Below are positions 1 through 64,000 of a stretch of DNA of 64,000 bases, in pieces. The DNA comes from Patescibacteria group bacterium (GTDB taxonomy: Bacteria; Patescibacteriota; Patescibacteriia; Buchananbacterales; UBA6539), in assembly GCA_041662625.1 (NCBI GenBank), contig JBAZSB010000001.1, positions 310,467-374,466 on the forward strand. Reading direction: 5' to 3'. How positions within the stretch are numbered: the stretch's first letter is position 1; each line of letters opens with the position of its first letter. Both the position numbers and the translations under genes were made by a program. A model generated the notes under the pieces. That model made no database searches and was not told the origin of the DNA. It worked only from the letters and a program-made list of their open reading frames with translations.

Positions 1-170
1 AAACCGCAATTAAAACTGCTAAGCAGATATTAATTTTTTGAACATCAATTTTCATGGCTGGAAAAAATTTTCTGCTTGGTCTAATTCTTTGATTTGTTTT
101 TTTAGAGAGATGAAAAAATTTGGACATATTTTTGTTTTTGTTTTTATTTATTTTAAGAGTTGATTGGAAA

Positions 171-1106
171 TTAAATTTTTTCGGCTAATCTTAATTTGGC
201 ACTGCGCGCCCTCGGATTAACCGCCACTTCCTCTTCGCTTGGGACAAGCGGTTTTCTGGTAATAATCTTTAAAGTCTTTTGGTGTTTACATCCGCAGATT
301 GGCAGCTGGGGCGGACAAATACAATCGCGACTTTCCTGCTTGAAAAATCCTTTAACAATTTTATCTTCAAGCGAATGAAAACTGATTACCGCTATTCGAC
401 CACCGGTTTTAAGCCGTCCGACTGCCTGGGGTAAAACTTGTTTTAAATTTTCAATTTCCTCATTAACACTCATCCGCAAAGCTTGAAAAATTTTGGTTGC
501 GGGGTTAACTTTTGATTTTCCCCGATAATATTTTTTGTAAACTGCGGCAACAATTTCAACTAATTGGTTTGGTGAATTGATTGATTCAATCCGCCGCATC
601 TCAACTATTTTTTTGGCAATCGGCCAGGCTAAATGTTCTTCACCAAAATTTTTAAATATCTCTGATAATTCTTTTTGACTATAGGTATTTAGAATTTTTT
701 CTGCTGTTAAGTCTGTTTGCTGTCCGAATCGCATGTCGAGTCTGCCTTCGGCCAGAAAACTGAAGCCTCTCTGGTGATCCTGAAGCTGACCACTGGATAA
801 GCCAAGGTCAAGTAGGATACCATCAATTTTATCAAATTTGTATACATCGGCGATTTTGTTTAAGTTTCGAAAGTTATCTTGGACTAAAATTAGATTTTTA
901 GAATTTTTTGTTGTTTCTTTGGTGGCTTGGATTGCCAATGGATCTAAATCAATGCCTAATAATTTTCCTTGCGGGCTGATTCTTTCCAGAATTGCCGAAG
1001 CATGACCACCACCGCCCAAAGTACAATCAATGAAATTATCGCCCAACTGAGGATTAAGATAATGAAGCACTTCCTCAAGCATCACCGGCTGATGAAAAAA
1101 AGTCAT
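171..1106 (-). CDS. rsmH: 16S rRNA (cytosine1402-N4)-methyltransferase RsmH (MraW)
   Basis: 311-aa ORF with a SAM-MTase fold pattern and a GGGGHA glycine-rich motif; typical RsmH N-terminus MTFFHQPVMLEEV; directly downstream of mraZ. Confidence 0.85.
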   Translation of the reverse strand: MTFFHQPVMLEEVLHYLNPQLGDNFIDCTLGGGGHASAILERISPQGKLLGIDLDPLAIQATKETTKNSKNLILVQDNFRNLNKIADVYKFDKIDGILLDLGLSSGQLQDHQRGFSFLAEGRLDMRFGQQTDLTAEKILNTYSQKELSEIFKNFGEEHLAWPIAKKIVEMRRIESINSPNQLVEIVAAVYKKYYRGKSKVNPATKIFQALRMSVNEEIENLKQVLPQAVGRLKTGGRIAVISFHSLEDKIVKGFFKQESRDCICPPQLPICGCKHQKTLKIITRKPLVPSEEEVAVNPRARSAKLRLAEKI

Positions 1107-1124
1107 AAATTTTAAGGTAAGGAG

Positions 1125-1556
1125 TTAGACTCCTAGTTCACCCAAAGCCTCAGCAATATCACTGCTCTTGTTTTCTGTCCCCTGTTTATATTTATTCCAC
1201 TTGGTTTCATCCCAAATTTCTAAACGGTTGTATAAACCAGTAATTACTACTTTCTTTTTCATCCCGGCATACTTTCGCAGATAATCAGGAACGAGTAACC
1301 GGCCTTGTTTGTCGATTTCCACATCCATGGCACCAGCCAGCATTAGGCGGGCAAAAGCCCTGGCATTAGCCTTGGCAATAGGTAAACCTGCCAATTTTGG
1401 TGCCAGCTTACCCCATTCTTCTTTGGTATATAAAGAAAGACAGTCGTCTAAACCTTTTGTGACTACTGCCCCTTTGGTTAAAATCGCCCGAAACTTGGCG
1501 GGTACAGCCAAGCGGCCCTTTTGATCAATATTGTGTTGGTATTCACCGATAAACAT
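1125..1556 (-). CDS. mraZ: transcriptional regulator MraZ (start trimmed to the internal MFIGEY Met)
   Basis: Two MraZ/SpoVT-AbrB repeats; the canonical N-terminus MFIGEYQHNIDQKGRL lies inside the longer 1125..1625 ORF. Confidence 0.75.
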   Translation of the reverse strand: MFIGEYQHNIDQKGRLAVPAKFRAILTKGAVVTKGLDDCLSLYTKEEWGKLAPKLAGLPIAKANARAFARLMLAGAMDVEIDKQGRLLVPDYLRKYAGMKKKVVITGLYNRLEIWDETKWNKYKQGTENKSSDIAEALGELGV

Positions 1557-1621
1557 ATTTTGACTTTTGTGTCTTAATTTAGACTTTATCCACAATCGAT
1601 TTATCTTATCCCCACTTTTAT

Positions 1622-1680
1622 CCACCTTTCACCACTCTATTATCATTTTACACCACCTAAGCACCCCTGTCAACCACTTC
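1622..1680 (-). promoter_or_regulatory. mraZ promoter (-35 TTGACA at 1673-1668, 17-nt spacer, -10 TAAAAT at 1650-1645) overlapping GTGG direct repeats (MraZ-box-like)
   Basis: Minus strand reads aGTGGttgacagggGTGcttagGTGGtgtaaaatgataatagaGTGGtg; MraZ is known to bind GTGG-type direct repeats upstream of its own promoter. Confidence 0.4.
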
Positions 1681-1972
1681 ACAACTTAACAAAAAAATGA
1701 CATATTTTGCTATTTTTTAAATAAAATTTGACGATCTTGTCAATTCACAGCTGTAATATGTGGATAAATCAAAATCACCCTCCGGATTTAGAAAAAATTA
1801 AGCTAAAAATATACCTGCCATCACTTCCCTACTTCATCTTGGGATAATCAACTGCTAACTCATAATTTTTATCTAAATAAGATTGACAACACACTATAAT
1901 TCTGTTAATTGTTAATGAGAGGAAAGAAGTCATTTGGTAGGTCAACAAGGTTTACAATTGGAGGGATGCGAC

Positions 1973-3238
1973 ATGGCAACGATAGTAAAGAAATTCGGCG
2001 GATCGTCGCTGACAACAGACGAGCAGGTAATGGCTGCCGCTCGGGCAATAGTTGCGGACCACCAACAACGAACAAGCGTAGTTGTTGTGGTCTCAGCTCG
2101 AGGAAAAACAACCAACCAAATCAGGGCTCGCATCAAGGGCTGTGGTGGTGACGGTACTTCGGAACGGGTACTCGCTTTTGGCGGCTTGGCCGGAGAACGC
2201 GAATCTGCGGCCTGCATGGCGGCGGCCATCGAGTCATTAGGAGTCCAAACCTTTTTGGCTGATGGCGCCGATATCGGCCTTGTGGCTACGGGTGAATTCG
2301 GCCGCGGCCAAGCCAAAACCGTCAGGAAGCCGGAAATCATCATCAAGGCATTGGAGGAAGGCAAGATTGTCGTTCTGGCGGGTTACACGGGTGTAACTAC
2401 AGACGGACGGACGATCGACTTAGGCCGCAGCGGAACTGATACCTTTGCTGTCGTTGTGGCAGCTGCCATCGGAGCAAAGGTTTGTCAGATCTACACTGAT
2501 GTGCCCGGATTCTTTGCGGTTGATCCCCGTCATGTTCCGGGTGCAAAACTGCTGCACCAAATCACTTTCCGGCAAGCACTGAAGTGGGCCAGCGCTGGCA
2601 TCGAAGTAGTCAAGAAGGAATCCTTGGCAGTCGCCGATGGACTTGGTATGCCAATCCAAGTTCTGCTCAGTCCAAGCTTTGACAGCCAACCGTGGCTCGA
2701 ACGCAGTCTTGATGTCCAAGCTGGAACTTGGATCTCGAAAGGGGCGACTTTGGAAGATATGCAGGGTGGTGACCTTGATCAAACGATCTTGGCAATTATC
2801 ACTGACCTCACCATCTTCAACCTCACTGATGTGCCCAATGAGCCAGGCTGGTCAGCCAAGATATTCGGCCTCTGCCGTGACCACAAAATCGTTGTGTTGG
2901 ACATCGCCCAAGGTTTGGCACCCAAGGGCAAAAAGGCGGCCATAACCTTTTGGGTCAAGGCAGAAACTGGCGATCAAACTGAACGAATTTTGAAAGAAGC
3001 CTCTTTGGGCTCAATCAAGATCGAAAGGCGCGACGACATTGGCTGCTTGAGAATTATCGATCCGAGGATGGAGAGAGAAAGCGGTTGGCTTGCCCGAATC
3101 GACGATACCCTAGCCGCCGCCAAGGTCAACATTGAAATCCACCCAACAGCCGGGGACGTCATCCTTTTGCTCATTGCTAAGGACAAGGTTGACGCGGCCG
3201 CTCAAGCGATCGCCAAAGAATTCGGCCTCTGCGCGTAG
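1973..3238 (+). CDS. aspartate kinase (aspartokinase, LysC-like), GC-rich foreign-looking gene
   Basis: KKFGGSSL, VVVVSARG, GRSGTDTFAVV, CQIYTDVPGFFAVDPRHVPGAKLL and ITFRQAL match aspartokinase signature blocks; ACT-like C-terminus; GGAGGG Shine-Dalgarno 7 nt before the ATG; visibly GC-rich relative to flanks. Confidence 0.7.
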   Translation: MATIVKKFGGSSLTTDEQVMAAARAIVADHQQRTSVVVVVSARGKTTNQIRARIKGCGGDGTSERVLAFGGLAGERESAACMAAAIESLGVQTFLADGADIGLVATGEFGRGQAKTVRKPEIIIKALEEGKIVVLAGYTGVTTDGRTIDLGRSGTDTFAVVVAAAIGAKVCQIYTDVPGFFAVDPRHVPGAKLLHQITFRQALKWASAGIEVVKKESLAVADGLGMPIQVLLSPSFDSQPWLERSLDVQAGTWISKGATLEDMQGGDLDQTILAIITDLTIFNLTDVPNEPGWSAKIFGLCRDHKIVVLDIAQGLAPKGKKAAITFWVKAETGDQTERILKEASLGSIKIERRDDIGCLRIIDPRMERESGWLARIDDTLAAAKVNIEIHPTAGDVILLLIAKDKVDAAAQAIAKEFGLCA

Positions 3239-3329
3239 CAAGGAGGAATCCGGAGGGATTGGAGGAATTACAACAAGGGTCCTGCGTGGTCAACGCAAGA
3301 CTCTTTTTTTGAATGATTACTCTAAAATA

Positions 3330-3713
3330 TTAAATGAGACCTAACTTTTCTTTAATTTTTTTCACTAAATCATTTAAATCAGTATTGGCTTTGACTAAAT
3401 AATCATATTTCCCGATTGCTGAAGCCTGTTCAAAAGAACCCTGGTCAGCTAAATTGCTTAGAATAATCACCGGCAAATCTTGGGTCTCTGGATGAGTGGC
3501 AATTTCATTCAGGATAGTCAGCCCGTCAATATCAGGCAACAGAATATCTAGCAAAGCCAAATCAGGCTTATTTGTTTTTAAATAATTTAAAGCCTCCTGA
3601 CCCGTTTCTACTGCTTTAACTTTAAAGCCTACGTCAGTGAGTTTTTTATTCATTAAGTATAATAGATCCCTGTCATCTTCAACCAGTAAAATTGTTTTTG
3701 GCTCAACAGACAT
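3330..3713 (-). CDS. single-domain response regulator (CheY-like receiver)
   Basis: ILLVEDD...DLALLDILLPDIDG...K receiver motifs; 127 aa with no output domain. Confidence 0.7.
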   Translation of the reverse strand: MSVEPKTILLVEDDRDLLYLMNKKLTDVGFKVKAVETGQEALNYLKTNKPDLALLDILLPDIDGLTILNEIATHPETQDLPVIILSNLADQGSFEQASAIGKYDYLVKANTDLNDLVKKIKEKLGLI

Positions 3714-3725
3714 GGTAATTATAAG

Positions 3726-4139
3726 CTATTTAGAATGGCGCTTAGTGATATTTGGCTCTTTATCGTAAAATGGTTCAATAATTTTTCCGACTGATGCCTT
3801 TTTTATTTTTTTTTCAATTACTGCCACTAGTTGGCTTAAATTATGAAATTCATTCAGTTTAATCCCAACGATAGGAATACCTAAAGCCCAAGCCAAGGTA
3901 TTAGCTGTAGTAACACCAATACGCAAAGCGGTAAATGGGCCAGGACCAGAAACTACGGCAATACCATTAATAGCTTGTAGCTGGTAGCTTTTAGCTTTTA
4001 GGAGGTTGCCAATGGCTGATAATAGCTTTTCCGCTTGTTGGTATGGTGCCAAAAATTCTTTCTTCGCTATCAATTTGCCTGACTTGATTAAACCAACAAA
4101 GACTTGTTTTTGGTCAGCGGTATGAATAACTAAAATCAT
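3726..4139 (-). CDS. tRNA threonylcarbamoyladenosine biosynthesis protein TsaB-like (short form)
   Basis: N-terminal YeaZ/TsaB pattern ...VVSGPGPFTALRIGVTTANTLAWALGIPIVGI; only 137 aa. Confidence 0.5.
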   Translation of the reverse strand: MILVIHTADQKQVFVGLIKSGKLIAKKEFLAPYQQAEKLLSAIGNLLKAKSYQLQAINGIAVVSGPGPFTALRIGVTTANTLAWALGIPIVGIKLNEFHNLSQLVAVIEKKIKKASVGKIIEPFYDKEPNITKRHSK

Positions 4140-4148
4140 AAACCTAAA

Positions 4149-4949
4149 TTAAAGATATTTTTTAAACCACTCAACTACAATCGGATTAATCTTCTTTTGA
4201 AATTTATTTCCCGGGTCATTTTTGCCTCGCCAGGTATGAGGCGCTCCTTTGATAATAACTAATTTTTTTGTTGACTTTAATAATTTATAAGCCAAGTAAG
4301 GATGGCTTAAAGCAACTGATTCATCTTTTGAACCATGGATAATCAAAATCGGGATTTTTATCTTTTTAATCCTTTCCGGTGTATTGTACTTTAACAACTC
4401 AAAATAATAGCCTACTTTTATTCTATATTTCTTACCCGTTCTTTTACTATATACGAAGAAATACCCTGTCTTTTTTGCTTCAGCCAATTGCTCTTTAGTA
4501 TTCTTTTCCAAATTGGTTTTCCCTGCTCCTCTAAAAACTACGCCGGCCAGATCAGCTAATACCGTTATCCTTTTGTCGATGGGCGCATAATGTAAAATTA
4601 ATTGCCCGCCTAGACTATGGCCAGCTAAACCAATCCTTTTTTTATCAACTAACTTATTATGAGATAGATAATCAACTGCCGTTTTTAAGTCACGCAAATA
4701 TTGGCTAAACATTATATCTTCTAATTTGCCGTAACTTTGCCCGGCGCCATTGCCAAAATCAAAGCGAAAAGCCAAAATTCCTTTTTTAGCAAGCAAGCTG
4801 GCCAAACTCTTCAGATGCATTTGCTCTTTATAACCTTTAAACCCGTGACAGATAATAACGGCTGGAAATGGCGGTTTACCTTTGGGGATATCAAAAATAC
4901 CAACTAACTTCTGCCCGACCTTACTTTTGAAAACGACTCTTTTTTGCAT
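4149..4949 (-). CDS. alpha/beta hydrolase (dienelactone hydrolase / S9-like)
   Basis: GHSLGG nucleophile elbow, later IHGSKD and His; 266 aa. Confidence 0.6.
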   Translation of the reverse strand: MQKRVVFKSKVGQKLVGIFDIPKGKPPFPAVIICHGFKGYKEQMHLKSLASLLAKKGILAFRFDFGNGAGQSYGKLEDIMFSQYLRDLKTAVDYLSHNKLVDKKRIGLAGHSLGGQLILHYAPIDKRITVLADLAGVVFRGAGKTNLEKNTKEQLAEAKKTGYFFVYSKRTGKKYRIKVGYYFELLKYNTPERIKKIKIPILIIHGSKDESVALSHPYLAYKLLKSTKKLVIIKGAPHTWRGKNDPGNKFQKKINPIVVEWFKKYL

Positions 4950-4955
4950 GATAAA

Positions 4956-5573
4956 TTAAGGATTATTGATTTTATCAACAATAGTAATTTTTCTGCCTTC
5001 CAAAATATCATACAAAAATCGATCCGTAATATCTTGACGATATTTAAACTCTTGTTGAGTCATCACCGTATAATTAATACTGTGGCCCCATTCTTTTTCA
5101 AAATCATGAACAATTTTATTTAATCTTTTCCGATTGATGGTGCCAACCAATAAAATATCAGTGGCAAAGCCATCCACCCCGACAAAAACTCCGGTCAAAA
5201 TAAAAAGCTTAACTTTAGCCATAACTTCAATTTTGCCGACAAAACTTCTTTCCAAGAGCAATTGGGCTTTTAGCAGCAGGGCTTTCAATTCAGGATAGAG
5301 AATAAAATCAGTGTTGGCCAAAAAATACTTTTTAGTGCCTTTAATTTTTTCTTTTTTCTTTTTCTGCTTATTTTTTCCCGTCTCTGAGTCAACCAATTGG
5401 ACTGTTTTCACGATGCCAATTTTTTCCAAATTATTAATTTCTCGTCTAACTGAGTTAAGCTGCGTTTTTAATTTCCTGGCTAATTCTCTCAAGTAGTAAG
5501 GTTGACTTGGATTATTCAAAAAAAGCCGCAAAAGGTTGACTCTGGTGGTTGAACCAAATAGTTGTTCAAGCAT
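4956..5573 (-). CDS. winged-helix DNA-binding protein, hypothetical (Lys-rich insert)
   Basis: N-terminal HTH-like LRELARKLKTQLNSVRREINNLEKIGIVK; low-complexity KNKQKKKKEKIKGTKK insert. Confidence 0.35.
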   Translation of the reverse strand: MLEQLFGSTTRVNLLRLFLNNPSQPYYLRELARKLKTQLNSVRREINNLEKIGIVKTVQLVDSETGKNKQKKKKEKIKGTKKYFLANTDFILYPELKALLLKAQLLLERSFVGKIEVMAKVKLFILTGVFVGVDGFATDILLVGTINRKRLNKIVHDFEKEWGHSINYTVMTQQEFKYRQDITDRFLYDILEGRKITIVDKINNP

Positions 5574-5654
5574 ATAAACTTAATTTAATTGGGATTTACT
5601 CTCCCGTCTCTTTATAGTATAATATAAACACTAATTCCTGACAAATGAATAGCG

Positions 5655-7946
5655 ATGGAATATTTAGAAAACAAAATTAACCAACTGATTGTCGAAAAAC
5701 CTGGTAAACAGACAAAATTCGTCCGGTCATTTGCTACCCGGCCAGTGAAACTATTGGGTGAAAAAATCGGCAAAATATTCGGGTTAATTGAAATTGAATC
5801 AAAAAATCCGAAAATACCGGAACTAATTGATTTAATTATTGAAGAAATAAAAAATAGCTATTACCGTCAAAAAGAACAAGTCTCAATAGAAAAACTACCG
5901 GATATTAGCAGTCGTTTTGAAACGGCTTTAAAAAAAACCAATTTAGCGATCACTGCCTTTTTGGAAAGTGAGCAAATCTCTTTGGACTTAAAAAAGGTCA
6001 ATATTATCATTGCTTTATCCTGCCAACAAGAACTCCATTTTACCTTAGTGGGTAATATCGGGGTAATTCTTTTTTATAATCTCTCTTTAGATAATTACCG
6101 AATAATCAATGTTTTAGAAAGTACTCATTCATTTAGTACCGAGCCCGATCCTTTAAAATTATTTTCACAGATCATCAGCGGCCGAATTAGACCTCACGAC
6201 ATTTTATTTATTACTACCGCTAACGTTTTTGATTATTTTTCTTTGGAAAGAATAAAAAATATTATTACTAAACAACCATCAATTGAAGGGGTTAATGAGC
6301 TAAAAAAACTGTTAGAAGAAATGGAAATTAAAGAAAATTTTGGTTCGCTGACCTTAGAATTAGAAAGAATTAACTTGCCAGTCAAAAGAGAAGCTGACGT
6401 TGATGATTTTGATTACCGCAAAGCTGCTTCGCAAGATTCGATTAAAGAATTAATCAGAACCGAAAAGGAAACTGAAAAACTTTTAACTCCCTCACTAATG
6501 CCAGAAATCAAAAAATATACTAGTTCCTTTAAAACTGCCTTCAATAATTACCTAGATAAAGTTAAAACAACAACTGTAACTTTTTATCAAAAAAGAAAGA
6601 TTACTCTCCCAAAAAATATTAGCCTACCACAGCAATTTAATTTAAAACCAAAAATTAAAAGCTTGAATAAAATTGGTGAAACGGCAAAAAAAGTCACTCA
6701 ACCAACAATAATTTCAACCCAAAAAATCTTCACTAATATTGCTAATCAACCAATTTGGAAAAAACTACTCCAAATTAGCCAAAGACTACTTGGTAATTTA
6801 TGGCTAAGGTTTAAAAAATTGCCTCGCTCAAGCCGGATTCTGCTGGTAGTCACAATTATTTTAGTAATTTTATTTTCCCAAAGTCTGATTTGGCTGGGAA
6901 TTAAAAATCGACGAGAACAAAAAGTTGAACAGTTCAACCAAACTATTGTTAATGTCGAAACCAAAAAAAATAATGCTGAATCGAGTTTAATTTATCGGGA
7001 TGAAAATCAGGCCCGGCAATTGTTAATCGAAGCAAAAAATCTGCTTAATGGTCTGGAGCCGTCAAGTAAGGCACAAAAAGAACAAATTACGCTTCTACTG
7101 GGCGGTATTGAGGAACAACTCCAAAAGCTGCGCCATTTGGTTGAAATTACTGATCCAATTCAAGTTGTTAATTTTCAAAATTTGGACAGCCAGGCTAAAA
7201 TTGCCCCTATACTTTTGGCCAGCCAAAAAAGTGTCTACACCCAAAATTATAATAATCAATCAATCTATAAAGCTAATTTGGATACTAGAGTTTTGGCGGC
7301 GATTTATTCACCAACGGCAAACACTGGCAATTTAAAGCTAGGGCTAGCAATTAATAATAATGAATTACTATTCTTTAATGAGGCTGGCGTAGCTTTTCAG
7401 CTAAACCCGCTTAATGAGGCAATCCAAAAAATCCCCCTGAATATCAATAGCAATGCCAACATTATTGATGTTACCACTTTTAATAATCGGATTTATTTGC
7501 TGGATGCTAGCGCTAACCAAATCTACCGCTATACGAAAACAAATGGGAGTTATGGTAATGGTACGAGTTGGATTACTGAACAAGGCCTTGATTTAGCTAG
7601 TGCCAAAGCCCTAACCATTGATGGCTCAATTTATATTCTCAAAGCCGATGGCCAAGTCATTAAACTGGAAAACGGTAAATCGGCTGAATGGCAAAATAAA
7701 GTTATTGATCCCCCGTTTAAATCGCCAACTAAAATTAAAACCACCGAGAGCTCCAAATATCTTTACATTTTAGATCCCCCGACTAAGCGATTGGTTGTTT
7801 TGGATAAAACGGGCAATTTGATTAATCAATATACTTCAAATAGTTTTGATGATTTGAAAGATTTTATTGTGGTGGAAAATCAAAAAGAAATCTATCTCCT
7901 TAATGGCAGCTCAATTTTTGGCATTCCTACCGAGCATTTGAAGTAA
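5655..7946 (+). CDS. hypothetical membrane-anchored protein (cytoplasmic N-domain, one TM, extracytoplasmic repeat-rich C-domain)
   Basis: 763-aa ORF; hydrophobic segment ILLVVTIILVILFSQSLIWLGI near aa 390; C-terminal beta-rich repeats; no recognisable catalytic motif. Confidence 0.4.
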   Translation: MEYLENKINQLIVEKPGKQTKFVRSFATRPVKLLGEKIGKIFGLIEIESKNPKIPELIDLIIEEIKNSYYRQKEQVSIEKLPDISSRFETALKKTNLAITAFLESEQISLDLKKVNIIIALSCQQELHFTLVGNIGVILFYNLSLDNYRIINVLESTHSFSTEPDPLKLFSQIISGRIRPHDILFITTANVFDYFSLERIKNIITKQPSIEGVNELKKLLEEMEIKENFGSLTLELERINLPVKREADVDDFDYRKAASQDSIKELIRTEKETEKLLTPSLMPEIKKYTSSFKTAFNNYLDKVKTTTVTFYQKRKITLPKNISLPQQFNLKPKIKSLNKIGETAKKVTQPTIISTQKIFTNIANQPIWKKLLQISQRLLGNLWLRFKKLPRSSRILLVVTIILVILFSQSLIWLGIKNRREQKVEQFNQTIVNVETKKNNAESSLIYRDENQARQLLIEAKNLLNGLEPSSKAQKEQITLLLGGIEEQLQKLRHLVEITDPIQVVNFQNLDSQAKIAPILLASQKSVYTQNYNNQSIYKANLDTRVLAAIYSPTANTGNLKLGLAINNNELLFFNEAGVAFQLNPLNEAIQKIPLNINSNANIIDVTTFNNRIYLLDASANQIYRYTKTNGSYGNGTSWITEQGLDLASAKALTIDGSIYILKADGQVIKLENGKSAEWQNKVIDPPFKSPTKIKTTESSKYLYILDPPTKRLVVLDKTGNLINQYTSNSFDDLKDFIVVENQKEIYLLNGSSIFGIPTEHLK

Positions 7947-7953
7947 AATCAAT

Positions 7954-7998
7954 AAAAAAACAGAAGGTAAAACCTGAGTTGGACCTTCTGTTTTTTTT
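7954..7998. terminator. bidirectional intrinsic terminator between convergent genes
   Basis: aaaaaaa-CAGAAGGT-loop-ACCTTCTG-tttttttt. Confidence 0.6.
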
Positions 7999-8005
7999 AA
8001 ACTTC

Positions 8006-8428
8006 TTATTTTAAGGTAACTTTTGCACCAGCTTCTTCGAGTGTCTTTTTGATTTTTTCCGCTTCATCTTTCTTAATTCCTTCTTTAACTACCTTGGGTG
8101 CACCATCAACTAAATCTTTGGCTTCTTTTAAGCCCAATTCGATGACGCTGCGGACAGCTTTAATTACCCCGATTTTATTATCACCTGAAGCAGTCAATTC
8201 CACGGTGAACTCAGTTTTTTCTTCAACCGGAGCGGCAGAAGCAGCGGCAACTGCCATAACCGGGGCAGCAGCCGAAACGCCAAATTTATCTTCAAGGATT
8301 TTGACCAGCTCGGCCAAATCCAGAACCGACATTTTTTCAATCTCTTCAACTAAAGATTTAAATTTAGCCGGTACTTCTCCGCCAGAGGCGGATCCGCCTT
8401 GGGCGGAAACTTTTTTTTCTTCGGACAT
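8006..8428 (-). CDS. rplL: 50S ribosomal protein L7/L12
   Basis: MSEEKK...[21 protein letters not shown]...EAGAKVTLK; AAGGAG Shine-Dalgarno 9 nt upstream of the ATG at 8428. Confidence 0.9.
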
Positions 8429-8524
8429 AATTATATTCTCCTTATATTTAGCTACGAACATTGGGCTTTGAACTTTGAACTTTATTTATTGTTCTCAGTT
8501 CTTAGTTCATGGTTCTAAGCTATA

Positions 8525-9052
8525 TTAATTATTTTTATTATCTTTAATAGCACTTAAAACGTAAACTAGATTTCTTAAATTGCCGGCCAAAACATTAATA
8601 AACCCTGAAACTGGCGCTTGAATTGACCCAACAACCTTGGCTAATAATTCATCGCGTGAAGGTAATTTAGCTAGTTCAATAATTTTTTCTTTCGCCACAA
8701 ATTTGCCTTCCAAAATTCCACCGATAGCTTGTAAAGCTTCGTGGCCTTTGCTGAAATTTTGAATAATGCGGGCCGGGGCCACTTCATCATCATAACCAAA
8801 AACAGTGGCGACTTCCTTGTCAAAACTCTTAGGATCAACCCCTTCTAAACCGGCATCCTTAAAAGCTTTTTTCATCAAGGTTTTTTTTGCCACTAAATAG
8901 CCGACGTTTTCCGCCCGGCACTTCTTTCTTAACTCTTCGACTTCTTTGACTTTGAGACCGTCAAAATTAACAAAAACTAAAGATTTAGCCTTTTTTAAAT
9001 CTTCGGTTAAAATTTTGATGATTTCTTCTTTTTGTTGTTTAGTCTTTGCCAT
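8525..9052 (-). CDS. rplJ: 50S ribosomal protein L10
   Basis: 175 aa; L10 family pattern; immediately upstream of rplL. Confidence 0.85.
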   Translation of the reverse strand: MAKTKQQKEEIIKILTEDLKKAKSLVFVNFDGLKVKEVEELRKKCRAENVGYLVAKKTLMKKAFKDAGLEGVDPKSFDKEVATVFGYDDEVAPARIIQNFSKGHEALQAIGGILEGKFVAKEKIIELAKLPSRDELLAKVVGSIQAPVSGFINVLAGNLRNLVYVLSAIKDNKNN

Positions 9053-9142
9053 AAAATATAATACTAATCTACGAATTAATGCGAATGTTACTAATAGCCA
9101 TTCGTATCATTCGCATGAATTCGCATTTATTAGCATCGCCAT

Positions 9143-9270
9143 AAAAAAACTGTGGCTAAACCACAGACTTCATAAGACTAATGTCTTAAGTTATTTACCT
9201 GCGTAGGGCTGACTTTTGTCTAATTTGAGCAATTTCTTGCCCCCACGGTCTGCGGTTTATTTAATTGGAC
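9143..9270 (-). ncRNA. rplJ (L10) leader RNA with intrinsic terminator (attenuator-type)
   Basis: Minus-strand sigma70-like promoter (TTGACA 9304-9299, 16-nt spacer, TATACT 9282-9277). A roughly 125-nt transcript follows, ending in hairpin CTGTGG-tttag-CCACAG plus TTTTTTT (9166-9143), about 90 nt before the rplJ start. L10 leaders in Firmicutes act by transcription attenuation. Confidence 0.5.
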
Positions 9271-9276
9271 TTTTTT

Positions 9277-9304
9277 AGTATAGCAAGCTACCAAAATTTG
9301 TCAA
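9277..9304 (-). promoter_or_regulatory. sigma70-like promoter for the rplJ leader / rplJL
   Basis: TTGACA-16nt-TATACT on minus strand. Confidence 0.5.
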
Positions 9305-9384
9305 GAAAAAGAGAGGACAAACGCCAGACCGGCGCACTATCCTCTCGCTGGGTACTACGTGCGAAGAATGACTGATAGGCGAGA

Positions 9385-9657
9385 TTACGCCAATGCTGCC
9401 GACAATTGAGCCGGCACCTCTGGCTTGTGATTCTCCCACCTCTGTCCTTCGACCCGAAGGCAACTGTCGACAGGAAAGTCAACAAATTCATTGCCTCCGC
9501 ATTGCGGATCTCGTGGCGGGTCGCCGGGCTCGAGGACAAAACCTCGAAATCCATTACGGCCAAGTTTTGGCAGGCCGACGATTTGGATTCTCCTCTCGCT
9601 TCCATCTTGTTGGACAACTGCCACACTTCCGAGTGTCAATTCCGCTTCCGGTACCAT
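9385..9657 (-). CDS. hypothetical 90-aa ORF inside a GC-rich 430-bp island (may not be coding)
   Basis: Perfect SD AGGAGG-8nt-ATG; Gly/Pro/Arg-rich product; region has ORFs open in several frames on both strands as expected for GC-rich DNA. Confidence 0.2.
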   Translation of the reverse strand: MVPEAELTLGSVAVVQQDGSERRIQIVGLPKLGRNGFRGFVLEPGDPPRDPQCGGNEFVDFPVDSCLRVEGQRWENHKPEVPAQLSAALA

Positions 9658-9762
9658 GTTTCGTTCCTCCTAACCGGGGTTATGTGGCCTTGGCCACTTG
9701 CGGTTCTCGATAACTTATATTTAACAAGAATACCTTTATTTGTCAACACTATTATTGCTATT

Positions 9763-10446
9763 TTAGTTAATAATCGTACCTTTGAAATTCTTACCAAGCA
9801 AAAATCCCCTAAGATTAGCCAAATCACTCCCTTTCATCACCACCAGTTTCATTTGCCATTTAGCTGCCAAGCGGCTGGCCACCGGGTCAAAAGGTACATG
9901 AGCACCTGGCACCCACTTGGTCCCAACTAACGGAAAAAACTTTTTCCAGCTCATTTGCTTCTGGGGTTTGGCATCTTTATGTTTGAGCGGATTTTTATCA
10001 TAGACATAAGTAATATTAGAAAGATTAATCACGGTTTTGGCGCCAAAAGCCCTGGCGGCCAAGACGGCGTCTTTATCCGAAGAAGAACCAGGTTTATAGC
10101 CAGCTCCGACTGTTATTTTACGATTTGTGGTAACTTTTTTATTTGGCACTATTAAAATGCTCTCATAAGCAGCATCGCCGAAAATGGCACTGACCAACTC
10201 AGCGTTTAATTTGGTGGTGGCAATACCAATCCAGTCCAAATCTCTAGCTTTGACTTTTGGATTTATAATCTTGGCGGCTTTTTGGTAACTACGGCAAGTA
10301 TTTCCCCCGCCACAAATCAAAACTACTCGATTGCCTTTTTTGGTGTAATCTAAAATCAACTTTTTAAATTTTTTCAAAAAATTAATATCAATGCCATCCG
10401 GGGCAATTAATGAACCGCCCAAAGACATAACTAAAGTTTTAGCCAT
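9763..10446 (-). CDS. amino-acid-kinase-family protein, UMP kinase-like (archaeal-type PyrH size)
   Basis: MSLGGSLIAP...VVLICGGGN...TVGAGYKPGSSSDKDAVLAARA pattern; 227 aa. Confidence 0.55.
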   Translation of the reverse strand: MAKTLVMSLGGSLIAPDGIDINFLKKFKKLILDYTKKGNRVVLICGGGNTCRSYQKAAKIINPKVKARDLDWIGIATTKLNAELVSAIFGDAAYESILIVPNKKVTTNRKITVGAGYKPGSSSDKDAVLAARAFGAKTVINLSNITYVYDKNPLKHKDAKPQKQMSWKKFFPLVGTKWVPGAHVPFDPVASRLAAKWQMKLVVMKGSDLANLRGFLLGKNFKGTIIN

Positions 10447-10453
10447 ATTTTTA

Positions 10454-10523
10454 GAATCAAGGAGTAAGAATCAAGAATCAAGGAAACTAAGCAACCTTAA
10501 TTCTTAATTCTTAATTCTTACTT
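10454..10523. repeat. intergenic palindromic tandem-repeat hairpin, GAATCAAG type, loop core AAGCAACCTT (reverse orientation of AAGGTTGCTT)
   Basis: gaatcaaggagtaagaatcaagaatcaagg-aaactaagcaacc-ttaattcttaattcttaattcttacttc between the mltG stop and the pyrH-like start. Confidence 0.7.
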
Positions 10524-11576
10524 CTATTTGTAATACCTAGCCTTTGCTGCCACATGTTCATCATGAGTCTTGCTGTAAATTACTTTACCATCAGGCGTGG
10601 TCAGAAAATACCAATAAGGATTAGCTTGCGGATAAATTGCTGATTTAATTGCAACAAGACCCGGGTTACAAATTGGCCCTGGCGGCAAACCTTTATATTC
10701 ATAAGTATTATACGGACTGTCAACTTGGATATCAACGGCTGAGGAACGCGCCGCCCCTTTACCAGTAACATAGTTTACTGTGGAGTCAGCTTGCAACGGC
10801 ATGCCCGCCAAAAGACGTTTATAAAAAATGTCAGCCACCAGCTTACGGTCATTTTCCGTTGAAACTTCCTTTTCTAAAATTGAAGCTAAAGTTAAAACCT
10901 CATGGATGGTTTTGCCTTGGCGAGTAATTTCAGACCGTAATTCCGGAGTTAATTTCTTGCCAAAGTTATTAAGCATTTTTTTCACAATGTCAGTAAGCGA
11001 AGCATCCCGGTAAACGCGGTAAGTATCGGGAAAAAGATAGCCTTCTAAATCAGCGGTTTTTGGTCGACTATCTAAAAAATCATATTCATCCCACCAGGCT
11101 GCTTTCTTTTGAACAATATTGAAAAAATCCGCTGGCTGAGCTAAACCATTTTTGGCTAAATAATCAGCAATTTCCTGATTATTCCAACCTTCAATAAAAG
11201 TTAAAGTGATCTCTTTAGTCACGCCGGCACCCCGGCTTAAAATCTGAGCAATCTCTTTCAGGCTTAAATTCTGAGCTAAAAAGTATTCACCATCTTGCAG
11301 GCGGCTATTGATGCCTTGCTGCCAGGTATAAAATTGAAAGAGCCAAGCGCTGCGAATCAAGCCAGCTTTTTGCAATTCCCAACTGATCTCCGTACTCCCC
11401 CAGCCTTTTTCCACTTTAAATTCCTTTTGCTGTGGATTATTAGTAACTGGCTGATTAAGATTATAGGAATAATAAAGCCAGCCGGCTAAAATTAAAACTA
11501 GTAAAATAATTAATAGTTTTCCAGATTTTTTTCTTTTTTTTCGTAAAAACATATTTCTGATTATACTCCTCGCCAT
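10524..11576 (-). CDS. mltG: endolytic murein transglycosylase MltG (YceG-like)
   Basis: N-terminal TM then YceG domain; C-terminal LQADSTVNY...YNTYEYKGLPPGPICNPG motif. Confidence 0.8.
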   Translation of the reverse strand: MARSIIRNMFLRKKRKKSGKLLIILLVLILAGWLYYSYNLNQPVTNNPQQKEFKVEKGWGSTEISWELQKAGLIRSAWLFQFYTWQQGINSRLQDGEYFLAQNLSLKEIAQILSRGAGVTKEITLTFIEGWNNQEIADYLAKNGLAQPADFFNIVQKKAAWWDEYDFLDSRPKTADLEGYLFPDTYRVYRDASLTDIVKKMLNNFGKKLTPELRSEITRQGKTIHEVLTLASILEKEVSTENDRKLVADIFYKRLLAGMPLQADSTVNYVTGKGAARSSAVDIQVDSPYNTYEYKGLPPGPICNPGLVAIKSAIYPQANPYWYFLTTPDGKVIYSKTHDEHVAAKARYYK

Positions 11577-12268
11577 TCCTTTTCAACTTGCTGATGACGC
11601 TGCGGTGTGCCGGTATCAAACCATTGGGCCGAAGATTTAAAGCCAAACAATCCTCCGGCTTTGGCAATGGCCGGCCAAAGATCGGTTTCGACCATGGCAA
11701 AATTTTTATCCGGCAAATAATTGAAAACTTCTGGCGATAATAAATAATAGCCGGAGCTGGCATAATTAGACGGTGCCAGCTCTTTGCTTGGCTTCTCAAT
11801 GAATTGCAAAATTTTATCGCCGGCTAGCATTGCAATACCAAACTGGGTCGGATCAGTCACTTCAGTCAGGGCAATGGTGGCAATGGCCTGATTTTTTTTA
11901 TGAAATTTAATCATTTGTTTCAGGTCCAGGGCAAATAGATTATCACCATTAGACATAAAAAAATCTTTTGCTGGAATTTTGTTCTGCTGCCGTAAAATCA
12001 ATAACGGTCCGGCAGTCCCCATTCTTTCATGCTCTTCCAAATATTCAATCTTTAAACCGAATTTACTGCCATCACCAAAATATTCAATCATTTTATCGGC
12101 CAGATAGGCAACTGAAAGATAAATTTCAGTCACACCGACTTTTTGATAAATAGCAAAAACCTGCTCCGTCAAAGTTTTACCTTGAATCGGAATTAAAGCC
12201 TTGGGAATTTCATAAGTTAACGGCCGAAGGCGTGTTCCTTCACCCCCGGCCAAAATTATTGCTTTCAT
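11561..12268 (-). CDS. sugar-phosphate nucleotidyltransferase (NTP_transferase family)
   Basis: MKAIILAGGEGTRLRPLTYEIPKALIPI signature. Confidence 0.65.
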   Translation of the reverse strand: MKAIILAGGEGTRLRPLTYEIPKALIPIQGKTLTEQVFAIYQKVGVTEIYLSVAYLADKMIEYFGDGSKFGLKIEYLEEHERMGTAGPLLILRQQNKIPAKDFFMSNGDNLFALDLKQMIKFHKKNQAIATIALTEVTDPTQFGIAMLAGDKILQFIEKPSKELAPSNYASSGYYLLSPEVFNYLPDKNFAMVETDLWPAIAKAGGLFGFKSSAQWFDTGTPQRHQQVEKEWRGV

Positions 12269-13026
12269 TCTTTTTCTTTTTCTAGTTCTGCTGGTGGAAT
12301 AAAATTAACGACTAAAAAATTAATTAATTCTTTTTGATCAGGAAAATCAGCCTCCAACATCCCAATAACGTCTTCTCGAGGAGCGGCACCTCGATACGAG
12401 CGGGCGGAGCGTAAAGAATCAAAAGCATCAATAACCGCGAGAATCTTAGAATAATTATGGATCATTTCTTCGGTTTCTGGTTCATCAAATCGATGCAGCT
12501 CAGACTGGGGCGGATAGGGTTGCTTTTGTTTATAAGTATGATGCCTTAAAACAGTCTCGGCCACTATGGCCGCTTCAGCCGGATTGCTAAGATTATTTAA
12601 ACAAAGTTCATAACCAGCCTGCGGATGGCCTTTAAAAATTTCATACTCCCCATCAGTCAAATGGCCTGGTTTAGTAAGTAATTCCGGATCAATTTCTTTT
12701 TTACCAATATCATGAAACAAAGCCGACATGACAAATATTTTCTTTCCCTGAGGCGATGGCTTGGCCAACTCTTTAATATCGCCGCTTTCCGCTAAAGATT
12801 TAGCTAAAATTGCCAAATCAAAACAATGCTTATGGGTACTTTCGATATTTTGTTTTGCAACTATATCTTTTTCTCGCTCAGCCAGTTCCATCATTCTTTG
12901 GGCCATATCAGGATTTTCTTTAAGAATTTGGGCAAGATAGTCATCCTCTCGCTCGGACGGACTCATTGCCCAGCCTTCGATTGCATCAGAGATTGCTTCT
13001 TGCTCAGCAGCAGCAATTGAACACAT
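12265..13026 (-). CDS. HD-domain phosphohydrolase
   Basis: FHDIGK...H...D motifs; 253 aa. Confidence 0.5.
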   Translation of the reverse strand: MCSIAAAEQEAISDAIEGWAMSPSEREDDYLAQILKENPDMAQRMMELAEREKDIVAKQNIESTHKHCFDLAILAKSLAESGDIKELAKPSPQGKKIFVMSALFHDIGKKEIDPELLTKPGHLTDGEYEIFKGHPQAGYELCLNNLSNPAEAAIVAETVLRHHTYKQKQPYPPQSELHRFDEPETEEMIHNYSKILAVIDAFDSLRSARSYRGAAPREDVIGMLEADFPDQKELINFLVVNFIPPAELEKEKE

Positions 13027-13031
13027 AAATT

Positions 13032-13643
13032 TTATCCTTCAATCAACGGGACAAAAACAAATCCCGGATAAATTATTTCTTTATATTTAGCCTCCGTTAT
13101 TTTTTCAATCAATCTGATGTCTTGAGCTTCGGTTGGAATCACCATTCGGCCGCCAATTGCCAATTGTTCTTTTAATTCAGAAGGAATTTCAAAAGCAGCT
13201 GCTGACACAATTATCCTAGCAAAAGGTGCGTGATTGGGCAACCCTTTTGTCCCGTCGCGGCAGAAAAACTCGACATTGGAAAAATTATATTTAGCAACGT
13301 TTCTTTGACCAAATTCTTTTAATCCAGCAATTCGTTCAATAGCAAAAATATTTCCTTTAGCCCCAACAATTTCTGCCAGCATGGCTGCAGTCCAACCGGA
13401 GCCAGAACCAATATCTAAAACCTTTTGCCCCATTTTTGGTTGCAGCAGCTCAAACATAAAAGCGACTGTCAAAGGCTGCGAAATCGTTTGACCATGGCCA
13501 ATGAGTAAGGGGGCATTAACGGATTCTTCCAAAATCAAATCAGCTGGCAAAAAATCTGCCCGCTTGATTTTACGGAAAGCGTTGATGATTGCCGGCGTTT
13601 TTAGATAACCTTCACTGATCAATTGTTGAATTAACTCATCCAT
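13032..13643 (-). CDS. pcm: protein-L-isoaspartate O-methyltransferase
   Basis: GHGQTISQP...VLDIGSGSGW SAM-binding motifs typical of PCMT. Confidence 0.75.
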   Translation of the reverse strand: MDELIQQLISEGYLKTPAIINAFRKIKRADFLPADLILEESVNAPLLIGHGQTISQPLTVAFMFELLQPKMGQKVLDIGSGSGWTAAMLAEIVGAKGNIFAIERIAGLKEFGQRNVAKYNFSNVEFFCRDGTKGLPNHAPFARIIVSAAAFEIPSELKEQLAIGGRMVIPTEAQDIRLIEKITEAKYKEIIYPGFVFVPLIEG

Positions 13644-13654
13644 AACAAATTATA

Positions 13655-13705
13655 ATTTTGAATTTTGATTCAATTTTAAATATTATAATATTGAATTATT
13701 AAAAA
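13655..13705. repeat. AT-rich palindromic intergenic element sharing core AATATTATAATATTGAAT with the element at 17040-17135
   Basis: ttgaattttgattcaattttaaatattataatattgaattattaaaaattcattcaa. Confidence 0.5.
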
Positions 13706-13710
13706 TTCAT

Positions 13711-14535
13711 TCAAAATTTATTAAAATACAACATCACCAAAATTACCGCCCCCAAAACAATCCGATAATAAGCAAAAACTTTTAACGAATGATTTTCTAA
13801 AAATTTCAAAAAATACTTGATGCACAAATAGCCGGTTACAGCTGACACCAAAAAGCCTAAAATCAAAATAAAAAAATCAGCACCAACCAGCAAATTATCA
13901 CTAAGTAGACTCAAAAATTCTTTAAGCCCAGCACCAAAAATAACAGGCAGCGAAAGCAAAAAACCAAACCGGGCAGCGTCCTGCCGTTTTAATTTCTGGC
14001 TCAAACCTGCTATAATAGTAATACCAGACCGCGAGACTCCAGGAATTAAAGCCAGTGCCTGAAATAAGCCAATTACTAACGAACTTCCCAGATTCAACTC
14101 GGTGATTGTCCGCAGTTGAACAAAAAATTTATCAGCCAGATAAAGAATAATACCGAATATAATGAGCATTAAGGCAACCACTCCTGGCTGACGAAAAAGT
14201 ATTTCGATCTGATCTCCCAAAAAATAGCCAATCACTGCCGCTGGCAAAGTGGCTAAAAATAAATACCAGGCTAGGCGCTGGTTGTTATTACTCTTTAATT
14301 CCCATCGGCTAAAACTCTGAAACCAGGCCAGAAGATAGTTGATCACATCAAAACGGAAAAAAAGTAATAAAGCAACCAGGGTACCCAAATGCAAAACTAC
14401 ATCAAAAGCCAAATTATCGGGAAAATCAAAACTCAAAAAATCATGAAAAAGCACCAGATGTCCAGAGCTGGAAATTGGCAAAAACTCAGTCAAACCCTGG
14501 ATAATCCCGGCTAGAATTGAATACAGTATTTCCAT
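13711..14535 (-). CDS. uppP: undecaprenyl-diphosphatase UppP (BacA)
   Basis: EFLPISSSGHL and SRSGxT motifs; 8 predicted TM segments. Confidence 0.85.
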   Translation of the reverse strand: MEILYSILAGIIQGLTEFLPISSSGHLVLFHDFLSFDFPDNLAFDVVLHLGTLVALLLFFRFDVINYLLAWFQSFSRWELKSNNNQRLAWYLFLATLPAAVIGYFLGDQIEILFRQPGVVALMLIIFGIILYLADKFFVQLRTITELNLGSSLVIGLFQALALIPGVSRSGITIIAGLSQKLKRQDAARFGFLLSLPVIFGAGLKEFLSLLSDNLLVGADFFILILGFLVSAVTGYLCIKYFLKFLENHSLKVFAYYRIVLGAVILVMLYFNKF

Positions 14536-14541
14536 GGAAGC

Positions 14542-14608
14542 GAATTATGAATTATGAATTATGAATTATGTGGTTTCCCTAATTCCTAATTCCTAATTCC
14601 TAATTCCT
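14542..14608. repeat. intergenic palindromic tandem-repeat hairpin: (GAATTATG)x4 - spacer - (CTAATTCC)x4
   Basis: Exact 8-bp tandem units on both arms, in the divergent region between uppP and the DUF212 gene. Confidence 0.75.
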
Positions 14609-14614
14609 GAAAAC

Positions 14615-15043
14615 ATGGATTTATCCTATATCATTATACCAATAATTGTCCTAATTACCAGCCAGGTTTTAAAATTACTGACTGATGGCATTAAAGGCAA
14701 TTTTGATCTGCGAAATCTTTTTATCAGCTACGGCGGCATGCCTTCTTCGCACACGGCTTTCGCTGTTTCTATCACCACACTAATTGGCCTGAGAGAAGGC
14801 TATGATTCCGCTCTCTTTGCCTTGGCCTTAGTTTTTACATTGCTAGTCATGCGCGACGCCGTGGCGTTCCGCGGTCTTTTGGGCAAACAAGCGAAAGTCT
14901 TTAATACTTTGATTAAAAGATTTCCCGAGGCAGAAAAAAAAGATCTGCCCTTGTTTCGGGAACAGATGGGACACAGCACGCTGGAAGTAACTGGCGGCAT
15001 TATTTGGGGAATTGGTTTGACCTATCTTTTGAGTTTATTATAG
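14615..15043 (+). CDS. DUF212 / acid-phosphatase-vanadium-haloperoxidase-related membrane protein (YuiD-like)
   Basis: GGMPSSHTAF motif; 142 aa with multiple TM segments. Confidence 0.5.
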   Translation: MDLSYIIIPIIVLITSQVLKLLTDGIKGNFDLRNLFISYGGMPSSHTAFAVSITTLIGLREGYDSALFALALVFTLLVMRDAVAFRGLLGKQAKVFNTLIKRFPEAEKKDLPLFREQMGHSTLEVTGGIIWGIGLTYLLSLL

Positions 15044-15173
15044 TCTGCAAAAAATCATTACTGAGGTTTAAAGACCTCTTTTTTATTTATTGACAATTTA
15101 GTTTAAATAGGATAAGAAAGAGATAGTCGAAACGACCTACGATGGTGTAGGTTATGAAGAGGAGGAACCCAAA

Positions 15174-16037
15174 TTGATCACTCTTACGGGAATAAGCGAC
15201 GAGGCGGGCCAGGACCTAATGGCCCAAATCAAAGCCCACCAGGAATTAGGTTGGGGTTATCTGGAGTTACGCGCCGTTGACGGCAAACTTGTCACCCGGA
15301 TGAACAACCGGGAATTCGACCCCATTTACGCCGCTGTGACTGCAGCCGGCCTCAAAGTGTCGTGCTTTTCTAGCGGCATCGCCAACTGGGCACACCCCAT
15401 CACGGGCAAGCTCAGACCGGATACCGATGAGCTGAGACGCGCCATTGCTCACATGCGCCTCTGCGGCACTCGGTACATCCGAATCATGAGCTACCCCAAC
15501 GATGAGAAGCATCCGGTACCGGAAGCCGAGTGGCGGCGGGAAGCCATTCGCCGAGTCAAACGGATGGTCAGAATTGCCGAGGAATACAACGTCGTTCTGG
15601 CTCACGAGAATTGCTCCGGCTGGGGCGGGATATCGTGGGAAAACAACCTTGCTCTGATCGAGGCAATCGACAGCCCGAACTTCGGGGTACTGTTCGATAC
15701 AGGTAACCCGCCGACCTATGGCAAGGATACCTGGGAATGGTACCTCAAGGTCCGCGACCGGATCATCTACGTCCATATCAAGGACGCCCGTCTCAACTTA
15801 TCCCACGACCCAGAACAAGACGTCTACACCTACGCGGGTGAAGGCGACGGCTGCGTGCGCCGGGTGCTCGCTGACCTCGTCAGACGCAACTGGACCGGGT
15901 TCGTTTCCACTGAACCCCATCTGGCCGCAGTCATTCACACCGGTCAAAAGGCCGAACCACAAGCTTTGTACGACTCGTATGTCGAGTACGGCAGAAAATT
16001 GATGGACCTCATCAAACAGATCAGGGCCGAAGCCTGA
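15174..16037 (+). CDS. sugar phosphate isomerase/epimerase (xylose-isomerase-like TIM barrel), GC-rich foreign-looking gene, TTG start
   Basis: AP_endonuc_2 / XylA-like TIM-barrel pattern (AHENCSGWGG..., FDTGN); GAGGAGG SD 8 nt before the TTG; GC-rich with its own terminator. Confidence 0.55.
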   Translation: MITLTGISDEAGQDLMAQIKAHQELGWGYLELRAVDGKLVTRMNNREFDPIYAAVTAAGLKVSCFSSGIANWAHPITGKLRPDTDELRRAIAHMRLCGTRYIRIMSYPNDEKHPVPEAEWRREAIRRVKRMVRIAEEYNVVLAHENCSGWGGISWENNLALIEAIDSPNFGVLFDTGNPPTYGKDTWEWYLKVRDRIIYVHIKDARLNLSHDPEQDVYTYAGEGDGCVRRVLADLVRRNWTGFVSTEPHLAAVIHTGQKAEPQALYDSYVEYGRKLMDLIKQIRAEA

Positions 16038-16065
16038 TATAGCGGAGGAACTCGAAATTGCTAGT

Positions 16066-16116
16066 TCCCTGCTCCCTGGTGCGTTCGTGCATCTGGAAGA
16101 GCAGGGACTTTTTTTA
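16066..16116 (+). terminator. GC-rich intrinsic terminator of the isomerase cassette
   Basis: TCCCTGCTC ... GAGCAGGGA then CTTTTTTT. Confidence 0.6.
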
Positions 16117-16120
16117 CTCC

Positions 16121-16140
16121 CACACCAAAATTTTGGTGTG
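16121..16140. terminator. perfect 20-bp palindrome CACACCAAAATTTTGGTGTG at the 3' end of fpg (likely bidirectional terminator)
   Basis: Read directly; lies immediately after the fpg stop. Confidence 0.45.
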
Positions 16141-16145
16141 TGAGT

Positions 16146-17027
16146 TTATTTCTGACACTTTTTACAAAAATGCGTGCCCCGCCCATTGAGTTTAATTTTT
16201 TGGACAACACCACTGCACCTGGCACATTTCTCCCCTTTCCGACCATAAACTTTCAAATAAGGTAGCATTCCGCCTTGGCTGCCATCTAACTGAACATAAT
16301 CATCGGCTGAAGTTCCTTTTTTAGCAATGGCAAACTTTAATATTTTTGGAATACAATTAAATAATCTCTTAATTTCTTCAGGCTTCAAAGTCTTTACTAC
16401 TCTGGTTGGCAAAATTTTAGCACAAAAGCAGCTCTCATCAGCATAGATATTACCGACGCCAGCAAGCAAAGTCTGATCCATTAAAATCTGTTTTATTTTA
16501 CGATTGGGATAGCGTTTTAAAATTGTTTGAAAATTCACTAAAGTATATTCTTTGTCAAACGGCTCTACACCGAATTCGCTGATTAGCTTATCAACTTGCT
16601 GTTTATTGACTAACCTTATCCAGCCAAACTTGCGCAAGTCATTAAAATAAAGTTTTGAACCGTCAGTAAAATCAAAAATAATATGCGTGAATTTATTGGG
16701 TAAACCCACTACCCCACCCTTTTGCGGGTGGCCCCCAACAATAAGCTTCTGATTTCTGATATCTGATTTCTTATTTCTGAAAATCAACTGCCCAGTCAAT
16801 TTTAAATGGATTAATAAAAAATTGTCACTTGACAATTCAATAATTAAAATCTTTGCCCGGCGCTTAACATCAATGATTTTCCTGCCTTTAAGTTGCTGGG
16901 AAAACTGCTTAGGAGTCAGGGGCTTAACCATTTTTGGCCAGTCCACGCTGGCTGATTTTATAGTCTTACCACGGACAACTGAAGCCAACTCCCGGCGCAA
17001 AGTCTCCACTTCAGGTAATTCTGGCAT
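16146..17027 (-). CDS. mutM: formamidopyrimidine-DNA glycosylase (Fpg/MutM)
   Basis: N-terminal MPELPEVE, H2TH and C-terminal C4 zinc finger (CARCSG...CKKC). Confidence 0.8.
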   Translation of the reverse strand: MPELPEVETLRRELASVVRGKTIKSASVDWPKMVKPLTPKQFSQQLKGRKIIDVKRRAKILIIELSSDNFLLIHLKLTGQLIFRNKKSDIRNQKLIVGGHPQKGGVVGLPNKFTHIIFDFTDGSKLYFNDLRKFGWIRLVNKQQVDKLISEFGVEPFDKEYTLVNFQTILKRYPNRKIKQILMDQTLLAGVGNIYADESCFCAKILPTRVVKTLKPEEIKRLFNCIPKILKFAIAKKGTSADDYVQLDGSQGGMLPYLKVYGRKGEKCARCSGVVQKIKLNGRGTHFCKKCQK

Positions 17028-17039
17028 AAGTTAAGAATT

Positions 17040-17135
17040 TTTAATTTTAAATTTTTAATCAATTTCGAATATTCGAATATTATAATATTGAATCAAAATT
17101 AAAAATTCGAAATTAAAAATTATCTTAAAAAAACT
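17040..17135. repeat. AT-rich palindromic intergenic element (core AATATTATAATATTGAATCA)
   Basis: tcgaatattcgaatattataatattgaatcaaaattaaaaattcgaaattaaaaatt. Confidence 0.5.
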
Positions 17136-17145
17136 GTTTTTATTG

Positions 17146-17931
17146 TTATATTTTACAATACTTTTTGACCTGCTTTACTAATTCCCGGTGTAATTTTGGC
17201 CGCGCTACCAGTATACCCCTAGGCTTTTCATTGGCATGCCATACAGTACCATCCAAATTAGTGCATTTAACTCCGGCTTCCTGGCAAATTAAACTGCTAG
17301 CGGCAATATCCCAGCTATTATCACCGGCGAAAAACGCCGCATCCATCCGACCAACGGCTACATAGCAGAAACAAATCGCCATGCTGGCATGCCGGGATTG
17401 GATATAGACTTTTTTTGTTAAATCTTTTGCCAGCTGATAAAGGTCATATTTTGCCGTTGGCCAAAGTTCCAAATCAACATAAGCCTGACTCATATTCTGG
17501 CAGGCCGTGGATTTAATTTTTTTACCGTTCAAATAAGCGCCTTTGCCTTTCTGCGCAAAAAACAGTTCATTTCTGATCGGATCACAAACTGTTGCTAAAA
17601 TCATTTCTTTACCTTTAGCTAAGCCGATGGAATTGGTAAAAAAAGCAATACCGCGAGAAAAAGGAATGGTGCCGTCAATTGGGTCAATGTGCCAGGTATA
17701 GCTAGAAGTACTTTTTTTGAATGGCAATTCTTCAGAAATAATGCCGTGATCGGGAAAATAGCGTCTGATTTGGTTATACAAATATTTATTAACCCGTAAG
17801 TCGGTTTTAGTCAGCGGGCTATTATCCGGTTTCCAAGTGACTTCTCGTTTACCAAAAAAACCTTTTCTGGTAATTTTGGCTGATTCTTGAGCAATGTGTA
17901 AAATAAACTTCTTTAAATCTTTTTCCGTCAT
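17146..17931 (-). CDS. inositol monophosphatase family protein (SuhB-like)
   Basis: WHIDPIDGT and DAA...GDN IMPase motifs. Confidence 0.75.
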   Translation of the reverse strand: MTEKDLKKFILHIAQESAKITRKGFFGKREVTWKPDNSPLTKTDLRVNKYLYNQIRRYFPDHGIISEELPFKKSTSSYTWHIDPIDGTIPFSRGIAFFTNSIGLAKGKEMILATVCDPIRNELFFAQKGKGAYLNGKKIKSTACQNMSQAYVDLELWPTAKYDLYQLAKDLTKKVYIQSRHASMAICFCYVAVGRMDAAFFAGDNSWDIAASSLICQEAGVKCTNLDGTVWHANEKPRGILVARPKLHRELVKQVKKYCKI

Positions 17932-17951
17932 AAGGTCAATTTAATTTTTTA

Positions 17952-18815
17952 TTAAAATTCTTTAGTATAAAGTGCTTTTAATATTTCCAGCTCGACTTCG
18001 GTAAAATTATAGCCTCCGGCCGTTAGTTGATCATGAAGATCAGGCACCGCTTCCTCGAATAGCTTCTCGATTTCTTTGCTGCTTTCAACTGCCTGCCTCA
18101 TTATTTTTTCGGCGTGTTTAGGATCAGCTATTTCTTCATCGCCTCTTAGCTTATCTTCTAACTCATTTGCCCACATTTCTTCCATTTTAGCCACTAAATA
18201 CATTCGAGCCAGTCTCACTGGGTTATCAAAATCATAGAGTTCCACTGCTTCTTTCATTTTATCGCCGAATGCTCTTTTTGCAGCAGCCTGTTCGGCTTCA
18301 TAAACTCCTTTTTCTGCACCAGCAACATGAGTCACGGTAAAATATTCTGCTATACTTTCATCCATTAGTCTTCGGCCGCCGCTGACTTTTCCGGCATGAG
18401 CGGCTTCATGAACCATAATATCCTCCCAGTGCTCTGGGGGGCTATCTAAGCCTTCAGGAGTTATGCCAATAGTACCATCTGGGAAATAAACCCCTAAGGC
18501 ACCCTCAAACGCTTCAATTTGAACATTTTTAGCCGATAGCCTTGCTTGCTCCAGAGCCATTGTCATTCTTAACATTTTGTAAGCCAGCTCCTGCTTAATG
18601 CTGAGATCTTTTGTCTCATCGTATTCTGTCTGCCAATTATTCATAAGCTCGGCCACATTCTTTGCCGGCCCAGCTAGGTCTCGCTTATCTGCACCCACAA
18701 CTACAACACCTCCGTCTGCCGTTTCTCCTCCAGATAGATCAGTAACCATTTCGTCGTCTGGTGCAGTTTCAGCATCAGCAGCTCCTTTAAATTGTTTTGA
18801 ATGTCGTTCAATCAT
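17952..18815 (-). CDS. hypothetical protein with HExxH zinc-metallopeptidase motif
   Basis: MVHEAAHAG; acidic N-terminus; somewhat higher GC than its neighbours. Confidence 0.4.
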   Translation of the reverse strand: MIERHSKQFKGAADAETAPDDEMVTDLSGGETADGGVVVVGADKRDLAGPAKNVAELMNNWQTEYDETKDLSIKQELAYKMLRMTMALEQARLSAKNVQIEAFEGALGVYFPDGTIGITPEGLDSPPEHWEDIMVHEAAHAGKVSGGRRLMDESIAEYFTVTHVAGAEKGVYEAEQAAAKRAFGDKMKEAVELYDFDNPVRLARMYLVAKMEEMWANELEDKLRGDEEIADPKHAEKIMRQAVESSKEIEKLFEEAVPDLHDQLTAGGYNFTEVELEILKALYTKEF

Positions 18816-18825
18816 ATGATTTTAA

Positions 18826-19086
18826 TTATTCTTTATTAAAATGTTTAAGCCAAACTTTTTTGAAAAATGGCATAGTAAGCGTAGAAATCATGAAAGCCAC
18901 CGAAGGCACAATCGCGTTTAGCCAGGGGTCAGGCAGATTTATTGCCTGCATATACACACCAACAGCCAGATAAGTGAATAACAGCAGCAAAAGCCTTCTG
19001 GTCCAGCTTTTTTCCCAGGCCTTATCCGCTTCCACCCGCTGATTTCTTTGTTCAATTTGTTGAATTTTTTGCTCTAGGTTATCCAT
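18826..19086 (-). CDS. small membrane protein, hypothetical
   Basis: 86 aa, two hydrophobic helices. Confidence 0.3.
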   Translation of the reverse strand: MDNLEQKIQQIEQRNQRVEADKAWEKSWTRRLLLLLFTYLAVGVYMQAINLPDPWLNAIVPSVAFMISTLTMPFFKKVWLKHFNKE

Positions 19087-19094
19087 ATTTTAAA

Positions 19095-19760
19095 CTATAA
19101 TCTGCCATCCCACTCGGCGAAGAACTGCTTTAAGTAAGCCTCGATGAACTTGTGCCTTCTAACTGCAATCTTTTTGGCAGTTTTAGTATTAAAATCGTCT
19201 TTCAGCCTTAAAATTTTGGAATAAAAATGCTCAATTTGCGATTGGTCAGTCTCGTCATCTTCATCATAGTATTTCCGACCTAAAGGCCTTCCCGGGAGCC
19301 AAATCGGCGTATCATGCACCCCACCCCAATGGAAAACCCGGGCAATGGCAATCGCGCCAACTGCATCTAAATTATCAGCGTCCTGAACAATTTTGGTTTC
19401 AAGATCAGTGCTCTTTCTGCCTTGTTTGGAAAAAGAATATTCCTCATGATTTTCAATACAATAAATAATTCTGGACAATTTTTCTTTGGGAATATTAATA
19501 CCTTTTAAAATCTCTTTGACTACAGGCAGCGATGCCTTAGGTGAGACATACTTTTTACCTGCCTTTCTCATCATTCGGTGGATGTCATGCAAAAAAGCCG
19601 CCACTGCAATCACTAACTTATCACCGCCTTCTTGTTTCTGAATTTTCAAAGCTAAATTTAAAGTTCTTTTCAAATGATAAATATCATGTTCCCCACTCGG
19701 ATGCGGAAATCGCTTTTTAACCTTGGCTTCCAGTTTATTGATGATTTTCTTTATGGTCAT
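19095..19760 (-). CDS. HD-domain metal-dependent phosphohydrolase
   Basis: HDIHR...D motif. Confidence 0.55.
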   Translation of the reverse strand: MTIKKIINKLEAKVKKRFPHPSGEHDIYHLKRTLNLALKIQKQEGGDKLVIAVAAFLHDIHRMMRKAGKKYVSPKASLPVVKEILKGINIPKEKLSRIIYCIENHEEYSFSKQGRKSTDLETKIVQDADNLDAVGAIAIARVFHWGGVHDTPIWLPGRPLGRKYYDEDDETDQSQIEHFYSKILRLKDDFNTKTAKKIAVRRHKFIEAYLKQFFAEWDGRL

Positions 19761-19932
19761 AAATCTATTTTCCGTCTTGTCACCCTAAACTTGTTTCGGC
19801 AGCCTTGTCATCCTGAATTTATTTCAGGATCTAGTCAATTTTTAGTGAGATTCCGAAATGAATTCGGAATGACAAAACAGATTAAGCTCTAGAGCGTCTT
19901 TTAATTTTATTCCTGTGTTTGTATTAATTCTT

Positions 19933-20421
19933 CTATAATGTTTCGATCCATTTTTTTGTAGTTTTTAAAAAATTATCAGGGTTTGTCTGTATTTCCTGCT
20001 TTAGTTCTTCTCTTTTAAACCATTTAATCTCTTCCACTTCGTCCTTATTAATAACAAACTCTGTTTCGGGCTTATCGATTTTAACCAGATATCGCTTTAC
20101 AAAATAATTATATTTTCCTGATACTCTTTCTTTTGACCCTTCTTGCAAAGCAATATTTTTTAATCCCAATTCTTCTTCAGCTTCTTTAATGATATTTGTT
20201 CTGTAGTCTTCCCCTTCCTCAACTGTCCCGGCTACTGCCGGGCCCCACTTTCCCGGATCATGGGATTTTGTCAAAGCTCGGCGTGCAAGCATTATCTCGC
20301 CTTGACTGTTTGCAACCCATAGCGCCGACACCCGATAAATATCTTCTTGCTTAACAGCGTCTCTGTCTTTATATCCAATTACATTATCATTTTCATCAAC
20401 AATTATAATCTTGGACTTCAT
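19933..20421 (-). CDS. NUDIX hydrolase
   Basis: Nudix box GTVEEGEDYRTNIIKEAEEELGL. Confidence 0.7.
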   Translation of the reverse strand: MKSKIIIVDENDNVIGYKDRDAVKQEDIYRVSALWVANSQGEIMLARRALTKSHDPGKWGPAVAGTVEEGEDYRTNIIKEAEEELGLKNIALQEGSKERVSGKYNYFVKRYLVKIDKPETEFVINKDEVEEIKWFKREELKQEIQTNPDNFLKTTKKWIETL

Positions 20422-20945
20422 AAAGAATAATGACTAAAATATTTATCGAACGTAGCGTCTGCTGTTTGCCCGGTTGTATCAATAAAATTCTCCTTACCAA
20501 TCACGTCTTTTATCGCCTCAAATTCAGCCCGAACCGCTGTTATGCGATCAACCCCAGTGGTCCAACATTCGCGCTCCTTGTCTCTTTTTATCATCTCTTC
20601 TTTGGTTGGAAACAAAACTTTAATTTCTAAATCATTGCCGAATTCTTTTTTAAACCTTTCAAAAAATTCTAAATAATGACCAAAAATTAAATAATCAATA
20701 ACAATCTTATCTTTGCTGTGGTTATATATTTTTTTCACTTCAGCAAAAATCTTATCATGCGCTTGTTTTAATTTTTCAAAATTTTCCGGCAGCCAGTGAA
20801 GTCCCTCGGGAAAAAATTCACTATCCAGCCGGTCCCCATCAACTTTGATAAAACCACACCTCTTAACTAACAAATCAGCAATTGTGGTTTTACCTGAACC
20901 TCCGGGGCCAGTCAAAATCAATACCCTTTTGCTGTTATTTTTCAT
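20418..20945 (-). CDS. P-loop kinase (AAA_33-like)
   Basis: Walker A LTGPGGSGKTT; start trimmed to avoid overlap with the secA stop. Confidence 0.5.
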   Translation of the reverse strand: MKNNSKRVLILTGPGGSGKTTIADLLVKRCGFIKVDGDRLDSEFFPEGLHWLPENFEKLKQAHDKIFAEVKKIYNHSKDKIVIDYLIFGHYLEFFERFKKEFGNDLEIKVLFPTKEEMIKRDKERECWTTGVDRITAVRAEFEAIKDVIGKENFIDTTGQTADATFDKYFSHYSL

Positions 20946-20959
20946 AGTCATTATTAGTT

Positions 20960-23701
20960 CTAAGCCCCATGGCACTTCTTAAACTTTTTCCCCGAACCAC
21001 ACGGGCAGGGATCGTTGCGGCCGACTTTTTGGCCTTGAAAGTAATGAGTGGCGTCATCAACAGGCGCCTGCGATTCCCGGCTTTCCACTTCTTTCTGCTG
21101 CGGAGTCTTGCCAACTGCACCAGCGGCTTGGGCAATGGCTGAGCTGCTGCCGTCCCCGGTTTTGGCCGGAGCACGGAAAGTTAAGCCTTGGGCCTGCTGC
21201 ATGGCAGATGGTGCAATTTTAGTGGCCACGCCGACTTTGTAAATACTATAAACAATTTGTTTTCGAATTATTGCCAACAATTCTTTGAAAAGGCCAAAAG
21301 CTTCTCTTTTATATTCAACCAAAGGATCGCGCTGGCCATAACCGCGCAGACCAATGCCGGTGCGCAGATGATCGACAGCTTCCAAATGCTCAATCCACAA
21401 AGTATCAATACTGCGCAGCATTATCCCCTTTTCCACCTGGCGCATCGCATCGGGTTTACCGACTACAGCGGTAATTTCTGTTTCCAGCCGGTTATAATTT
21501 TCCACAGCTAATTTAAACAGATAACCCAAGAGTTTTCCCCTGGCACTTTTGTCTTCAAGATTACTGCCCGCCTCCAGGGCGATATCTTCCAGTTTCAGCC
21601 GCGTTATGGGTGGCACCGGAAAGATGGTATTAATTACTTCATAAATTTCTTCCAGATTCCAAGTCTTTTCATTATCTGCAGCCGTATGAAAATTCAAAAC
21701 CTCGGTAATTTCCTGCTTGACCAAATCCAAGACCTGATCTTTTAAACCTTCAGCCGCCAGAACTTCCCGGCGCTTTTTATAAATAGTTTCCCGGTGCTTG
21801 TTTAAAACATCATCATATTCAACCAAATGTTTTCGGGTGTCAAAATGGTAGCCTTCAACTTTCTTCTGGGCCGCTTCTAGGGACTTGGAAATCATCCGGT
21901 TTTCAATCGGCATGTCATCAGGCACTTTCAAAGTTTCCATCAGCTTTTTGATCCGGTCGGAACCAAAAATCCGCATTAAATCGTCGTCGAGTGAAACATA
22001 AAATTGCGAGGCACCCGGATCGCCCTGGCGGCCACCGCGGCCACGCAGCTGATTATCAATCCGGCGTGACTCGTGGCGTTCAGTACCCAAAATAAACAAA
22101 CCACCAGCTTCTTTGACTTTCTGTTCTTCTTCCGGATCAACGGGATCACCGCCTAATTTAATATCAACCCCTCGGCCAGCCATGTTAGTGGCTACTGTCA
22201 CTGCACCTAACCTCCCAGCCTGAGTAATAATCTGGGCTTCTTTTTCGTGTTGCTTGGCATTTAAAATTTGGGCTTGGATTCCTTCGCGCTGCAAAAGTTG
22301 GCCCAAAAGCTCATTTTTTTCAATGGAAATTGTACCAATTAAAACCGGCTGGCCTTTTTGGCTCCGCTCTTTGACTTCTTTGACCACAGCCTGAAATTTA
22401 CATTCTTCATTTTTATAAATCCGGTCCGACAAGTCCCGCCTGATCATCGGCTGGTTGGTCGGAATTTCCGTGACATCAAGTTTATAAATTTTGGAAAATT
22501 CTTCGGCTTCAGTTGCCGCCGTTCCGGTCATACCGGATAATTTTTTGTAAAGCCGGAAATAATTCTGAAAAGTAACGGTAGCTAAAGTCCGTGATTCACG
22601 CTGGACTTCCACGCCTTCCTGGGCTTCAATTGCCTGGTGCAGGCCTTCGCTGTAACGCCGGCCAAACATCATCCGACCAGTGAATTCATCAACAATAATT
22701 ACTTCACCGTCTTGCACGACGTAATCTCGATCACGCTTAAACAAAGCATGGGCTCTTAAAGCCTGCTCAATATGATGAACTTCGGAAATTCCCCGCTCAG
22801 TATAAATATTATCAACCCCAAGCCACTTTTCCATTCTGGTGACTCCCCCTTCAGTCAGAGTGGCTGAACGCATCTTTTCATCAACATTATAATCTTCATT
22901 TTCCTTAAGTTGAGTAACTAACTTGGCAAACTGGTAATATTTATCCGTTGACTCCATATCTGGTGCTGAAATAATCAAAGGGGTCCGGGCTTCATCAATC
23001 AAAATACTGTCGACTTCATCAACAATGGCATAGTGTAAATCCCGCTGCACCATTTGCACCAACTCCTGGACCATGTTGTCACGCAAATAATCAAAACCAA
23101 ATTCATTATTGGTGCCATAAGTGATATCAGCTAAATAAGCATCTTTTCGCGAAATCGGCCGCAGGTGAACCAACTTTTCATCGGTGGTATTTTCATCAAT
23201 ATAATTTGGATCATACAAAAAAGCGGCCTCATGAACAATGACGCCAACTGATAATCCCAGTGAATAATAAATTGGGCCCATCCAGCCGCAATCGCGCCGT
23301 GACAAATAATCGTTAACTGTCACCAGATGCGTCCCCTTGCCTTCCAAAGCATTCAGATAAAGGGACAGTGTTGCGGCCAAAGTTTTACCTTCACCGGTTT
23401 TTTGTTCGGCAATCTGGCCCTGATGCAGACAAATGCCGGCTAAAAGCTGAACATCGTAATGCCGCTGCTTAATGGTTCGCTTGGCTGCTTCGCGGACACA
23501 GGCAAAAGCTTGGGGTAAAATGTCATCCAGAGTTTTTCCTTTGGCTAGTTCATCTTTGAATTTGGCAGTTTGCTCTTTCAGCTGGTCATTAGAAAAAGAC
23601 TCGAATTTTTTTTCGAGTTGGTTGATTTGATCAACAAGTGGTTTCAGCTTTTCCAGAAACTTCTCGTTAGGATCACCCAAGATGATATTTAAAAAAGACA
23701 T
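20960..23701 (-). CDS. secA: preprotein translocase ATPase SecA
   Basis: 913 aa; DEAD-motor and SecA wing/scaffold pattern; C-terminal zinc finger [14 protein letters not shown]. Confidence 0.9.
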
Positions 23702-23859
23702 AGAAATGCCTCTGTATTATACTAGATTATAATATATTTGACAAGAGTAAAAAATTGAGTTAAAGTACAAAATCAACAAGGGAGAGGAAGTAGAAGTTTG
23801 GCATTGGCAGAAGTACGGCACAAATTTGTCCCTTAGTGATAGGGACAGGAGGGCATAAC

Positions 23860-24570
23860 ATGATGCCGAGCATACTGCTAGTTGATAGCAGCGAACTGAC
23901 ACTGAGCGTAACCACCCGATTACTGGTGGCTCTCAAGTGTAACGTGTTGGTTAGTACTACCGCTGAAGGAGCGCTAAGAGCACTTCAGTCTGACGAAATT
24001 GACCTGGTCATAACCGAAACCGGCGATTGGGTCGGAGGTGGTGGGGCGACATTTCTTCCCACCCTGAAACAGGCCAGCAAGGTACCGGTGGTAATCCTGG
24101 GCGGCAGTGTCGGGGATCTAGATACACAGATCCTGACGGCAGCTGGGTTTGCCGTACACCATAAACCGACCACCAAGGACATCCTGCGAACGATCGTTGC
24201 CGTCACCAAAAAGATACTGCTCGTTGACGAAGACCAACTGGCAAGGGAAGCTGTGACAGAAATGCTCCAAGCTCTTGGGCACCCTGTGACTGCCGTTGCT
24301 ACCACCAAGGAGGCGCTGGCAGCGTTCAAGGCTGGAGGATTCAGCCTCGTCATCACCGAGAGCGGAGAAGTTCTTGTCGACGGCGGGGTGGAATTTCTCA
24401 CCGCTCTAAAAAGGCATAACGGCCATGTACCCGCGATAATCCTCGGCAGCAGTGTCAGTACTAAGGACGAGGAAGTAGCGAGCATGATGGCGGCTGGGTT
24501 TGCCGGCGTCTGGCGAAAGACGGTCACTCTATCCGAATTGGGGACGATTGTGGCTTCAGTCATCGGCTGA
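23860..24570 (+). CDS. tandem receiver-domain protein (two CheY-like domains, the second lacking the acceptor Asp), GC-rich foreign-looking gene
   Basis: ILLVDSSEL...IDLVITE and ILLVDEDQL...FSLVITE repeats; promoter TTGACA-17-TAAAGT and SD GGAGGG upstream; GC-rich. Confidence 0.5.
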   Translation: MMPSILLVDSSELTLSVTTRLLVALKCNVLVSTTAEGALRALQSDEIDLVITETGDWVGGGGATFLPTLKQASKVPVVILGGSVGDLDTQILTAAGFAVHHKPTTKDILRTIVAVTKKILLVDEDQLAREAVTEMLQALGHPVTAVATTKEALAAFKAGGFSLVITESGEVLVDGGVEFLTALKRHNGHVPAIILGSSVSTKDEEVASMMAAGFAGVWRKTVTLSELGTIVASVIG

Positions 24571-24608
24571 ACAGCCACGTCCTTCTTCGACAACTCTTGT
24601 GTTGATCA

Positions 24609-24631
24609 CGACTCCTCCGGGAGTCGTTTTT
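24609..24631 (+). terminator. intrinsic terminator of the receiver cassette
   Basis: CGACTCC-tccg-GGAGTCG-TTTTT. Confidence 0.65.
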
Positions 24632-25615
24632 CTAAAAACCTAAATATTGGACTTCTTCCTGAATCTGGGCGCCCAATTGGTTCCTGACCCGCATTTTAAC
24701 ATCAGAAATTAGCATCATGACGTGTTCGGCTTTGGCCTCACCAGTATTAATAAAAAAGGCACAATGTTTATCAGAAATTTTGCAGCCGCCAATTGTTTTA
24801 TTTTTCAAACCTAAATGGTCAATCACAAAGCCAATCGGCAATTTGCCAAACGCCGTTGCTTCCTGCCATTCTTTTTCAGTGATATCTAATTCCTTAATGG
24901 CTTTTTGGGGATCGATTGCAACTTTATCCAGTTCAATGTTTTGAAAAATGCAGCCAGCGCTGGGTTCATAGGGCAATTTATCATTGCGATCTTTGATTAT
25001 TTTAAGCACTTCGGCATGAATTGCTTGGGAGTCACCATTTTTTAAACCGACAACAACCGATAGAATAATGCCGCCGGTTTGTTTAACCAGACTTTGCCGG
25101 TAACTATATTTCATTTCTTCTTTAGTCAACTCTTGGACTTGCCCATTTTGATAAACTTTAACTTTTTTTATAACATCGCCAAATCCCTTGCCATAAGCGC
25201 CGGCATTGCCTCGCGCAGCGCCACCAACGGTTCCCGGAATTCCTGAAGCAAATTCTAAACCAGTTAAGCCAGCCCGGGCGGCCTCCCCAACTAGCCGGCT
25301 CAGATTGACTCCGGCTTCGGCAAAAATTTCTTCACCTCTGACTTCAAAATTTTCGCTGAGGGTTTTTATTACTAAGCCAGCAAAACCATTATCAGCAACC
25401 ACCAAGTTGCTGCCCCAACCCAAAATAAAATAAGGCAGGTTTAAATCTTGGGCTGTTTTAACCGCCAAAAGTAATTCATCGCTATTTTTGGCAACATAAA
25501 AATACTTAGCCGGTCCACCAATCTTAAAAGTGGTGTGATTAGCCATTGGCTCGTTTTCTTTAACGGTGCCAAGTTTTTGCTGTAGCTGACTTAACATAAA
25601 AGAATTTAGAATCAC
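24632..25615 (-). CDS. murB: UDP-N-acetylenolpyruvoylglucosamine reductase MurB
   Basis: HTTFKIGGPAKYF FAD-binding motif; 327 aa; true start may be the internal Met (MLSQLQQ, about 25597). Confidence 0.8.
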   Translation of the reverse strand: MILNSFMLSQLQQKLGTVKENEPMANHTTFKIGGPAKYFYVAKNSDELLLAVKTAQDLNLPYFILGWGSNLVVADNGFAGLVIKTLSENFEVRGEEIFAEAGVNLSRLVGEAARAGLTGLEFASGIPGTVGGAARGNAGAYGKGFGDVIKKVKVYQNGQVQELTKEEMKYSYRQSLVKQTGGIILSVVVGLKNGDSQAIHAEVLKIIKDRNDKLPYEPSAGCIFQNIELDKVAIDPQKAIKELDITEKEWQEATAFGKLPIGFVIDHLGLKNKTIGGCKISDKHCAFFINTGEAKAEHVMMLISDVKMRVRNQLGAQIQEEVQYLGF

Positions 25616-25680
25616 GAATCAAGAATTAAGGTTGCTTAGCAATTCTCCCTTGATTCTTACTTCTTACTTCTTGATTCTAA
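25604..25680. repeat. intergenic palindromic tandem-repeat hairpin, GAATCAAG type, loop core TTAAGGTTGCTTAGCAA
   Basis: gaatcacgaatcaagaattaaggttgcttagcaattctcccttgattcttacttcttacttcttgattc between the murC stop and the murB start. Confidence 0.7.
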
Positions 25681-27065
25681 TTAATTAGCTTATCCCTAAC
25701 CCGATACACATCTCCTGCCCCCATTGTTACTAAAACTATGCCGGGTTTAATTTTATCTTTCAAACAATTAACTGCGTGATTTAAATCGCCAGCATAAATA
25801 ACATTCTGATGGTAGATTTTGGCTTCTTTGGCCAAATCTTTGGAAGTGATATCTTCGGCTTGTTCCCGGGCGGAAGCAAAAATATCAGCGAATAGCACCA
25901 TATCCACATCATTGAAACTTTGGGCAAAATCATTTAACAAAGCCTTGGTCCGGGAAGCCATATGCGGCTGAAAAACACACCAAATCAAATTATTGGGGAA
26001 ACGCTGACGAATGGCTTTCAGGGTAGTTTTGATTTCGGTGGGATGATGGGCGTAATCATCAACAAAAGTGATACCATTTCTTTCAGAAATATCAAAACGC
26101 CTTTCGCTACCTTTAAATTGTTTCAAAATATTTTGGATTTCGCCGATTTTTAGTCCCTCATTTAAACCAATAATTATTACCGCCAAAGCATTTAAGGCAT
26201 TATGCTCGCCAAAAAGTCCGATTTCAAATTCACCAAAGTCCTGGCCGGCTTTTTTAACTTTAAAAATAGTACGATCGAATTCCACTCTAACATCATAAGC
26301 TTGCCAAGTATTACTTACCTCAAAGCCATAAGTGACGGTTTTGCTTTCATTACCTTTAATAATTTTTTTAATGGCGGGCCAATCGCCACAAACTACCAAT
26401 AGCTCTTTGGTTTTCTGGACTAATTTTTGGAATGCAACCTCCATTGATTCTAAATCAGGATAGATATCAACATGTTCCCATTCTAAACTGGTAATTACCG
26501 AAATTGCCGGATCTAAATCTAAAAATTTTGGCGTTTTATCTTCTTTACTGCGGACATATTCATCACCTTCGACAATAAAGTGGACGCCTGAGGCCCACTT
26601 GGAATTGCTGCCTAAATCCGGCACCATCCCTGTACCAATCAAAAAACTGGGGTCAAGGCCGGCCTGAGAAAACAAATAGGCCATTAGCGCAGTTGTTGTC
26701 GTTTTGCCATGGACACCGGTAATGGCAATAGTTTTTTTCTCTTGGCTTAATAAACCCCGCATTTCTGAATCAGTAATATTAGGCAATTTCCTTTTTTTAG
26801 TTTCGGCTACTTCAATATTATCATCTCCCCAGGAAGTGCCAATTACCACTAAATCCGGATTACAATCCAGATTTGCTGCCGAAAAATCTTCAAAAATTTC
26901 AATCTCATGATCAATTAAAATTTTATCAGTAATAAATTTTTCTTCAACATCGGAACCAAAAACTTCCAGCCCTTTTTGTTTACAAATTACCGCCAAGCCT
27001 GACATCGCCACGCCTTTAATGCCGATGAAATAAACTCTTTTGATTTTAGCTAGATTAATAGCCAT
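25677..27065 (-). CDS. murC: UDP-N-acetylmuramate--L-alanine ligase MurC
   Basis: Mur ligase domains; GVHGKTTTTAL P-loop. Confidence 0.85.
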   Translation of the reverse strand: MAINLAKIKRVYFIGIKGVAMSGLAVICKQKGLEVFGSDVEEKFITDKILIDHEIEIFEDFSAANLDCNPDLVVIGTSWGDDNIEVAETKKRKLPNITDSEMRGLLSQEKKTIAITGVHGKTTTTALMAYLFSQAGLDPSFLIGTGMVPDLGSNSKWASGVHFIVEGDEYVRSKEDKTPKFLDLDPAISVITSLEWEHVDIYPDLESMEVAFQKLVQKTKELLVVCGDWPAIKKIIKGNESKTVTYGFEVSNTWQAYDVRVEFDRTIFKVKKAGQDFGEFEIGLFGEHNALNALAVIIIGLNEGLKIGEIQNILKQFKGSERRFDISERNGITFVDDYAHHPTEIKTTLKAIRQRFPNNLIWCVFQPHMASRTKALLNDFAQSFNDVDMVLFADIFASAREQAEDITSKDLAKEAKIYHQNVIYAGDLNHAVNCLKDKIKPGIVLVTMGAGDVYRVRDKLIN

Positions 27066-27088
27066 AGTATTAAATTACAAATTTCAAG

Positions 27089-27967
27089 CTACAGTCCCAG
27101 ATCCCTTTTAATTTGCGGTAACGCTTTCAAGGCCGCTTTCCGTCCCTCCTCAACACAATAAGCCACTGAATTAGTCTGATAGCGTTTGACTTGTTCAATT
27201 TGGGGCCGAATCAAAATATCATAAGGGTAAGCATGATGATAAAAATTATTGACTTGGTTGATTGATAAACTAATCGCCCGCCCGACTAACTGAAATATAT
27301 TTAAATCTTTTTGTCCCACGATTTTTTTCTGCTCGATTAATTTATCGCGCTTACTGAGCTTTTTAAAGTTGGCCAGAAAACGGGTAATCAAACCGGGATC
27401 TTTTGCCACGTAAACCGCCATCACATAATCTGCCCCGTTTTGGTATAAGGTCTTTGAAGGAATCATGTTAAAATTACCGCCATCAATCAAAATTTTTCCA
27501 TCTTTTTTGATTGGCACAAATATTCCTGGCACTGTTACCGCCGCCCGCATGACCTCACTTATCTTTCCTTGCTCAACAATTACTTCTTCCATACTGACTA
27601 AATCGGTCAAGGCAACCATTAATCTCTTATTTAAGTCACAAAATTCTTTGTCACCGACAAATTCCTCAAAAAACTTTTGGTTTTTCTCTCCTTTCAAAAA
27701 ACCTTCTTTGGGCAGTGTTGGTTCGAAAATTATTCGCCAATAATCACGCCGGTTGCCGGCAATCATTCGTTTTTTCAATTCCGGTAAAGTCCCGGCGGCA
27801 TAAACAGCGGCAATGGCCGCACCAGAGCTACAACCAGAAATTATATCAATCGGAATATTGTTTTCTTCCAAAACTTCAATCACACCAATAGCCGCAGTGG
27901 CCCGGATAAAACCACCGCTGATAGCTAGACCGACTTTTTTTCTGGCTGGTTGATTTGATAAATCCAT
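27089..27967 (-). CDS. patatin-like phospholipase
   Basis: GGFIRATAAIG oxyanion region and GCSSG (GxSxG) nucleophile; DGG motif. Confidence 0.7.
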   Translation of the reverse strand: MDLSNQPARKKVGLAISGGFIRATAAIGVIEVLEENNIPIDIISGCSSGAAIAAVYAAGTLPELKKRMIAGNRRDYWRIIFEPTLPKEGFLKGEKNQKFFEEFVGDKEFCDLNKRLMVALTDLVSMEEVIVEQGKISEVMRAAVTVPGIFVPIKKDGKILIDGGNFNMIPSKTLYQNGADYVMAVYVAKDPGLITRFLANFKKLSKRDKLIEQKKIVGQKDLNIFQLVGRAISLSINQVNNFYHHAYPYDILIRPQIEQVKRYQTNSVAYCVEEGRKAALKALPQIKRDLGL

Positions 27968-27971
27968 ATTT

Positions 27972-29018
27972 TTATAAAATCATCGCTGTAATTTTTTCCG
28001 CCGCGTCTTTTGGCATCATCTTGGCGATATTCCGGCTCAGGTTGGCTAACTCTGCCTGGTCAAACAAAAGTGTTTTAATTGCTTGGAAAAATTTCTGACT
28101 GGACAAATCATTTTCATCCAGTACAGCAATGGCATTATTACGAAAAAATTCAACGGCATTATCCTGCTGATGGCTGGCTGGGATTGGAATGATAATAGCG
28201 GGCTTTGCCAAGGCCGCCAACTCAGTCAAAGTGCCTAAGCCGGCTCGGGCAACAACTAAATCAGCAATAGCATAGGCATTCTTCATTTGATCAGTTAAAA
28301 AGTCATAGGAGCGATAACGGGGATGCTCAGCGGTTTTTTGCTGCCGGCCGCCGGTTAAATGAATCACCTGACAGAATTGAACTAATTCCTCAAGACTTTC
28401 AATTACCAAACTATTTAAATTTAAGGCACCAGTGCCACCACCTAAAATTAAAATTGTCGGCAAGTCAGACTTAAAACCAAAAAATTTGTAACCGGCTTCT
28501 TTACTGCCGGTTAAAATATCCGCTCGCACGGGATTACCAACCAAATGAGTTTTTTTGGCTGGGAAATCTTTCAATGATTTTTCAAAAGTAACCGTGATCA
28601 TGTTGGCAAAGGGGGCCATTAGTTTATTGGCTAAACCTGGCCGGACATCCTGCTGATGAATAATCAAAGGCCGGCGCAAAAACCAAGCCGCCCAGGCCAC
28701 CGGCACTGAAACAAAGCCGCCAGCCGAAAGCACGGCCTGAGGCTTAAATTTTAAAATAATAAATAATGACTGCCAAAAGCCAAAAAAGATTAAAAAAGGA
28801 TCTAAAAAATTCTTGAAGCTGAAATAACGCCGGAGCTTCCCAGAAAATATTTTTTTCAAAGGAATCTGGTAACTGCTGATTAAATTTTCTTCCGGTCCAT
28901 CCGATGTTGCCAACCATAAAAATTCAGCCTGCGGCTGATTTTTTTTGATTTCTTCATAAATAGCAATTAGGGGGCTGACCGAACCCAAGGTTCCACCCCC
29001 GGAAAGAATGACTCGCAT
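27972..29018 (-). CDS. murG: undecaprenyldiphospho-muramoylpentapeptide beta-N-acetylglucosaminyltransferase MurG
   Basis: GT28 N/C domains; GGGTGALNLN motif. Confidence 0.85.
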   Translation of the reverse strand: MRVILSGGGTLGSVSPLIAIYEEIKKNQPQAEFLWLATSDGPEENLISSYQIPLKKIFSGKLRRYFSFKNFLDPFLIFFGFWQSLFIILKFKPQAVLSAGGFVSVPVAWAAWFLRRPLIIHQQDVRPGLANKLMAPFANMITVTFEKSLKDFPAKKTHLVGNPVRADILTGSKEAGYKFFGFKSDLPTILILGGGTGALNLNSLVIESLEELVQFCQVIHLTGGRQQKTAEHPRYRSYDFLTDQMKNAYAIADLVVARAGLGTLTELAALAKPAIIIPIPASHQQDNAVEFFRNNAIAVLDENDLSSQKFFQAIKTLLFDQAELANLSRNIAKMMPKDAAEKITAMIL

Positions 29019-29266
29019 ACCCGGTAGTAGTCCCGCCCTTTTTCTTTTTTTGAAAAATAACGGGGAATTTTATTAATTTTATATTTATCCCAATAGTAAT
29101 CCTATCAATTAAAGGAGTGGGATCACTACCGGGTATAGCTAAAAAATAACAGATTTCTGACAAAAAATCAATAACTACCGATGTTATTTCTAATGATTGA
29201 CATTAATTAAAAAATTTAGTAAGCTTGAAGGCAACTTTGTCCCAACGACGAAGAGGAGGGAATGAA

Positions 29267-29527
29267 ATGGGCATAAAAAATGCTCTCGGCTACCGACTGT
29301 ACCTGTTCTACGAACTGTGGTTCTGTTTTACCCGCGGCGTCCGGCTCCATACGTTGATTGCTTGCCGCCACTGCGGTAAGGAGCCAACCAAACGGCAAGG
29401 CTGCCCCCAAAGCTGCCGGCAAGGAGTGTTTTTCGAGGAAGACATCTATGGCCGGCCGGGACTTTGGCTCAGGCGGGTGATCCGGGCTATTCAGGCCGAA
29501 GTATTTGGCTACCCCTGTCTGGGGTAA
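29267..29527 (+). CDS. hypothetical 86-aa Cys/His-containing small protein in a GC-rich mini-cassette (may instead be a structured RNA)
   Basis: SD GGAGGG 7 nt before the ATG; CRHCGK...CPQSC cluster; followed by a strong terminator; an antisense ORF is also open. Confidence 0.25.
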   Translation: MGIKNALGYRLYLFYELWFCFTRGVRLHTLIACRHCGKEPTKRQGCPQSCRQGVFFEEDIYGRPGLWLRRVIRAIQAEVFGYPCLG

Positions 29528-29564
29528 CCACTCCTCCTGGTTAGCACTAATCAATCGTACCCTT

Positions 29565-29592
29565 GAGACCGTCTCCGGACGGCTCTTTTTTT
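29565..29592 (+). terminator. intrinsic terminator of the small GC-rich cassette
   Basis: GAGACCGTC-tccg-GACGGCTC-TTTTTTT. Confidence 0.65.
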
Positions 29593-29638
29593 AATTAAAA
29601 AAACTCTAAAATAGAGTTTTAAAAAATTAAATTTAATT

Positions 29639-30796
29639 TTATTTACTAGTCTTAGAAATATTAATTAAAATGCCTGAGGCGGCCAAAGAAACCGCTAAAG
29701 CCGTACCACCATAACTGACAAATGGTAAAGGAATACCAGTTAACGGCAATAAACCAACCATGGCACCGATATTCAGAAAAGCTTGAAAAGTAAACCAGGA
29801 AATTATCCCAACCACAATAAACCGGCCATAATCATCTTCAATCCCTTGAGCTAGCTTAAAACCACGCCAAGCCAAAAGTAAAAATAAAATAATCAAAGCC
29901 GTAGCAAAAATAAAACCAAGTTCTTCGGCAATAATAGCAAAAATTGAATCCCCCATCACTTCCGGTAAATAAGCAAATTTTTGGCGGGACTGGCCAAAAC
30001 CAAAACCAAACCAGCCACCCGAACCAATGGCTAGTAGTGCTTGATTAATATGATAGCCCACTCCCTGGGGATCCAATTCCGGATGCAAAAAAGTCATTAA
30101 GCGCGCTACTTTTGTCGGCATCTGAGTCATTAAAATACCAAAAGCACCTAAACCAAGAGTCATCAAACCCAAAATATGGGTGAAGCGCGCCCCGGCTACA
30201 AAGTAAACTGCAAAAGCGATAGTAATAATCACTAGTAACGTGCCTAAGTCAGGCTCTAAAACTATCAACAGGGAAACTAGACCAAGCAGAACTGAAAAAG
30301 GTACCAGTCCGTTCCAGAAATCAGCATTTTTTTCCCTCCCGCGATAAGAAAACCAACCCGCTAAAGATAAAATTAAAAGCAGCTTAAAAATTTCTGTCGG
30401 TTGGATCGACAAACCGGCAAAATTAAGCCAGCTTTTAGCTTTGCCGTAGCTGGCACCAAGGCCAGGGATAAAAACCGAAATTAATAAAATGATAGAAAGA
30501 ACAAAAAAACCTACCGTATATTTTTCCCAGCGCTGATAATCAATTTTCGACAAAATAAAAAATAAAATCAGGCCCGGCACAATCCCCCGCGAAACCTGAT
30601 GCCAAAAAAAATAATAAGTATAGCCCTTTTGTTGAAAAGACACAACGCTTGATGCCGAAGAAAGCATAATTAAACCAAAGGCAGCGATGATAAAAATCAG
30701 GGTTAACAAAAAAATGTCACTGCGACCCGTGATTTGTTTTTTCGGTTTAATAAACTTTGCTAAATAGCTTTTTTTTCTAAAATTAAACTTTCTCAT
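29639..30796 (-). CDS. ftsW: SEDS-family peptidoglycan glycosyltransferase FtsW/RodA
   Basis: 385 aa; about 10 TM segments; SEDS pattern; dcw position between murD and murG. Confidence 0.8.
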   Translation of the reverse strand: MRKFNFRKKSYLAKFIKPKKQITGRSDIFLLTLIFIIAAFGLIMLSSASSVVSFQQKGYTYYFFWHQVSRGIVPGLILFFILSKIDYQRWEKYTVGFFVLSIILLISVFIPGLGASYGKAKSWLNFAGLSIQPTEIFKLLLILSLAGWFSYRGREKNADFWNGLVPFSVLLGLVSLLIVLEPDLGTLLVIITIAFAVYFVAGARFTHILGLMTLGLGAFGILMTQMPTKVARLMTFLHPELDPQGVGYHINQALLAIGSGGWFGFGFGQSRQKFAYLPEVMGDSIFAIIAEELGFIFATALIILFLLLAWRGFKLAQGIEDDYGRFIVVGIISWFTFQAFLNIGAMVGLLPLTGIPLPFVSYGGTALAVSLAASGILINISKTSK

Positions 30797-32208
30797 AACT
30801 GAAAAACAATTGTTTTAAATTGATCGCCTCGATCAAACTCATTAATGAATAGGTTAAAAGATGCGGAGGCGGGTGAAAGTAAAATTGTATCCCCGCTTTT
30901 CCCAAAACTTTGAGCCAGACTCACGGCCTCAGTCATCTTGTTTAATTCGGCAATAAATGGCCGGAATTTCAACGACTTAAATTGTTTTTTTAACTGCTCG
31001 CTGCCCGGACCGGAAAACAAAATTACCGCTTTGCATTTTTGTTTGATAATTTTGGCTAATTCTTGATATTTGGCATCAGGAATATTTTTGGTGTCGCCGC
31101 CTGCCAACAAAATTACATTTCTTTTTTTGGCCAGTCTCAGAGCGGCAATTGTCGCGTCCGGTGTCGTTGCTGTTGTATCATTGATATATTTAATGCCTTT
31201 TTTTTCTTTAATTAATTCTAACCGACCGGGCAAACCCTTAAATTGTTTCAAAGCTGATTTAATAGCCAAGGGCGAAATATTAAAAGAAGCGGTAGCGGCC
31301 AAAGCGGCTAAAACATTTTCTAAGTTATGCCAACCAAAAAGCTTAATATCACTTACCTTGGCTAATCTTTTTTCCCCGCCGTTCCGCCGTAAGAAAATTT
31401 GACCACTTCTGACAAAGCAACCATTCTCCTCAGTAAAATATTTTTTTGAAAACCAAAATCGTTGTGAAACTACTACCTGACCCAATTTCTTGGTTTGGGG
31501 ATTATCTAAATTTAAAATGACAAAATCATTTTGATTTTGCCAGGTGAAAATATTTTTTTTGGCGGAAATATAAGAGGCCATCCCAAAGTAACGATTGAGG
31601 TGATCCGGATAAATATTAGTGAAAACAGCAATATGCGGGCTTAAGTTCTGCTCCCCTAAAATTTCTAATTGCCAGGAAGATAATTCCAAAACCACCAGAT
31701 CATTTGGTTTAACTTGATCTAAAATTTCCAGCATCGGTTGCTGAGGAAGACCGGCCAGCCAAACTGTTCCGTGTTTCATGTTCCGTGTTCCATGCCTTAA
31801 TATTTCATAAACTAAACTAGCCGTCGTTGACTTTCCCCGCGTTCCGGTCACGCCAATGATTTGGGCCGGACAATTTTTAAAAAATAGACTGGCCTCATTT
31901 TCAATTGGAATACCGGCTTTTCTGGCAAGCTTTAAGTATTTTGATTCCCGCCTCACGCCCGGGTTTTGAATAATTAAATCTGCATTTTTGAAATCACCTG
32001 CCCGGTGCTGCCCAAGTATTAACTTGATTTTTTGATTTTTTGTTTTCTTGATTCTCTTTAAAGATACGCTTAGCTCTTTGGCTGTCTTCAAATCCGTCAC
32101 CGTAACGCTGGCCCCATGCTTTGTTAGCCATTTAACACAAGCGACTCCACCGCCGTGGAGCCCTAGTCCCATTACTGTGACTTTTTTACCACTAAATAAA
32201 TTTCTCAT
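30793..32208 (-). CDS. murD: UDP-N-acetylmuramoylalanine--D-glutamate ligase MurD
   Basis: N-terminal GLGLHGGGVA Rossmann motif and GTRGKSTT P-loop. Confidence 0.8.
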   Translation of the reverse strand: MRNLFSGKKVTVMGLGLHGGGVACVKWLTKHGASVTVTDLKTAKELSVSLKRIKKTKNQKIKLILGQHRAGDFKNADLIIQNPGVRRESKYLKLARKAGIPIENEASLFFKNCPAQIIGVTGTRGKSTTASLVYEILRHGTRNMKHGTVWLAGLPQQPMLEILDQVKPNDLVVLELSSWQLEILGEQNLSPHIAVFTNIYPDHLNRYFGMASYISAKKNIFTWQNQNDFVILNLDNPQTKKLGQVVVSQRFWFSKKYFTEENGCFVRSGQIFLRRNGGEKRLAKVSDIKLFGWHNLENVLAALAATASFNISPLAIKSALKQFKGLPGRLELIKEKKGIKYINDTTATTPDATIAALRLAKKRNVILLAGGDTKNIPDAKYQELAKIIKQKCKAVILFSGPGSEQLKKQFKSLKFRPFIAELNKMTEAVSLAQSFGKSGDTILLSPASASFNLFINEFDRGDQFKTIVFQL

Positions 32209-32215
32209 TTTTGCT

Positions 32216-33256
32216 TTAAGTTTTATCCACTAAAAATAGAATTAAGCCAACTACCGCAGAAATTCCCGAAATTACCCAAAAACGCATGACGATTTTTGGC
32301 TCAGGCCAACCTTTGGCTTCAAGGTGATGATGCAGCGGCGAAGAAATAAAAAATTTATGGCCAAAAAACTTTTTAGAAATCATCTGGATAATAACGGAGA
32401 TAGTCTCAATGACAAAAATAAAACCGATAATTGGCAAAAGCAAAGCGGCATTAGTCAGCATCGCAATAATTCCTAAAGTGACTCCCAAAGACATTGAGCC
32501 GGTATCACCCATAAAAAACCTGGCCGGATTAATATTAAACCAGAGGAAAGCTGAAAGCGCGCCAATGATGACACCGCAAAAAGTGGCCAGATCATAACGG
32601 CCTTGGGCAAAAGAAATTGCCCCATAAGCGCCAAAGGCAATCAGTAAAGTTCCACCGGCCAAACCATCGAGGCCATCAGTCAAATTGACGGCATGAGCCG
32701 TAGCAATAATTACAAGAATAAAAAATGGAATATACCATAAGCCAATATCCAAGTAGCCAAAAAAAGGAACATAAAGAGTGGTCCATTCCAATTTAAAATA
32801 AAACCACCAGGCGCCAACAATAGCAATTAAACCATATATCAGGAAGCGGTGGCGCATCCGCAACCCGCCGCCGCCTTTGCCCATTCGCCAAACATCAAAC
32901 AAATCATCAATCAAACCAACGGCAGCTGAAGCAAGTAAAGCGCCAAGAGGCAGCAATGTTTCTTTACGTGATAAAAAATCTAATTTTGAAAACCACCCAT
33001 CAAAAAATTTACTTAAATAAAAAAATAAAAGGATTAGAAATAAAGTGGTGCCCCAAATCAAAATCCCACCCATTGTCGGCGTTCCGGCTTTCTTTTTATG
33101 CATGGCCGCAAAAACCGGGGCAGCTTGGGCATCACGAATTCCCTTGCCTAAACGATACTTATACAAAAAATGGGTTAAAAACGGCGTCCAAAGCAAAGTT
33201 AAAACAAAAGAAACCGTTGTTAAAAAGAAAATTTTGGTAATAAAAAAATTAGTCAT
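32216..33256 (-). CDS. mraY: phospho-N-acetylmuramoyl-pentapeptide transferase MraY
   Basis: NLTDGLDGLAGG and DTGS motifs; polytopic membrane protein. Confidence 0.85.
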   Translation of the reverse strand: MTNFFITKIFFLTTVSFVLTLLWTPFLTHFLYKYRLGKGIRDAQAAPVFAAMHKKKAGTPTMGGILIWGTTLFLILLFFYLSKFFDGWFSKLDFLSRKETLLPLGALLASAAVGLIDDLFDVWRMGKGGGGLRMRHRFLIYGLIAIVGAWWFYFKLEWTTLYVPFFGYLDIGLWYIPFFILVIIATAHAVNLTDGLDGLAGGTLLIAFGAYGAISFAQGRYDLATFCGVIIGALSAFLWFNINPARFFMGDTGSMSLGVTLGIIAMLTNAALLLPIIGFIFVIETISVIIQMISKKFFGHKFFISSPLHHHLEAKGWPEPKIVMRFWVISGISAVVGLILFLVDKT

Positions 33257-33262
33257 CTCAAT

Positions 33263-33688
33263 TTAATTAACTAAAGTTATGAAAACCCCGGCTAAAATAA
33301 AAATAAACTGGAGCAGACTAGCGGTACCAACCAAAAAATAACTGAGGATTCTTTCTCTTTGATAAAATATCAAACTGATTAGAAGATTAATTACGAGAAA
33401 TCCCAATCCAAACAGTGGCAGAAAAAATATCTGGTGCCAAGGGCCAAGCAGATCAATACCAAAATAAATATTATAATGAAGAAATATTAAATCAGAAAAA
33501 TTTCTGGCTTGCCAGACCAAAAAAAGCCATAAAATAATATTGGCAATCAAACTAAAAACCAGATTAATTTTAATAAACCGGTTACGGTAGTAAGAACCCA
33601 AAAAAGTTTGTTGGAAAGGTTGAGCGGCCATAAAAAATGATAAGATAAGGCTATTTCTATAATAATGATTATTTACGATTTTGTCCAC
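33263..33688 (-). CDS. hypothetical polytopic membrane protein
   Basis: 141 aa; four hydrophobic helices. Confidence 0.35.
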   Translation of the reverse strand: MDKIVNNHYYRNSLILSFFMAAQPFQQTFLGSYYRNRFIKINLVFSLIANIILWLFLVWQARNFSDLIFLHYNIYFGIDLLGPWHQIFFLPLFGLGFLVINLLISLIFYQRERILSYFLVGTASLLQFIFILAGVFITLVN

Positions 33689-33699
33689 CTGCCCTTTTT

Positions 33700-33725
33700 T
33701 AAAATTTCGATTTTATGGTATAATA
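33700..33725 (+). promoter_or_regulatory. extended -10 promoter (TGgTATAAT) for the type IV pilus operon
   Basis: atggTATAAT at 33715-33723, about 40 nt upstream of the pilB ATG. Confidence 0.4.
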
Positions 33726-33761
33726 AAACTAACTAAATCGCTAAGATAAAAACAAATTTTT

Positions 33762-35489
33762 ATGTTTACTGAGCAAGAAATTGAAAAAATTATTCTGGAA
33801 ACCAAAATTTTAGGCCAAAAAGAACTAAATTTATACCTTGAGGAGTCAAAAAAAAGGAACCAAAAGCTGGAAGAATACCTTATCAGCCAGAAAATTATCA
33901 ACGAGGAACAACTCTACCAGACTGCCGCCCAATATTTTAATCTCCCCTTTATTAACCTCAAAAACGAAACTATCCGCAAGGATATTCTTTTTTTAATCCC
34001 CGAACCAATAGCGACCACTCATCGGATTCTCGCTTTCGACAAAACCGATACGGAATTAAAACTTGCCGCCCTGAATCCAGCCGATTTACAAATCTTTGAA
34101 TTTTTAGGTAAAAAAACCGGCCTCGAAGTAAAAATCTATCTAACCACACCGGAAGGCATTAATGAGGGAATAAAAAATTATCACAAAGGATTAAAAGCAG
34201 AATTTCAAGAACTTACCAATGGCAAGGAAAATATTGAAATTTCCGGCGATACTAAATTAAAAGAATTAGCCCATGATTTGCCGGTAATCAGAATAGTCGA
34301 TACTTTACTGGAATATGCAATCTTTGAAAGTGCGTCGGATATTCATATTGAACCAACGGAGAAAGAGGTGGTTGTTCGCTACCGAATTGATGGGATCTTA
34401 CGGAATGTCATGACTCTGCCTAAATCGATTCATGCCGGTATTATTGCCCGAATCAAAATTTTGGCAAATTTAAAATTAGATGAACATCGCTTACCCCAGG
34501 ATGGCCGTTTCAAAATTGTCACCAATGAATATAAAGTATCATTTCGTGTTTCCATTATTCCGGCCTATGACGGAGAAAAAATAGTCTTGCGGGCTTTAAA
34601 TGAACAAACCAGTGTAATCACTCTGGAGCAGCTCGGCTTTCAGAAAAAATCATTGGATAGAATTAAAAGAAATATCGCTAAACCCCACGGCCTAATTCTG
34701 GTAACCGGACCGACTGGTTCGGGAAAAACCACAACTCTTTATGCCGTCTTAAACATCCTAAACCGACCGGAAGTGAATATTACCACCATTGAGGACCCAA
34801 TTGAATATCGAATGCCCGGCATCAATCAAACTCAGGTTAACCCAAAAATCGGTTATACTTTTGCCGGCGGCTTACGGGCATTTCTAAGGCAAGATCCTAA
34901 TATTATTATGGTCGGCGAAATCCGGGATCAGGAAACTGCGGAAATCGCCATTCATGCGGCTTTAACCGGCCATCTAGTACTTTCCACTCTTCATACTAAT
35001 GACGCCCCAACAACCTTGCCTCGCTTAAGCGAAATGGGAGTACCGGCCTTTTTGGTTGCCTCCACCTGTAATGTCATTATTGCCCAAAGGCTGGTAAGAA
35101 AAATCTGCCAAGACTGCATTGAAAGCTACAATTTAACTAAAGAAGAAATCGCAAAATTAGAAAAGCAAATTAATCTAGAATCAATTCTCAGCACCTTGGA
35201 AAAAGAAAATCTAATAACCAAAAAACAAAGTAAGGAATCTCTGCTTTTCTACCGCGGCAAAGGCTGCAAGAAATGCAATAAAACCGGCTATAAAGGCCGA
35301 ATTGGCCTTTATGAAGTGTTGGAAATCACCCCAGAGATTAATGAATTGATTCTTAAGGGCTCACCGGCCAAAGAAATTCTGGAAACTGCCAAAAAACAAG
35401 AAATGCTAACCATTCTGGAAGATGGCTTCATTAAAGCTAAAACCGGAATTACTACGATTGAAGAAGTGCTCAGGGTAACAAAAGATTAA
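33762..35489 (+). CDS. pilB: type IV pilus assembly ATPase PilB (GspE family)
   Basis: GspE N-domain; Walker A GPTGSGKTTT; Asp box and His box; C-terminal tetra-Cys zinc motif CQDC...CKKC. Confidence 0.85.
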   Translation: MFTEQEIEKIILETKILGQKELNLYLEESKKRNQKLEEYLISQKIINEEQLYQTAAQYFNLPFINLKNETIRKDILFLIPEPIATTHRILAFDKTDTELKLAALNPADLQIFEFLGKKTGLEVKIYLTTPEGINEGIKNYHKGLKAEFQELTNGKENIEISGDTKLKELAHDLPVIRIVDTLLEYAIFESASDIHIEPTEKEVVVRYRIDGILRNVMTLPKSIHAGIIARIKILANLKLDEHRLPQDGRFKIVTNEYKVSFRVSIIPAYDGEKIVLRALNEQTSVITLEQLGFQKKSLDRIKRNIAKPHGLILVTGPTGSGKTTTLYAVLNILNRPEVNITTIEDPIEYRMPGINQTQVNPKIGYTFAGGLRAFLRQDPNIIMVGEIRDQETAEIAIHAALTGHLVLSTLHTNDAPTTLPRLSEMGVPAFLVASTCNVIIAQRLVRKICQDCIESYNLTKEEIAKLEKQINLESILSTLEKENLITKKQSKESLLFYRGKGCKKCNKTGYKGRIGLYEVLEITPEINELILKGSPAKEILETAKKQEMLTILEDGFIKAKTGITTIEEVLRVTKD

Positions 35490-35530
35490 CCGATAATTAG
35501 TTGATTTAAAAAATAAAAATATTAATCGCG

Positions 35531-36619
35531 ATGAACCTAAAAGAAAAATTGGCTCAAATAGTAGGCTGGCTGCGAAAGCCAAGAAAAGTTTCCCTTTCCC
35601 AAAAAATATTCTTTGTCCAACAGCTGGGGGTAATGCTTAAAGCCGGAATTTCTTTGTCGACTGCTTTAAAAACTCTGGCCCAGCAGACAACTTCCAAAAG
35701 TTTCAAAACAATTTTAGTTGACCTTCAACAAGACGTAGAAAAAGGCAATTTACTTTCTAAAGGTCTGGAGAGATACTCAAAAATATTTGGCGAATTATTC
35801 ATCAATATGATTAAAGCTGGTGAAGTTTCCGGCAAGCTCGAGGATGTTTTAAAACAACTTTTTGTCCAGCTGAAAAAGGATCACGACATCATCTCAAAGG
35901 TCAAGGGGGCGATGATTTATCCGATGATTGTGATTCTAATGATGATTGCTATTGGAATTTTGGTTCTAATCTATGTCATTCCAACTATGTCGGGCATCTT
36001 TACTGAAATGAATATTGAATTACCGCTAGCGACCAGAATCTTGATCTACTCTAGCCAATTCGCTCTGAACTACGGAATTTTTGTTTCAATCGGTTTAGCA
36101 ATTTTGGCAGTCATAATTGGCCGAGTAATTAGCCTGCCACAAGGAAAGAGACAATTCCACCAGCTGCTTTTAAAAACTCCGATTTTGGGCCGGATAATCA
36201 GAAAGATTAATTTGGCCCGTTTTTGTCGAGCTTTAAGCTCACTGCTTAAAACTGACATCCCAATCGTCCAATCATTTGAAATCACTGCCAAAATTCTCGG
36301 CAATGTCAAATATAAAGATGCGCTAACTGAAGCTAAAGAAAAAATTAAAAAAGGCGTCAGTATTGAAGAGTCATTAAGACCGCACATTAAACTATTTCCG
36401 CCAGTTGTCTTGCAGATGATTATGGTTGGTGAAGAAACCGGAGCCTTGGATAATATTTTGGAAGAATCAGCTGTTTTCTATGAAGAAGACGTTGCCCAAA
36501 CTATGGAAAATTTACCTTCAATTTTAGAACCAGTCTTAATGATTATCCTCGGCATTGCAGTGGCGGGAATGGCCGTCGCTGTTATTATGCCGATGTACTC
36601 TTTGAGCCAACAAATCTAA
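35531..36619 (+). CDS. pilC: type IV pilus platform protein PilC (GspF family)
   Basis: Two GspF repeats; three TM segments; 362 aa. Confidence 0.85.
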   Translation: MNLKEKLAQIVGWLRKPRKVSLSQKIFFVQQLGVMLKAGISLSTALKTLAQQTTSKSFKTILVDLQQDVEKGNLLSKGLERYSKIFGELFINMIKAGEVSGKLEDVLKQLFVQLKKDHDIISKVKGAMIYPMIVILMMIAIGILVLIYVIPTMSGIFTEMNIELPLATRILIYSSQFALNYGIFVSIGLAILAVIIGRVISLPQGKRQFHQLLLKTPILGRIIRKINLARFCRALSSLLKTDIPIVQSFEITAKILGNVKYKDALTEAKEKIKKGVSIEESLRPHIKLFPPVVLQMIMVGEETGALDNILEESAVFYEEDVAQTMENLPSILEPVLMIILGIAVAGMAVAVIMPMYSLSQQI

Positions 36620-36627
36620 CCAGAAAA

Positions 36628-39600
36628 ATGGCTAAAATTTTAAAAAATCCTAAAGGATTCTCACTAATTGAGGTTGTTTTTGCCACTCTAATTCTAGCCA
36701 CGGCCGGAGTGGGAGTTTTAAGTATGTTTGGATTTGGTCTGAAAGTAATCGCCGAGATCAAGTCTAAGACCGGAGCTATAACTGTTGCTAATGAAATTAT
36801 AGAAATGATCCATAATCTTCCTTACAATCAGGTCGGCACTGTCGGCGGCCTTATTTCCGGACCGGTACCACAAGAAGATACGATCAACTTAAACGGAGTT
36901 GAATATGCAGTCAGCACTAGCGTCGATTATATTGATGACCCTTTTGACGGCACGGTAGCATTAGGCACTGACGAATTAGGCAATGATTATAAAAAAATCC
37001 GAGTGGCCGTAGCCTGGACCAGCCATTTTGGTCAAAAAGAAATAGTTTCAGTCACAACGATTGCTCCCCAAGGAATAGAATCAAATGAAGGATCGGGTAT
37101 TTTGTGGATTAATGTCATTAATGCCAATGGCGACCCCGTGTCTGATGCCTCTATCCATATTGTCAATCACAGTACCAATCCAGAAATTGATGATTCTTCA
37201 CATAAAACTAATGATGAAGGCTACTATTATTCTAGTGCTCCATCAGCCAATAGCTCTTATCAGATTACCGTTACTAAAGACGGCTACAGCAGCGATTATA
37301 CGTGCGCCATTGATCCAATTGGTGCTGGCTGCAGTGCCGCCGAAGGTAATCCTAATCCAGTCAAACCGCATGCAACGGTAATTGAAGGTCGTCTGACTTC
37401 AATTACTTTTGCCATTGACCAAGTGGCAACTTTAAATATTCATACTATTTCTCAAACTATTCCTAATGAATGGCAGGTTAATACTGATTCCAGTTCTGAA
37501 GACCAGTTCTCCCCTGCTCTGGCTTTAGGAACAAATGGCAATTATTATTTCGTTTGGCAGGACTTTCGTAGTTACGCCGCAAGAATTTACAGTCAGAGTT
37601 ATGACCAACAAGTTAACCAATGGACTTCTGATTTACCAGTAACAACTTCTAATAATCAAGGCGCTCCTCAACTGGCTTTGGATGGTGACAATAATATTTA
37701 TTTCACCTGGCATGATGATAGAACCGGTAATCAAGATATTTACCTGGATAAATATGATTCTTTGGGTAATGACCTTTGGACTGGAGCCAAAAAAATTAAT
37801 ACCGATTCTGGTTCAGCCGACCAGCAATATCCAAAAATAATTTATAACGCCTCAAGCACTGCACCGGCTTTTTATATCGCCTGGAAAGACGAGCGGGCGG
37901 GTGGAGGAAAATCAGATATTTATTTACAGAAATTTGACACTAGTGGTAATGCCTTATGGTCGGCGGAATTGAAAGTCAATTTAAACTCATCTTCAGCTTA
38001 CCAAGCTAGTGATTCTGCCAGCTGGACTTTTGATAATTTGCTAGATTATGTCTGCAACAGCGGTAGCTGCGATGGCAGTAATGATATTGAAGTAAGCGGC
38101 GGCTTTTCCCAGCTAGTCCCCTTAAAAACCTGCCAAGGAACTCCCGATAACTGCGATACTCTTTTAACTGAAGCCAGTTGTGGCAACCAAAGCGGCTGCA
38201 GTTGGGACCAGGCCGGCCCCTGCAGTGGCCTAAGTTGCAGCTGTAATTTACTGACTGAAGAAGCTGATTGTGATTTGGCATCAAGCTGCTTGTGGCAGGC
38301 TGGCGCTGAAAGCTGCTCGGGTAGTTGCCACTGTTGGTCAATCGGTAATCGCGGTCGGTGTAATTCCGTACCTCAATGCAGCTGGTGGTTTTTCTTTTGC
38401 AACGGCGGCAGCAGTTGTAGCTGCCAGGATATTACTAATCAGACCACTTGTCTAGATGCCGACTGCTCATGGGGTTCTTCTGGCGGCAGTTGTTCTGGAA
38501 GCTGCAGCTGCTCAGATTTAACCACTGAATCAATTTGTACCCAATCAAGCTGTGATTGGGATCCGGCCGGACCCTGTTCAGGCACGGCTGTGGCTTGCGG
38601 CAGTTTTACTGATTTAGAAACTTGTCAGGATCAAACCGGCTGTTCTTGGGAAGACTCGGGATCTGGTTATCCTACTGATAAGCCGGATATTTATATTGCT
38701 GAATCGTTGTCTGTAGCCAATCTGACTGCCTGGGATTCTTTCACAGAAACGGCAGTAAAAAACGGCGGCGAGATCTATTACCAGCTTTCTGATAACAATG
38801 GCGGAAACTGGAAATATTTTGACGGCAGCGGCTGGTCAACAGCCGGAGCCTCTGATTATAATACCGCCGGAGAAATTAATGATCATATCGCTTTATTTCC
38901 TATTGCCAAAGGAAAAATAATGTTCAAAGCCTTTTTTGTCAGTAACGGGAGCCAGCAAATTCAATTAGACCAAATCGACATCGGTTATTCTTATACCACT
39001 GATGGCGGCGGCTACTCTCAATCGGTTGATTTAGCAATGGATCAAGATGAAAACGTTTATGTTGCCTGGGAAGACTACCAGATTGATAATTATGATATTT
39101 TCATCCAAAAAGTTGATTACCTTGGTAGTGTTGTCTGGACTAATGATATTAGGGCAAATACTGCCGGCAGTGGTAATCAAACCAATCCCAATCTCAACGT
39201 TGACAGCAATAATGATGTTTATATTGTCTGGCAGGATGATCGCAACGGCAACAACGACATCTACGGCCAAAAATACGATTCGGCGGGTAATAATCTATGG
39301 CCAACTGGCGATTTGGTAATGAGCGTGGTGACAACCAGCAATCAAGAAAATCCTAAGGCAGTTATTGATGCGAGTAATAATCTTTATATTGTGTGGCAAG
39401 ACTATCGTAACGGCAATAATGATATTTATAGTCAAAAGATTGACTCAATGGGTAATATCATCTGGCCCAATGATGTTCGGATTAATTCTGACACCACTGG
39501 TGAACAAAAAAATCCTGATGTCATCATTAACCAATCAGGCAATCTGGTAATAACTTGGCAGGACAATAAAGATGGCAATTACGATATTATGGCGGCCGAA

Positions 39601-39882
39601 TACCCAAATGACCCCAGTGCTTACACTTCTACCCCTAACGTTCCCTTAATAATCGTGGGCAGTAAAAAAATAGGGACAAGTCCCGATCTCTATAAATATA
39701 ATGAAAATCACACTACGGATGCCTCAGGTCAGCTAATCCTAAATAATATTGAATGGGATACCGAGGGTTATAATATCAGCCTTCAGGCCGGGTCTGTTTA
39801 TACTATCATCAGTACGGAACCACCAATGCCGATTTCTGTTTCTCCAGGAGCTACTATCGATATTACTATAAATTTAGAATAA
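36628..39882 (+). CDS. giant type IV pilin-like protein (1084 aa): prepilin N-terminus, Ig/prealbumin-like domain, W-D-R repeat (propeller-like) blocks and a Cys-rich repeat module; candidate pilus adhesin
   Basis: N-terminus MAKILKNPKG^FSLIEVVFATLILATAGVGV has the class III signal (Gly-1, Phe+1, Glu+5). About 7 repeats of the form Y(F/I)(V/A)WQDxRxGNxDIYxQK(Y/I)DSxGNxLW. The 210-aa middle region carries more than 40 Cys in CSW / CSGSCSC repeats. Confidence 0.7.
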   Translation: MAKILKNPKGFSLIEVVFATLILATAGVGVLSMFGFGLKVIAEIKSKTGAITVANEIIEMIHNLPYNQVGTVGGLISGPVPQEDTINLNGVEYAVSTSVDYIDDPFDGTVALGTDELGNDYKKIRVAVAWTSHFGQKEIVSVTTIAPQGIESNEGSGILWINVINANGDPVSDASIHIVNHSTNPEIDDSSHKTNDEGYYYSSAPSANSSYQITVTKDGYSSDYTCAIDPIGAGCSAAEGNPNPVKPHATVIEGRLTSITFAIDQVATLNIHTISQTIPNEWQVNTDSSSEDQFSPALALGTNGNYYFVWQDFRSYAARIYSQSYDQQVNQWTSDLPVTTSNNQGAPQLALDGDNNIYFTWHDDRTGNQDIYLDKYDSLGNDLWTGAKKINTDSGSADQQYPKIIYNASSTAPAFYIAWKDERAGGGKSDIYLQKFDTSGNALWSAELKVNLNSSSAYQASDSASWTFDNLLDYVCNSGSCDGSNDIEVSGGFSQLVPLKTCQGTPDNCDTLLTEASCGNQSGCSWDQAGPCSGLSCSCNLLTEEADCDLASSCLWQAGAESCSGSCHCWSIGNRGRCNSVPQCSWWFFFCNGGSSCSCQDITNQTTCLDADCSWGSSGGSCSGSCSCSDLTTESICTQSSCDWDPAGPCSGTAVACGSFTDLETCQDQTGCSWEDSGSGYPTDKPDIYIAESLSVANLTAWDSFTETAVKNGGEIYYQLSDNNGGNWKYFDGSGWSTAGASDYNTAGEINDHIALFPIAKGKIMFKAFFVSNGSQQIQLDQIDIGYSYTTDGGGYSQSVDLAMDQDENVYVAWEDYQIDNYDIFIQKVDYLGSVVWTNDIRANTAGSGNQTNPNLNVDSNNDVYIVWQDDRNGNNDIYGQKYDSAGNNLWPTGDLVMSVVTTSNQENPKAVIDASNNLYIVWQDYRNGNNDIYSQKIDSMGNIIWPNDVRINSDTTGEQKNPDVIINQSGNLVITWQDNKDGNYDIMAAEYPNDPSAYTSTPNVPLIIVGSKKIGTSPDLYKYNENHTTDASGQLILNNIEWDTEGYNISLQAGSVYTIISTEPPMPISVSPGATIDITINLE

Positions 39883-39897
39883 GGGCAGAATAAAAAA

Positions 39898-40521
39898 ATG
39901 TTTCGAGCCAAAGAAAAAAACCAAAGCCACGGCTTCACTTTAATAGAAGCGATGGTAACAATCGGAATATTTCTAGTCAGCTTAAGCGCTGTAACCCTTT
40001 TTGTCACCCAGGGTTTCAAAGTTAACCGGTTTGCGATTCAACAGAGTGACGCCATTAACTATGCTCGTAAAGGAATTGACATTATGATCAAAGAAATTAG
40101 AGAAGCCTCACCCGCAGAAAATGGCAGCTATCCGATTGTTACCGCCCAAAATCAGACCCTTACTTTTTATAGCGATATTGACCAAGACGAATTAGTAGAA
40201 AGAGTAAGATATTTCTTGGACGGGGTTAATTTAAAAAAAGCCGTTTCAAAACCTAGTGGGTTTCCTCCGGTCTATTCCATTGAAGAACAGATAAGCACTC
40301 TATCGGAATACGTCCGAAACGATACTGACCCAATTTTTTATTATTATAATAAGGATTTTCCAACTGACACTGAAAATAATCCGTTGCCTCAGCCCATAGC
40401 GATAAACGAGGTAAGATTGATCAGAATTTTTTTAAAAATAAATGTTGACCCTGCCTATGCCCCGGCCGATTTTGTTTTAATTTCCAACAGCCAGCTAAGA
40501 AATCTTAAAGATAATCTATAG
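39898..40521 (+). CDS. minor pilin / pseudopilin (prepilin-type N-terminus)
   Basis: MFRAKEKNQSHG^FTLIEAMVTIGIFLVSLSAV; Glu at +5. Confidence 0.65.
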   Translation: MFRAKEKNQSHGFTLIEAMVTIGIFLVSLSAVTLFVTQGFKVNRFAIQQSDAINYARKGIDIMIKEIREASPAENGSYPIVTAQNQTLTFYSDIDQDELVERVRYFLDGVNLKKAVSKPSGFPPVYSIEEQISTLSEYVRNDTDPIFYYYNKDFPTDTENNPLPQPIAINEVRLIRIFLKINVDPAYAPADFVLISNSQLRNLKDNL

Positions 40522-41946
40522 ATGAAAAATTCTAAACAAACGCCAAAAATTAATTTGGTTAGTAAGGAAAGAGGTGGTATACTAATAATGACGTTAGTTT
40601 TTGTAACTGTTTTTTTAATTATTGCAATTGGTCTTCTGAGTTTGATTAATCAGCAGACAAAATTAGGCGAGCAACGCCAAGCCTTATCGGAGGCCATCCA
40701 GATTGCTGAAGCCGGCGTAAATTATTACCGTTGGCACCTAGCGCATGATTTAGAGGATTATGCTGATGATACCGGCCAAACCGGCTGCTACCCCTGCGGA
40801 CCTTATACTCATGAGTACTACGACCCCTCTAGCGGCTTAGTTGGTTATTTTAGTTTAACTATCACCCCACCTGCCCCCACTTACCCTGGCTCAACAATCG
40901 TCAAAATCAAATCAGTTGGCTGGACCACAAAATATCCCAATTCAAAAAGAGAAGTGGCAGTAAGGCTGGGCTTACCGTCGCTAGCCAGATTTACCACTGT
41001 TGTCCATAACAATCTAAATTACGGCGTCGGTTCGGAAACCTTCGGCCCGGTTCATTCCAATGGCGGCATTAGATTTGATGGCATTGCCCATAATATTGTC
41101 AGTAGTGCCTTGGAAGAATATTGGTATGGCGGCAGCTATGGCTGGCGCGATGGAGTTTGGACATCACTAGCCAATGAAGATGAGGTATTTTTAGCCGGCA
41201 AAGAATTCCCGGCGCCAACGGTTGACTTCGGCAGTTTCACCCAAAGTTTAAATACGATGGAAACTTATGCCACTTCAGATGGTGTATTATTAGAACCATC
41301 CGGATATCAAGGGTATCATATTCAATTTTTGGGTGATGGTAATTTCCAGTACCGAATAGTTGAAAGCAAAACTTCGACTTGCAATGATGAAGACACCGGG
41401 GGCATTGCCACCTATTACGGTGATTGGCAAACCGTTGCTATACCGGACAATGGCTTAATCTTTGCTAAAGATAATTTATGGGTTGACGGCACGGTTAATG
41501 GCAGTCGGGTAACTTTAGTAGCCGCCGAAGATCCCCTAGATACCGGCGAAGCAGATATTTTTCTGAATAACGATCTATTATATACTGATAAAAATGGTTT
41601 GGATGTTATCGGTTTAATTGCCCAAAGGAATGTAGTTATTGGCTTGTATAGCGAAGATGATTTAGAAATTGACGCCGTTTGTATCGCTAAAAATGGCAAG
41701 CGCTTTAGGCCTGATTACGGTTCCACTATGCAATGCGGGTCAAGTGTCTTAAGAGATGAATTCCTTTTGTACGGATCAACAATTAGCTATTTAACTCCCT
41801 ACATGAACAGCGGCTCAAGCGGGTATGAAAATCGCAGTTATATCTATGACCCTAATACGCTTTATGCTCCCCCGCCCTTTTTCCCAACCAGCGGTGAATA
41901 CGAATTTATCCTCTGGGAAGAAGTTTTAGAAGGAGAAACATACTAA
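40522..41946 (+). CDS. PilX-N-like pilus-associated protein (large, uncleaved hydrophobic N-terminus)
   Basis: KERGGILIMTLVFVTVFLIIAIGLLSL resembles the PilX_N domain; 474 aa; no G/FxxxE cleavage motif. Confidence 0.45.
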   Translation: MKNSKQTPKINLVSKERGGILIMTLVFVTVFLIIAIGLLSLINQQTKLGEQRQALSEAIQIAEAGVNYYRWHLAHDLEDYADDTGQTGCYPCGPYTHEYYDPSSGLVGYFSLTITPPAPTYPGSTIVKIKSVGWTTKYPNSKREVAVRLGLPSLARFTTVVHNNLNYGVGSETFGPVHSNGGIRFDGIAHNIVSSALEEYWYGGSYGWRDGVWTSLANEDEVFLAGKEFPAPTVDFGSFTQSLNTMETYATSDGVLLEPSGYQGYHIQFLGDGNFQYRIVESKTSTCNDEDTGGIATYYGDWQTVAIPDNGLIFAKDNLWVDGTVNGSRVTLVAAEDPLDTGEADIFLNNDLLYTDKNGLDVIGLIAQRNVVIGLYSEDDLEIDAVCIAKNGKRFRPDYGSTMQCGSSVLRDEFLLYGSTISYLTPYMNSGSSGYENRSYIYDPNTLYAPPPFFPTSGEYEFILWEEVLEGETY

Positions 41947-41957
41947 AAAATATTTTT

Positions 41958-43013
41958 ATGGAAATTGAGTCATCAAAAAATATCTTCGGCCTAGATATCA
42001 GCCAAAATTGTGTGCGCCTGATCCAGTTAAAAAGGAAAAATAAAGATTTTTCCATTAAATCTTTTAATGAGGTAAGGCTGGCTGATGGAACCATTGTTAA
42101 TGGCGAAATAAAAAATCAGGATAAAATGACAGAGGCCGTTAAAAAATTGGTTAAAACTGTCCAAGGAGACAAGATAAAAACTAAAAATCTTGTCGCCGTT
42201 TTACCTGAACCAAAAACTTTCATTAAAGTAATAGAAATAGTAATTAAAAATGAAAAAGATAACATAACGAAGTTGGTTCAGGAAGAAATAAAAAATCATA
42301 TTCCTTTAGAGGCTGAGGATATCTACTTCGATTGGCAGATTTTAAGCCAAAATAACAATCAGACAAAAATTATAGTGGCGGCAATCCCAAAAGTAATATC
42401 AGACTCTTACTTTGATACTTTAACCAAGGCCGGTTTTATTCCAATCGCTTTAGAAGTTGAAGCCATCGCCATTGCCCGAGCTTTGATCAAAGAAAAAGAA
42501 GAGGACCCCAAAAAAGCTAAAATTATCATTGATTTTGGGGCAACGAGAACCAGCTTAATTATCTACGACCACAAAGCAGTTCAATTCACTGTCAGTTTAC
42601 CAATTTCCGGTGATAAAATTACCGAAACAATTTCTAACACTCTTAGCCTTGATGCCCAAAAGGCGGAAGAAGCAAAAATTGTCTGCGGTTTAGACCAAAA
42701 AAAATGTGAAGGGGCAATATTCAAAATACTTGTAGCCTCAATTAATAATCTGGCTGACCAAATTAAAAAATCAATTATTTTTTACAAAACAAACTTTGTC
42801 GATAGCAATGACATAGCTGGAATTATAATTTGCGGCGGCGGGGCAAACTTGTCCCAAATTGATAAAATATTAACGGAGGCACTTCAAATCCCAACCGCAA
42901 TTGCTAATCCCTTAATCAACCTCGGTAAACAAAAAGGATTAAATATGCCAGCTGACAAATTGCTGTCTTATGCGACGGCTATTGGTCTAGCTTTAAGAAA
43001 TTGGCAAAAATAG
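41958..43013 (+). CDS. pilM: type IV pilus assembly protein PilM (actin-like ATPase fold)
   Basis: 351 aa; FtsA/PilM-like pattern; position upstream of pilN/pilO. Confidence 0.7.
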   Translation: MEIESSKNIFGLDISQNCVRLIQLKRKNKDFSIKSFNEVRLADGTIVNGEIKNQDKMTEAVKKLVKTVQGDKIKTKNLVAVLPEPKTFIKVIEIVIKNEKDNITKLVQEEIKNHIPLEAEDIYFDWQILSQNNNQTKIIVAAIPKVISDSYFDTLTKAGFIPIALEVEAIAIARALIKEKEEDPKKAKIIIDFGATRTSLIIYDHKAVQFTVSLPISGDKITETISNTLSLDAQKAEEAKIVCGLDQKKCEGAIFKILVASINNLADQIKKSIIFYKTNFVDSNDIAGIIICGGGANLSQIDKILTEALQIPTAIANPLINLGKQKGLNMPADKLLSYATAIGLALRNWQK

Positions 43014-43558
43014 AAATGATTACTTTGAATTTAATTTCACCTGAACAAAAAAAAGAACTCGGACTACGCCGGTTTTATATTTTGATCAAAAACTTAACTA
43101 TTATTTTCTTACTTTTTACTACCATTTTAGCAATTATCATGTTAATTGCTAAAATGATTATCCAGAATAATTTCAATAAAGTTGTTAATGATTATTCTTT
43201 GACTACAAGATACAGTCGAATTGTTAATTATGAAATGGAAAATTTTGATAAGCAACTGAACTTTATAGTAAATGTTCAAAATGACTACATCCCCTGGACT
43301 AATTTTATTGCCAGTTTTATCAATTCTGTCCCACCAGAAATTAATCTCTATAGTGTTGATTTGGGAAAGACAGATAGCCAAATGAAAATTAATGGCTTTG
43401 CCCAAAATCGGGATGACCTCTTAAAATTCAAAGGTAATCTAGAAAACCTGCCACTTCTATCGGAAATAAATGTACCAATGGGAAACCTCCTAAAAAAAGA
43501 AAGTATTGAATTCGAAATTGAAGCAAAAATCAACTTAGAAGAATTGAAAAAACTATGA
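43001..43558 (+). CDS. pilN: PilN-like bitopic membrane protein
   Basis: Short cytoplasmic N-terminus, one TM (IIFLLFTTILAIIMLIA), periplasmic coiled-coil domain; overlaps the pilM stop. Confidence 0.55.
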   Translation: MAKIEMITLNLISPEQKKELGLRRFYILIKNLTIIFLLFTTILAIIMLIAKMIIQNNFNKVVNDYSLTTRYSRIVNYEMENFDKQLNFIVNVQNDYIPWTNFIASFINSVPPEINLYSVDLGKTDSQMKINGFAQNRDDLLKFKGNLENLPLLSEINVPMGNLLKKESIEFEIEAKINLEELKKL

Positions 43559-44091
43559 GCCTAAAACTGAAAACTGCTATTATTGTATCACTAAATATCC
43601 TACTTATTATAGTAATTTCTTTGGTTATTATTTTACCAATCACTCGAGATATTAAAAAAATTGGTGATGCAATCTACAAAGAAAGAGTTGATTTGGAAAA
43701 AAAATATTTAAGAGGCCAATTATTGAAAAAAACAGTCAGCGATTTTGAAAAAATAAAACCTCAAAAAGACAGATTGAATGCTATTTTTATTATTGAAGGT
43801 GAGGAACTAAAATTTGTTTCTAGGCTGGAAGAAATTGCCAGTTTAAATAATGTCCGCCAAACTATTGAGCTAGATACAAAAAATTCTGAGATTCAGGAAG
43901 GAATAAAGATATTACCTTTAAAAATAACAACCCAGGGTAATTTTGTATCAATAATGAAATACCTAACTGATTTGGAACAACTCAATTATTATTTTAATAT
44001 TTATTCAGTCAGAATAGGAACGGAAAAAGATTTAATTATTGCTACTTTAGATGGTAAAATTTTCAGCCAGGGTAAAGAGGAAATAAAATAA
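43555..44091 (+). CDS. pilO: PilO-like bitopic membrane protein
   Basis: One TM then coiled-coil/ferredoxin-like C-domain; overlaps the pilN stop. Confidence 0.5.
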   Translation: MSLKLKTAIIVSLNILLIIVISLVIILPITRDIKKIGDAIYKERVDLEKKYLRGQLLKKTVSDFEKIKPQKDRLNAIFIIEGEELKFVSRLEEIASLNNVRQTIELDTKNSEIQEGIKILPLKITTQGNFVSIMKYLTDLEQLNYYFNIYSVRIGTEKDLIIATLDGKIFSQGKEEIK

Positions 44092-44096
44092 ACAAC

Positions 44097-44414
44097 ATGA
44101 AATTAAAACTTGCAAAAATAGCCACCTCTTCAAAAACTATCACCCTGATAGTAACCTTGATTTTTATTATTATTTTAGGGTATTTCGGCGGATTTTTATA
44201 TAAAAATATTTATCAAACCATTACTCAATCCCAGGAAATTATCGTTATGAGGGCAGAAGTTTCCCCCTATGCAATTAACATCGAAAAATTTAATGATATC
44301 TTAACAGCAATTGACAAAAAAAGTACCGCTACAAATACTCCCGCTTGGCAAGAGATGAGGAACCCTTTTGGTTTTACTTCAATTAATCGGCCAACGACCG
44401 GCGGAATAGATTAA
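44097..44414 (+). CDS. small single-TM protein, last gene of the pilus operon (PilP-like?)
   Basis: 105 aa, one TM segment. Confidence 0.3.
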   Translation: MKLKLAKIATSSKTITLIVTLIFIIILGYFGGFLYKNIYQTITQSQEIIVMRAEVSPYAINIEKFNDILTAIDKKSTATNTPAWQEMRNPFGFTSINRPTTGGID

Positions 44415-44449
44415 AAAAAGTCTATAAAGCTCTTCTAGCTTACTTACTT

Positions 44450-44476
44450 AAAACCGAGGTCTATACCTCGGTTTTA
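44450..44476. terminator. bidirectional intrinsic terminator between the pilus operon and iscS
   Basis: AAAACCGAGGT-ctata-CCTCGGTTTT. Confidence 0.7.
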
Positions 44477-44497
44477 AGTACGAATTTTTATCACTAA

Positions 44498-45667
44498 TTA
44501 TTTTATTGGCGATATCATCCTTAATTTAGCCACAATCCTCGGTAAAACCTCCAATAAATAATCAACATCTTTTTCTGTATTGAATTTACCCAAAGTTATC
44601 CTTAAACTGCCATGAGCCAACAGCGGATCCATGCCTAGACTCATAAGGACATGAGATGGCTCCAATGAGCCAGAAGAGCAGGCCGAACCGGTAGAAACGG
44701 CAATCCCTTCTTGGTCTAAAAGTAAAAGCATACTTTCACCTTCTACCCCCTTAAAACTAAAGTGGGCATTGCTTGGGACTCGTTTTTCTAAATCACCATT
44801 AACTTGGGTATTAGGAATATTTTTCAAAACGCCAGCAATTAATTTATCACTTAATTTTTTTATTTTCTTATTACTTTCTTGATCTTGAGTGATAAGTTCG
44901 ACTGCCTTCCCTAGGCCAATGATACCGGGCACATTTAAAGTGCCAGGGCGCAAACCTTTTTCCTGATGGCCGCCAAATTGAATTGGGCTAAGTGGCGTAC
45001 CAGCCCTTTTATACAAAACCCCGATACCTTTTGGTCCATAAATTTTATGACCGGACAAAGATAATAAATCAACCCCCAATTTGTCAACATTCATCTCACA
45101 ATAATTAGCAGCTTGGACCGCGTCAGTATGAAAATAAATTCTGTTTTCTGATTTCCGTTTTCTGTTTTCTTCCTTTACCAATTCTCCAATTTCAACAATT
45201 GACTGAATAGTTCCGATCTCATTATTAACATACATAACTGAAATCAAACGGGTATTCTCTTTAATCGCCTGTTTGATATCATCAACGGAAACTAAACCTT
45301 TATTGCTCACGCCAATATAAGTAACTTCCACGCCTCTTTTTTCCATCTCCCGGCAGGGCTCCAAAATGGCCGGATGTTCAATTCTAGTAGTAATAATATG
45401 TTCGCCTGGCTTGGCTAAACCCAAAATCACAAGATTATCACTTTCAGTCGCTCCAGAAGTGAAAAAGACTTCACTAGTCTTACTCCCTAAAAAATCAGCA
45501 ACGATTTCTCTGGCTTCATCCACTTTTGCCATAGCTGTTTGGCCGTGAATATGAATTGACGAAGCATTACCAAAAGTTTCAGAAAAATAAGGCAACATTT
45601 CTTTAAGAACCTGGGGGGCCACCGGAGTAGTGGCTGAATGGTCAAAGTAGATTTTTTGGTTAGACAT
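44498..45667 (-). CDS. iscS: cysteine desulfurase IscS/NifS
   Basis: PLP-lysine motif SGHKIYGPKGIGVLY; active Cys near the C-terminus (GSACSSGS). Confidence 0.85.
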   Translation of the reverse strand: MSNQKIYFDHSATTPVAPQVLKEMLPYFSETFGNASSIHIHGQTAMAKVDEAREIVADFLGSKTSEVFFTSGATESDNLVILGLAKPGEHIITTRIEHPAILEPCREMEKRGVEVTYIGVSNKGLVSVDDIKQAIKENTRLISVMYVNNEIGTIQSIVEIGELVKEENRKRKSENRIYFHTDAVQAANYCEMNVDKLGVDLLSLSGHKIYGPKGIGVLYKRAGTPLSPIQFGGHQEKGLRPGTLNVPGIIGLGKAVELITQDQESNKKIKKLSDKLIAGVLKNIPNTQVNGDLEKRVPSNAHFSFKGVEGESMLLLLDQEGIAVSTGSACSSGSLEPSHVLMSLGMDPLLAHGSLRITLGKFNTEKDVDYLLEVLPRIVAKLRMISPIK

Positions 45668-45760
45668 AACAATTTAAGTTAATAAAGTTAATAGAGCAAT
45701 AAAGCGATAAGGTGCCGAAAACTTCATTACTTTATTAACTTTATCGCTTTATCTCTTAAT

Positions 45761-45985
45761 TTAAACGGCCTCAATATCTTTAACACCCTTAACCTTACTC
45801 TTTAAAACCCGGCCAATACCATCTTGCAAAGTCATCTGTGACATTGGACAACCAGCGCAAGCCCCTTGGAGTTTAAGCTTGACTATACCTTTCTTTTCAT
45901 CAACATCAATTAGTTCTACATCGCCGCCATCGGCTTGAAGGGTAGGCCTTATTTCATCTAGAATTTTTTTTACTTCGTCTTTCAT
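45761..45985 (-). CDS. NifU-like (Nfu C-terminal-type) Fe-S assembly protein
   Basis: CAGCPMS CxxC motif; 74 aa. Confidence 0.65.
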
Positions 45986-45996
45986 AGTTAGTTATA

Positions 45997-46072
45997 GAAT
46001 TAAGAATCATGAATCAAGAATTAAGGTTGCTTGGTAGTACTTCCTTGATTCTTGATTCTTACTTCTTGATTC
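45997..46072. repeat. intergenic palindromic tandem-repeat hairpin, GAATCAAG type, loop core TTAAGGTTGCTTGG
   Basis: gaattaagaatcatgaatcaagaattaaggttgcttggtagtacttccttgattcttgattcttacttcttgattc between the iscU stop and the nfu start. Confidence 0.7.
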
Positions 46073-46517
46073 AATCTTCGGTAATCTTATAATCCTTAAT
46101 TTCCGGATATTGATCCAGCACCCTCTCTTTTTCTAGATAATTCCTGATTGCCACTTTCAAAGCATCGGAAGCTAAAACTGAACAATGTAGTTTAACTGGC
46201 GGCAATTCACCAAGGCCTTTGACAATATCTTTTTTTTCCAAAATCCAAGCTTCTTTTAAAGTTTTACCTTTGACCATATCGGTTGAAATTGAAGAACAGG
46301 CAATCGCTGCGGCACAACCTAAGGTTTCAAACTTAACGTCTGAAATCACGTCTTCCAATCGGTTGACAGTTGACGACGGGTGATCAACCTTTAAATAAAT
46401 TTTCATCATATCCCCGCATAAAGGGTTACCGACTTCACCAATCGCGTCAGCGTCAGCAATTTGACCCTGGTTATGGGGATTTTGGAAATGATCCATTACT
46501 TTTTTAGAATATGGCAT
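46071..46517 (-). CDS. iscU: Fe-S cluster scaffold IscU/NifU N-terminal-type
   Basis: NPLCGD, ...GCAAAIACSS conserved Cys ligands. Confidence 0.8.
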   Translation of the reverse strand: MPYSKKVMDHFQNPHNQGQIADADAIGEVGNPLCGDMMKIYLKVDHPSSTVNRLEDVISDVKFETLGCAAAIACSSISTDMVKGKTLKEAWILEKKDIVKGLGELPPVKLHCSVLASDALKVAIRNYLEKERVLDQYPEIKDYKITED

Positions 46518-46547
46518 AAGCTTAAATTAGAAATTCATAATTAAAAA

Positions 46548-46946
46548 TTAAATCAAATCTTTCAAAGTCATTGATTTTAAACTGTCAGTAATCGCTTTTT
46601 GGACTTTTTGATAGACTTTAGCTGACGGACAAGCCTTAACCCCGCAAAAAACCCGACCATTCACGCCCAGACAATGAAAGACCGAGATTTGTCCTTCTAA
46701 AGCCTCTATAACGCTAAAAACGCTGATTTTTGAAGGGTTTCTGGCCAATTGATAGCCACCAGCCATTCCTTTCGAGCTAAGCACTAAATCGGCCTTTTTT
46801 AAACGAGAAAAAAGTCGTTCCAAATAGGCCTGGGAGATCTTTTCGGCTTTAGCCATTTTAGCTAAAGAATAAGGTCCCTGGGCGTAATTTTTAGCTAAAT
46901 GGATTATTGCCCTTAAGCCATAAGATGATCTGGTGGAAAATTTCAT
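46548..46946 (-). CDS. iscR: Rrf2-family transcriptional regulator (IscR-like)
   Basis: MKFSTRSSYGLRAIIHLA Rrf2 HTH; three Cys (CLGVNGRVFCGVKAC) consistent with a cluster-binding IscR. Confidence 0.7.
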   Translation of the reverse strand: MKFSTRSSYGLRAIIHLAKNYAQGPYSLAKMAKAEKISQAYLERLFSRLKKADLVLSSKGMAGGYQLARNPSKISVFSVIEALEGQISVFHCLGVNGRVFCGVKACPSAKVYQKVQKAITDSLKSMTLKDLI

Positions 46947-47031
46947 ATATTAAATTGGCTAAAATCGGGCAAGACCAGAGGGTGGACTGAATTAACTAGA
47001 TTAGATTCCCACCCTCCTCTCGCCACACTTA

Positions 47032-47082
47032 TTAGCAACCGCAGCCGGGGCCGCAGTTACTACAGCACGAACAATTGTCCAT
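47032..47082 (-). CDS. 16-codon Cys-rich leader ORF MDNCSCCSNCGPGCGC (7 Cys) upstream of iscR
   Basis: ATG at 47082-47080, double stop TAATAA at 47034-47029; preceded by promoter TTGACA(47160-47155)-16nt-TAAAAT(47138-47133); followed by an 8-bp-stem hairpin GAGGGTGG...CCACCCTC (46977-47017) before the iscR start at 46946. Confidence 0.3.
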   Translation of the reverse strand: MDNCSCCSNCGPGCGC

Positions 47083-47132
47083 ATATTGAGCGCTTAATTA
47101 TTAATACCAACCATTTTAGTCGGTATTTATTA

Positions 47133-47160
47133 ATTTTAGCAAATAAAAAAAGTCTGTCAA
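47133..47160 (-). promoter_or_regulatory. sigma70-like promoter for the Cys-rich leader and the isc operon
   Basis: TTGACA-16nt-TAAAAT on minus strand; overlapped by one copy of a CAAGACC(C)CAGAGG direct repeat (second copy at 46967-46981). Confidence 0.4.
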
Positions 47161-47184
47161 GACCCCAGAGGATATAGCTAAAGA

Positions 47185-47790
47185 TTAATCGAAATTTTTA
47201 ATTAAAGTAATAGCTTCTTTAAGCTGCCTAGCTAAATTTTTTGACGGATCAAAGGTATACAAAAAAGGCCGATTTAAATTTTTATAAAGCGATTTTGTCC
47301 GATAATAATTTCTGACTGCTTGGTCACTATTTTCAAAAAGCCAGGTATGTTTGTAGTTTCGTAATTTTTTGATAATAAATTGCTCGGGTGGATTTACATG
47401 GAGCCAAATAATTTTTACTTTAAATCGATTTTTAATTTTTTTCAAATAAACTTGTGCCTCTTCTGAGGCGCAATTAGTATCTAAAGCAATGCTAAATCCT
47501 TGCTTTAAATACTTTAGTGCAACGGTAAAAACCATTTCTTTATTCCGATTGTAATTATAACCATTTTCCTTAAGCAGTTGCCTGATTTCATCGGCACTTA
47601 TCCGTAATAATGATAACTTATGACTTAACGGTTTAATAACAGTGGTTTTACCCGCACCAACTAGTCCAACTGGACAAATTATAATTTGTTTGCTTAATTT
47701 CTTCTTTGGTACAATTAATTTTTTTTCATAAACAACTAATAAATCTTTCAGCTTATTATCGGAAAGATTTTTTGGATCTTGGCCTTCCAT
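47185..47790 (-). CDS. P-loop kinase-like protein (AAA_33 / zeta-toxin-like fold), hypothetical
   Basis: Walker A GLVGAGKTTV. Confidence 0.4.
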   Translation of the reverse strand: MEGQDPKNLSDNKLKDLLVVYEKKLIVPKKKLSKQIIICPVGLVGAGKTTVIKPLSHKLSLLRISADEIRQLLKENGYNYNRNKEMVFTVALKYLKQGFSIALDTNCASEEAQVYLKKIKNRFKVKIIWLHVNPPEQFIIKKLRNYKHTWLFENSDQAVRNYYRTKSLYKNLNRPFLYTFDPSKNLARQLKEAITLIKNFD

Positions 47791-47793
47791 ATT

Positions 47794-48633
47794 CTATTCA
47801 TTGACAATAATGACTACTTTTCTCCCCTGCTCCATTTCTTGATCAGTCATACCCCCTGCCGCTAAAGTGTGATCCCAATCATGGATGGCAGCAATTAATT
47901 TTTGATATTTATAACGGTAACCTTCACCTTTTCTAGTTCCTGGGTCATTAGTAATAAACTCGCCTTTGTTATCGTCATAACCACGGATTACCAGCATGTG
48001 GTAAATCGGACCGGCTCCGGTAAAATTTGGATTGCCTAGTTGCCGACCGGCGGCCGGAACAATAATCAGCTGACCGGCTAAAAGTTGTTTCTTGATATTT
48101 TCCACCGAAACATCGGTTGTCGTTTTAGCCGAAACCGCAAAATAATTTTTTAAAATTGATGTGGCTTCATCGGCCGTAACATCAACCTGATAGCCGTTTT
48201 CCTCTTCCCATTTAACTAAATTCAAAATCCCCTGTTCCATAAGGTGCGGACTTAACGGCTCTTTTTTAAAATATTTTACCGCCATAATCATGGCCGCTTC
48301 TTCGCAGGCTTCTTCATGCAACGCATCCCAGTTAGAAAAAGGCGCCTGACTGGCAAACGCCACAGGATAATCTAAAAATTTAGGAATCTCATTATTCTCA
48401 ATAATCGGCGTAACGGGTTTAACCGGTTCAACTGGTTTAGGCTCGGTTTTCACCGTTGTAGTTGGTTTGATTGGCTCAACTGTCTTATTGGTCGAACTTG
48501 GCGTCGTTGTGGCTTGAACTTCCGGTAAAGAATTGTTCTGATTTAGTAAAGCAACCTCTGTCTGATTTTGGCAGGCGACTAACGTAAAAATTGATGCAAT
48601 TAGCAAAAAATGTTTTATTTTCATACTCTCCAA
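47794..48633 (-). CDS. lipoprotein with C39-like (papain-fold) peptidase domain
   Basis: Lipobox LVAC after signal peptide; Thr/Pro/Val-rich linker; C-terminal C39_2-like domain (conserved Cys in EEACEEAAMIMAVKYF, His in YHMLVIRGYDD). Confidence 0.45.
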   Translation of the reverse strand: MESMKIKHFLLIASIFTLVACQNQTEVALLNQNNSLPEVQATTTPSSTNKTVEPIKPTTTVKTEPKPVEPVKPVTPIIENNEIPKFLDYPVAFASQAPFSNWDALHEEACEEAAMIMAVKYFKKEPLSPHLMEQGILNLVKWEEENGYQVDVTADEATSILKNYFAVSAKTTTDVSVENIKKQLLAGQLIIVPAAGRQLGNPNFTGAGPIYHMLVIRGYDDNKGEFITNDPGTRKGEGYRYKYQKLIAAIHDWDHTLAAGGMTDQEMEQGRKVVIIVNE

Positions 48634-48723
48634 GTATATCCTAACCAGCCTTTCTTGACAATTCGGCCGCCATAAGCTATTATACTTCCATCCCTAATTT
48701 CTAATTCCTACTTCCTAAAAAAT

Positions 48724-49005
48724 ATGGCACATAAAAAAGCCGGCGGCTCAACTAGTTTAGGCCGGGATTCACAAGCGAAAAGATTAGGCACTAAACTCTA
48801 TGAAGGCCAGTTTGCCCAAGCAGGCAGTATTTTGATCCGCCAAAGAGGCACAAAAATTAGGCCAGGCCAAAATGTCAAAAGAGGCGAAGATGATACTTTA
48901 TATGCGGCAATTTCGGGACTGGTTAAATTTAACCGCAAAAAAATCAAAAAGTTTACCGGTAAATTAGAGTGGGCGCAGTTTGTCAACGTCATTGCTAAAA
49001 AATAG
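48724..49005 (+). CDS. rpmA: 50S ribosomal protein L27
   Basis: [24 protein letters not shown]...IRQRGTK...PGQNV; promoter TTGACA(48654)-17-TATTAT upstream. Confidence 0.85.
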
Positions 49006-49020
49006 CATTCATCAATAATA

Positions 49021-49051
49021 AAAAAAGGGCAATTGTATTGCCTCTTTTTTT
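49021..49051. terminator. bidirectional terminator between rpmA and pyrG
   Basis: AAAAAAGGGCAAT-tgt-ATTGCCTC-TTTTTTT. Confidence 0.6.
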
Positions 49052-49067
49052 ATTGAAAAATTTATTC

Positions 49068-50714
49068 TTATTTCTTGTCTCTTATTTCTTGTCTCTTATT
49101 TCTTGCTGCCGCAGCGATTAATCCTTTAAACAAAGGGTGCGGATTTAACGGCCTTGACTTTAACTCTGGATGAAACTGGGTACCAACAAAGAAAGGATGA
49201 TTAGCCACTTCAATTATTTCAACTAATTTTTTATCCGGGGACAACCCAGCTAATCTTAAGCCCTTTTTGATTAACTTCGCCCGATAATCATTATTGAATT
49301 CATAGCGATGGCGGTGGCGTTCACTAATCTTTCTTTGGCCGTAAAGTTTAAAACTCAGTGAATCCTTATCCAAAATACAAGGATAAGCCCCAAGCCGCAT
49401 CGTATTACCATATTGTTTCTTGGCTAACTTTTCTGCTTGGTCGGGCATAATATGAATTACTGGATACTTAGTCTTGGGATTAATCTCAGTTGTGTGAGCG
49501 CCTTTAAGTTTAACGACATTCCGGGCAAATTCAATTGTGGCCAGTTGCATGCCATAACAAAGCCCTAAAAAAGGAATTTTATTTTCCCGGGCATATTTAA
49601 TGGCTAAAATTTTTCCCTCAATTCCCCGACTACCAAAGCCACCGGGAACAACAATGCCGTCATAATTTTTTAGTTCTTTAACTAGGCCGGGCTTTTTTTC
49701 ATAAACATCAGAATTAATCCAGCTTATTTCTGCCTTAACCTTGTTTGCACCGCTGGCATGCTTGATTGCCTCAATTACTGAAATATAGGCATCAGGCAAA
49801 ATAAAATCACCAGAAGCAAAATATTTACCAATAATACCGATTTTAACAGCTTTAATCGCCCGCCTAGCTGCTAGCACCATCTTCTGCCAATCCTGCATAT
49901 TCCTTTTCTTCGGTCTAAGATGCAATTTATTTAAAATCTTTTCGCTAAGCCTTTCTTTTTCTAAAATTAAAGGGATTTCATAAATTGATTCTACATCCGG
50001 ATTGGAAATGACATCCTGCTTGGCGACATTACAGAAAGTAGAAATTTTATGTTTCCTCGGTTCGTCAACCGGCTTGGCCGAACGACAAACGATAAAATCC
50101 GGTTGAATTCCAGCGGCATTAATCTGTTGGACGGCATATTGAGTCGGCTTAGTCTTCATCTCGCCTAAAGTCCCGGGAATTGGCAGATAACTGACCAAAA
50201 CGAATAAGACATCGTGAGGATTTTGATAATGCATAATTCTGGCTGCTTCCAAAAATAGAATATTTTGATATTCGCCGACCGTGCCACCGACTTCAATAAT
50301 AGCAATATCAGCTTTAGATTTAACTGTTGCTTTTTTTATTCGTCTGATTACTTCTTCGGGAATATGCGGTACCACCTCAACACATTTTCCGCCGTACTCT
50401 AGATTTCTTTCGCGGCAAATTACTGACTGGTAAACCCGGCCCGTGGTCATGTAATTGTCCCTTAAAATATTGACACCTAAAAATCTCTCGTAGTTGCCAA
50501 TATCCTGATCGGTTTCATCACCATCTTCGGTAACAAAAACCTCGCCGTGCTCGACCGGGTTCATCGTACCGGCGTCAATATTAACATAAGGGTCAATTTT
50601 TAAGGCGGTTACTTTGTAACCCCGAGCTTGCAAGATTTTTCCAATTGAGGCAGTGGTAACGCCTTTGCCCACGCCGGACATCACCCCGCCCATGACAAAG
50701 ATAAATTTAGACAT
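49068..50714 (-). CDS. pyrG: CTP synthase PyrG
   Basis: N-terminal synthetase domain (GGVMSGVGKG) and C-terminal GATase (GLCYGMQ, HPE...). Confidence 0.9.
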   Translation of the reverse strand: MSKFIFVMGGVMSGVGKGVTTASIGKILQARGYKVTALKIDPYVNIDAGTMNPVEHGEVFVTEDGDETDQDIGNYERFLGVNILRDNYMTTGRVYQSVICRERNLEYGGKCVEVVPHIPEEVIRRIKKATVKSKADIAIIEVGGTVGEYQNILFLEAARIMHYQNPHDVLFVLVSYLPIPGTLGEMKTKPTQYAVQQINAAGIQPDFIVCRSAKPVDEPRKHKISTFCNVAKQDVISNPDVESIYEIPLILEKERLSEKILNKLHLRPKKRNMQDWQKMVLAARRAIKAVKIGIIGKYFASGDFILPDAYISVIEAIKHASGANKVKAEISWINSDVYEKKPGLVKELKNYDGIVVPGGFGSRGIEGKILAIKYARENKIPFLGLCYGMQLATIEFARNVVKLKGAHTTEINPKTKYPVIHIMPDQAEKLAKKQYGNTMRLGAYPCILDKDSLSFKLYGQRKISERHRHRYEFNNDYRAKLIKKGLRLAGLSPDKKLVEIIEVANHPFFVGTQFHPELKSRPLNPHPLFKGLIAAAARNKRQEIRDKK

Positions 50715-50720
50715 ATTTTT

Positions 50721-50790
50721 GAATTAGGAATTAGGAATTAGGAATTAGGAATTGCTCATTCCTAACTCATAATTCATAATTCGTTATTCC
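50721..50790. repeat. intergenic palindromic tandem-repeat hairpin: (GAATTAGG)x4 - spacer - CTAACTCATAATTCATAATTCGTTATTCC
   Basis: Between the rplI stop and the pyrG start. Confidence 0.7.
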
Positions 50791-50860
50791 TATTTAAAGC
50801 GACAAACCCACCTGGCGGTGGGCATAGATTATAAAAAATAAATTTTATTAAATTTAAGCA

Positions 50861-51319
50861 TCACTTCTGTTCAGCATTAATAATTAAAGTGATGACTGCT
50901 TCCAGTCCATGATCGAGATTAATTTTAACTTCATGTTCACCTAATTCCTTAATATGAGAAGCTCCGATCTGGTCCTTGGCAATATCAAAACCCTTAGCTT
51001 TTAGGGCAGCGGCAATTTTAGCTGGCGAAACCGCGGCGTAAAGTGTGCCTTCATCACTAGCCTTGGCGGCAATTTCTACTACCTGACCTTCCAATTGCTG
51101 AATTAGCTGTTCGGTTTTTTCTAAATCCGCTTCCGCCATTTTTTCTTCTTTAGCCTTTCTAGCTTCCAGTTCGGCAATCATGTCCGGCGTGGCTTCAACC
51201 GCTAAATTCTTGGGAAATAAAAAATTACGGGCATAGCCTAAGGCCACCTCTTTAACATCATCTTTTGTCCCTAAAGTTGGGACGTCTTTTAATAGAATTA
51301 CCTGCATGGATTTTTTCAT
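50861..51319 (-). CDS. rplI: 50S ribosomal protein L9
   Basis: MQVILLKDVPTLG...NFLFPK N-domain; true start may be the Met at about 51307. Confidence 0.8.
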   Translation of the reverse strand: MKKSMQVILLKDVPTLGTKDDVKEVALGYARNFLFPKNLAVEATPDMIAELEARKAKEEKMAEADLEKTEQLIQQLEGQVVEIAAKASDEGTLYAAVSPAKIAAALKAKGFDIAKDQIGASHIKELGEHEVKINLDHGLEAVITLIINAEQK

Positions 51320-51328
51320 CTTAGTAAC

Positions 51329-51601
51329 TCATTTTATCTCAAAATCAGAAAACTCGCTAGTCGCTTCTGACCAGCTTTGTTCAATCTTTTGGACCATTGC
51401 TGGTCCAACTCCATTATAGCACCATTGAATAAAATCTTTCAAGTCTTTTTCCTCGCCTTCGGCAACTATTTCCACTATTCCACCTTCTAAGTTCCTAACA
51501 TAACCGGTAAATCTCCGTTTTTTAGCTTCATTACGGCCCACATAGCGATAACCAACCCCCTGAACCAGTCCGTGGATTTTTAAAGTCACGCGCTTAGCCA
51601 T
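51329..51601 (-). CDS. acylphosphatase
   Basis: VxGxVQGVxYR and GYVRNLEGG...VEIVAEG motifs; 90 aa. Confidence 0.75.
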   Translation of the reverse strand: MAKRVTLKIHGLVQGVGYRYVGRNEAKKRRFTGYVRNLEGGIVEIVAEGEEKDLKDFIQWCYNGVGPAMVQKIEQSWSEATSEFSDFEIK

Positions 51602-51636
51602 ATTTTTATAGAAATATCGGTTAATCCAAATTTATC

Positions 51637-53121
51637 TTATAATTTTCTCACTACTCCTTGGATAGTGTCAATCTCGACTTTATCACCGTCTTTTAAGACT
51701 TTGGTAGCAATTTTTGTCCCAACAAAACAGGGAATTTTTAACTCCCGGGCGACAATCGCGGCATGACTGGCAATTCCACCTTCATTAGTTATAATAGCCA
51801 AAGCTTTACGCATCAATGGCACAAATTCTATTCTGGTCATACTGGTAACGAGAATTTCATTTTTTTTAAATCTTTCTTTGGTCGGATTAAAAATTATTCT
51901 GGCAATACCGCGAACTATTTTTTTATTACCTTGATAGGCGACAAAACCTTTCACTTCTTTGGCATTTGACTGACTAGCTAATTTAAAAATTTTATTAATT
52001 TCTTTGCCGTAGAAATATTTGATCGGCTTATTCTTTTGAAAAACTGCAAGATAATTTTTATGACGCCCCAAGACATCTGACTTTTTCAACTTTTTGTTTC
52101 TTTTGAGTAGATTTAAAACATCATAAAAATCATAGCTGACGAGTTCTTGATAAGTGAGCCCATATAATTTTGATATATCCTCAATGAAACTTGCATAATA
52201 GTAAAAAAATTTTGCCTGGCCCAATTTTCTCTGATCAATCCAATAAATTGTTCGGGAAGAGAAATAGATGTCATCTTTATCTTTTTTTAACAATTGCAGC
52301 CTTGCTAGAATTTTTCTCCTGGCAAAATTAATATCTTTAGCTTTACTAATAATAGAGTTGAGTTCTCTCTGGACTTGGTTTATATTTTTTTGCAACAATT
52401 CTTTTTTAATATCATTAATAACTGAATTGACTGACAAGTGTGTAGCGGAATAAAAATCAGATTTAATCCAAAAATGACGTTTGATATAAGATTGAATTTC
52501 ATTTTTAATTTTAGTATCACCGCTGTTTTTATAAAATAGCAAGCAAAGCTGCAAAAAATCCTTTCTTTCCGCGTTTAAAAAAGACAGTTCTTTTGGCTCG
52601 CAAAGATCGCCAAAAATTTCTCTTGCCTTGTTTGAATCAAAATTATGCCTTTTAGCAAAAGCGGGAATTATTTCAGAATTAATTATTTCTCCCTTGTCTT
52701 CACCAACAGAAGAGTAATACCAAAATATTCTGCTCGCTTTAAGAAAATTCTCAAAATGATAAAGTATTATATTTGAAGTTATTTTTTTCTCTTTCTTGTA
52801 CCGGGCCCAGACCATGTCTATTCCCCTAATTGACGTCAAATGCTTGGCTATCATTTTATTCAAACTTAGCTTGTCTTTTAAATAATTGGAGTAAACTTTT
52901 TTGGCTAACACATCAACAAGATTCTGGCTGACAATTTGAAAATGATGAATCTTTTGGTTAAACATGAAAAAAAAGAATAGCGGGCTGAAATTTACCCCGT
53001 GCACAATTGAAGAATTAACGTAAGCGTCATAAGGAACACTGGCCACGGAAAGATTGGCGTTGGCATTCTGAATGTCAATTCTATTTTTGGTTAAATATTT
53101 TTCAACCGCTTGGATATTCAT
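51637..53121 (-). CDS. protein with divergent N-terminal domain and C-terminal PEP-utilizing-enzyme mobile (swivel phospho-His) domain - paralog 1
   Basis: C-terminus GGIASHAAIVARELKIPCFVGTKIATKVLKDGDKVEIDT matches the PEP-utilizers His-domain consensus; N-domain shares the (L)YGLTYQEL block with paralogs 2-6. Confidence 0.6.
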   Translation of the reverse strand: MNIQAVEKYLTKNRIDIQNANANLSVASVPYDAYVNSSIVHGVNFSPLFFFFMFNQKIHHFQIVSQNLVDVLAKKVYSNYLKDKLSLNKMIAKHLTSIRGIDMVWARYKKEKKITSNIILYHFENFLKASRIFWYYSSVGEDKGEIINSEIIPAFAKRHNFDSNKAREIFGDLCEPKELSFLNAERKDFLQLCLLFYKNSGDTKIKNEIQSYIKRHFWIKSDFYSATHLSVNSVINDIKKELLQKNINQVQRELNSIISKAKDINFARRKILARLQLLKKDKDDIYFSSRTIYWIDQRKLGQAKFFYYYASFIEDISKLYGLTYQELVSYDFYDVLNLLKRNKKLKKSDVLGRHKNYLAVFQKNKPIKYFYGKEINKIFKLASQSNAKEVKGFVAYQGNKKIVRGIARIIFNPTKERFKKNEILVTSMTRIEFVPLMRKALAIITNEGGIASHAAIVARELKIPCFVGTKIATKVLKDGDKVEIDTIQGVVRKL

Positions 53122-53139
53122 ACTTTCTTTGAAATTTCC

Positions 53140-54084
53140 CTACAGAGTAGTAATCGGACGAGACTGGGTAATATAAAATTTACCCTTAGCATATGCCCAT
53201 TCGATGTCCTGGGGCTTAGTATAATGTCTTTCAATCTGAAGACAAATTTTGGCTAAAGCAATAATTTGATTATTACTAAGCACTTGAGCTTCTTTTTTAT
53301 TTTTTGCTACGATTTGCCAAACATTACCGCCGCTGCTCTTTCGGACTAACATTCTAGTTTTAGTCGCCAGGTTAATGTCTAAAATCTGAAAATTCCTTTT
53401 ATCTAAAACGTAACTGTCCGGCGTAATCTGACCTGAGACAATGGCTTCACCCAAGCCAAAACTGGCTTCAATAATCATTTGATTTTTATTCCTGGTCACT
53501 GGATGGACAGTGAAGGTAATGCCGGAGATTTCCGATTCCACCATTTGCTGAATAACCACCGCGACCGAAACTTTGGAATTGCGTAAACCTTTTTCAAAAC
53601 GGTAAAAAATTGCTCTGGGAGTAAAAAGAGATGACCAACACTCCTTAACTCGGCCTAATAGATTCTTTTCTGTCGTATTCAAATAGGTCTCCAGTTCCCC
53701 TGCCCAACTGGCTTGCGTTGAATCCTCAGCCGTGGCTGATGAGCGGACAGCGACAAACTTAGTTTTTAGTTTCTTGAATTCAATTAAAATTTCCTGGCCC
53801 AAATCTTTTGGCATTCTAGTGTCATGAATTAAGTCGCGGATGACATTAGAAGCCTGGTCAACTGAATTAATATCTTTATAATTTATTTTTTTCAACTGCG
53901 TCTTAATCTCTACCTGCAGATCGGTTTCAGCCAAAAATTGTTCAAAAGCTGAGGCTAAAATAACAAAGCCAGGTGGCACTGAAATTTTAGTCTGAATCAT
54001 TTCACCAAGCGACGCACCTTTGCCCCCGGCAATGCTAATATCTTTTTTAGAAATTTGCGCTAATGGTTTGATAAATTTTGACAT
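53140..54084 (-). CDS. stand-alone PPDK_N-type ATP-binding domain protein (N-terminal domain of pyruvate phosphate dikinase / PEP synthase / rifampin phosphotransferase)
   Basis: 314 aa; ISIAGGKGASLGEM...VAVRSSATAEDS...SFAGQ-like blocks typical of PF01326; no swivel or TIM-barrel domain attached. Confidence 0.6.
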   Translation of the reverse strand: MSKFIKPLAQISKKDISIAGGKGASLGEMIQTKISVPPGFVILASAFEQFLAETDLQVEIKTQLKKINYKDINSVDQASNVIRDLIHDTRMPKDLGQEILIEFKKLKTKFVAVRSSATAEDSTQASWAGELETYLNTTEKNLLGRVKECWSSLFTPRAIFYRFEKGLRNSKVSVAVVIQQMVESEISGITFTVHPVTRNKNQMIIEASFGLGEAIVSGQITPDSYVLDKRNFQILDINLATKTRMLVRKSSGGNVWQIVAKNKKEAQVLSNNQIIALAKICLQIERHYTKPQDIEWAYAKGKFYITQSRPITTL

Positions 54085-54090
54085 TTTTTA

Positions 54091-54163
54091 GAATCAAGAA
54101 TCAAGAATCAAGAATCAAGCAGTAACTTAGCACCCTTGATTCTTGATTCACGATTCATAATTC
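54091..54163. repeat. intergenic palindromic tandem-repeat hairpin: (GAATCAAG)x4 - spacer - CTTGATTCTTGATTCACGATTCATAATTC
   Basis: Immediately upstream of the PPDK_N gene start. Confidence 0.7.
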
Positions 54164-54339
54164 TTCACTATTGTTTGTTCTTTAACTTAATAATATCAGA
54201 ATTTCCTTATTTATCAAATAAATTATTTCAATAAAATACTAATTTTAGCCAAAATTAACCAAAAGTAATTGACAAAACTAGTAAAATATGCTATTATTAT
54301 ATATTGCTCTCTAAAATAAAATTGGTTAAATTCGCGCCT

Positions 54340-54397
54340 GGTTGATTCAGATAAGCGGTAAATTGGTTTTCTGGTTTACCGCTTACTTGAATCAACC
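54340..54397. repeat. 23-bp inverted repeat pair (GGTTGATTCAGATAAGCGGTAAA / TTTACCGCTTACTTGAATCAACC) separated by 12 bp, at the left edge of the GC-rich creatininase cassette
   Basis: Read directly; 21/23 complementary; preceded by a putative promoter TTGACA(54268)-17-TATTAT. Confidence 0.5.
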
Positions 54398-54464
54398 AGT
54401 GGAATAAGGAAGAAGAGGCGCCACATTACGTGGCATAACACAGATAAGGAAAGGAATTGGAGAA

Positions 54465-55241
54465 ATGCTGAGACTACAGCAGATGTCCCACACACAGGTA
54501 GAAACGCACCTGCGAGAACACCCCAACGCGGTCGCGGTATTGGCGGTTGGCAGTACGGAACAGCATGGCTTTGGTCCGTGCGGCACCGACCACCTGATTG
54601 CCAAGTATCTGTCGCATCGTGTGACAGAAGGCGTCGAGAACACCGTGCTCGTACCCTCGATTGCCTACGGCATGAGCAAGCACCACACGTGGGCCAGCGG
54701 CACGATTTCGCTGCCGTGGGAACTCTTCCAGGGATTGGTCGCCAACGTATTGGAGGAGCTCTACCGGAGCGGGTTTCGGCGGGTGGTTATCATCAACGGA
54801 CACGGGGGCAATCACGAGCCGATCGAGATGGCCATCAAGTCCGTCCGGACCTTCCACAAAGATCTGCAGGTGCAGAACCGCCTGATGATCTACGTCCAGG
54901 TCGAGGAGAAGTACGAGAACCCGATTCGCGAGCAGATGCTCGAACTCTGCGCGGCAGTCGGCCAGCAAGAACTCTCGCATGCCGATGCACCGGAGTTTTC
55001 CCTCTTGTTCGCCATGTTCCCCACACTCCAGCAATATCTGGACGCCGACCTCGCCGAAATGCCGAAACTACCGGATTTGTCGGCGGTGACCGGCGTACGC
55101 GATCCCCAGGAGTGGAAAGCGAAGATGGCACCTTGCCGCGGTGGCAAGGGCGATCCCCGCGAAGCCAACCTGGAAGTTGGCGCAAAAGTCGTTCAGGCTC
55201 TCGTTGCCCAGTTAGTCGCAGACGCGACTACGGGCTGGTAA
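54465..55241 (+). CDS. creatininase-family amidohydrolase, GC-rich foreign-looking gene
   Basis: AVGSTEQHG and INGHGGN metal-binding motifs; very GC-rich region producing many overlapping spurious ORFs on both strands. Confidence 0.6.
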   Translation: MLRLQQMSHTQVETHLREHPNAVAVLAVGSTEQHGFGPCGTDHLIAKYLSHRVTEGVENTVLVPSIAYGMSKHHTWASGTISLPWELFQGLVANVLEELYRSGFRRVVIINGHGGNHEPIEMAIKSVRTFHKDLQVQNRLMIYVQVEEKYENPIREQMLELCAAVGQQELSHADAPEFSLLFAMFPTLQQYLDADLAEMPKLPDLSAVTGVRDPQEWKAKMAPCRGGKGDPREANLEVGAKVVQALVAQLVADATTGW

Positions 55242-55261
55242 GAGCCCCATCGTAAGACGAC

Positions 55262-55310
55262 AAAGAGGCGTACCTCGAGTTTTACTCTTGGTGCGCCTCT
55301 TTCCGTTTAG
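55262..55310 (+). terminator. 13-bp-stem hairpin terminating the creatininase cassette
   Basis: AAAGAGGCGTACC-...-GGTGCGCCTCTTT (one G.U). Confidence 0.5.
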
Positions 55311-55326
55311 ACTGTATTTTATTATT

Positions 55327-56160
55327 TTAAAGTTTACCCCGATTAATCCAAGCTACCGAAAAAATGACTGGCCAAAACCAGTTTTTATTATTTTTTGGCG
55401 CATTATTGTAATAGACACCTTGATTCAAATAAGCAATCCCTAGCCAGCGCCAACCGCCCAAATAAGCCAAACCTTTAGTCCAGGTATTGCCAATCATACC
55501 AATTGAAGGACAAATCAGATTCCGGCCTTCCCAGATTGCTTTTTCGTATTCAATATAATATTCTTTGACATCATAACCTTTTTCTCGAAGTTCATTGGCA
55601 ATAATTTCACAACGTTTAGCAATTTCTTCAACCAGGGCAAACTCCCCCACCCGGCCAGTCAGCCGACGGGTGCTGGTAATGGCAATGGTTGGTTTAATGC
55701 CTAAATTATTTTCTAACCAGGCAATGGCTTGGGAAATTTCATTTCGTTTTGATTCCAAAGTCAGGCCGGAATAATTAGAGATACTGGGCGTAGCAAACCA
55801 TTGACCGTCTTTGGCAAAAAAAGAAACCGAGATTTTTTCTTGGTCTTCGGGCCGGCCATAGGCTTGCAAAAATAATTTATGAGTGTAAGAATCTTTGAGC
55901 TGAGCACGCATTAAGCCTTCAACTTTACCCGATTTAACTAGATCAACAAGTACTTGGCTAGCTTCCTCTTCACTTTGAGTCGGAATACAATTTAAACCAT
56001 CAATTTTTGAACCAACCACGACTAAATCGGCGTAGTCACTGGCTTGAATCAAACTTTTGACGACTTCAGGTTGGGGATCAATAATACCAATGCCAATTTT
56101 CCGACGTTTTTGTTTAGCTTCGGTTAAAAATCGTTGTTCAATTTCACTGAGTTTTTCCAT
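55327..56160 (-). CDS. PTA/PTB (phosphate acyltransferase) family-like protein, paralog A (tentative)
   Basis: Block pattern KIGIGIIDPQPEVVKSL...DLVVVG, VSFFAKD, KPTIAITSTRR, NLICPSIGMIGNTWTKG loosely parallels phosphotransacetylase blocks; start set at internal MEKLSEIEQ to avoid overlap with the upstream paralog. Confidence 0.35.
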   Translation of the reverse strand: MEKLSEIEQRFLTEAKQKRRKIGIGIIDPQPEVVKSLIQASDYADLVVVGSKIDGLNCIPTQSEEEASQVLVDLVKSGKVEGLMRAQLKDSYTHKLFLQAYGRPEDQEKISVSFFAKDGQWFATPSISNYSGLTLESKRNEISQAIAWLENNLGIKPTIAITSTRRLTGRVGEFALVEEIAKRCEIIANELREKGYDVKEYYIEYEKAIWEGRNLICPSIGMIGNTWTKGLAYLGGWRWLGIAYLNQGVYYNNAPKNNKNWFWPVIFSVAWINRGKL

Positions 56161-56173
56161 ATGTCTATAAGGC

Positions 56174-57001
56174 CTATTTAACTTGGTTGTTACACAACGC
56201 CACGGCATGAATGATGTGCCAAAAAAAGTCTTTTTCATTCCTTGAGCCGTCTTCATAGACGACGCCCAAATCGAGGTAATTAGTCGTCAGTAATCGCCAG
56301 TCACCCAGATAAAGCAGCGATTTAATCCAGGAGTTGCCGACAAAGCCAATCGAAGGCACAATCAGATTGCGCCTGTCCCAGACCGCGGTTTCATATTCCA
56401 TGTAATATTCTTTGGCATCATAGCCCTTGCTGACTAAATATTCATAAAATTTAGTGCACTGTTCAGTAATATCATCAATCAACTTATATTTACCACGGTT
56501 ACTGGATGGCCGCAAAATTCCCATCACGGCAATCTTTGGCTCTACCCCTAAATCTTCTTTCATATGCCGGATAATCCTTTCCACTTCAAAAATTTTATCT
56601 TCTAAAGTTAAGCCTTGGTAGACAGAAGAAGTTGTAATAAAAAAGCTGTAATCGGCCTTTTGCATAATGCCAACATAAACTTTGTGGCTACTGGGAATTG
56701 GCGTCATCTGAAACTGCTTAAAAAACACCTCCAAAGTGTAAGAATCCTTGACCTGGCCGCGGACGATACCTTCGACTTTTTTTTCTTTAAGTAATTGGAT
56801 TAAAATTTCACTGGCTTTGTCCTGATCTGGCTCAACAATATTTTCAAAACCCTTTACTTTTGCCCCAACCACCACTAAATCAGCGTACTTTGAAGCCTTC
56901 TTTAAGCTTTTGATAGTTTCCGGAACCGGCCGCATAATGGCAATGCCGATTTTTCTTTTCTGCTTTTTGGCTTGCTCCAAAAATAATTTAGAAAAATCCA
57001 T
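56174..57001 (-). CDS. PTA/PTB family-like protein, paralog B (tentative)
   Basis: Clear paralog of 55327-56160 (KIGIAIMRPVPETIKSL...DLVVVG...NLIVPSIGFVGNSWIKS). Confidence 0.35.
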   Translation of the reverse strand: MDFSKLFLEQAKKQKRKIGIAIMRPVPETIKSLKKASKYADLVVVGAKVKGFENIVEPDQDKASEILIQLLKEKKVEGIVRGQVKDSYTLEVFFKQFQMTPIPSSHKVYVGIMQKADYSFFITTSSVYQGLTLEDKIFEVERIIRHMKEDLGVEPKIAVMGILRPSSNRGKYKLIDDITEQCTKFYEYLVSKGYDAKEYYMEYETAVWDRRNLIVPSIGFVGNSWIKSLLYLGDWRLLTTNYLDLGVVYEDGSRNEKDFFWHIIHAVALCNNQVK

Positions 57002-57010
57002 ATATTTTAA

Positions 57011-57784
57011 TTAATCATTAAAGATAAAAATTGGCTCTTGATAATGCCGGATTTTATTTTCTTCAAATCTTTGCCTGATTAGTTTTTTCAGCTGCTCGTT
57101 TTTCCAAACCAGTGACTTATTTTGCCGCAAAATCGTCATTGGTAAATCCAGCCTTAAAGCTCGCCCTGAAATTAAATGGCGGGTGATACCTGAAGGCACC
57201 TTTAAATTTTTTTCCGCCACTAAAATTATGTCTTGAGGTGTGAATTTTGGAAAAACAACTAAGGTCTTGCCTTGCTCATTTTTAGAAAAATCACTGGCAT
57301 TATCTAAACGATGGAATTTATAATGCTTATTATACAAATCAACCATTTTATTTAAAGCTTCAATTTGCTTAAAGAAATCCCCTTTTTTAATCGGGCGACA
57401 GATAATCTTGTTCCTCCGCAATTTGAATTTTTTAATCATTGGCTTACCAACCGTCTTTTTGAGCTGTAGAAAAAAGTCTTTAGCCGTAATCCCCAAAACC
57501 AAATGATTCCAGGTTTTTAATTCTAAGCCGGGGTTATCAGAAGTAACAATTTGAACAACAATATCTTTAAAGCCTAATTTTTTGAAAACCGTAGTTCGGT
57601 TCGCCCCATCCAAAACCACGAACTTTCCGGATTGACCGATTGGTGCGACTAACGGTGGATTAGTAAAAATTTTGTCTCTTTTTATTTTGTTACTTAGCCT
57701 TTTGACCCGGCTAGGATCAACAAATTCGTGTAGAACTAATTTTGACAGACTAACAACTTTTAGATTAGGTAAATTTTTGGTCAT
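57011..57784 (-). CDS. ParB/Srx-fold domain protein (possible phosphotransferase or nuclease-like)
   Basis: N-terminal LHEFVDP...R...L...FVVLDGANRT pattern of ParB/sulfiredoxin-like domains. Confidence 0.35.
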   Translation of the reverse strand: MTKNLPNLKVVSLSKLVLHEFVDPSRVKRLSNKIKRDKIFTNPPLVAPIGQSGKFVVLDGANRTTVFKKLGFKDIVVQIVTSDNPGLELKTWNHLVLGITAKDFFLQLKKTVGKPMIKKFKLRRNKIICRPIKKGDFFKQIEALNKMVDLYNKHYKFHRLDNASDFSKNEQGKTLVVFPKFTPQDIILVAEKNLKVPSGITRHLISGRALRLDLPMTILRQNKSLVWKNEQLKKLIRQRFEENKIRHYQEPIFIFND

Positions 57785-57786
57785 AA

Positions 57787-58422
57787 TTAATTACTTACTT
57801 TTTTCTCATTAGCTAAAAAATCATATAAACTGCCAATTTCCCAATAAGTCTTTTTATCTTTTATGCCCGAATTATTATTTAAAATATGATACAGGCGGGC
57901 GGAAAAATCAGGGTACTTGTCCTTTACTGATTTTACTGCTTCCAGGAAAAATTGACAATTTGTTTCTTTATCATCAGTATAAATAACAGTTTTATAGCCC
58001 TGCTGATATTTCTTCTCTAGGTAGTCAACCAGCATCTCTTTGGTTTTTTTGTTAGTCTCACCATAATCAAAAGTTGAATTGAGTTTTTGAAAACAGGACC
58101 GAAAATCAAAGCCAGTTTTCGGAACTAAGTATTCCGCCCGCCAATCCATCTGCTCCTGCATCCCGGTACTGAAAGTCTCATTATATTTGGTCCAAGATAA
58201 AACTTCTTTGGCACCAGGCTGCAAAGCCAGCTGAAAATACCAACCCTCTTTATAAGGAATTTCATACATTTGTTCAAACTTTCGATCAGGAACATCTTTA
58301 ATTTTTTTACCCAGTTGCGCTTCGATCCAAGCCTCAATACTTGGATATTTTGTTTCTTTCACATCCCACTCTTCATGAAAAATCGTGCCCGCCATATCCC
58401 AAAGATAAAGTGTTTTTGTCAT
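57787..58422 (-). CDS. HAD-like hydrolase-fold protein with degenerate motif I (tentative)
   Basis: YLWDMAGTI (DxAGT instead of DxDGT) and a later YTDDKETN motif. Confidence 0.3.
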   Translation of the reverse strand: MTKTLYLWDMAGTIFHEEWDVKETKYPSIEAWIEAQLGKKIKDVPDRKFEQMYEIPYKEGWYFQLALQPGAKEVLSWTKYNETFSTGMQEQMDWRAEYLVPKTGFDFRSCFQKLNSTFDYGETNKKTKEMLVDYLEKKYQQGYKTVIYTDDKETNCQFFLEAVKSVKDKYPDFSARLYHILNNNSGIKDKKTYWEIGSLYDFLANEKKVSN

Positions 58423-59021
58423 ATCTTTTTAGTTTTTTTTAATAATATTAAAGCCACAATAACTCCATTACCTAATAAGCCATTCACAATCGGGTGAACA
58501 TATGCGATCCAATCTACACCAGGATCAAATAATAAAGAAATTGTTGAAAATAGATACGCTACAATAACAGTACTCCAGGCCACATAATGTTCTTTTCCAG
58601 TTCCTTTTATTATTCCAAAAATGGTAGGGATATAAGAAATGATATAGGTTCCCTGCAAAAGGAGATTAGCGACTCTGTCATTTGATGTAATTTGCCAAAA
58701 GAATCCTATCACCAGAGCTAAGACAAAAATAATAATTTCGATATTAGACACCCTTGCAAACCGCCCCTTAATTCGGGCATATACTAAGATGATAAAGACT
58801 GATAAAGTTACAGCAATTACAATAAAACTTTGCCATAAATTATCATTGGTTACAGAAAAATAAGTGATTGCATTAATAATCCCGATTAAAAACCAAATTC
58901 CCCAAGTTGACGGGTTGGGCGTTGATTGACCTTTAAATATCTGTTTAAAATAAAGCCCATAGGCAATCAATGCCGTTATACCGGCCAATAATCCAAAAAT
59001 GTATGAATAATTCATAGTCAT
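58419..59021 (-). CDS. hypothetical polytopic membrane protein
   Basis: 200 aa; 6 hydrophobic helices. Confidence 0.4.
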   Translation of the reverse strand: MTMNYSYIFGLLAGITALIAYGLYFKQIFKGQSTPNPSTWGIWFLIGIINAITYFSVTNDNLWQSFIVIAVTLSVFIILVYARIKGRFARVSNIEIIIFVLALVIGFFWQITSNDRVANLLLQGTYIISYIPTIFGIIKGTGKEHYVAWSTVIVAYLFSTISLLFDPGVDWIAYVHPIVNGLLGNGVIVALILLKKTKKI

Positions 59022-59028
59022 TATTAAG

Positions 59029-60612
59029 TTATTTCCTTTTTAAAATAGTTATAACACCATGATTACCGTTAACTTCCACCAAATCCCCATCTTTCAGAAC
59101 TACGGTAGCGATTTTAGTACCAATGACGCAAGGAATGCCAAATTCTCTGGCCACAATCGCGGCATGGGAGGTTACACCGCCTTCATCGGTGACAATCGCC
59201 GCGGCTTTCTTAATGCCCATAATATAATCCGGCCGGGTCATCACCGCCACTAAAATATCACCCTGATTAATTTTACCAACTTCATGAGCACTCCGAACAA
59301 CTTTAACAATGCCGCGCACTTTGCCGCTGGAAGCACTTAAACCACGAAAATCATTGATATTCTTTTTGATATTTGATGTAAATAACATCTTGGCAATTTC
59401 TTTTGATTTACGCCCAAAGACCATTTCATAATGATTTCGGCAATGATAGATTAAACTAAAAATACGACGAGCCCGAGCTTCTTGTTTTGAAACCCTATGA
59501 CTATTTTTCGAAAATAACGCCAATACTTCAACTGCAAACATATACTTCATTTCGTTGAGTGAGTAGCCAAAACGCTTACCAATTTCTTGCAAAAAGATTG
59601 ATCCGTAATGCGTTGTCCAAAGCGTGTATTTTTTCCTCTCGTCTTGCCAATAAGTAAAGGTTTCTGATATCTCAATTAAATTTTTGATGTCTTTCGGGGG
59701 CTTTAATCGTTTCAATATTTGCTTTTTAATCCGGCGGTTAATCGCTGGGGCTGATTCAATCCGTTTAATCTGGCTAGCGATATCAATTGAACTTCCAAGT
59801 AAAGCTTTAATTTCTTTGATAAAGTATTTGGGAGTTAAAATGTAATTATTCACATAATTATTTTTACTCCAAAAATAATTTTTTTGATGACCTAAAAGTA
59901 ACTCATATTCTTTGGGAAAATCTTTTAACTTTTGCCAAATTTCACTTACTTTCTTTTCAATAAAAATCTGCCTTAACTTTTTATTTTTGGAAACTAATCG
60001 CGCGACTCTCAATAATGATAATTCACTTTCATTAATAAATGATAAACTCGCCGGCGCCGTCAATTGAGAAAATATTTTACCTTGTCCCTTTTTAATTCTC
60101 TTTCTATCCAAAAAATTTTTAATTCTTTCTTGGATAATGGCGTCACTGCCTAAGGCAAAACCGTCTATAACTGAACTCATTGTTACCCACCGGAAATAAC
60201 AGTCAATAAACTTCTTATATAAACAATACAATTTTTGATCTGAAAGAGTAGCTAATTTAATATTTTCCAAGTCCTGACAAAATTCAATGAACTTTATTTT
60301 ATCTTTGTCCCATTTAATCATTGTCCTCTTACCAATATCTGATTCGCGATTACAACGCTTAACAAATAGGTTAGTGATTCGTTTAAAATCGGCTTGATCA
60401 GCATAATAATCAGTTTTATCATCACTAAATATGACGACATGTTTCCTTTCTTCGCCGCCTTTCATTTTTCGAGGCTCTGGTTTTAGCTCCATTTCTCCTG
60501 TTAAATACAAAAGATTTGGGCAGCCATCAAATCTTTGGTGATACCATTCCTTTTTTCTTAATTTCTTTAGATCACTCTTGATCAAGCCTTTTTTAAATTT
60601 CATGTAATTCAT
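59029..60612 (-). CDS. divergent N-domain + C-terminal PEP-utilizing swivel His-domain protein - paralog 2
   Basis: C-terminus GGVTSHAAIVAREFGIPCVIGTKIATVVLKDGDLVEVNG. Confidence 0.6.
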   Translation of the reverse strand: MNYMKFKKGLIKSDLKKLRKKEWYHQRFDGCPNLLYLTGEMELKPEPRKMKGGEERKHVVIFSDDKTDYYADQADFKRITNLFVKRCNRESDIGKRTMIKWDKDKIKFIEFCQDLENIKLATLSDQKLYCLYKKFIDCYFRWVTMSSVIDGFALGSDAIIQERIKNFLDRKRIKKGQGKIFSQLTAPASLSFINESELSLLRVARLVSKNKKLRQIFIEKKVSEIWQKLKDFPKEYELLLGHQKNYFWSKNNYVNNYILTPKYFIKEIKALLGSSIDIASQIKRIESAPAINRRIKKQILKRLKPPKDIKNLIEISETFTYWQDERKKYTLWTTHYGSIFLQEIGKRFGYSLNEMKYMFAVEVLALFSKNSHRVSKQEARARRIFSLIYHCRNHYEMVFGRKSKEIAKMLFTSNIKKNINDFRGLSASSGKVRGIVKVVRSAHEVGKINQGDILVAVMTRPDYIMGIKKAAAIVTDEGGVTSHAAIVAREFGIPCVIGTKIATVVLKDGDLVEVNGNHGVITILKRK

Positions 60613-61949
60613 AATTTTTTTACTGTGCCTTTATCAGCATCAACCTCAATTAAATCATCATCCTTAAAAACTTTAGTCGCAATTTCAGTGCCAACCACGC
60701 AAGGAATTTTCATCTCCCGGGCCACAATTGCCGAATGTGAGGTGAAACCGCCGATATCTGCCACAATCGCTGAGACTTTGTGTAAAACCGGCATATAATC
60801 CGGGGTGGTAATTTCACAAACAATAATATCGCCTTTTTCAACTTTACTGAATTCTTTGGTGGTAAGTACAACTTTAGCTCTCCCTCGGACGACACCAGCT
60901 GAAACACCTTTGCCAGAAACTTGATTTTTCTTTTTTGGAACTTGATTAAAAAGTTGAATGATTAAATCAGCCTTTTTGCCAGTATAGATTTTATTGCCGA
61001 TGTAGACATATTTCTGACGGCGCAATTGCAGTTCGGCCGGAATCTTCTTTGTTTTGACCTCCTCTGGGGTTAAATGAATCAATTCACCATAGCTTAAGTT
61101 AAGTCGTTTTGCTACCTCGTTTAAAAGACGGCAAAAATTAAAACTGCCGCGGATAAACTGCTCGAAACGGTAATCTCTGATATACAAAAGTTTTTGACTA
61201 ATATCGGCTTTTTTCTTAAGTTCTTTAGGCAAGCGCTGGTATAATCTTTTAAATTCTCTTTCCCCTTTCTTATGATTTTTGAGTAAAGTGGCGAGTTGCT
61301 GAGTGGGATTTTTCATTGTCCTGAGTTGGCCGGTAATAAATTTATTCGTCAAAGCTTTATAACGTGATAATTCCAGATTGCTCCACTCCCATTTTTTTTT
61401 GAAAGTCGCTAAAGAAATTCGACCCAGTTTCAAAAGTAAAAAATCTTTACTTCTTCTCAGGTGATAAGTGTTATATAAAGGGTAGCTTAAGATATCAAAA
61501 TCTTTTTCGCTAAAACCGTGCTGCTGCAAAGTTTTTATCATTTTTTTCTCAAAATGAGAGGGAAAATAAATCGGAATATCTATCACTCTCATATACCGAC
61601 CCCACTGATCACACATCTTTTGGTAATCAACTATTAATTCTTTCCATAAAATTTTGGAAAAATCTTTTTGCCGGAGCTGTTCTGAAAATTTGACATAATC
61701 AGCCGCTCTTTCTTCGACTAAACTTACTGCTGATAAAATTTTACCGTCGGGAAAATCATAGGCAGCAATATCTTTCTTATTTAAAAACCACTGGCCATTA
61801 ATATAAATCAGTTCAACATTAGGGAATCCTTCTTGCTTTAACAAACGGCGTTGATTAAGCTCAAAATAAGAAAGTAAAACACTTTCTTTGATCGAACAAA
61901 TTCTAACATAACTCTCTGGCTTAATCTTTTTTAGCATAGCCTGACTCAT
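60609..61949 (-). CDS. divergent N-domain + C-terminal PEP-utilizing swivel His-domain protein - paralog 3
   Basis: C-terminus GGFTSHSAIVAREMKIPCVVGTEIATKVFKDDDLIEVDA; 4-nt overlap with paralog 2. Confidence 0.6.
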   Translation of the reverse strand: MSQAMLKKIKPESYVRICSIKESVLLSYFELNQRRLLKQEGFPNVELIYINGQWFLNKKDIAAYDFPDGKILSAVSLVEERAADYVKFSEQLRQKDFSKILWKELIVDYQKMCDQWGRYMRVIDIPIYFPSHFEKKMIKTLQQHGFSEKDFDILSYPLYNTYHLRRSKDFLLLKLGRISLATFKKKWEWSNLELSRYKALTNKFITGQLRTMKNPTQQLATLLKNHKKGEREFKRLYQRLPKELKKKADISQKLLYIRDYRFEQFIRGSFNFCRLLNEVAKRLNLSYGELIHLTPEEVKTKKIPAELQLRRQKYVYIGNKIYTGKKADLIIQLFNQVPKKKNQVSGKGVSAGVVRGRAKVVLTTKEFSKVEKGDIIVCEITTPDYMPVLHKVSAIVADIGGFTSHSAIVAREMKIPCVVGTEIATKVFKDDDLIEVDADKGTVKKL

Positions 61950-63403
61950 ATTTTTCTTACCACTCCTTTGTTGGCATCGACCTCAACCATATCTCCGGTC
62001 TTGAAAACCTGAGTAGCAACTTTAGTCCCAACCACACCAGGAATTCCTAGCTCCCGCGAAACAATGGCGGCGTGGCAAGTAATTCCGCCATCGTCAGTAA
62101 CAATGGCACCAGCCTTACGCATAGCTGGCAAATAATCAATTGTAGTCATAGAAGTTACTAAAATACCACCCTTTTTGACAATTTTAATCGCCTCTTTGGC
62201 TCCTTTAACAATATATGCTTTTCCAATCACTTTACCCCGGCTAGCTGGCACACCGGTAACCTGCGAAGTCTTACCAGTTTTAATAACCGAGAGAACAAGT
62301 TTATCTAAAACTTTTTTGGCATCACTGCCTAAATATTCCTTAACTTTGCCTTTTTTAATTACCCAAGTTAAACCCTGCCGGCGTTTGGCAATAACTGACT
62401 GATTAACTTTGATGTTTTTCAAACACAAATTTTTAACTTCTGAATTGCTATAAAACAATAAGTCTTGATATTTAATTTCAAATCTTTTGGCCATTTCGTT
62501 TAGAGCAGGGAAAATAATTTGGTTGGAACGCATCTGAGTTTCCTTGCGCCAATCATGGAACATGGAAAAAGTATCCAGGAGCTGAAAATACGGCCTTAGA
62601 CTACTAAATGACAATTTATATTTCTTGATTAGGTTGTTTCTCCTGGCTTTGGCCGATTTAACAAAATTATTAATTTGTTTTAATTCTTTCTTTCTTAAAT
62701 TAAGACTTTTTTTCTTTAGTTTCTTAATCTCTTGTTTGATATGATTGACAGTTAATTCATTACTGCCATCCCAACTCATCATAACCCAGCCGAAACGTTT
62801 AACCGTTTTTTGCAAAGCCGTTTGACTAACAACCTTTTTGAAAGAAAAATCTAATGTAGTCTTTTTGTAAATCAAACTCTCGGAAGCATAGGCGGGCTCC
62901 ATCAACTGGTGTAGATCAGTTTCATTTATTTTATCTCTAGTTAAACGCCTCAGTTCTTCCCCAAAGATTTTACCAAAAAAATCATCAAATGAATCCATTG
63001 AATACTCGGAAAAGCTAATACTGGCCAAACATACCATTTGGGCTTGATGATATAAATTGTATAATTCTTTATTAGAAATATTTTTTACGGCAATATTTTT
63101 TAAAGGCAACAAAATCTTATTGACTTCAAAATGAGATTTCTTATACAAAGAAAAAATTCCATTTAAATTATTTTTGCTGCTAAGCCAAGACTTAAGCCAG
63201 CATCTCATAGTCTTTTCTAATAAATCAGCATCGCGCGACCACCAAAAATAGTCATGATAAAAAGTCATAACGTCGGAGTAATTGGCCAAATAAGGATATT
63301 TTTTACCCGGCGAAAGTTTAATCAAATCCAAATAAGCCGAGACACCTTGTGGGTAGAGCTGATCCCGTTCATAAACCCGCCAACGGACTTGTGTTTTAGA
63401 CAT
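61946..63403 (-). CDS. divergent N-domain + C-terminal PEP-utilizing swivel His-domain protein - paralog 4
   Basis: C-terminus GGITCHAAIVSRELGIPGVVGTKVATQVFKTGDMVEVDA; 4-nt overlap with paralog 3. Confidence 0.6.
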   Translation of the reverse strand: MSKTQVRWRVYERDQLYPQGVSAYLDLIKLSPGKKYPYLANYSDVMTFYHDYFWWSRDADLLEKTMRCWLKSWLSSKNNLNGIFSLYKKSHFEVNKILLPLKNIAVKNISNKELYNLYHQAQMVCLASISFSEYSMDSFDDFFGKIFGEELRRLTRDKINETDLHQLMEPAYASESLIYKKTTLDFSFKKVVSQTALQKTVKRFGWVMMSWDGSNELTVNHIKQEIKKLKKKSLNLRKKELKQINNFVKSAKARRNNLIKKYKLSFSSLRPYFQLLDTFSMFHDWRKETQMRSNQIIFPALNEMAKRFEIKYQDLLFYSNSEVKNLCLKNIKVNQSVIAKRRQGLTWVIKKGKVKEYLGSDAKKVLDKLVLSVIKTGKTSQVTGVPASRGKVIGKAYIVKGAKEAIKIVKKGGILVTSMTTIDYLPAMRKAGAIVTDDGGITCHAAIVSRELGIPGVVGTKVATQVFKTGDMVEVDANKGVVRKI

Positions 63404-63406
63404 ATC

Positions 63407-64000
63407 TTATTTTTTAATTTTCCTCACTTCACCCCGCTCCGCATCAACTTCGACCAAGTCACCATTTTTTAAAACTAATGTAGCCAATTTTGTACCAACA
63501 ATGCAAGGCACTCCCATTTCCCGAGAGATAATGGCGGCATGCGAAGTCAATCCCCCTTCATCGGTTACGACAGCCTTAGCTTTTTTGAATATCGAAACCA
63601 TCTCCGGACTGGTGGCCGGAGTAACCAAAATCTCCCCAGTTTTAAAGCCTTTCAGGCTACTTAGATCTAAAATTACCCGTACCTTGCCTTTCACTTTGCC
63701 TGGATAGGCACTGAGTCCACTAACTTCCTCAAGGTCTGTCTTTTGCTTAGTAGTTATTTGCTGAAGGAGCTTTTTTGCCGCAAGACCGGTGAAAACTTGG
63801 TAGCTATTTCTTCTAAAATTGTAGACTGAACCGTTAATCCTTTTTTTAATCAGCTTCCGATCGACCCGGTCGGTTCTAAGAGCTTTTTCGATTTCTGGAG
63901 TCAATAAAAATTTAAGTTCTTTTTCGGTTAAACTAAGCCGCTTGGCGATTTCATTCAGTAATTTTCTTTCATAAAAAATTGCTTTAACTGCTAAAGGCTT
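63407..64000 (-). CDS. divergent N-domain + C-terminal PEP-utilizing swivel His-domain protein - paralog 5 (5' end beyond window)
   Basis: C-terminus GGLTSHAAIISREMGVPCIVGTKLATLVLKNGDLVEVDA. The frame stays open upstream of the TTG at 63904 to the window edge. The upstream peptide ...NEIAKRLSLTEKELKFLLTPEIEKAL aligns with the LNEVAKRLNLSYGELIHLTPEEV block of the other paralogs. Confidence 0.55.
   Translation of the reverse strand, partial: KPLAVKAIFYERKLLNEIAKRLSLTEKELKFLLTPEIEKALRTDRVDRKLIKKRINGSVYNFRRNSYQVFTGLAAKKLLQQITTKQKTDLEEVSGLSAYPGKVKGKVRVILDLSSLKGFKTGEILVTPATSPEMVSIFKKAKAVVTDEGGLTSHAAIISREMGVPCIVGTKLATLVLKNGDLVEVDAERGEVRKIKK

Follow-up and report, generated by a model that had tools for sequence, protein, structure and literature searches.

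Six GC-rich, Shine-Dalgarno-led single-gene units in an AT-rich Patescibacteria genome may be old foreign-derived genes held at intergenic slots

We analyzed a 64-kb stretch of DNA (hereafter, the window) from an AT-rich Patescibacteria MAG related to Buchananbacteria, and examined six units within it, c1 to c6, against a native reference of 61 genes. The first-pass annotation had described at least six GC-rich single-gene islands in this AT-rich DNA, each self-contained and placed between intact native genes. All six islands are present, with 54–60% GC, and the single-gene organization between intact neighbors was borne out for every one of them (Table 1). Together, the units occupy approximately 5.3 kb of the 64 kb (8%). 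Their neighbors are housekeeping genes, and c5 separates ftsW from murG within the dcw cluster. The strand of c2 was corrected to minus, which makes it co-oriented with rplJ.

Table 1. Coordinates and features of units c1 to c6 in the 64-kb window (SD, Shine-Dalgarno sequence)
Feature	Position	Strand	Details or basis
c1 promoter-like hexamers	TTGACA 1883-1888, TATAAT 1895-1900	+	not canonically spaced
c1 promoter-like hexamers, 5' UTR and SD	1883..1972, SD GGAGGG 1960-1965	+	SD duplex -9.8 kcal/mol
c1 CDS	1973..3238	+	421 aa, MFA6254694.1, WC675_01520; GC 0.539, GC3 0.56 vs 0.39 expected
c1 3' UTR	3239..3306	+	three SD-like GGAGG repeats 3239-3270, terminator hairpin 3279-3301, T-run
c2 unit	9305..9746	-	CDS 9657-9385, 90 aa, no family
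c2 signals	TTGACA (9746-9741)-17-TAAATA, 5' UTR hairpin, SD AGGAGG 9671-9666	-	terminator hairpin ~9345-9305
Native DNA after c2	rplJ promoter 9304-9277, L10 leader 9273-9134	-	sequence
c3 unit	15090..16116	+	TTG-start CDS 15174-16037, 287 aa, AP_endonuc_2, xylose-isomerase-like TIM barrel
c3 signals	TTGACA 15090-15095, 5' UTR hairpin, SD GAGGAGG 15159-15165	+	sequence
c3 3' end	SD-like copy 16041-16056, terminator ~16064-16116	+	sequence
c4 unit	23738..24633	+	CDS 23860-24570, 236 aa, two receiver domains, output domain absent
c4 signals	TTGACA-17-TAAAGT 23738-23766, 5' UTR hairpin, SD AGGAGGG 23847-23853	+	sequence
c4 terminator	24608-24627 and T-run	+	hairpin
c5 unit	29197..29592	+	CDS 29267-29527, 86 aa, CxxC...C...C small protein, no family
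c5 signals	TTGACA 29197-29202, SD GAGGAGGG 29253-29260, terminator 29569-29582 and T-run	+	sequence
c6 unit	54269..55309	+	CDS 54465-55241, 258 aa, creatininase family, MFA6254749.1
c6 signals	TTGACA-17-TATTAT 54269-54297, 25-bp 5' UTR hairpin 54338-54399	+	sequence
c6 SD and terminator	weak SD TTGGAGA ~54455-54461; terminator hairpin ~55264-55300	+	sequence

The product of c1 is a putative, divergent aspartate-kinase-family protein, judged by its profile matches. Pfam models recovered an AA_kinase domain and two ACT domains (PF00696 at 3.5e-38), and the family threshold of TIGR00657 was passed (228.2 bits, cutoff 208.7). All scores against the equivalog models were far under their cutoffs (e.g., 229 against 376), and identity to canonical aspartate kinases was 29–33%. 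Non-coding RNAs were considered for c2 and c5 and rejected: protein homologs with an SD are found in the related loci L003, L050, and L093, and the two units gave no Rfam match even at E ≤ 1 and no tRNA or tmRNA. In the case of c3, gene callers chose a later start than the TTG, and the protein consequently has no exact match.

The GC contents of the genes in c1 to c6 were 0.539, 0.546, 0.571, 0.551, 0.567, and 0.595. Native genes average 0.383 (standard deviation = 0.037, maximum = 0.453, n = 61), which places the six at z values of 4.2 to 5.7. As a codon control, an expected GC3 was derived for each gene from the native codon table and the gene's own amino-acid content. The expected values were 0.39–0.40 and the observed values 0.49–0.74, giving GC3-shift z values of 7.8, 2.1, 11.5, 6.4, 5.4, and 12.1 for c1 to c6 (standard deviation of native z = 1.4). 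This control ruled out amino-acid content as the source of the GC3 excess. The amino-acid content itself is of a GC type in all six units, with A, G, V, and R increased and K, N, I, F, and Y decreased. Composition and codon usage of c1 to c6 are thus atypical for the host, as is characteristic of xenologs. Orientation was also rejected as a cause of the high GC, given that c2 is GC-rich though co-oriented with its neighbors and that the native plus-strand stretches 5655–7946, 14615–15043, and 33762–44414 are AT-rich. The GC-rich block begins near the transcription start and coincides with the transcript, the promoter being excluded, and the composition switches sharply within intergenic DNA.

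The strength of each SD was expressed as its duplex energy with the anti-SD, with a threshold of −6 kcal/mol. The earlier observation that every unit carries an SD, and that native genes mostly do not, was confirmed: energies range from −6.1 to −12.4 kcal/mol in c1 to c6 against a native median of −0.4, and the threshold was reached by all six units and by 5 of the 61 native genes (Fisher p = 4.6e-6). The weaker values of the other 56 native genes fit an SD-independent lineage, and the same was seen in the loci of relatives. No 16S rRNA 3' end lies in the window or in any relative locus collected; the anti-SD has been reported to be absent in a subgroup of Parcubacteria (PMC9297842). In Bacteroidota, where the anti-SD is sequestered, SDs are similarly lacking genome-wide, including in ribosomal-protein genes, and a few strong ones are kept (PMC7797042). 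The present case concerns another phylum, and here, unlike in Bacteroidota, the SD-led minority consists of GC-rich monocistronic accessory genes.

A terminator made of a hairpin and a T-run, also noted in the first-pass annotation, was found on all six units, although the T-tract of c6 is weak. The view that the units possess TTGACA promoters of their own needs qualification. TTGACA elements are present on the units, but they lie in AT-rich, native-type DNA, and promoters of the same kind also precede native operons. A search for riboswitches in the 5' UTRs gave zero Rfam hits, the sole sub-threshold match being the native L10 leader.

In related loci, 70 genes were called independently; those led by an SD showed a mean GC difference of +0.081 and the rest +0.001 (p = 0.003). 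The SD was conserved in every ortholog examined, including those with unalignable UTRs. Because one SD-led gene, the 23S_rRNA_IVP gene of L087, is AT-rich (GC 0.32), what the SD appears to mark is a foreign origin and not high GC as such.

Artificial joining of GC-rich to AT-rich sequence, in assembly or binning, is almost certainly not the source of the islands, and nothing except the contrast in composition speaks for it. We checked the junctions in contigs of ENA ERZ27249449, Logan SRR18595301, Logan SRR6484324, and JGI Ga0172379, and they recurred at 99.8–100% identity. Both junctions were reproduced for c1, c2, c3, c4, and c6 (junction-bearing loci L126 for c3, L092 for c4, and L080–L082 for c6). 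For c5, a same-species contig spans the left junction only, and the ortholog of the sister species occupies the same slot. Because independent assemblies reproduce the junctions, chimerism can be excluded, in line with the earlier judgment that it was unlikely; the same types of junction also occur in other species. None of 32 within-species SNPs fell inside the units, a count that is not significant because the SNPs are clustered.

That the six units are built alike and differ strongly in composition from the DNA around them would also suit the recent, repeated arrival of finished promoter-gene-terminator cassettes through one common recombination system. We consider this very improbable, as the promoters are of host type and the borders show no trace of such a system. 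No flanking direct or inverted repeats, target duplications, or attC-like sites are shared around the units, and the proposed search for a common integrase or recombination motif at the borders found no integrase, attC, terminal repeat, or shared motif. An 11-nt inverted pair flanking c1 is within chance expectation. Two motifs previously put forward as common to pairs of units lost that status: TTTGTCCC occurs eight times (2.8 expected), six of them within native genes, and AATTGGAG occurs four times (4.3 expected). Integron gene cassettes resemble the units in carrying one gene each and in their miscellaneous accessory functions. However, integron cassettes lack promoters and form arrays beside intI, each one terminated by attC, whereas c1 to c6 are scattered, have their own promoter and intrinsic terminator, and show no attC-like repeat or integrase.

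The distribution of the units among relatives likewise argues against recent arrival. Presence/absence polymorphism, a check suggested by the first-pass annotation, does exist, with slots empty or refilled in some relatives. Yet the aspartokinase, creatininase, receiver, 90-aa, and Cys genes sit in the same intergenic slots of relatives, led by an SD or nearly so, and the flanking proteins of these relatives are only 50–89% identical to those of the window. Orthologs of c1 (43–53% identity) occupy the same slot between mraZ and RR, and the aspartokinase tree is congruent with the trees of its flanks. This slot is empty in L050, L004, and L005, and no aspartokinase remnants were found in the empty slots. 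For c2, the slot ahead of rplJ also houses a homolog in two relatives, L050 (109 aa) and L003 (94 aa, led by an SD). The c5 gene has an ortholog in the sister species L093 (67 aa, with SD, GC3 0.63), whereas five other relatives have nothing in this slot. Orthologs of c6 in the same neighborhood show 76, 49, and 47% identity; each is GC-rich and led by an SD, or nearly so. A mobile cassette is expected to be absent from the sister or younger than its flanks. Both the creatininase and c5 genes are present in the sister, and the synonymous difference between window and sister is 36% for creatininase and 37% for its flanks. The idea of a recent private insertion was therefore abandoned, in view of same-slot orthologs in diverged relatives and a synonymous divergence equal to that of the flanks.

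Two slots differ in their occupants. Between DUF212 and fpg, both the window and L094 carry the TIM gene; L003, L100, L102, and L004 encode an SD-led protein of 78–85 aa there instead, and in L097 and L006 the slot is vacant. The slot between murB and secA contains SD-led receiver genes in nine related lineages and a membrane protein in L097; the receivers share 24–48% identity, compared with 50–88% for the flanks. Such differing occupants, the low identity of the receivers, and patchy presence in general could reflect an accessory pool that moves between related Patescibacteria by uptake and recombination, with GC-rich alleles supplied by GC-rich members such as Buchananbacteria of 54–56% GC. 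GC-rich relatives do exist (L006, 0.537; L109, 0.49), and single-gene transfers in Patescibacteria are reported to take place mostly within the phylum (PMC12455944). We nevertheless regard this exchange as an improbable origin of the GC-rich alleles. The sharp change of composition falls between genes, with GC-rich recombination tracts absent from the native neighbors; the aspartokinase and creatininase genes co-diverge with their flanks; and the GC-rich L006, sampled over two slots, has both empty. No closer homolog in a GC-rich context was found in 5.8 billion proteins. The survey of transfer in Patescibacteria (PMC12455944) likewise describes individually transferred genes and islands, which together reach as much as 13% of a genome, but by its own account it misses ancient integrated events, and it reports neither slots nor an SD dichotomy.

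The proposal of GC-rich donors was borne out for one unit and found no support for two. Homology and composition show c3 to be an inter-phylum transfer: it is 55–60% identical to Hydrogenedentes/Nitrospiraceae-type homologs in non-CPR contigs of 65–70% GC (GC3 0.89–0.93), compared with 35–37% identity to other phyla for the native MurC. For aspartokinase and creatininase, a search of 5.8 billion proteins with the c1 and c6 products found no GC-rich donor. Both proteins are closest to the copies at syntenic positions in Patescibacteria, beyond which identity drops to ~30%; these outside homologs are no nearer than expected for native genes.

The reading we favor, one that we judge about equally apt to hold or to fail, is that the six units are old foreign-derived accessory genes, vertically inherited at their slots and incompletely ameliorated, with some turnover of slots. 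Of the earlier idea of a repeated acquisition of GC-rich units, the foreign composition is retained, but the units appear old and slot-shared rather than recent cassettes. Reports that single-gene transfer is frequent in Patescibacteria (PMC12455944) agree with a foreign origin. The host's own genes would be translated without an SD. Ancestors of the lineage would have acquired the units at different times, probably by taking up DNA that inserted illegitimately between operons, with no dedicated mobility machinery involved, and the units would have been inherited thereafter at fixed intergenic slots, which lost or replaced their occupants in some lineages. The sequence shows each unit running from a host-type AT-rich TTGACA-like promoter and, between approximately the transcription start and the terminator, keeping donor-type features, namely GC-rich codons and amino acids, a strong SD, and a terminator hairpin rich in GC. 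The SD may be kept by selection, because structured GC-rich mRNAs could not use the SD-independent initiation of the host. The GC excess, in turn, would be a slowly decaying signature, and its size would depend on the GC of the donor and on how long the gene has resided in the host.

The composition of the orthologs bears on this reading. The first-pass annotation had regarded relatives with native composition as evidence against acquisition, and the outcome was divided, as some orthologs are native-like and others remain shifted. GC3 is near native for aspartokinase in L083 and L086 and for the receiver in L098, L100, L101, and L108; codon usage is also fully native in the c2 homolog of L003 and in the slot gene of L108. 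The aspartokinase shift is +0.17 in the window and +0.05 in L083 (z = 2.1), with similar amino-acid rates. Creatininase GC3 is about 0.74–0.75 in the window and 0.72 in the sister, and its shift is still +0.19 in L090 and +0.14 in L091 at 47–49% amino-acid identity. The orthologs therefore span a range from native-like to strongly shifted GC3, whereas GC1/GC2 and the SD persist, which is the order expected of aging xenologs. The aspartokinase contrast nevertheless speaks against the reading, given that this gene is vertically inherited, as do the creatininase shifts retained in L090 and L091 and the lack of an identifiable donor outside Patescibacteria for either gene.

An amelioration model of horizontally acquired genes was reportedly set out by Lawrence and Ochman in 1997 and is cited in PMC12455944. 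The units resemble it in their atypical GC and codons, in the approach of GC3 to the host before GC1/GC2, in their patchiness, and in one distant high-GC source. They depart from it in being single genes at slots conserved over family-level divergence, at least two of which co-diverge with their flanks, in a creatininase shift that exceeds simple neutral decay, and in a foreign signature that includes an SD unused by host genes. Rough amelioration arithmetic with a donor GC3 of ~0.9–0.95 reproduces the aspartokinase values. Creatininase strains it, because neutral decay at flank rates requires an acquisition near the split of window and sister and a donor GC3 of at least 0.9, yet L090 and L091 already carry orthologs in this neighborhood. 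Neutral decay alone fits creatininase poorly.

Creatininase is also among the evidence for an actively maintained class, in which the genes led by an SD are expressed as a class of their own and their high GC sits at a gene-specific equilibrium instead of decaying. The cause could be GC-biased gene conversion or selection, for example for sparsely translated mRNAs that are intrinsically stable against AU-specific RNases, or for initiation confined to the SD. Creatininase GC3 stays at 0.59–0.75 across four lineages with saturated synonymous sites, and the changes between window and sister are balanced (26 S-to-W, 20 W-to-S) at flank-like divergence. The conserved SD, the higher GC of SD-led genes among the 70 related ones, and the match of the GC block to the transcript rather than the promoter point in the same direction. 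Coding windows of the units also fold slightly better than native ones relative to shuffles (z = −1.03 and −0.33, p = 0.026), but this excess is marginal, and strong selection on coding-region mRNA structure was rejected. The GC shift, moreover, is not universal, one SD-led gene being AT-rich, and because several SD-led orthologs have native codon usage, high GC is not required for function. No known mechanism yields a gene-specific GC3 increase of 0.2–0.35 in bacteria. On balance, we find active maintenance unlikely, though worth weighing. Somewhat more doubtful still is the broader proposition that the family runs two translation regimes, an SD-less core and a conserved, SD-dependent GC-rich minority of self-contained genes whose composition is actively kept far from the genomic equilibrium, and which would be under separate control, for example through conditional translation or RNase resistance.

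If the units are old xenologs, the combination of SD and GC shift would provide a marker that, in an SD-less Patescibacteria lineage, flags foreign genes long after standard HGT detectors fail, and would bring to light intergenic slots that are conserved while their accessory genes change. If their composition is maintained instead, they would represent a gene-specific control of composition coupled to the mode of initiation, which is not known to have been described for bacteria, and would bear on start-site choice by CPR ribosomes, some of which are reported to be without an anti-SD.

The creatininase orthologs of L087 and L091 adjoin a PPDK_N gene in divergent orientation, and that of L090 lies next to a PEP-utilizer-type gene.

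The window has a GC content of 39.3%, and a 400-nt profile combined with per-ORF statistics resolved six sharp GC-rich blocks in it, each a single-gene unit (c1 to c6), in agreement with the first-pass annotation. Coding GC of the six genes ranged from 0.539 to 0.595, which is 4.2-5.7 standard deviations above the mean of 61 native, AT-rich genes (mean 0.383, standard deviation 0.037, maximum 0.453). In their proteins, Ala, Gly, Val and Arg are over-represented, whereas Lys, Asn, Ile, Phe and Tyr are under-represented. Expected third-codon-position GC (GC3) was calculated for each gene by applying the native codon table to the amino acids that the gene encodes; observed values were 0.49-0.74 versus 0.39-0.40 expected, corresponding to z-scores of 7.8, 2.1, 11.5, 6.4, 5.4 and 12.1 from c1 to c6 (native standard deviation 1.4). 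Because observed GC3 exceeded this expectation, the GC excess as a by-product of amino-acid content was ruled out.

Coordinates of the six units and of other elements (window positions unless a locus in a relative or another assembly is named)
Feature	Position	Strand	Description
c1 CDS	1973-3238	+	GC-rich block
c2 CDS	9385-9657	-	GC-rich block
c3 CDS	15174-16037	+	GC-rich block
c4 CDS	23860-24570	+	GC-rich block
c5 CDS	29267-29527	+	GC-rich block
c6 CDS	54465-55241	+	GC-rich block
c1, 3' of stop	3239-3270		three GGAGG repeats
c3, 3' of stop	16041-16056		near-copy of own SD, AGCGGAGGAACTCGAA versus AGAGGAGGAACCCAAA
c5, 3' UTR	29530-29540		CTCCTCC, complementary to own SD
c6, 5' UTR hairpin	54338-54399		25 bp, 92% complementary
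L10 leader (RF00557)	9134-9273	-	full-length match, 41.8 bits (gathering 44), E = 0.0023
Promoter of L10 leader match	9304-9277		TTGACA-16-TATACT
Heptamer arrays	10453-10525, 14542-14608, 25600-25682, 45996-46072, 48693-48718, 50721-50782, 54090-54165		3.6-4.7 copies
Four-paralogue cluster and PPDK_N gene	51637-63403		adjoin c6
Paralogue with PEP-utilizers match	51637-53121		one of the four
Inositol-monophosphatase-family gene	17146-17931		
78-85-aa slot protein	L003 3345-3681; L100 8576-8918; L102 19626-19862; L004 2669-2926		SD-led
GC-rich island	L001 1-700		about 8 kb left of window start
GC-rich island	L050 7000-7400		Buchananbacteria 39_17

Searches against Pfam and NCBIfam identified c1 as an aspartate-kinase-family protein with AA_kinase and ACT domains (passing TIGR00657 and none of the NCBIfam equivalog models), c3 as a xylose-isomerase-like TIM barrel, c4 as two receiver domains without an output domain, and c6 as a creatininase-family amidohydrolase; the 90-aa c2 and 86-aa c5 proteins had no family match. 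No tRNA or Rfam family was found within any unit. As a correction to the first-pass annotation, c2 lies on the minus strand, co-oriented with rplJ, and is followed on its 3' side by the rplJ promoter and then a near-threshold L10 leader.

Identity to the window was 99.8-100% in contigs from ENA (ERZ27249449), Logan (SRR18595301 and SRR6484324) and JGI (Ga0172379), and these independent contigs spanned every unit junction except the right-hand one of c5. Assembly artefact was thereby ruled out, and the earlier case against chimerism holds, with c5 covered on its left side. NCBI lists the sequence under a Patescibacteria MAG, on a contig of 922 kb, and a genome scan with L10 placed it among Patescibacteria. 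The nearest species representatives, Candidatus Buchananbacteria, share only about 63% L10 identity and a conserved gene order. Hits of a metagenome scan with MurC included the window's own species, a sister species with 85% identity in MurC, and numerous relatives at family level.

Translation initiation provided the most striking contrast between the units and the native genes. Predicted duplexes with the anti-Shine-Dalgarno sequence were -6.1 to -12.4 kcal/mol in all six units versus a native median of -0.4; just 5 of the 61 native genes reached -6 kcal/mol (Fisher p = 4.6e-6), bearing out the Shine-Dalgarno (SD) difference first noticed by eye. Native genes lacking an SD at the ORF starts used include rplJ, rplL, rpmA and rplI. 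An independent call of rplL starts the gene 33 nt downstream, after AAGGAG (-8.2 kcal/mol). Upstream of native starts there is typically A/T-rich ...TAAAAAT, the SD being essentially missing. A hairpin followed by a T-run was likewise present in every unit, as had been described. The TTGACA-17-nt promoters proposed for several units were recovered in part: a TTGACA-type -35 element occurs in all six, in AT-rich DNA directly upstream of the block, with canonical spacing clear in c2, c4 and c6, plausible in c3 and c5, and absent in c1. Native operons in the window use the same promoter type, and the unit promoters therefore look host-type rather than imported. The two motif pairs said to be shared between units were not cassette-specific or were at chance level, and no common flanking repeats were found at the unit borders.

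Whole unit transcripts folded much better than shuffled sequences (z = -2.3 to -7.4), mostly owing to UTR hairpins and terminators; the gain in structure of coding windows over native ones was only marginal (z = -1.03 versus -0.33, p = 0.026). Besides the long c6 hairpin, smaller hairpins precede the SD in c2, c3 and c4, none of these four matching Rfam. SD-like or anti-SD-like motifs lie directly 3' of the stop codons of c1, c3 and c5.

Comparison with relatives showed that the units have long occupied fixed slots, that is, intergenic places between fixed flanking genes. In a search of 5.8 billion proteins, aspartokinase c1 had only four close homologues (43-53% identity, then a drop to about 32%). 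Three of the four loci were looked up, and in all of them it is bordered by mraZ on one side and the same receiver/tsaB genes on the other, the flanks sharing 50-82% identity with those of the window; by pairwise identities, its topology is that of four flanking genes. The slot is empty in three Buchananbacteria, in which no aspartokinase remnant was found. Creatininase c6 belongs to a small clade (35-76% identity, then about 30%) and occupies the same neighbourhood in all three loci looked up: it adjoins and diverges from a PPDK_N gene in L087 and L091, and in L090, where the cluster is rearranged, its neighbour is a PEP-utilizer-type gene. Its divergence from the sister species at synonymous third positions is 36%, versus 37% for five flanking genes. 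In nine related lineages, the murB|secA slot (c4) is filled by an SD-led receiver gene on the opposite strand, and c2 has SD-led or syntenic homologues upstream of rplJ in L003 and L050. An orthologue of c5 was found only in the sister species (L093), ftsW and murG being adjacent in five other relatives.

The DUF212|fpg slot holds the c3 TIM gene in the window and L094 and a different SD-led 78-85-aa protein in L003, L100, L102 and L004; it is empty in L097 and L006. The 78-85-aa protein is conserved, has no assigned family and ends in ...CGWGMEDF.... Presence/absence polymorphism thus affects the c1, c3 and c5 slots. Such turnover would be compatible with exchange of slot genes within the phylum; with the aspartokinase following the topology of its flanks and the creatininase diverging at their rate, we consider this improbable. 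Slot genes carry an AAGGAGG-type SD in every case and neighbouring genes carry none; among 70 independently called genes in related loci, SD-led genes exceeded the locus median GC by 0.081 versus 0.001 for the rest (p = 0.003). Recent insertion of the units as mobile cassettes is contradicted by the shared slots and the flank-like synonymous divergence of c6.

Donor searches gave a mixed outcome. The c3 protein shares 55-60% identity with more than 100 non-CPR bacterial proteins (Hydrogenedentes, Nitrospiraceae), whose genes, in the contigs examined, have a GC3 of 0.89-0.93, lie in DNA of 65-70% GC and share an operon with a DJ-1/PfpI gene. Because native core proteins share only about 35% identity with other phyla, the c3 gene is a transfer between phyla, into the CPR lineage. 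Homologue searches named no outside donor of the aspartokinase or the creatininase (about 32% and 30% identity beyond the close clade). The observation itself is real, and the horizontal component of the foreign-acquisition reading is partly right.

Codon usage was native-like for the receiver in L098, L100, L101 and L108 and for the c2 homologue in L003, weakly shifted for the aspartokinase in L083 (GC3 z = 2.1), and strongly shifted for the creatininase in L087, L090 and L091 (z = 5-8.5) and an L097 membrane protein (z = 7.5). In orthologues with relaxed GC3, the GC1, GC2 and SD signatures persist, and relaxation of GC3 first is the order expected of ageing xenologues. The 23S_rRNA_IVP gene in L087 is SD-led yet AT-rich, which shows that the SD marks the inserted-gene class and not GC-richness itself. 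On balance, and with moderate confidence, we read the six units as old foreign-derived accessory genes that would have been inherited at conserved slots with slot turnover, would retain donor-type SD, terminator and GC-rich coding sequence, and would be incompletely ameliorated.

Simple decay does not fit neatly everywhere. By our own arithmetic on tool counts, flank substitutions give a relaxation factor of about 0.69 per lineage since the split from the sister species; with a present creatininase GC3 of about 0.73-0.75, a value of about 0.9 would therefore be needed at the split. Yet two far deeper lineages carry the gene in this neighbourhood, with GC3 still shifted. For the aspartokinase, which is inherited vertically, the shift is +0.17 in the window versus only +0.05 in L083, at similar amino-acid rates. 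Lineage-specific synonymous rates, unseen xenologous replacement or a GC-holding force could account for these patterns. The last would suit active maintenance of an SD-dependent GC-rich gene class; set beside the native-like codon usage of the receiver and c2 homologues, we regard such maintenance as a tentative, minority possibility. Horizontal transfer in Patescibacteria is already known (PMC12455944) and anti-SD loss has been reported for some Parcubacteria (PMC9297842); the literature searched yielded no description of an SD-led minority coupled with a GC shift and conserved slots.

Several further elements were observed. Tandem heptamer arrays (CCTAATT/GAATTAG, AGAATCA/CTTGATT, CTTAATT, GAATTAT), often inverted pairs able to form 30-bp hairpins, immediately precede the leading genes of native operons (CTP synthase, DUF212/BacA, L27, PPDK_N, MurB, UMP-kinase-like); they also occur in L050 and L087 and may be an SD-independent leader or regulatory element. 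Upstream of rplJ lie a UMP-kinase-like gene and c2, not rplK/rplA. Beyond the window, the L001 island (GC 0.55) contains small ORFs, one of them SD-led (CAAGGAGGTG), and Buchananbacteria 39_17 carries an island of about 400 bp (peak GC 0.64) between rplL and the 781-aa gene; the window lacks this island. NicX/M29 and CYTH genes join the creatininase neighbourhood in relatives, the L091 cluster abutting type IV secretion-like genes. Weak similarity to IolN and IolE was seen for the creatininase and TIM proteins, and the window also encodes an inositol-monophosphatase-family protein.

Follow-up and report, generated by a model that had tools for sequence, protein, structure and literature searches.

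Tandem-heptamer palindromes beside start codons in a Patescibacteria genome: possible RNA stem-loops of leaders and intercistronic spacers

We analyzed a stretch of 64,000 nucleotides (the window) from the metagenome-assembled genome of an uncultured member of Patescibacteria near Candidatus Buchananbacteria; the genome is streamlined, at approximately 0.9 Mb (922 kb). The original prediction had reported six intergenic palindromes in this stretch, and we found all six where it had placed them (E1–E6). E1 (10453–10525, minus strand) separates mltG/yceG from the gene for a pyrH-like amino-acid kinase. Its first repeat unit contains the stop codon TAG of yceG (10524–10526), and the kinase ATG (10446) is 6 nt past its last unit. 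E2 (14542–14608, assigned to neither strand) occupies the whole divergent spacer between bacA (minus) and DUF212 (plus), 6 nt from either ATG, and consists of (GAATTAT)x4, a loop of 7 nt and (CCTAATT)x4. E3 (25600–25682, minus) separates murC from murB. It has the loop AAGGTTGCTTAG, the murC stop codon TAG (25677–25679) is in its first unit and the murB ATG is at 25597. The 321-aa MurB encoded downstream is identical to the annotated protein. E4 (45996–46075, minus; loop AAGGTTGCTTGG) is situated between nifU_N, whose stop codon TGA (46071–46073) is again in the first unit, and the 74-aa nifU (ATG at 45985). E5 (50721–50789, minus) lies between the L9 operon terminator (50807–50823) and the pyrG ATG (50714), with the linker AAAAAT. 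E6 (54090–54165, minus) is in the PPDK_N operon leader, with the linker AAAAA before the ATG (54084) and a promoter-like TTGATA-16-TATTAT (54217–54190) upstream.

The elements are approximately 60–100 nt long, and their hairpin arms are runs of a 7-nt, sometimes 8-nt, unit. The unit had been described as an 8-mer, but Tandem Repeats Finder gave a period of 7 nt in every arm of E1–E6, with 3.6–4.7 copies; the 8-mer arose because the G common to adjacent heptamers was counted twice. These arms are heptanucleotide simple-sequence repeats, with head-to-tail 7-nt copies above chance. Further, a search of the window for (GAATYAN)x3+G with up to 2 mismatches gave 26 matches, while 0.03 were expected from shuffled sequences, and all of them were within E1–E6 and a half-site before rpmA. 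An inverted-repeat search showed that the arms of E1–E6 are 23–33 nt long, 82–91% complementary and 5–25 nt apart. The systematic mismatches between arms that had been noted were seen in E2 and E5, in which GAATTAT stands opposite CTAATTC, so that a U.C or G.A mismatch recurs once in every 7 nt. Similarly, the loop core ascribed to three copies, AAGGTTGCTTRG, occurs exactly three times (10487, minus; 25628, plus; 46023, plus). The RNA folds predicted for E1–E6 ranged from −19 to −37 kcal/mol, with z-scores from −5.2 to −8.9 in five of them (E1: −29.4 kcal/mol, z = −7.1; E2: z = −7.2 and −7.1 on its two strands; E4: z = −5.2; E5: z = −6.7; E6: −37.2 kcal/mol, z = −8.9) and z = −2.3 in E3. Paired positions covary, with C-G or U-A at position 5 of the heptamer.

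E1–E6 are part of a wider class. There are at least 13 sites in the window, including hairpins of other 7–8-nt units and two half-sites. A hairpin of GAACNNN / NNNGTTC heptamers (8465–8520, minus) fills the spacer between rplJ and rplL and ends 4 nt from the rplL ATG (8461). A hairpin of CGAAT-type repeats (9068–9128, minus), followed by ATTAGTATTATATTTT, is located between an L10 leader (9134–9273) and the rplJ ATG (9052). The AT-rich relatives with a common core mentioned in the original prediction were recovered as two hairpins with the apical core AATATTATAATATTGAAT (at 13679 and 17076), one 5' of the PCMT gene (13648–13710, minus; ATG 13643) and one, of 7–8-nt repeats, 5' of fpg (17032–17130, minus; ATG 17027). 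An octamer hairpin (ATAAAGNN / NNCTTTAT; 45672–45758, minus) lies between nifU and iscS (ATG 45667). One element is flanked by a 7-nt direct repeat TTAAATT (45668–45760), which may be due to chance in AT-rich DNA. The half-site before rpmA was also as proposed: direct CCTAATT-type repeats (48690–48718, plus) form nearly the entire 5' leader between a promoter-like TTGACA-17-TATTAT (48655–48683) and the ATG (48724), and it is present in two relatives as well (L134 and L135). The second half-site (46518–46552, minus) has four NNTAATT units immediately 5' of the nifU_N ATG (46517). Half-sites retain the pyrimidine-type arm, beside the ATG.

The distribution of the elements with respect to gene ends was strongly non-random. 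Every element ends 2–12 nt upstream of a start codon, for the start-proximal arm the distance to the ATG is 2–10 nt, and 17 of the 23 arrays of period 7–8 are in non-coding DNA, which makes up 7.1% of the window. Placement upstream of a start codon and downstream of a co-directional gene, which had been claimed for most copies, was seen for E1, E3 and E4, which fill co-directional spacers, and for E5, which follows a terminator; E2 and E6 are the two copies in divergent regions. All co-directional spacers of 60–120 nt but one (29555–29638) consist of such an element, and none was found in any of the 7 convergent spacers of the window. A Shine-Dalgarno motif precedes only 5 of the 67 genes in the window and none of the genes bearing an element (no GGAG or GAGG). 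The genes behind the elements include the essential and highly expressed rplJ, rplL, rpmA, pyrG and murB.

Since E1, E3 and E4 are stable hairpins right after stop codons, the elements might be terminators or attenuators of the upstream gene. We consider this hardly credible. The original prediction had already held that they are not simple terminators, and we agree: AT-rich stems run into an A-rich linker such as AAAAAT rather than a T-tract, and a terminator scan matched other sites only. The convergent spacers of the window all carry ordinary GC-rich terminators with a T-tract, E5 adjoins a separate one, and the E2, E6, rpmA and rplJ elements have no upstream co-directional gene. We also rejected two other candidates. 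CRISPR arrays have repeats of 23–50 nt and unique spacers of similar length, while the elements have a period of 7 nt, two inverted arrays and no spacers, in line with what had been stated. The core sites of integron attC have the consensus RYYYAAC ... GTTRRRY, while the elements end in GAAT.../...ATTC; they are flanked by syntenic housekeeping genes, with no integrase among them.

Several positions suggest that the elements are transcribed. The rplJ hairpin lies between a promoter with the L10-leader match and the ATG, and E6 and the rpmA array are downstream of strong promoter-like sites; these predicted signals place all three elements in leaders. The L10_leader match was the sole Rfam match at E ≤ 1, beside an element rather than on one, and there were 0 matches at gathering score. 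The same positions bear on a DNA-level function, namely a site at which a regulator or nucleoid protein reads dyad-symmetric heptamer arrays, or a portable promoter. The dyad symmetry, the position upstream of genes and the occupation by E2 of a divergent spacer, where promoters are expected, would agree with it, as would a weak promoter-like match in the 3' part of the rplJ element (TTCGCA-16-TATTAT), which would start transcription at the ATG. However, no promoter-like match was found within E1–E6 on the gene strand, and a 7-bp tandem period does not match the helical repeat of known DNA-binding arrays. DNA operators are disfavoured because elements are found inside operons (E1, E3 and E4, between stop and start codon) and inside the predicted rplJ leader, and units that are wholly different at the same site in relatives are a poor fit to a sequence-specific protein. 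We therefore regard a DNA-level element as improbable. Among the roles put forward earlier, the RNA hairpin and the REP/MITE-like selfish repeat were kept, and the protein-binding site was not.

We compared the two strands of the hairpins. Of 22 hairpins, 16 have the purine-rich arm before the other one, and the sense folds contain 40 G.U pairs against 21 in the antisense folds. The sense fold was better than the antisense fold in only 13 of 19 cases, and in E3 and E4 it was worse. The orientation of elements relative to transcription flips, with both orientations occurring, and therefore no strand-specific sequence is required.

The elements are also present outside the window. Two outcomes that would have refuted the original prediction, confinement to the window and random placement relative to gene ends, were thus not observed. 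We compared orthologous junctions in relatives. Occupancy of a junction by an element was correlated between the window and the relatives (8/3/3/17, odds ratio 15, p = 0.004). In the relatives the unit is often a different one, the inner part of an element is inverted in some cases, and some sites lack an element. The bacA/DUF212 unit, GAATTAT in the window, is TTGTTAAA in L139, the nifU unit, GAATCAA in the window, is TAGCTTG in L135, and three different element forms were found at the murB junction among the genomes compared. That the same junctions carry other repeat units points to a structural role in mRNA rather than to chance. The E1, fpg and iscS junctions have no element in some relatives (fpg in the L137/L139 relative), and the spacers there are 4–18 nt long.

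The comparison also provides arguments for the chief alternative, in which the palindromes are selfish or neutral simple-sequence repeats that serve no function. These would originate by slippage and inverted duplication, or by REP/MITE-like spread, and would persist only where harmless, that is, in the unconstrained leaders of genes lacking a Shine-Dalgarno sequence, from which they are looped out by folding. E1, E3 and E4 are near-identical copies at unrelated sites, with a common loop and arm-variant pattern, and the element with CGAAT plus ATTAGTATTATATT is at rplJ in the window and at the non-orthologous pyrG site in L123; such dispersed copies look like selfish spread. The last repeat unit already differs in a relative with pyrG 97% identical. 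The two orientations, the sporadic presence among relatives and the co-directional spacers that consist of elements, as inserted extra DNA would, fit this explanation too. Further, heptamer arrays are diverse and widespread across many phyla: our scan detected arrays of GAATYAN in Cyanobacteria, Bacteroidota, Ignavibacteria, Chloroflexota, Acidobacteriota and CPR phyla, and period 7 accounted for 314 of about 650 Tandem Repeats Finder rows in these loci. On the other hand, neutral DNA would not be expected to have the polarity bias and the half-site orientation, and the sense-strand excess of G.U pairs, the conserved occupancy of junctions despite differing units and the persistence in a streamlined genome before essential, highly expressed genes also speak against it. 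Neither the Pfam-scanned ORFs in the window nor the called genes in about 190 kb of related loci included a transposase or RAYT gene. We consider a selfish or neutral origin without function possible but rather unlikely.

The known systems closest to the elements are the TAACTGA repeats, STRR and the hmw hairpin. The cyanobacterial STRR, reportedly the subject of work by Mazel in 1990 and Vioque in 1997, can lengthen an RNA helix (P12 of RNase P). The dominant period of 7, the intergenic arrays and the fast evolution are common to our elements, STRR and the long simple-sequence repeats of prokaryotes (Mrazek 2007, as far as summarised in PMC4679880). The arrays of period 7–8 in the window are likewise predominantly intergenic. 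The GAATYAN arrays of other phyla are not beside start codons, which counts against an RNA function, and are often longer composites; hairpins abutting starts and conserved junction occupancy are particular to the elements described here. REP, BIME, REPIN and Correia/NEMIS affect mRNA stability and processing, and Correia hairpins are cut by RNase III. Like them, our elements are short dispersed extragenic palindromes in both orientations, probably co-transcribed with their neighbours. REPs depend on a RAYT transposase and lie mostly 3' of genes, while our elements are 5' of start codons. In Correia elements the terminal inverted repeats are fixed and the target TA is duplicated, in contrast to the tandem-heptamer arms without clear target duplication seen here. 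Regarding MITE features, inverted arms exist but they are variable arrays, and no transposase was seen. The REP palindrome of 20–40 nt has a conserved GTAG or CGTC end (PMC3733652), while the arms here begin with GAAT-type heptamers and neither tetranucleotide was seen at their ends.

TAACTGA heptamer direct repeats occur in marine Beggiatoaceae and in some Cyanobacteria and Bacteroidetes; their function is unproven and translational regulation was proposed (MacGregor 2015, PMC4679880). Both systems have tandem heptamers (2–6 copies there), mostly intergenic, a few nucleotides before start codons without a canonical ribosome-binding site, in one preferred orientation and before essential genes including those for ribosomal proteins (PMC4679880). 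The TAACTGA repeats are direct and of a single unit, with only one indirect repeat reported (PMC4679880), whereas here palindromes of two inverted arrays are built from many units (GAATCAA, GAATTAG, GAATTAT, GAACNNN, TAGCTTG, octamers) in a Patescibacteria lineage. In Haemophilus influenzae, a hairpin of (ATCTTTC)n in the 5'-UTR of hmw1A was shown experimentally to be cut by RNase III, which raised expression (PMC12721329). A heptamer repeat in a 5' leader and a long imperfect hairpin are common to both, the fold and transcription in the window being predicted. In hmw only the left arm is the repeat, with at least 10 copies, and it pairs with a G-rich stretch at a single phase-variable virulence locus (PMC12721329), while here both arms are repeats, of 3–5 copies, before many housekeeping genes.

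There are known contingency loci in which heptamer repeats of a 5' leader switch the downstream gene by changes of copy number (PMC12721329; review in PMC4679880), and relatives of our genome differ in array composition. Phase variation nevertheless seems very improbable here. The downstream genes are housekeeping ones (murB, pyrG, rplJ, rplL, rpmA, bacA) and the arrays are short. E3, E5 and E6 were identical, with no copy-number difference, in three independent assemblies (ENA, Logan and JGI) that are 99.8–100% identical to the window. Therefore the elements are not an assembly artefact either.

Our best explanation, which we hold tentatively, is that the elements are REP-type repeats derived from simple-sequence repeats, which form co-transcribed leader or intercistronic RNA stem-loops delimiting the start region and may be RNase III substrates. 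Their anatomy, position and predicted folds, the scarcity of Shine-Dalgarno motifs and the conservation of junctions rather than sequence support it. The comparison of genomes suggests that arms expand and homogenise through slipped-strand mispairing, that the inner part flips via recombination between arms and that copies spread or get overwritten between sites. The co-transcribed element would fold as a long stem-loop with regular mismatches, looping the spacer out and leaving single-stranded a short A/U-rich linker with the AUG. It would most likely act post-transcriptionally, insulating the start region and serving as a site of RNase III-type double-strand RNA processing or stabilisation. 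Cleavage may leave a short leader, made up of the pyrimidine-rich 3' arm and the linker, for initiation that is independent of Shine-Dalgarno sequences; the rpmA and nifU_N half-sites already have this form. Besides the points already raised, a stable stem so near the AUG (5 nt) could equally inhibit initiation, and some junctions have no element.

In summary, these results suggest that the six sites are part of a class of probably transcribed tandem-repeat palindromes across this genome group, and they add to the original prediction the wider class, the tie to Shine-Dalgarno-less starts, the preferred polarity and the junction occupancy conserved without sequence. A bolder proposal, which we regard as speculative and unlikely, is that Shine-Dalgarno-poor Patescibacteria use the tandem-repeat leader as a dedicated module of translation initiation. 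The pyrimidine-rich heptamer array and the A-rich linker would be a ribosome landing pad, comparable to protein-S1-dependent enhancers of G-poor direct repeats, and the 5' arm, complementary to the array, would fold away the spacer so that the stop codon upstream and the AUG downstream come to lie at the base of one stem. If so, ribosomes may re-initiate across a spacer of 70–90 nt in the manner of shunting, or RNase III may unmask the start, while genes that overlap or are 0–20 nt apart would use ordinary termination-reinitiation coupling.

We inspected the window sequence and recovered all six palindromic sites of the original prediction: E1 (10453..10525, minus strand), E2 (14542..14608), E3 (25600..25682, minus strand), E4 (45996..46075, minus strand), E5 (50721..50789, minus strand) and E6 (54090..54165, minus strand). 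The unit had been described as an 8-mer, but Tandem Repeats Finder gave a period of 7 in every arm, with 3.6-4.7 copies. The G common to adjacent units had been counted double. The repeat is thus heptameric, in the forms GAATCAA, GAATTAG and GAATTAT, with GAATTAA and GAAGTAA as variants. An inverted-repeat search gave arms of 23-33 nt with 82-91% complementarity and a gap of 5-25 nt, in agreement with the imperfect pairing reported before. The pattern (GAATYAN)x3+G, at no more than 2 mismatches, matched 26 times in the window (0.03 expected), and the matches were confined to E1-E6 and to a half-site before rpmA, i.e. a direct-repeat array without an inverted partner arm. Target-site duplications were represented only by weak, unconvincing matches (AAATA, TTAAATT) in AT-rich flanks.

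Predicted RNA folding energies of E1-E6 ranged from -19 to -37 kcal/mol, with z-scores from -5.2 to -8.9 and a single exception (E3, -2.3). In an alignment of ten copies the hairpins consisted of six-pair helical segments, position 7 of the heptamer was frequently unpaired, and position 5 (C or T) covaried with the base opposite it, 4 copies having C-G and 4 having U-A. The arm mismatches are systematic, as originally noted: in E2, E5 and the orthologue in L135, a relative's locus, GAATTAT is paired against CTAATTC, which gives one U.C or G.A per repeat turn. The claim of a loop core, AAGGTTGCTTRG, common to three copies with one reversed also held, for E1 (minus strand), E3 and E4, and so did that of AT-rich relatives with a common core (copies at 13679 and 17076). 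Besides the common loop, one arm has its variant units in the same succession, CCTTGATTCTTGATTCTTACTYCTTGATTC, in E3, E4 and the reverse complement of E1, and E6 is similar to E1; these sites are therefore copies of one element. They occur in both orientations relative to transcription. Assemblies of this strain from ENA, Logan and JGI gave the same E3, E5 and E6. Two contigs (L002 and L133) break off within elements, as is expected of multi-copy repeats.

A Pfam scan gave a housekeeping map of the window, with mraZ/mraW, rplJ/rplL, a mur/ftsW cluster, secA, bacA, fpg, a pilus operon, a nifU/iscS cluster, rpmA, pyrG and split PPDK genes. The coding share was 92.9%, and 17 of the 23 arrays of period 7-8 fell in the other 7.1%. 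The distance from the start-proximal arm to the ATG was 2-10 nt. E1 (yceG/pyrH-like kinase), E3 (murC/murB) and E4 (nifU_N/nifU) occupy the whole co-directional spacer, and the stop codon of the upstream gene lies inside the first unit (TAG, TAG and TGA, respectively). E2 fills the 79-nt divergent spacer between bacA and DUF212, with 6 nt to the ATG on either side. E5, before pyrG, is preceded by an ordinary terminator. Upstream of E6, before the PPDK_N operon, there is a promoter-like TTGATA-16-TATTAT, which is also present in the relative's locus L123. No elements were found in the convergent spacers of the window (7 of 7), which carry GC-rich terminators with T-tracts. The earlier exclusion of simple terminators and CRISPR was upheld on anatomy and context, and attC and replication-origin readings were ruled out on the same grounds. 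Within E1-E6 there was no sigma-70-like match on the gene strand, and the -10 positions are unsuited to leaderless starts. As explanations, a DNA operator, a promoter, phase variation and a terminator all match the data poorly.

Shine-Dalgarno motifs are scarce: GGAG or GAGG was present upstream of just 5 of the 67 window genes, and none of these 67 that bears an element has one. Linkers between element and start codon are A/U-rich, e.g. AAAAAT-ATG. Separately, at the Peptidase_C39_2 gene (48624-48661, minus strand) the -10 box TATACT (48638-48633) ends 8 nt before the ATG (48624). Five relatives share this layout, which suggests that mRNAs of this lineage can be leaderless or carry a leader of just 2-3 nt.

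The class extends beyond E1-E6, as the same architecture occurs with other units: GAACNNN units at rplL (8465..8520), CGAAT-type units in the rplJ leader (9068..9128), between the L10-leader match and the ATG, AT-rich units at the PCMT gene (13648..13710) and fpg (17032..17130), and octamers at iscS (45672..45758). Half-sites, which are direct repeats, lie before rpmA (48690..48718, plus strand) and nifU_N (46518..46552, minus strand), and in them the pyrimidine-type arm always adjoins the ATG. At rpmA, CCTAATT-type repeats make up nearly the whole leader that separates a promoter-like TTGACA-17-TATTAT from the ATG. The full-length match to the L10 leader (RF00557; 9134-9273, minus strand) scored 41.8 bits (E = 0.0023), just short of the gathering score of 44, and begins directly after a promoter-like TTGACA-16-TATACT (9304-9277). 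Although divergent, this L10 leader is probably genuine. A GC-rich stretch (9288-9762) separates the pyrH-like gene from the rplJ promoter and may be non-coding; its sole ORF has a GTG start and no Pfam match. Heptamer arrays were also seen within ORFs, namely tsaB-like (3971-4001), fpg (16747-16780), murD (31765-31794) and iscS (45139-45170). Those of fpg and iscS encode short K/R/E/N-rich loops, variable among relatives.

The pyrG product was identical to a protein annotated as Patescibacteria group bacterium, and Candidatus Buchananbacteria came next among the relatives. We obtained syntenic loci at 79-97% protein identity and compared the junctions, i.e. what lies before each of 31 orthologous start codons. 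Both occupied and empty junctions were found, and occupancy was correlated: 8 were occupied in the window and a relative alike, 3 just in the window, 3 just in a relative, and 17 were empty throughout (odds ratio 15, p = 0.004), where bacA and DUF212 use one common element and are non-independent. Occupied junctions often carried unlike units. At bacA/DUF212 the window shows GAATTAT/CTAATTC, and L139 shows TTGTTAAA/TTTAACAA; at nifU, GAATCAA units of the window and L123 contrast with TAGCTTG units in L135; the murB hairpin is built of GAATCAA units in the window and is of the AAAAG type in L137, and L138 has a direct array of CTAATTC there instead. Relative to its orthologue in L123, E4 has the inner part inverted, and the arms of E5 are swapped in L135. 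In relatives, no element was present at the E1, fpg and iscS junctions, whose spacers there measure 4-18 nt. Even in a relative with 97% identical pyrG the last unit differed (TCATGATTC vs CCTAATTC), with the AAAAAT-ATG linker unchanged. Among 99.8-100% identical assemblies we observed no differences in the elements. A composite CGAAT + ATTAGTATTATATT element was found at rplJ in the window and at pyrG in L123 and L124, and therefore elements occur at non-orthologous sites too.

Several other features of the window and relatives were recorded. A 25-nt inverted repeat (54338-54399; CTGGTTGATTCAGATAAGCGGTAAA / TTTACCGCTTACTTGAATCAACCAG, 92% complementary) lies in the leader of a creatininase-like gene (54465+), downstream of TTGACA-17-TATTAT (54269-54297); it is kept in position and sequence in L123, L126 and L134 and may be a regulatory hairpin. 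In the nifU/iscS cluster, a highly structured 238-nt spacer upstream of an Rrf2-family gene (46947-47184; -77.5 kcal/mol) had no Rfam match and is partly conserved in L123. The 197-nt spacer upstream of murG holds a long-range inverted repeat (29017-29136) with 26-nt arms, 81% complementary and 68 nt apart. At the 3' end of pyrG, a perfect 14-nt repeat (49066-49105, x2.9) adds about 7 residues (RQEIRDK), giving 548 aa vs 541 aa in relatives. At 51637-54084 and 59029-63403 there are a split pyruvate phosphate dikinase, with PPDK_N as a separate gene, and several tandem paralogues of 446-527 aa, in which only the C-terminal PEP-utilising mobile domain was recognised; similar runs occur in relatives. 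Between the acylphosphatase and L9 genes, relatives carry a bAvd / 23S_rRNA_IVP family gene (L124 9037-9345, L125 206-514, L134 3323-3655), possibly a diversity-generating retroelement accessory gene, which the window lacks.

Apart from the same-strain E3, a metagenome scan with AAGGTTGCTTRG-N3-12-CCTTGATTC gave just four chance matches, in high-GC contigs. In a scan of genome contigs, (GAATYAN)x3 was found in at least 120 loci across many phyla, a query-biased result that shows breadth and not relative abundance. Bacteroidota, Cyanobacteria, Ignavibacteria, Chloroflexota, Acidobacteriota, Lentisphaerota and CPR including Saccharibacteria were, with others, among the matches listed. Period 7 predominated among tandem repeats of the listed loci, which held 107 distinct units in addition to that of the query. 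Hairpin pairs were present in these loci as well and mostly had the polarity seen in the window: the GAAT-type arm came first in 11 and second in 4, and 3 of these 4 were by-products of one macro-repeat. Their arrays were not enriched at start codons (12% and 8% of sides vs 9% random). The heptamer process is thus general, and the start-abutting form particular to this lineage. Lentisphaerota loci (L022, L087 644-980, L090) contain head-to-tail macro-repeats of roughly 78 nt with growing copy numbers, in each of which a GC-rich core stands between a GAATGCT array and an ATAATTC array.

We infer that the elements are transcribed, because they sit inside operons, and follow promoter-like sites and the L10 leader. 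The purine-rich arm was the 5' arm in 16 of 22 hairpins. A strand test for RNA-level selection was not significant (sense fold more stable in 13 of 19 hairpins). G.U pairs numbered 40 in sense vs 21 in antisense folds, the copies being non-independent, and of the strand measures only this count leans towards RNA-level selection. We consider a post-transcriptional role the most likely, namely insulation of the start region together with RNase III-type processing or stabilisation. Folding of the RNA would leave just the short A/U-rich linker and the AUG single-stranded, and cleavage would keep the pyrimidine-rich arm as a short leader, a form which half-sites already have. As the main alternative, the elements may be palindromic repeats, selfish or neutral, that are tolerated at start-proximal positions. 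The two readings do not exclude each other, and the same holds for REP and Correia elements. For the post-transcriptional role there is an experimental precedent in the H. influenzae hmw leader, where a heptamer-repeat hairpin is cut by RNase III and expression is raised (PMC12721329). The closest positional parallel is provided by the TAACTGA repeats of Beggiatoaceae (PMC4679880).

Already known are heptamer repeats, their location next to start codons in phyla other than this one, and a single heptamer hairpin processed by RNase III. In the searchable literature we found no description of such elements in CPR/Patescibacteria, and no account there of the palindromic many-unit form with conserved junctions, flipping inner parts and polarity bias. 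The majority of Patescibacteria are not culturable and, to our knowledge, almost nothing is known about their translation start and mRNA processing. In practice, the elements break short-read assemblies, and some overlap the stop codon of the upstream gene. If selfish, they would mean that streamlined genomes of about 0.9 Mb still harbour fast-turnover palindromic simple-sequence repeats with strict positional tolerance. If functional, they would be a compact, easily spotted mark of independently initiated cistrons in largely Shine-Dalgarno-less genomes, and a testable handle on Shine-Dalgarno-independent initiation and operon processing.

Follow-up and report, generated by a model that had tools for sequence, protein, structure and literature searches.

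The pilus locus described here raises the question of whether it builds a complete type IV pilus by itself or represents the core of a system whose remaining parts are encoded elsewhere in the genome. The few Patescibacteria in culture depend on type IV pili for their epibiotic lifestyle, and these pili are thought to supply DNA to Patescibacteria unable to make nucleotides. To our knowledge, the tip proteins that contact the host or DNA have been identified in no group other than Saccharibacteria. Analysis of a 64,000-nucleotide stretch of a Patescibacteria genome (hereafter, the window) and of 80 related loci leads us to favor, with a probability of roughly 0.65, a core operon with a three-pilin tip (priming) complex, the major pilin and the prepilin peptidase PilD being encoded elsewhere.

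Nine tightly packed plus-strand genes span positions 33762–44414 of the window, between an extended -10 element and a hairpin (Table 1), in the order pilB, pilC, 1084-aa pilin, 207-aa pilin, 474-aa protein, pilM, pilN, pilO, and 105-aa protein. The successive gaps are 41, 8, 15, 0, 11, and 2 nt (or a 13-base overlap), a 4-base overlap, and 5 nt, with the start of pilN taken from the gene calls on an identical contig. The element TGGTATAAT is a putative promoter element of the operon, and 46 of 63 related loci have the pattern TGnTAnAAT 5' of pilB, compared with about 0.05 expected by chance. The core of the hairpin, CCGAGGT-CTAT-ACCTCGG, is flanked by AAAA on one side and TTTT on the other, so it should be able to terminate transcription in both directions. 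The genes, the extended -10 element, and the bidirectional terminator listed in the initial annotation were all found where it had placed them.

Table 1. Features of the pilus operon, with positions counted from the first nucleotide of the window.
Feature	Position	Strand	Basis and remarks
Putative extended -10 promoter element TGGTATAAT	33716..33724	+	Read from sequence; 38 nt 5' of pilB ATG
pilB, extension ATPase, 575 aa, N-terminal MshEN	33762..35489	+	Pfam T2SSE E 1e-132, MshEN E 4e-10
pilC, platform protein, 362 aa	35531..36619	+	Pfam T2SSF x2 E 8e-56; NCBIfam GspF/PilC E 1e-90 to 1e-75
Giant modular pilin, 1084 aa	36628..39882	+	Class III signal peptide G10|FSLIE
207-aa pilin	39898..40521	+	G12|FTLIE; Pfam N_methyl E 1e-6
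474-aa ComZ-like protein (candidate capping pilin)	40522..41946	+	AF2 model and Foldseek; weak N-terminal family matches
pilM, actin-like cytoplasmic alignment protein, 351 aa	41958..43013	+	Pfam PilM_2 E 1e-44; TIGR01175 E 4e-51
pilN, 180 aa	43016..43558	+	ATG at 43016; alternative TTG at 43001 gives 185 aa
pilO, 178 aa	43555..44091	+	Family profile and orthologue Pfam matches
105-aa single-pass membrane protein, conserved C-terminal NPF motif	44097..44414	+	Position 3' of pilO
Bidirectional intrinsic-terminator-like hairpin	44445..44480	.	16-bp stem; common to the operon and convergent iscS

The machinery is that of a type IV pilus, comprising a PilB/GspE ATPase, a PilC with two T2SSF domains, PilM-N-O, and substrates with class III signal peptides. 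PilB scores against the NCBIfam models of both PilB (TIGR02538, E 9e-178) and GspE (E 1e-165), under the equivalog cut-off in each case, and PilM exceeds the curated cut-offs, including that of TIGR01175. The PilN of the window is just below the Pfam PilN threshold (E 1e-4), 18 of 20 orthologues match Pfam PilN, and the family profile retrieved Thermus PilN (4bhq, E 0.012) as its best PDB match, with Myxococcus PilN also among the best. Similarly, the PilO of the window has a weak Pfam match (E 0.013), nine of 18 orthologues match PilO and one T2SSM_b, and the family profile matched Myxococcus PilO (3jc8, E 2e-6) over residues 12–172. The 105-aa protein matched no family. Its gene directly follows pilO in all 19 pilO-bearing loci, including a rearranged one (L038), and may encode an uncharacterized, lineage-specific fourth partner of PilM-N-O. 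Pfam scans of the window detected no secretin, in line with the earlier reading of the locus as encoding a type IV pilus in a monoderm-type organism that has no secretin. The 105-aa product and the 474-aa protein are genuine members of the operon.

The arrangement is widely conserved. The five-gene core, pilB-pilC-large pilin-207-474, was found in 62 of the 80 related loci, 12 of these species-level loci having the exact nine-gene order and 50 the five-gene core alone. The three pilin genes are contiguous wherever the contig permits, in the order large, ~205-aa, and ~475-aa, and in L038 the blocks of the three pilins and of pilMNO-105 have traded places, each intact. Among named lineages, Buchananbacteria and Falkowbacteria are the closest relatives. 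The locus is the standard, conserved core operon for the pilus in Patescibacteria and does not make up a pilus system on its own. The order of ATPase, platform, pilins at the I/J/K positions, PilM/N (GspL-like), and PilO (GspM-like) is collinear with gsp and comG minus the major pilin. The lack of a secretin and the scattering of pilT, pilD, and pilA are expected in CPR bacteria, among which the locus itself is ordinary.

The 474-aa protein is of the K type, lacking Glu5 and carrying a bulky inserted domain. Its N-terminus consists of a hydrophobic helix with a conserved Gly (G18) and no Glu at +5, matches Pfam PilX_N below the threshold (E 2e-4, 21.6 bits against 25.5), and weakly matches GspK and ComGG. 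The AF2 model (pLDDT 91.9) contains a helix (17–75), four strands (92–150), a solenoid, and a last strand (461–468). In the Foldseek search against the PDB, it matched Thermus ComZ (6qvi) with an E value of 2e-11 and a probability of 1.0, the match taking in both the pilin-like and solenoid domains, followed by ice-binding-protein solenoids, with E values of at least 0.02 for other solenoids. The global TM-score with ComZ is low (about 0.32), probably due to a different domain orientation, and PDB-sequence profile searches with 5 and 68 family members found no sequence similarity to ComZ. We predict with high confidence that the protein adopts the fold of Thermus ComZ, its beta-solenoid being inserted ahead of the final strand. 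ComZ itself, a tip pilin of the GspK type into which a solenoid is inserted, binds DNA and the neighboring GspI-like PilA2 (PMC6561018). Homologues of the 474-aa protein form at least 2390 protein clusters, with relatives in at least 569 species genomes. Apart from those in the two closest loci, its counterparts across the 80 loci share 38–48% identity with it.

The giant pilin begins with a pilin domain (about 1–150) and a CarboxypepD_reg Ig-like domain (about 150–277) and ends with a second Ig-like domain (1003–1084). Between them lies a beta-propeller (283–456 and 793–1000), split by a Cys-rich repeat region (476–672, 30 Cys) and a beta-sandwich (about 690–792). The AF2 model has a mean pLDDT of 77, above 85 outside residues 469–690, and Foldseek matched it to sialidase, GH43, and lectin propellers at E values of about 1e-6. 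An identical protein is present in three independent assemblies. Large pilins of 599, 745, and 1084 aa keep the pilin-plus-Ig stalk constant and differ in cargo by nested domain insertion, a pattern that a tip adhesin would be expected to show. The signal-peptide residues of this protein (G|FSLIE) and of the 207-aa pilin (G|FTLIE) are at least 90% conserved among homologues. The 207-aa gene invariably lies between the large pilin and 474-aa genes in the related loci, N_methyl was found in 41 of 46 orthologues, and weak N-terminal matches were obtained to ComGF, PilV, GspH, and GspJ. It probably represents the minor pilin found in the place of GspJ/ComGF, a J-like assignment made from gene position. 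Compared with the I and J types, the head of the giant pilin and the 207-aa pilin gave weak N-terminal matches (E 1e-4 to 0.09), and the PDB profile search for I-/J-type partner pilins returned pilin helices only.

The initial annotation proposed a pilus specialized around the giant pilin, serving adhesion or DNA uptake. That role is probable, but the fiber body is unlikely to consist of the giant pilin, for which a tip location is favored, given its conserved partnership with a GspK/ComZ-like capping pilin. In the proposed model, the three pilins would form a tip (priming) complex equivalent to GspI-J-K, ComGE-GF-GG, or Thermus PilA2/ComZ. The 474-aa protein would cap the filament, since it lacks Glu5 and bears a bulky beta-solenoid, while the giant protein, through its pilin domain, and the 207-aa pilin would dock beneath it. 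The Ig-like stalk of the giant protein may present the beta-propeller, with its Cys-rich insert, at the tip as a binding module for glycans or proteins of the host-cell surface, and the solenoid may also bind extracellular DNA, by analogy with ComZ. A short major pilin encoded elsewhere, processed by a PilD also encoded elsewhere, would polymerize under the tip complex. A secretin would not be needed, as these bacteria have no outer membrane, and retraction may rely on an unlinked PilT or be motor-independent.

A rival reading, possible though on balance doubtful, is that the tip is purely adhesive, with the solenoid acting as a host-binding or structural module that does not bind DNA, and any DNA uptake proceeding via other receptors. 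Beta-solenoids are common adhesin and ice-/carbohydrate-binding folds, as the second-ranked matches to ice-binding proteins illustrate, no sequence similarity connects the 474-aa protein with ComZ, and the large minor pilin of TM7x has been demonstrated to bind the host (PMC11623550). However, the structural match to ComZ spans both domains and is far stronger than that to any other solenoid, and the 474-aa protein, at 38–48% identity, is much more conserved than would be expected if it were an adhesin for a particular host, in contrast to the variable cargo of the large pilin. Most CPR genomes lack ComEA, and another DNA-binding mechanism has been proposed (PMC6744442). A bolder version of the tip-complex model, which we put forward as speculative, is an ancient, vertically conserved three-pilin module common to Patescibacteria, in which a ComZ-like DNA receptor is combined with a variable cargo pilin, in this case the 1084-aa propeller and Cys-rich form, setting the host or surface specificity, coupling attachment to DNA scavenging, possibly without a dedicated retraction motor. 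If true, the ComZ-like solenoid pilin would be the long-sought extracellular DNA receptor of nucleotide-auxotrophic Patescibacteria, most of which lack ComEA.

The absence of a PilT-like ATPase, a short pilin, and a prepilin peptidase from the window, as claimed earlier, was borne out. Pfam scans of essentially all window ORFs of at least 90 aa detected no second T2SSE, Peptidase_A24, or secretin; phmmer with PilB against the six-frame translation of the window returned PilB itself only; and the six-frame prepilin signal regex matched just the two pilins, with no short pilin in the window. Nor was a PilT-sized paralogue or a PilD motif found within 10 kb on either side in the 80 related loci, so the missing PilT, PilD, and major pilin, being unlinked there as well, say little in a 64-kb window about their presence in the genome. 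PilT and PilD are reported to be widespread in CPR genomes (PMC6744442; PMC11623550), in which the absence of a secretin has already been described (PMC6744442). PilT is the mark of twitching-type T4aP in particular and is no requirement for T4P as a class. Short GFTLIE pilins of 150–250 aa adjoin the module in five of the 80 loci (L021, L024, L025, L029, and L051), which suggests that a conventional major pilin is normally part of the system. The description of the operon as complete does not hold: the two encoded prepilins need a prepilin peptidase, and as the locus has neither this enzyme nor a fiber-forming short pilin, it depends on essential parts encoded elsewhere.

It is unlikely that the three pilins, alone or with a few copies of another pilin, build a short Com/T2SS-like pseudopilus, stubby and membrane-anchored, that, with no long fiber, displays the propeller and solenoid on the surface or acts as a piston for DNA uptake. 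The operon is collinear with comG and gsp, it has no major pilin, and its PilB scores nearly as well against GspE as against PilB. ComG systems have no PilM/N/O, and type II secretion systems have GspL/M, GspC, and a secretin, whereas the PilM/N/O found here are alignment proteins of the T4aP type. A pseudopilus has been inferred in another Patescibacterium in which PilA is missing from the gene neighborhood (PMC11809585), but cultivated Patescibacteria show pili, with major pilins encoded apart from the machinery (PMC11623550), and the five loci with adjoining short pilins also speak against this reading. Still less probable is a pilus that is self-contained and has no retraction ATPase, with a filament consisting mainly of giant pilin and serving adhesion or DNA uptake instead of twitching: PilT, a short pilin, and PilD are missing from the window and unlinked in most relatives, and pili are reported to be capable of motorless retraction (10.1101/2021.03.09.434644), but the two prepilin signal peptides require PilD, PilT and PilD are widespread in CPR, ordinary short pilins adjoin the module in some relatives, and a 1084-aa subunit with propeller and Ig domains cannot pack as the helical core of a fiber, a steric argument already made for the much smaller ComZ (PMC6561018). 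Two further candidates were rejected, a Firmicutes-type ComG competence pseudopilus, whose operon comprises an ATPase, a platform, and five pilins, by the presence of PilM/N/O and the lack of a ComGC-like major pilin in the window, and a type II secretion system by the lack of a GspD secretin, GspC, and GspG in the window.

Under the tip-complex model, three hypothetical proteins conserved in hundreds of CPR species become a concrete, testable complex, in which a ComZ-like candidate DNA receptor stands beside a modular adhesin with variable cargo. The closest structural counterpart is the ComZ/PilA2 pair of Thermus thermophilus (6qvi; PMC6561018). Like ComZ, the 474-aa protein is predicted to combine a hydrophobic helix, a GspK-like sheet, and a large inserted solenoid, both lack a canonical PilD site and Glu5, and both are encoded right beside smaller pilins in a minor-pilin block. 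Unlike in Thermus, the organism has no outer membrane or secretin, sequence similarity to ComZ is not detectable, and the neighbors are a giant propeller pilin and one 207-aa pilin instead of PilA1-3.

The T4P-2 of Nanosynbacter lyticus TM7x (Saccharibacteria), from the same superphylum, offers a parallel (PMC11623550; PMC12206443). Its machinery locus likewise encodes PilB, PilC, and PilM-N-O without PilT, the gene for its major pilin lies in another locus, and binding to the host requires PilX2, a large minor pilin whose C-terminal part forms a beta-propeller (PMC11623550). In contrast, the motor, alignment complex, and three-pilin module share one operon in the present lineage, which differs from that of TM7x, the propeller pilin carries a canonical prepilin signal that PilX2 reportedly lacks, and a ComZ-like solenoid pilin is predicted.

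A contiguous pilin block whose last member lacks Glu5 and has a bulky insert is also shared with GspI-GspJ-GspK, the T4aP minor pilins with PilY1, and ComGE-GF-GG, as is its location after the ATPase/platform genes and before the genes of GspL/M type (PilM/N/O). The operon differs in that a fourth member resembling GspH/FimU and a major (pseudo)pilin are both missing. The propeller-bearing adhesin proposed for the tip recalls PilY1, which is a separate protein, whereas the propeller here is fused to a pilin. In this respect, the giant pilin resembles the Streptococcus sanguinis PilB with its vWA module (10.1101/2021.01.27.428410), in which functional domains are also grafted onto a pilin of a monoderm-type pilus, but it greatly exceeds that protein in size, combines at least five modules with nested insertions, and carries different grafts, namely Ig-like, propeller, and Cys-rich repeat domains.

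The locus belongs among the type IV pilus systems, and the compact nine-gene pilus operon described in the initial annotation, with its promoter, its terminator and its absences within the window, was confirmed in full by Pfam, six-frame motif and phmmer searches. The ORF call placed nine co-directional ORFs in the order pilB, pilC, giant pilin (1084 aa), 207-aa pilin, 474-aa protein, pilM, pilN, pilO and 105-aa protein, with spacers of 41, 8, 15, 0, 11, and 5 nt; pilN and pilO overlap by 4 nt. PilB matched T2SSE (E 1e-132) and carries an MshEN domain, PilC contains two T2SSF domains, and PilM matched PilM_2 (E 1e-44) and scored above the cut-off of TIGR01175. As the Pfam scores of the window's own PilN and PilO were weak (E 1e-4 and 0.013, respectively), orthologues were gathered from related loci. 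Pfam PilN was matched by 18 of 20 PilN orthologues and Pfam PilO by half of the PilO orthologues (9/18), while profile searches of the PDB placed Thermus and Myxococcus PilN on top for the PilN family and aligned the PilO family with Myxococcus PilO over almost its full length (E 2e-6). No second T2SSE ATPase, Peptidase_A24 or secretin was detected by Pfam in essentially all window ORFs of at least 90 aa, and a phmmer search against the six-frame translation of the window returned no PilB paralogue, PilB itself being the sole match; the absence of PilT applies to this 64-kb window only.

Of 63 related loci, 46 have an extended -10 element of the TGGTATAAT type ahead of pilB, against a chance expectation of ~0.05. 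The hairpin behind the operon is able to serve both convergent transcription units, since AAAA and TTTT lie on either side of its GC core. The operon is flanked by divergent mraY/murD/ftsW/murG genes on one side and convergent iscS/nifU/Rrf2 genes on the other. Its chromosomal location is shared by distant relatives from Buchananbacteria and Falkowbacteria (loci L003, L004, and L007, the L-numbers denoting genome loci), where the operon is bordered by the murG-ftsW-murD-mraY block with a small conserved membrane ORF of 122–137 aa and, on the other side, by iscS-nifU-Rrf2 or by Peptidase_C39_2, L27 and CTP synthase genes. The 122/141-aa ORF on the mraY side was rejected as a pilus component, being a polytopic membrane protein with no pilin signal. 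At the window start, ~27 kb from the operon, is the mraZ-mraW-ftsL-ftsI segment of the dcw cluster. Short contigs of other assemblies (17.9, 9.0, 3.6, and 5.9 kb) reach ~2 kb past each window end; the added DNA holds only ftsL/ftsI at one end and a further PEP-utilizers gene at the other.

Beyond the pilus operon, at least five paralogous genes of 446–527 aa form an array that runs past the window end (locus L009). All that can be recognised in them is a PEP-utilizers "swivel" domain at the C-terminus; partial matches were to PEP synthase, PigC, RedH, and Rph. Together with the genes adjoining it, the array resembles a phosphotransfer system that has been split and multiplied.

Positions of features in the window (nt)
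Feature	Position	Strand	Remark
205-aa ORF	4956-5573	-	No or marginal Pfam match
763-aa ORF	5655-7946	+	No or marginal Pfam match, no NCBIfam match
287-aa ORF	17952-18815	-	No or marginal Pfam match, no NCBIfam match
Operon flank, mraY side	27972-33688		
122/141-aa ORF	33263-33688	-	
Extended -10 TGGTATAAT	33716-33724		Upstream of pilB; read from sequence
Pilus operon	33762-44414	+	
PilB N-terminus	33762-34180		
Cys-rich insert of giant pilin	~38053-38643		
474-aa protein gene	40522-41946		
105-aa protein gene	44097-44414		
Hairpin	44445-44480		
Operon flank, iscS side	44498-50714		
PEP-utilizers array	51637-63904	-	
PPDK_N ATP-grasp gene, separate	53140-54084		Adjoins array
MtxX/Mmp4-like genes (two)	55327-57001		Adjoin array
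SbnI/SerK-like gene	57011-57784		Adjoins array
Two ORFs	57787-59021		No family match; adjoin array

The 474-aa protein was modelled on a 68-sequence alignment with a mean pLDDT of 91.9. The model comprises a long N-terminal helix (residues 17–75), a four-stranded sheet (92–150), a long succession of short parallel strands and, at 461–468, a last strand. Foldseek retrieved Thermus thermophilus ComZ (6qvi, three chains) from the PDB with E-values of 2e-11 to 2e-10 and a probability of 1.0, followed by ice-binding-protein solenoids (E ≥ 0.02). In ComZ, a beta-solenoid resembling the ice-binding protein FfIBP interrupts a GspK-like pilin domain ahead of its last strand (PMC6561018). A ComZ-like fold is therefore predicted for the 474-aa protein; as profile searches of PDB sequences detected no sequence similarity between the 474-aa family and ComZ, the name refers to the fold and not to a proven homologue. 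The family conserves a glycine (G18) and lacks a glutamate at +5, as does GspK, and the N-terminus gave weak matches to PilX_N, GspK, and ComGG.

Across the six frames of the window, prepilin-type motifs are confined to the 1084-aa protein (K-G|FSLIE) and the 207-aa protein (H-G|FTLIE). Judged by this N-terminus the latter is a pilin, and N_methyl was matched by 41 of its 46 orthologues; for its head, a PDB profile search gave no match and retrieved only pilin N-terminal helices. The giant pilin was modelled with a pLDDT of 77 overall and > 85 outside residues 469–690. Its head, a helix (13–62) and four strands, is followed in the model by a CarboxypepD_reg Ig-like domain, a beta-propeller and a C-terminal Ig-like domain. 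In Foldseek, the propeller is similar to those of sialidases, GH43 enzymes and lectins (E ~1e-6). An enzymatic role as a sialidase or GH43 protein was not adopted, as these matches reflect generic propeller similarity at 7–16% identity and the blade motif, W-x-D-x-R-x-G-N-x-D-I-Y, is no Asp-box. Pairwise comparison of the large pilins revealed nested insertions: a 599-aa form consists of the pilin, an Ig-like domain and the C-terminal domain only, a 745-aa form adds the propeller to this layout, and the 1084-aa form adds residues 457–792 within the propeller. The large pilin carries a variable cargo on a constant stalk. The 30-cysteine repeat region of the giant pilin (476–672) is poorly modelled (AF2 confidence < 50). 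This insert holds 30 Cys in ~200 aa, arranged in ~30-aa repeats (C..LT.E..C.....C.W....G.C.G.C.C), a disulfide or metal-binding density unusual for a surface protein, and is restricted to the pilin versions of 1081–1151 aa (3 of 73 homologues in genome loci).

The giant pilin is identical to WC675_01700, an NCBI "MAG: hypothetical protein" assigned to a Patescibacteria group bacterium and encoded on a contig of 922,082 bp, and it is no assembly artefact, since it is also present in two other assemblies. Its homologues fall into three size classes (~600, ~745, and ~1080–1150 aa) and are spread over Buchananbacteria, Falkowbacteria, Doudnabacteria, Magasanikbacteria, and other Patescibacteria. 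For the 474-aa protein, homologous clusters at E ≤ 1e-10 number at least 2390 and are nearly all named "hypothetical"; in a genome scan, at least 569 species-level genomes contained a relative. Among the best 80 loci of these genomes, the exact nine-gene order was found in 12, and 50 have no more than a core of five genes (pilB-pilC-large pilin-~205 aa-~475 aa). For 45 of these 50, > 3 kb of downstream DNA is present and pilMNO are truly elsewhere. The other loci are mostly contig-truncated or rearranged as intact blocks; in L038, pilB-pilC-pilM-pilN-pilO-105 precedes the trio of large pilin, ~205-aa pilin and ComZ-like protein. About one-third of these remaining loci (L024, L025, L029, L049, L070, and L084) have 9–10 kb of upstream DNA and no linked pilB-pilC. 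The trio strictly co-occurs and keeps its order. The 105-aa gene follows pilO in all 19 pilO-bearing loci. The possibility raised earlier, that the 474-aa and 105-aa products are unrelated to pili, was not borne out across the 80 loci, and both belong to the pilus gene set.

Patescibacteria-type operons also occur in MAGs labelled Gammaproteobacteria, Flavobacteriaceae, and Thiotrichaceae (L012, L019, L022, and L046), and many operon-bearing contigs carry the blanket label "uncultured Candidatus Saccharibacteria". Spread outside Patescibacteria was not accepted, the odd labels probably reflecting mistakes in binning or labelling and not horizontal transfer.

In the alignment of orthologues of the 105-aa single-pass membrane protein, a Y-x-T-I-T / E-I segment and an NPF motif at the C-terminus are conserved. 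The family matched no known family, a PDB profile search was uninformative, and the protein might take the place of PilP specifically in CPR. At the PilB N-terminus, in addition to MshEN, the MshE-type c-di-GMP-binding motif NF053729 scored below threshold (E 2.5e-5, 24 bits vs a 38-bit cut-off), a hint that pilus extension is under c-di-GMP control in a reduced genome.

The trio probably forms a tip or priming complex, with its members at the I-, J-, and K-positions. For the giant and 207-aa pilins, the assignment as I- and J-type is positional, the operon being read as ATPase, platform, I, J, K, PilM/N (GspL-like), and PilO (GspM-like). The ComZ-like protein would cap the filament, with the giant and 207-aa pilins docking beneath it; on steric grounds, the pilus tip is the sole possible location of ComZ, whose partners are the neighbouring GspI-like pilin PilA2 and DNA (PMC6561018). 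A short major pilin from elsewhere in the genome, cleaved by PilD, would polymerise below the trio. Several observations suggest that further parts are encoded elsewhere: two of the proteins depend on PilD, for which the locus has no gene; 150–250-aa GFTLIE pilins adjoin the module in five related loci; PilT and PilD are reported to be widespread in CPR, with PilQ absent (PMC6744442); and the PilT-less machinery locus of TM7x draws its major pilin from another locus, host binding there being mediated by a propeller-bearing minor pilin (PMC11623550). The propeller and Cys-rich cargo is the likeliest candidate for binding a host or surface. A candidate for the DNA receptor, purely by analogy, is the conserved solenoid pilin, an attractive idea given that ~70% of CPR genomes lack ComEA and that a different mechanism of DNA binding has been postulated (PMC6744442).

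A limited literature search, whose top-ranked papers made no mention of ComZ, found no joint description of a Patescibacteria-wide trio with a ComZ-like solenoid pilin and a nested-insertion giant pilin; the secretin-less, dispersed pilus organisation is already described for CPR. The locus is not a ComG system, since PilM/N/O are present, nor a T2SS, since it has no secretin, GspC, or GspG. The gsp and comG operons are collinear with this operon, the major subunit excepted.
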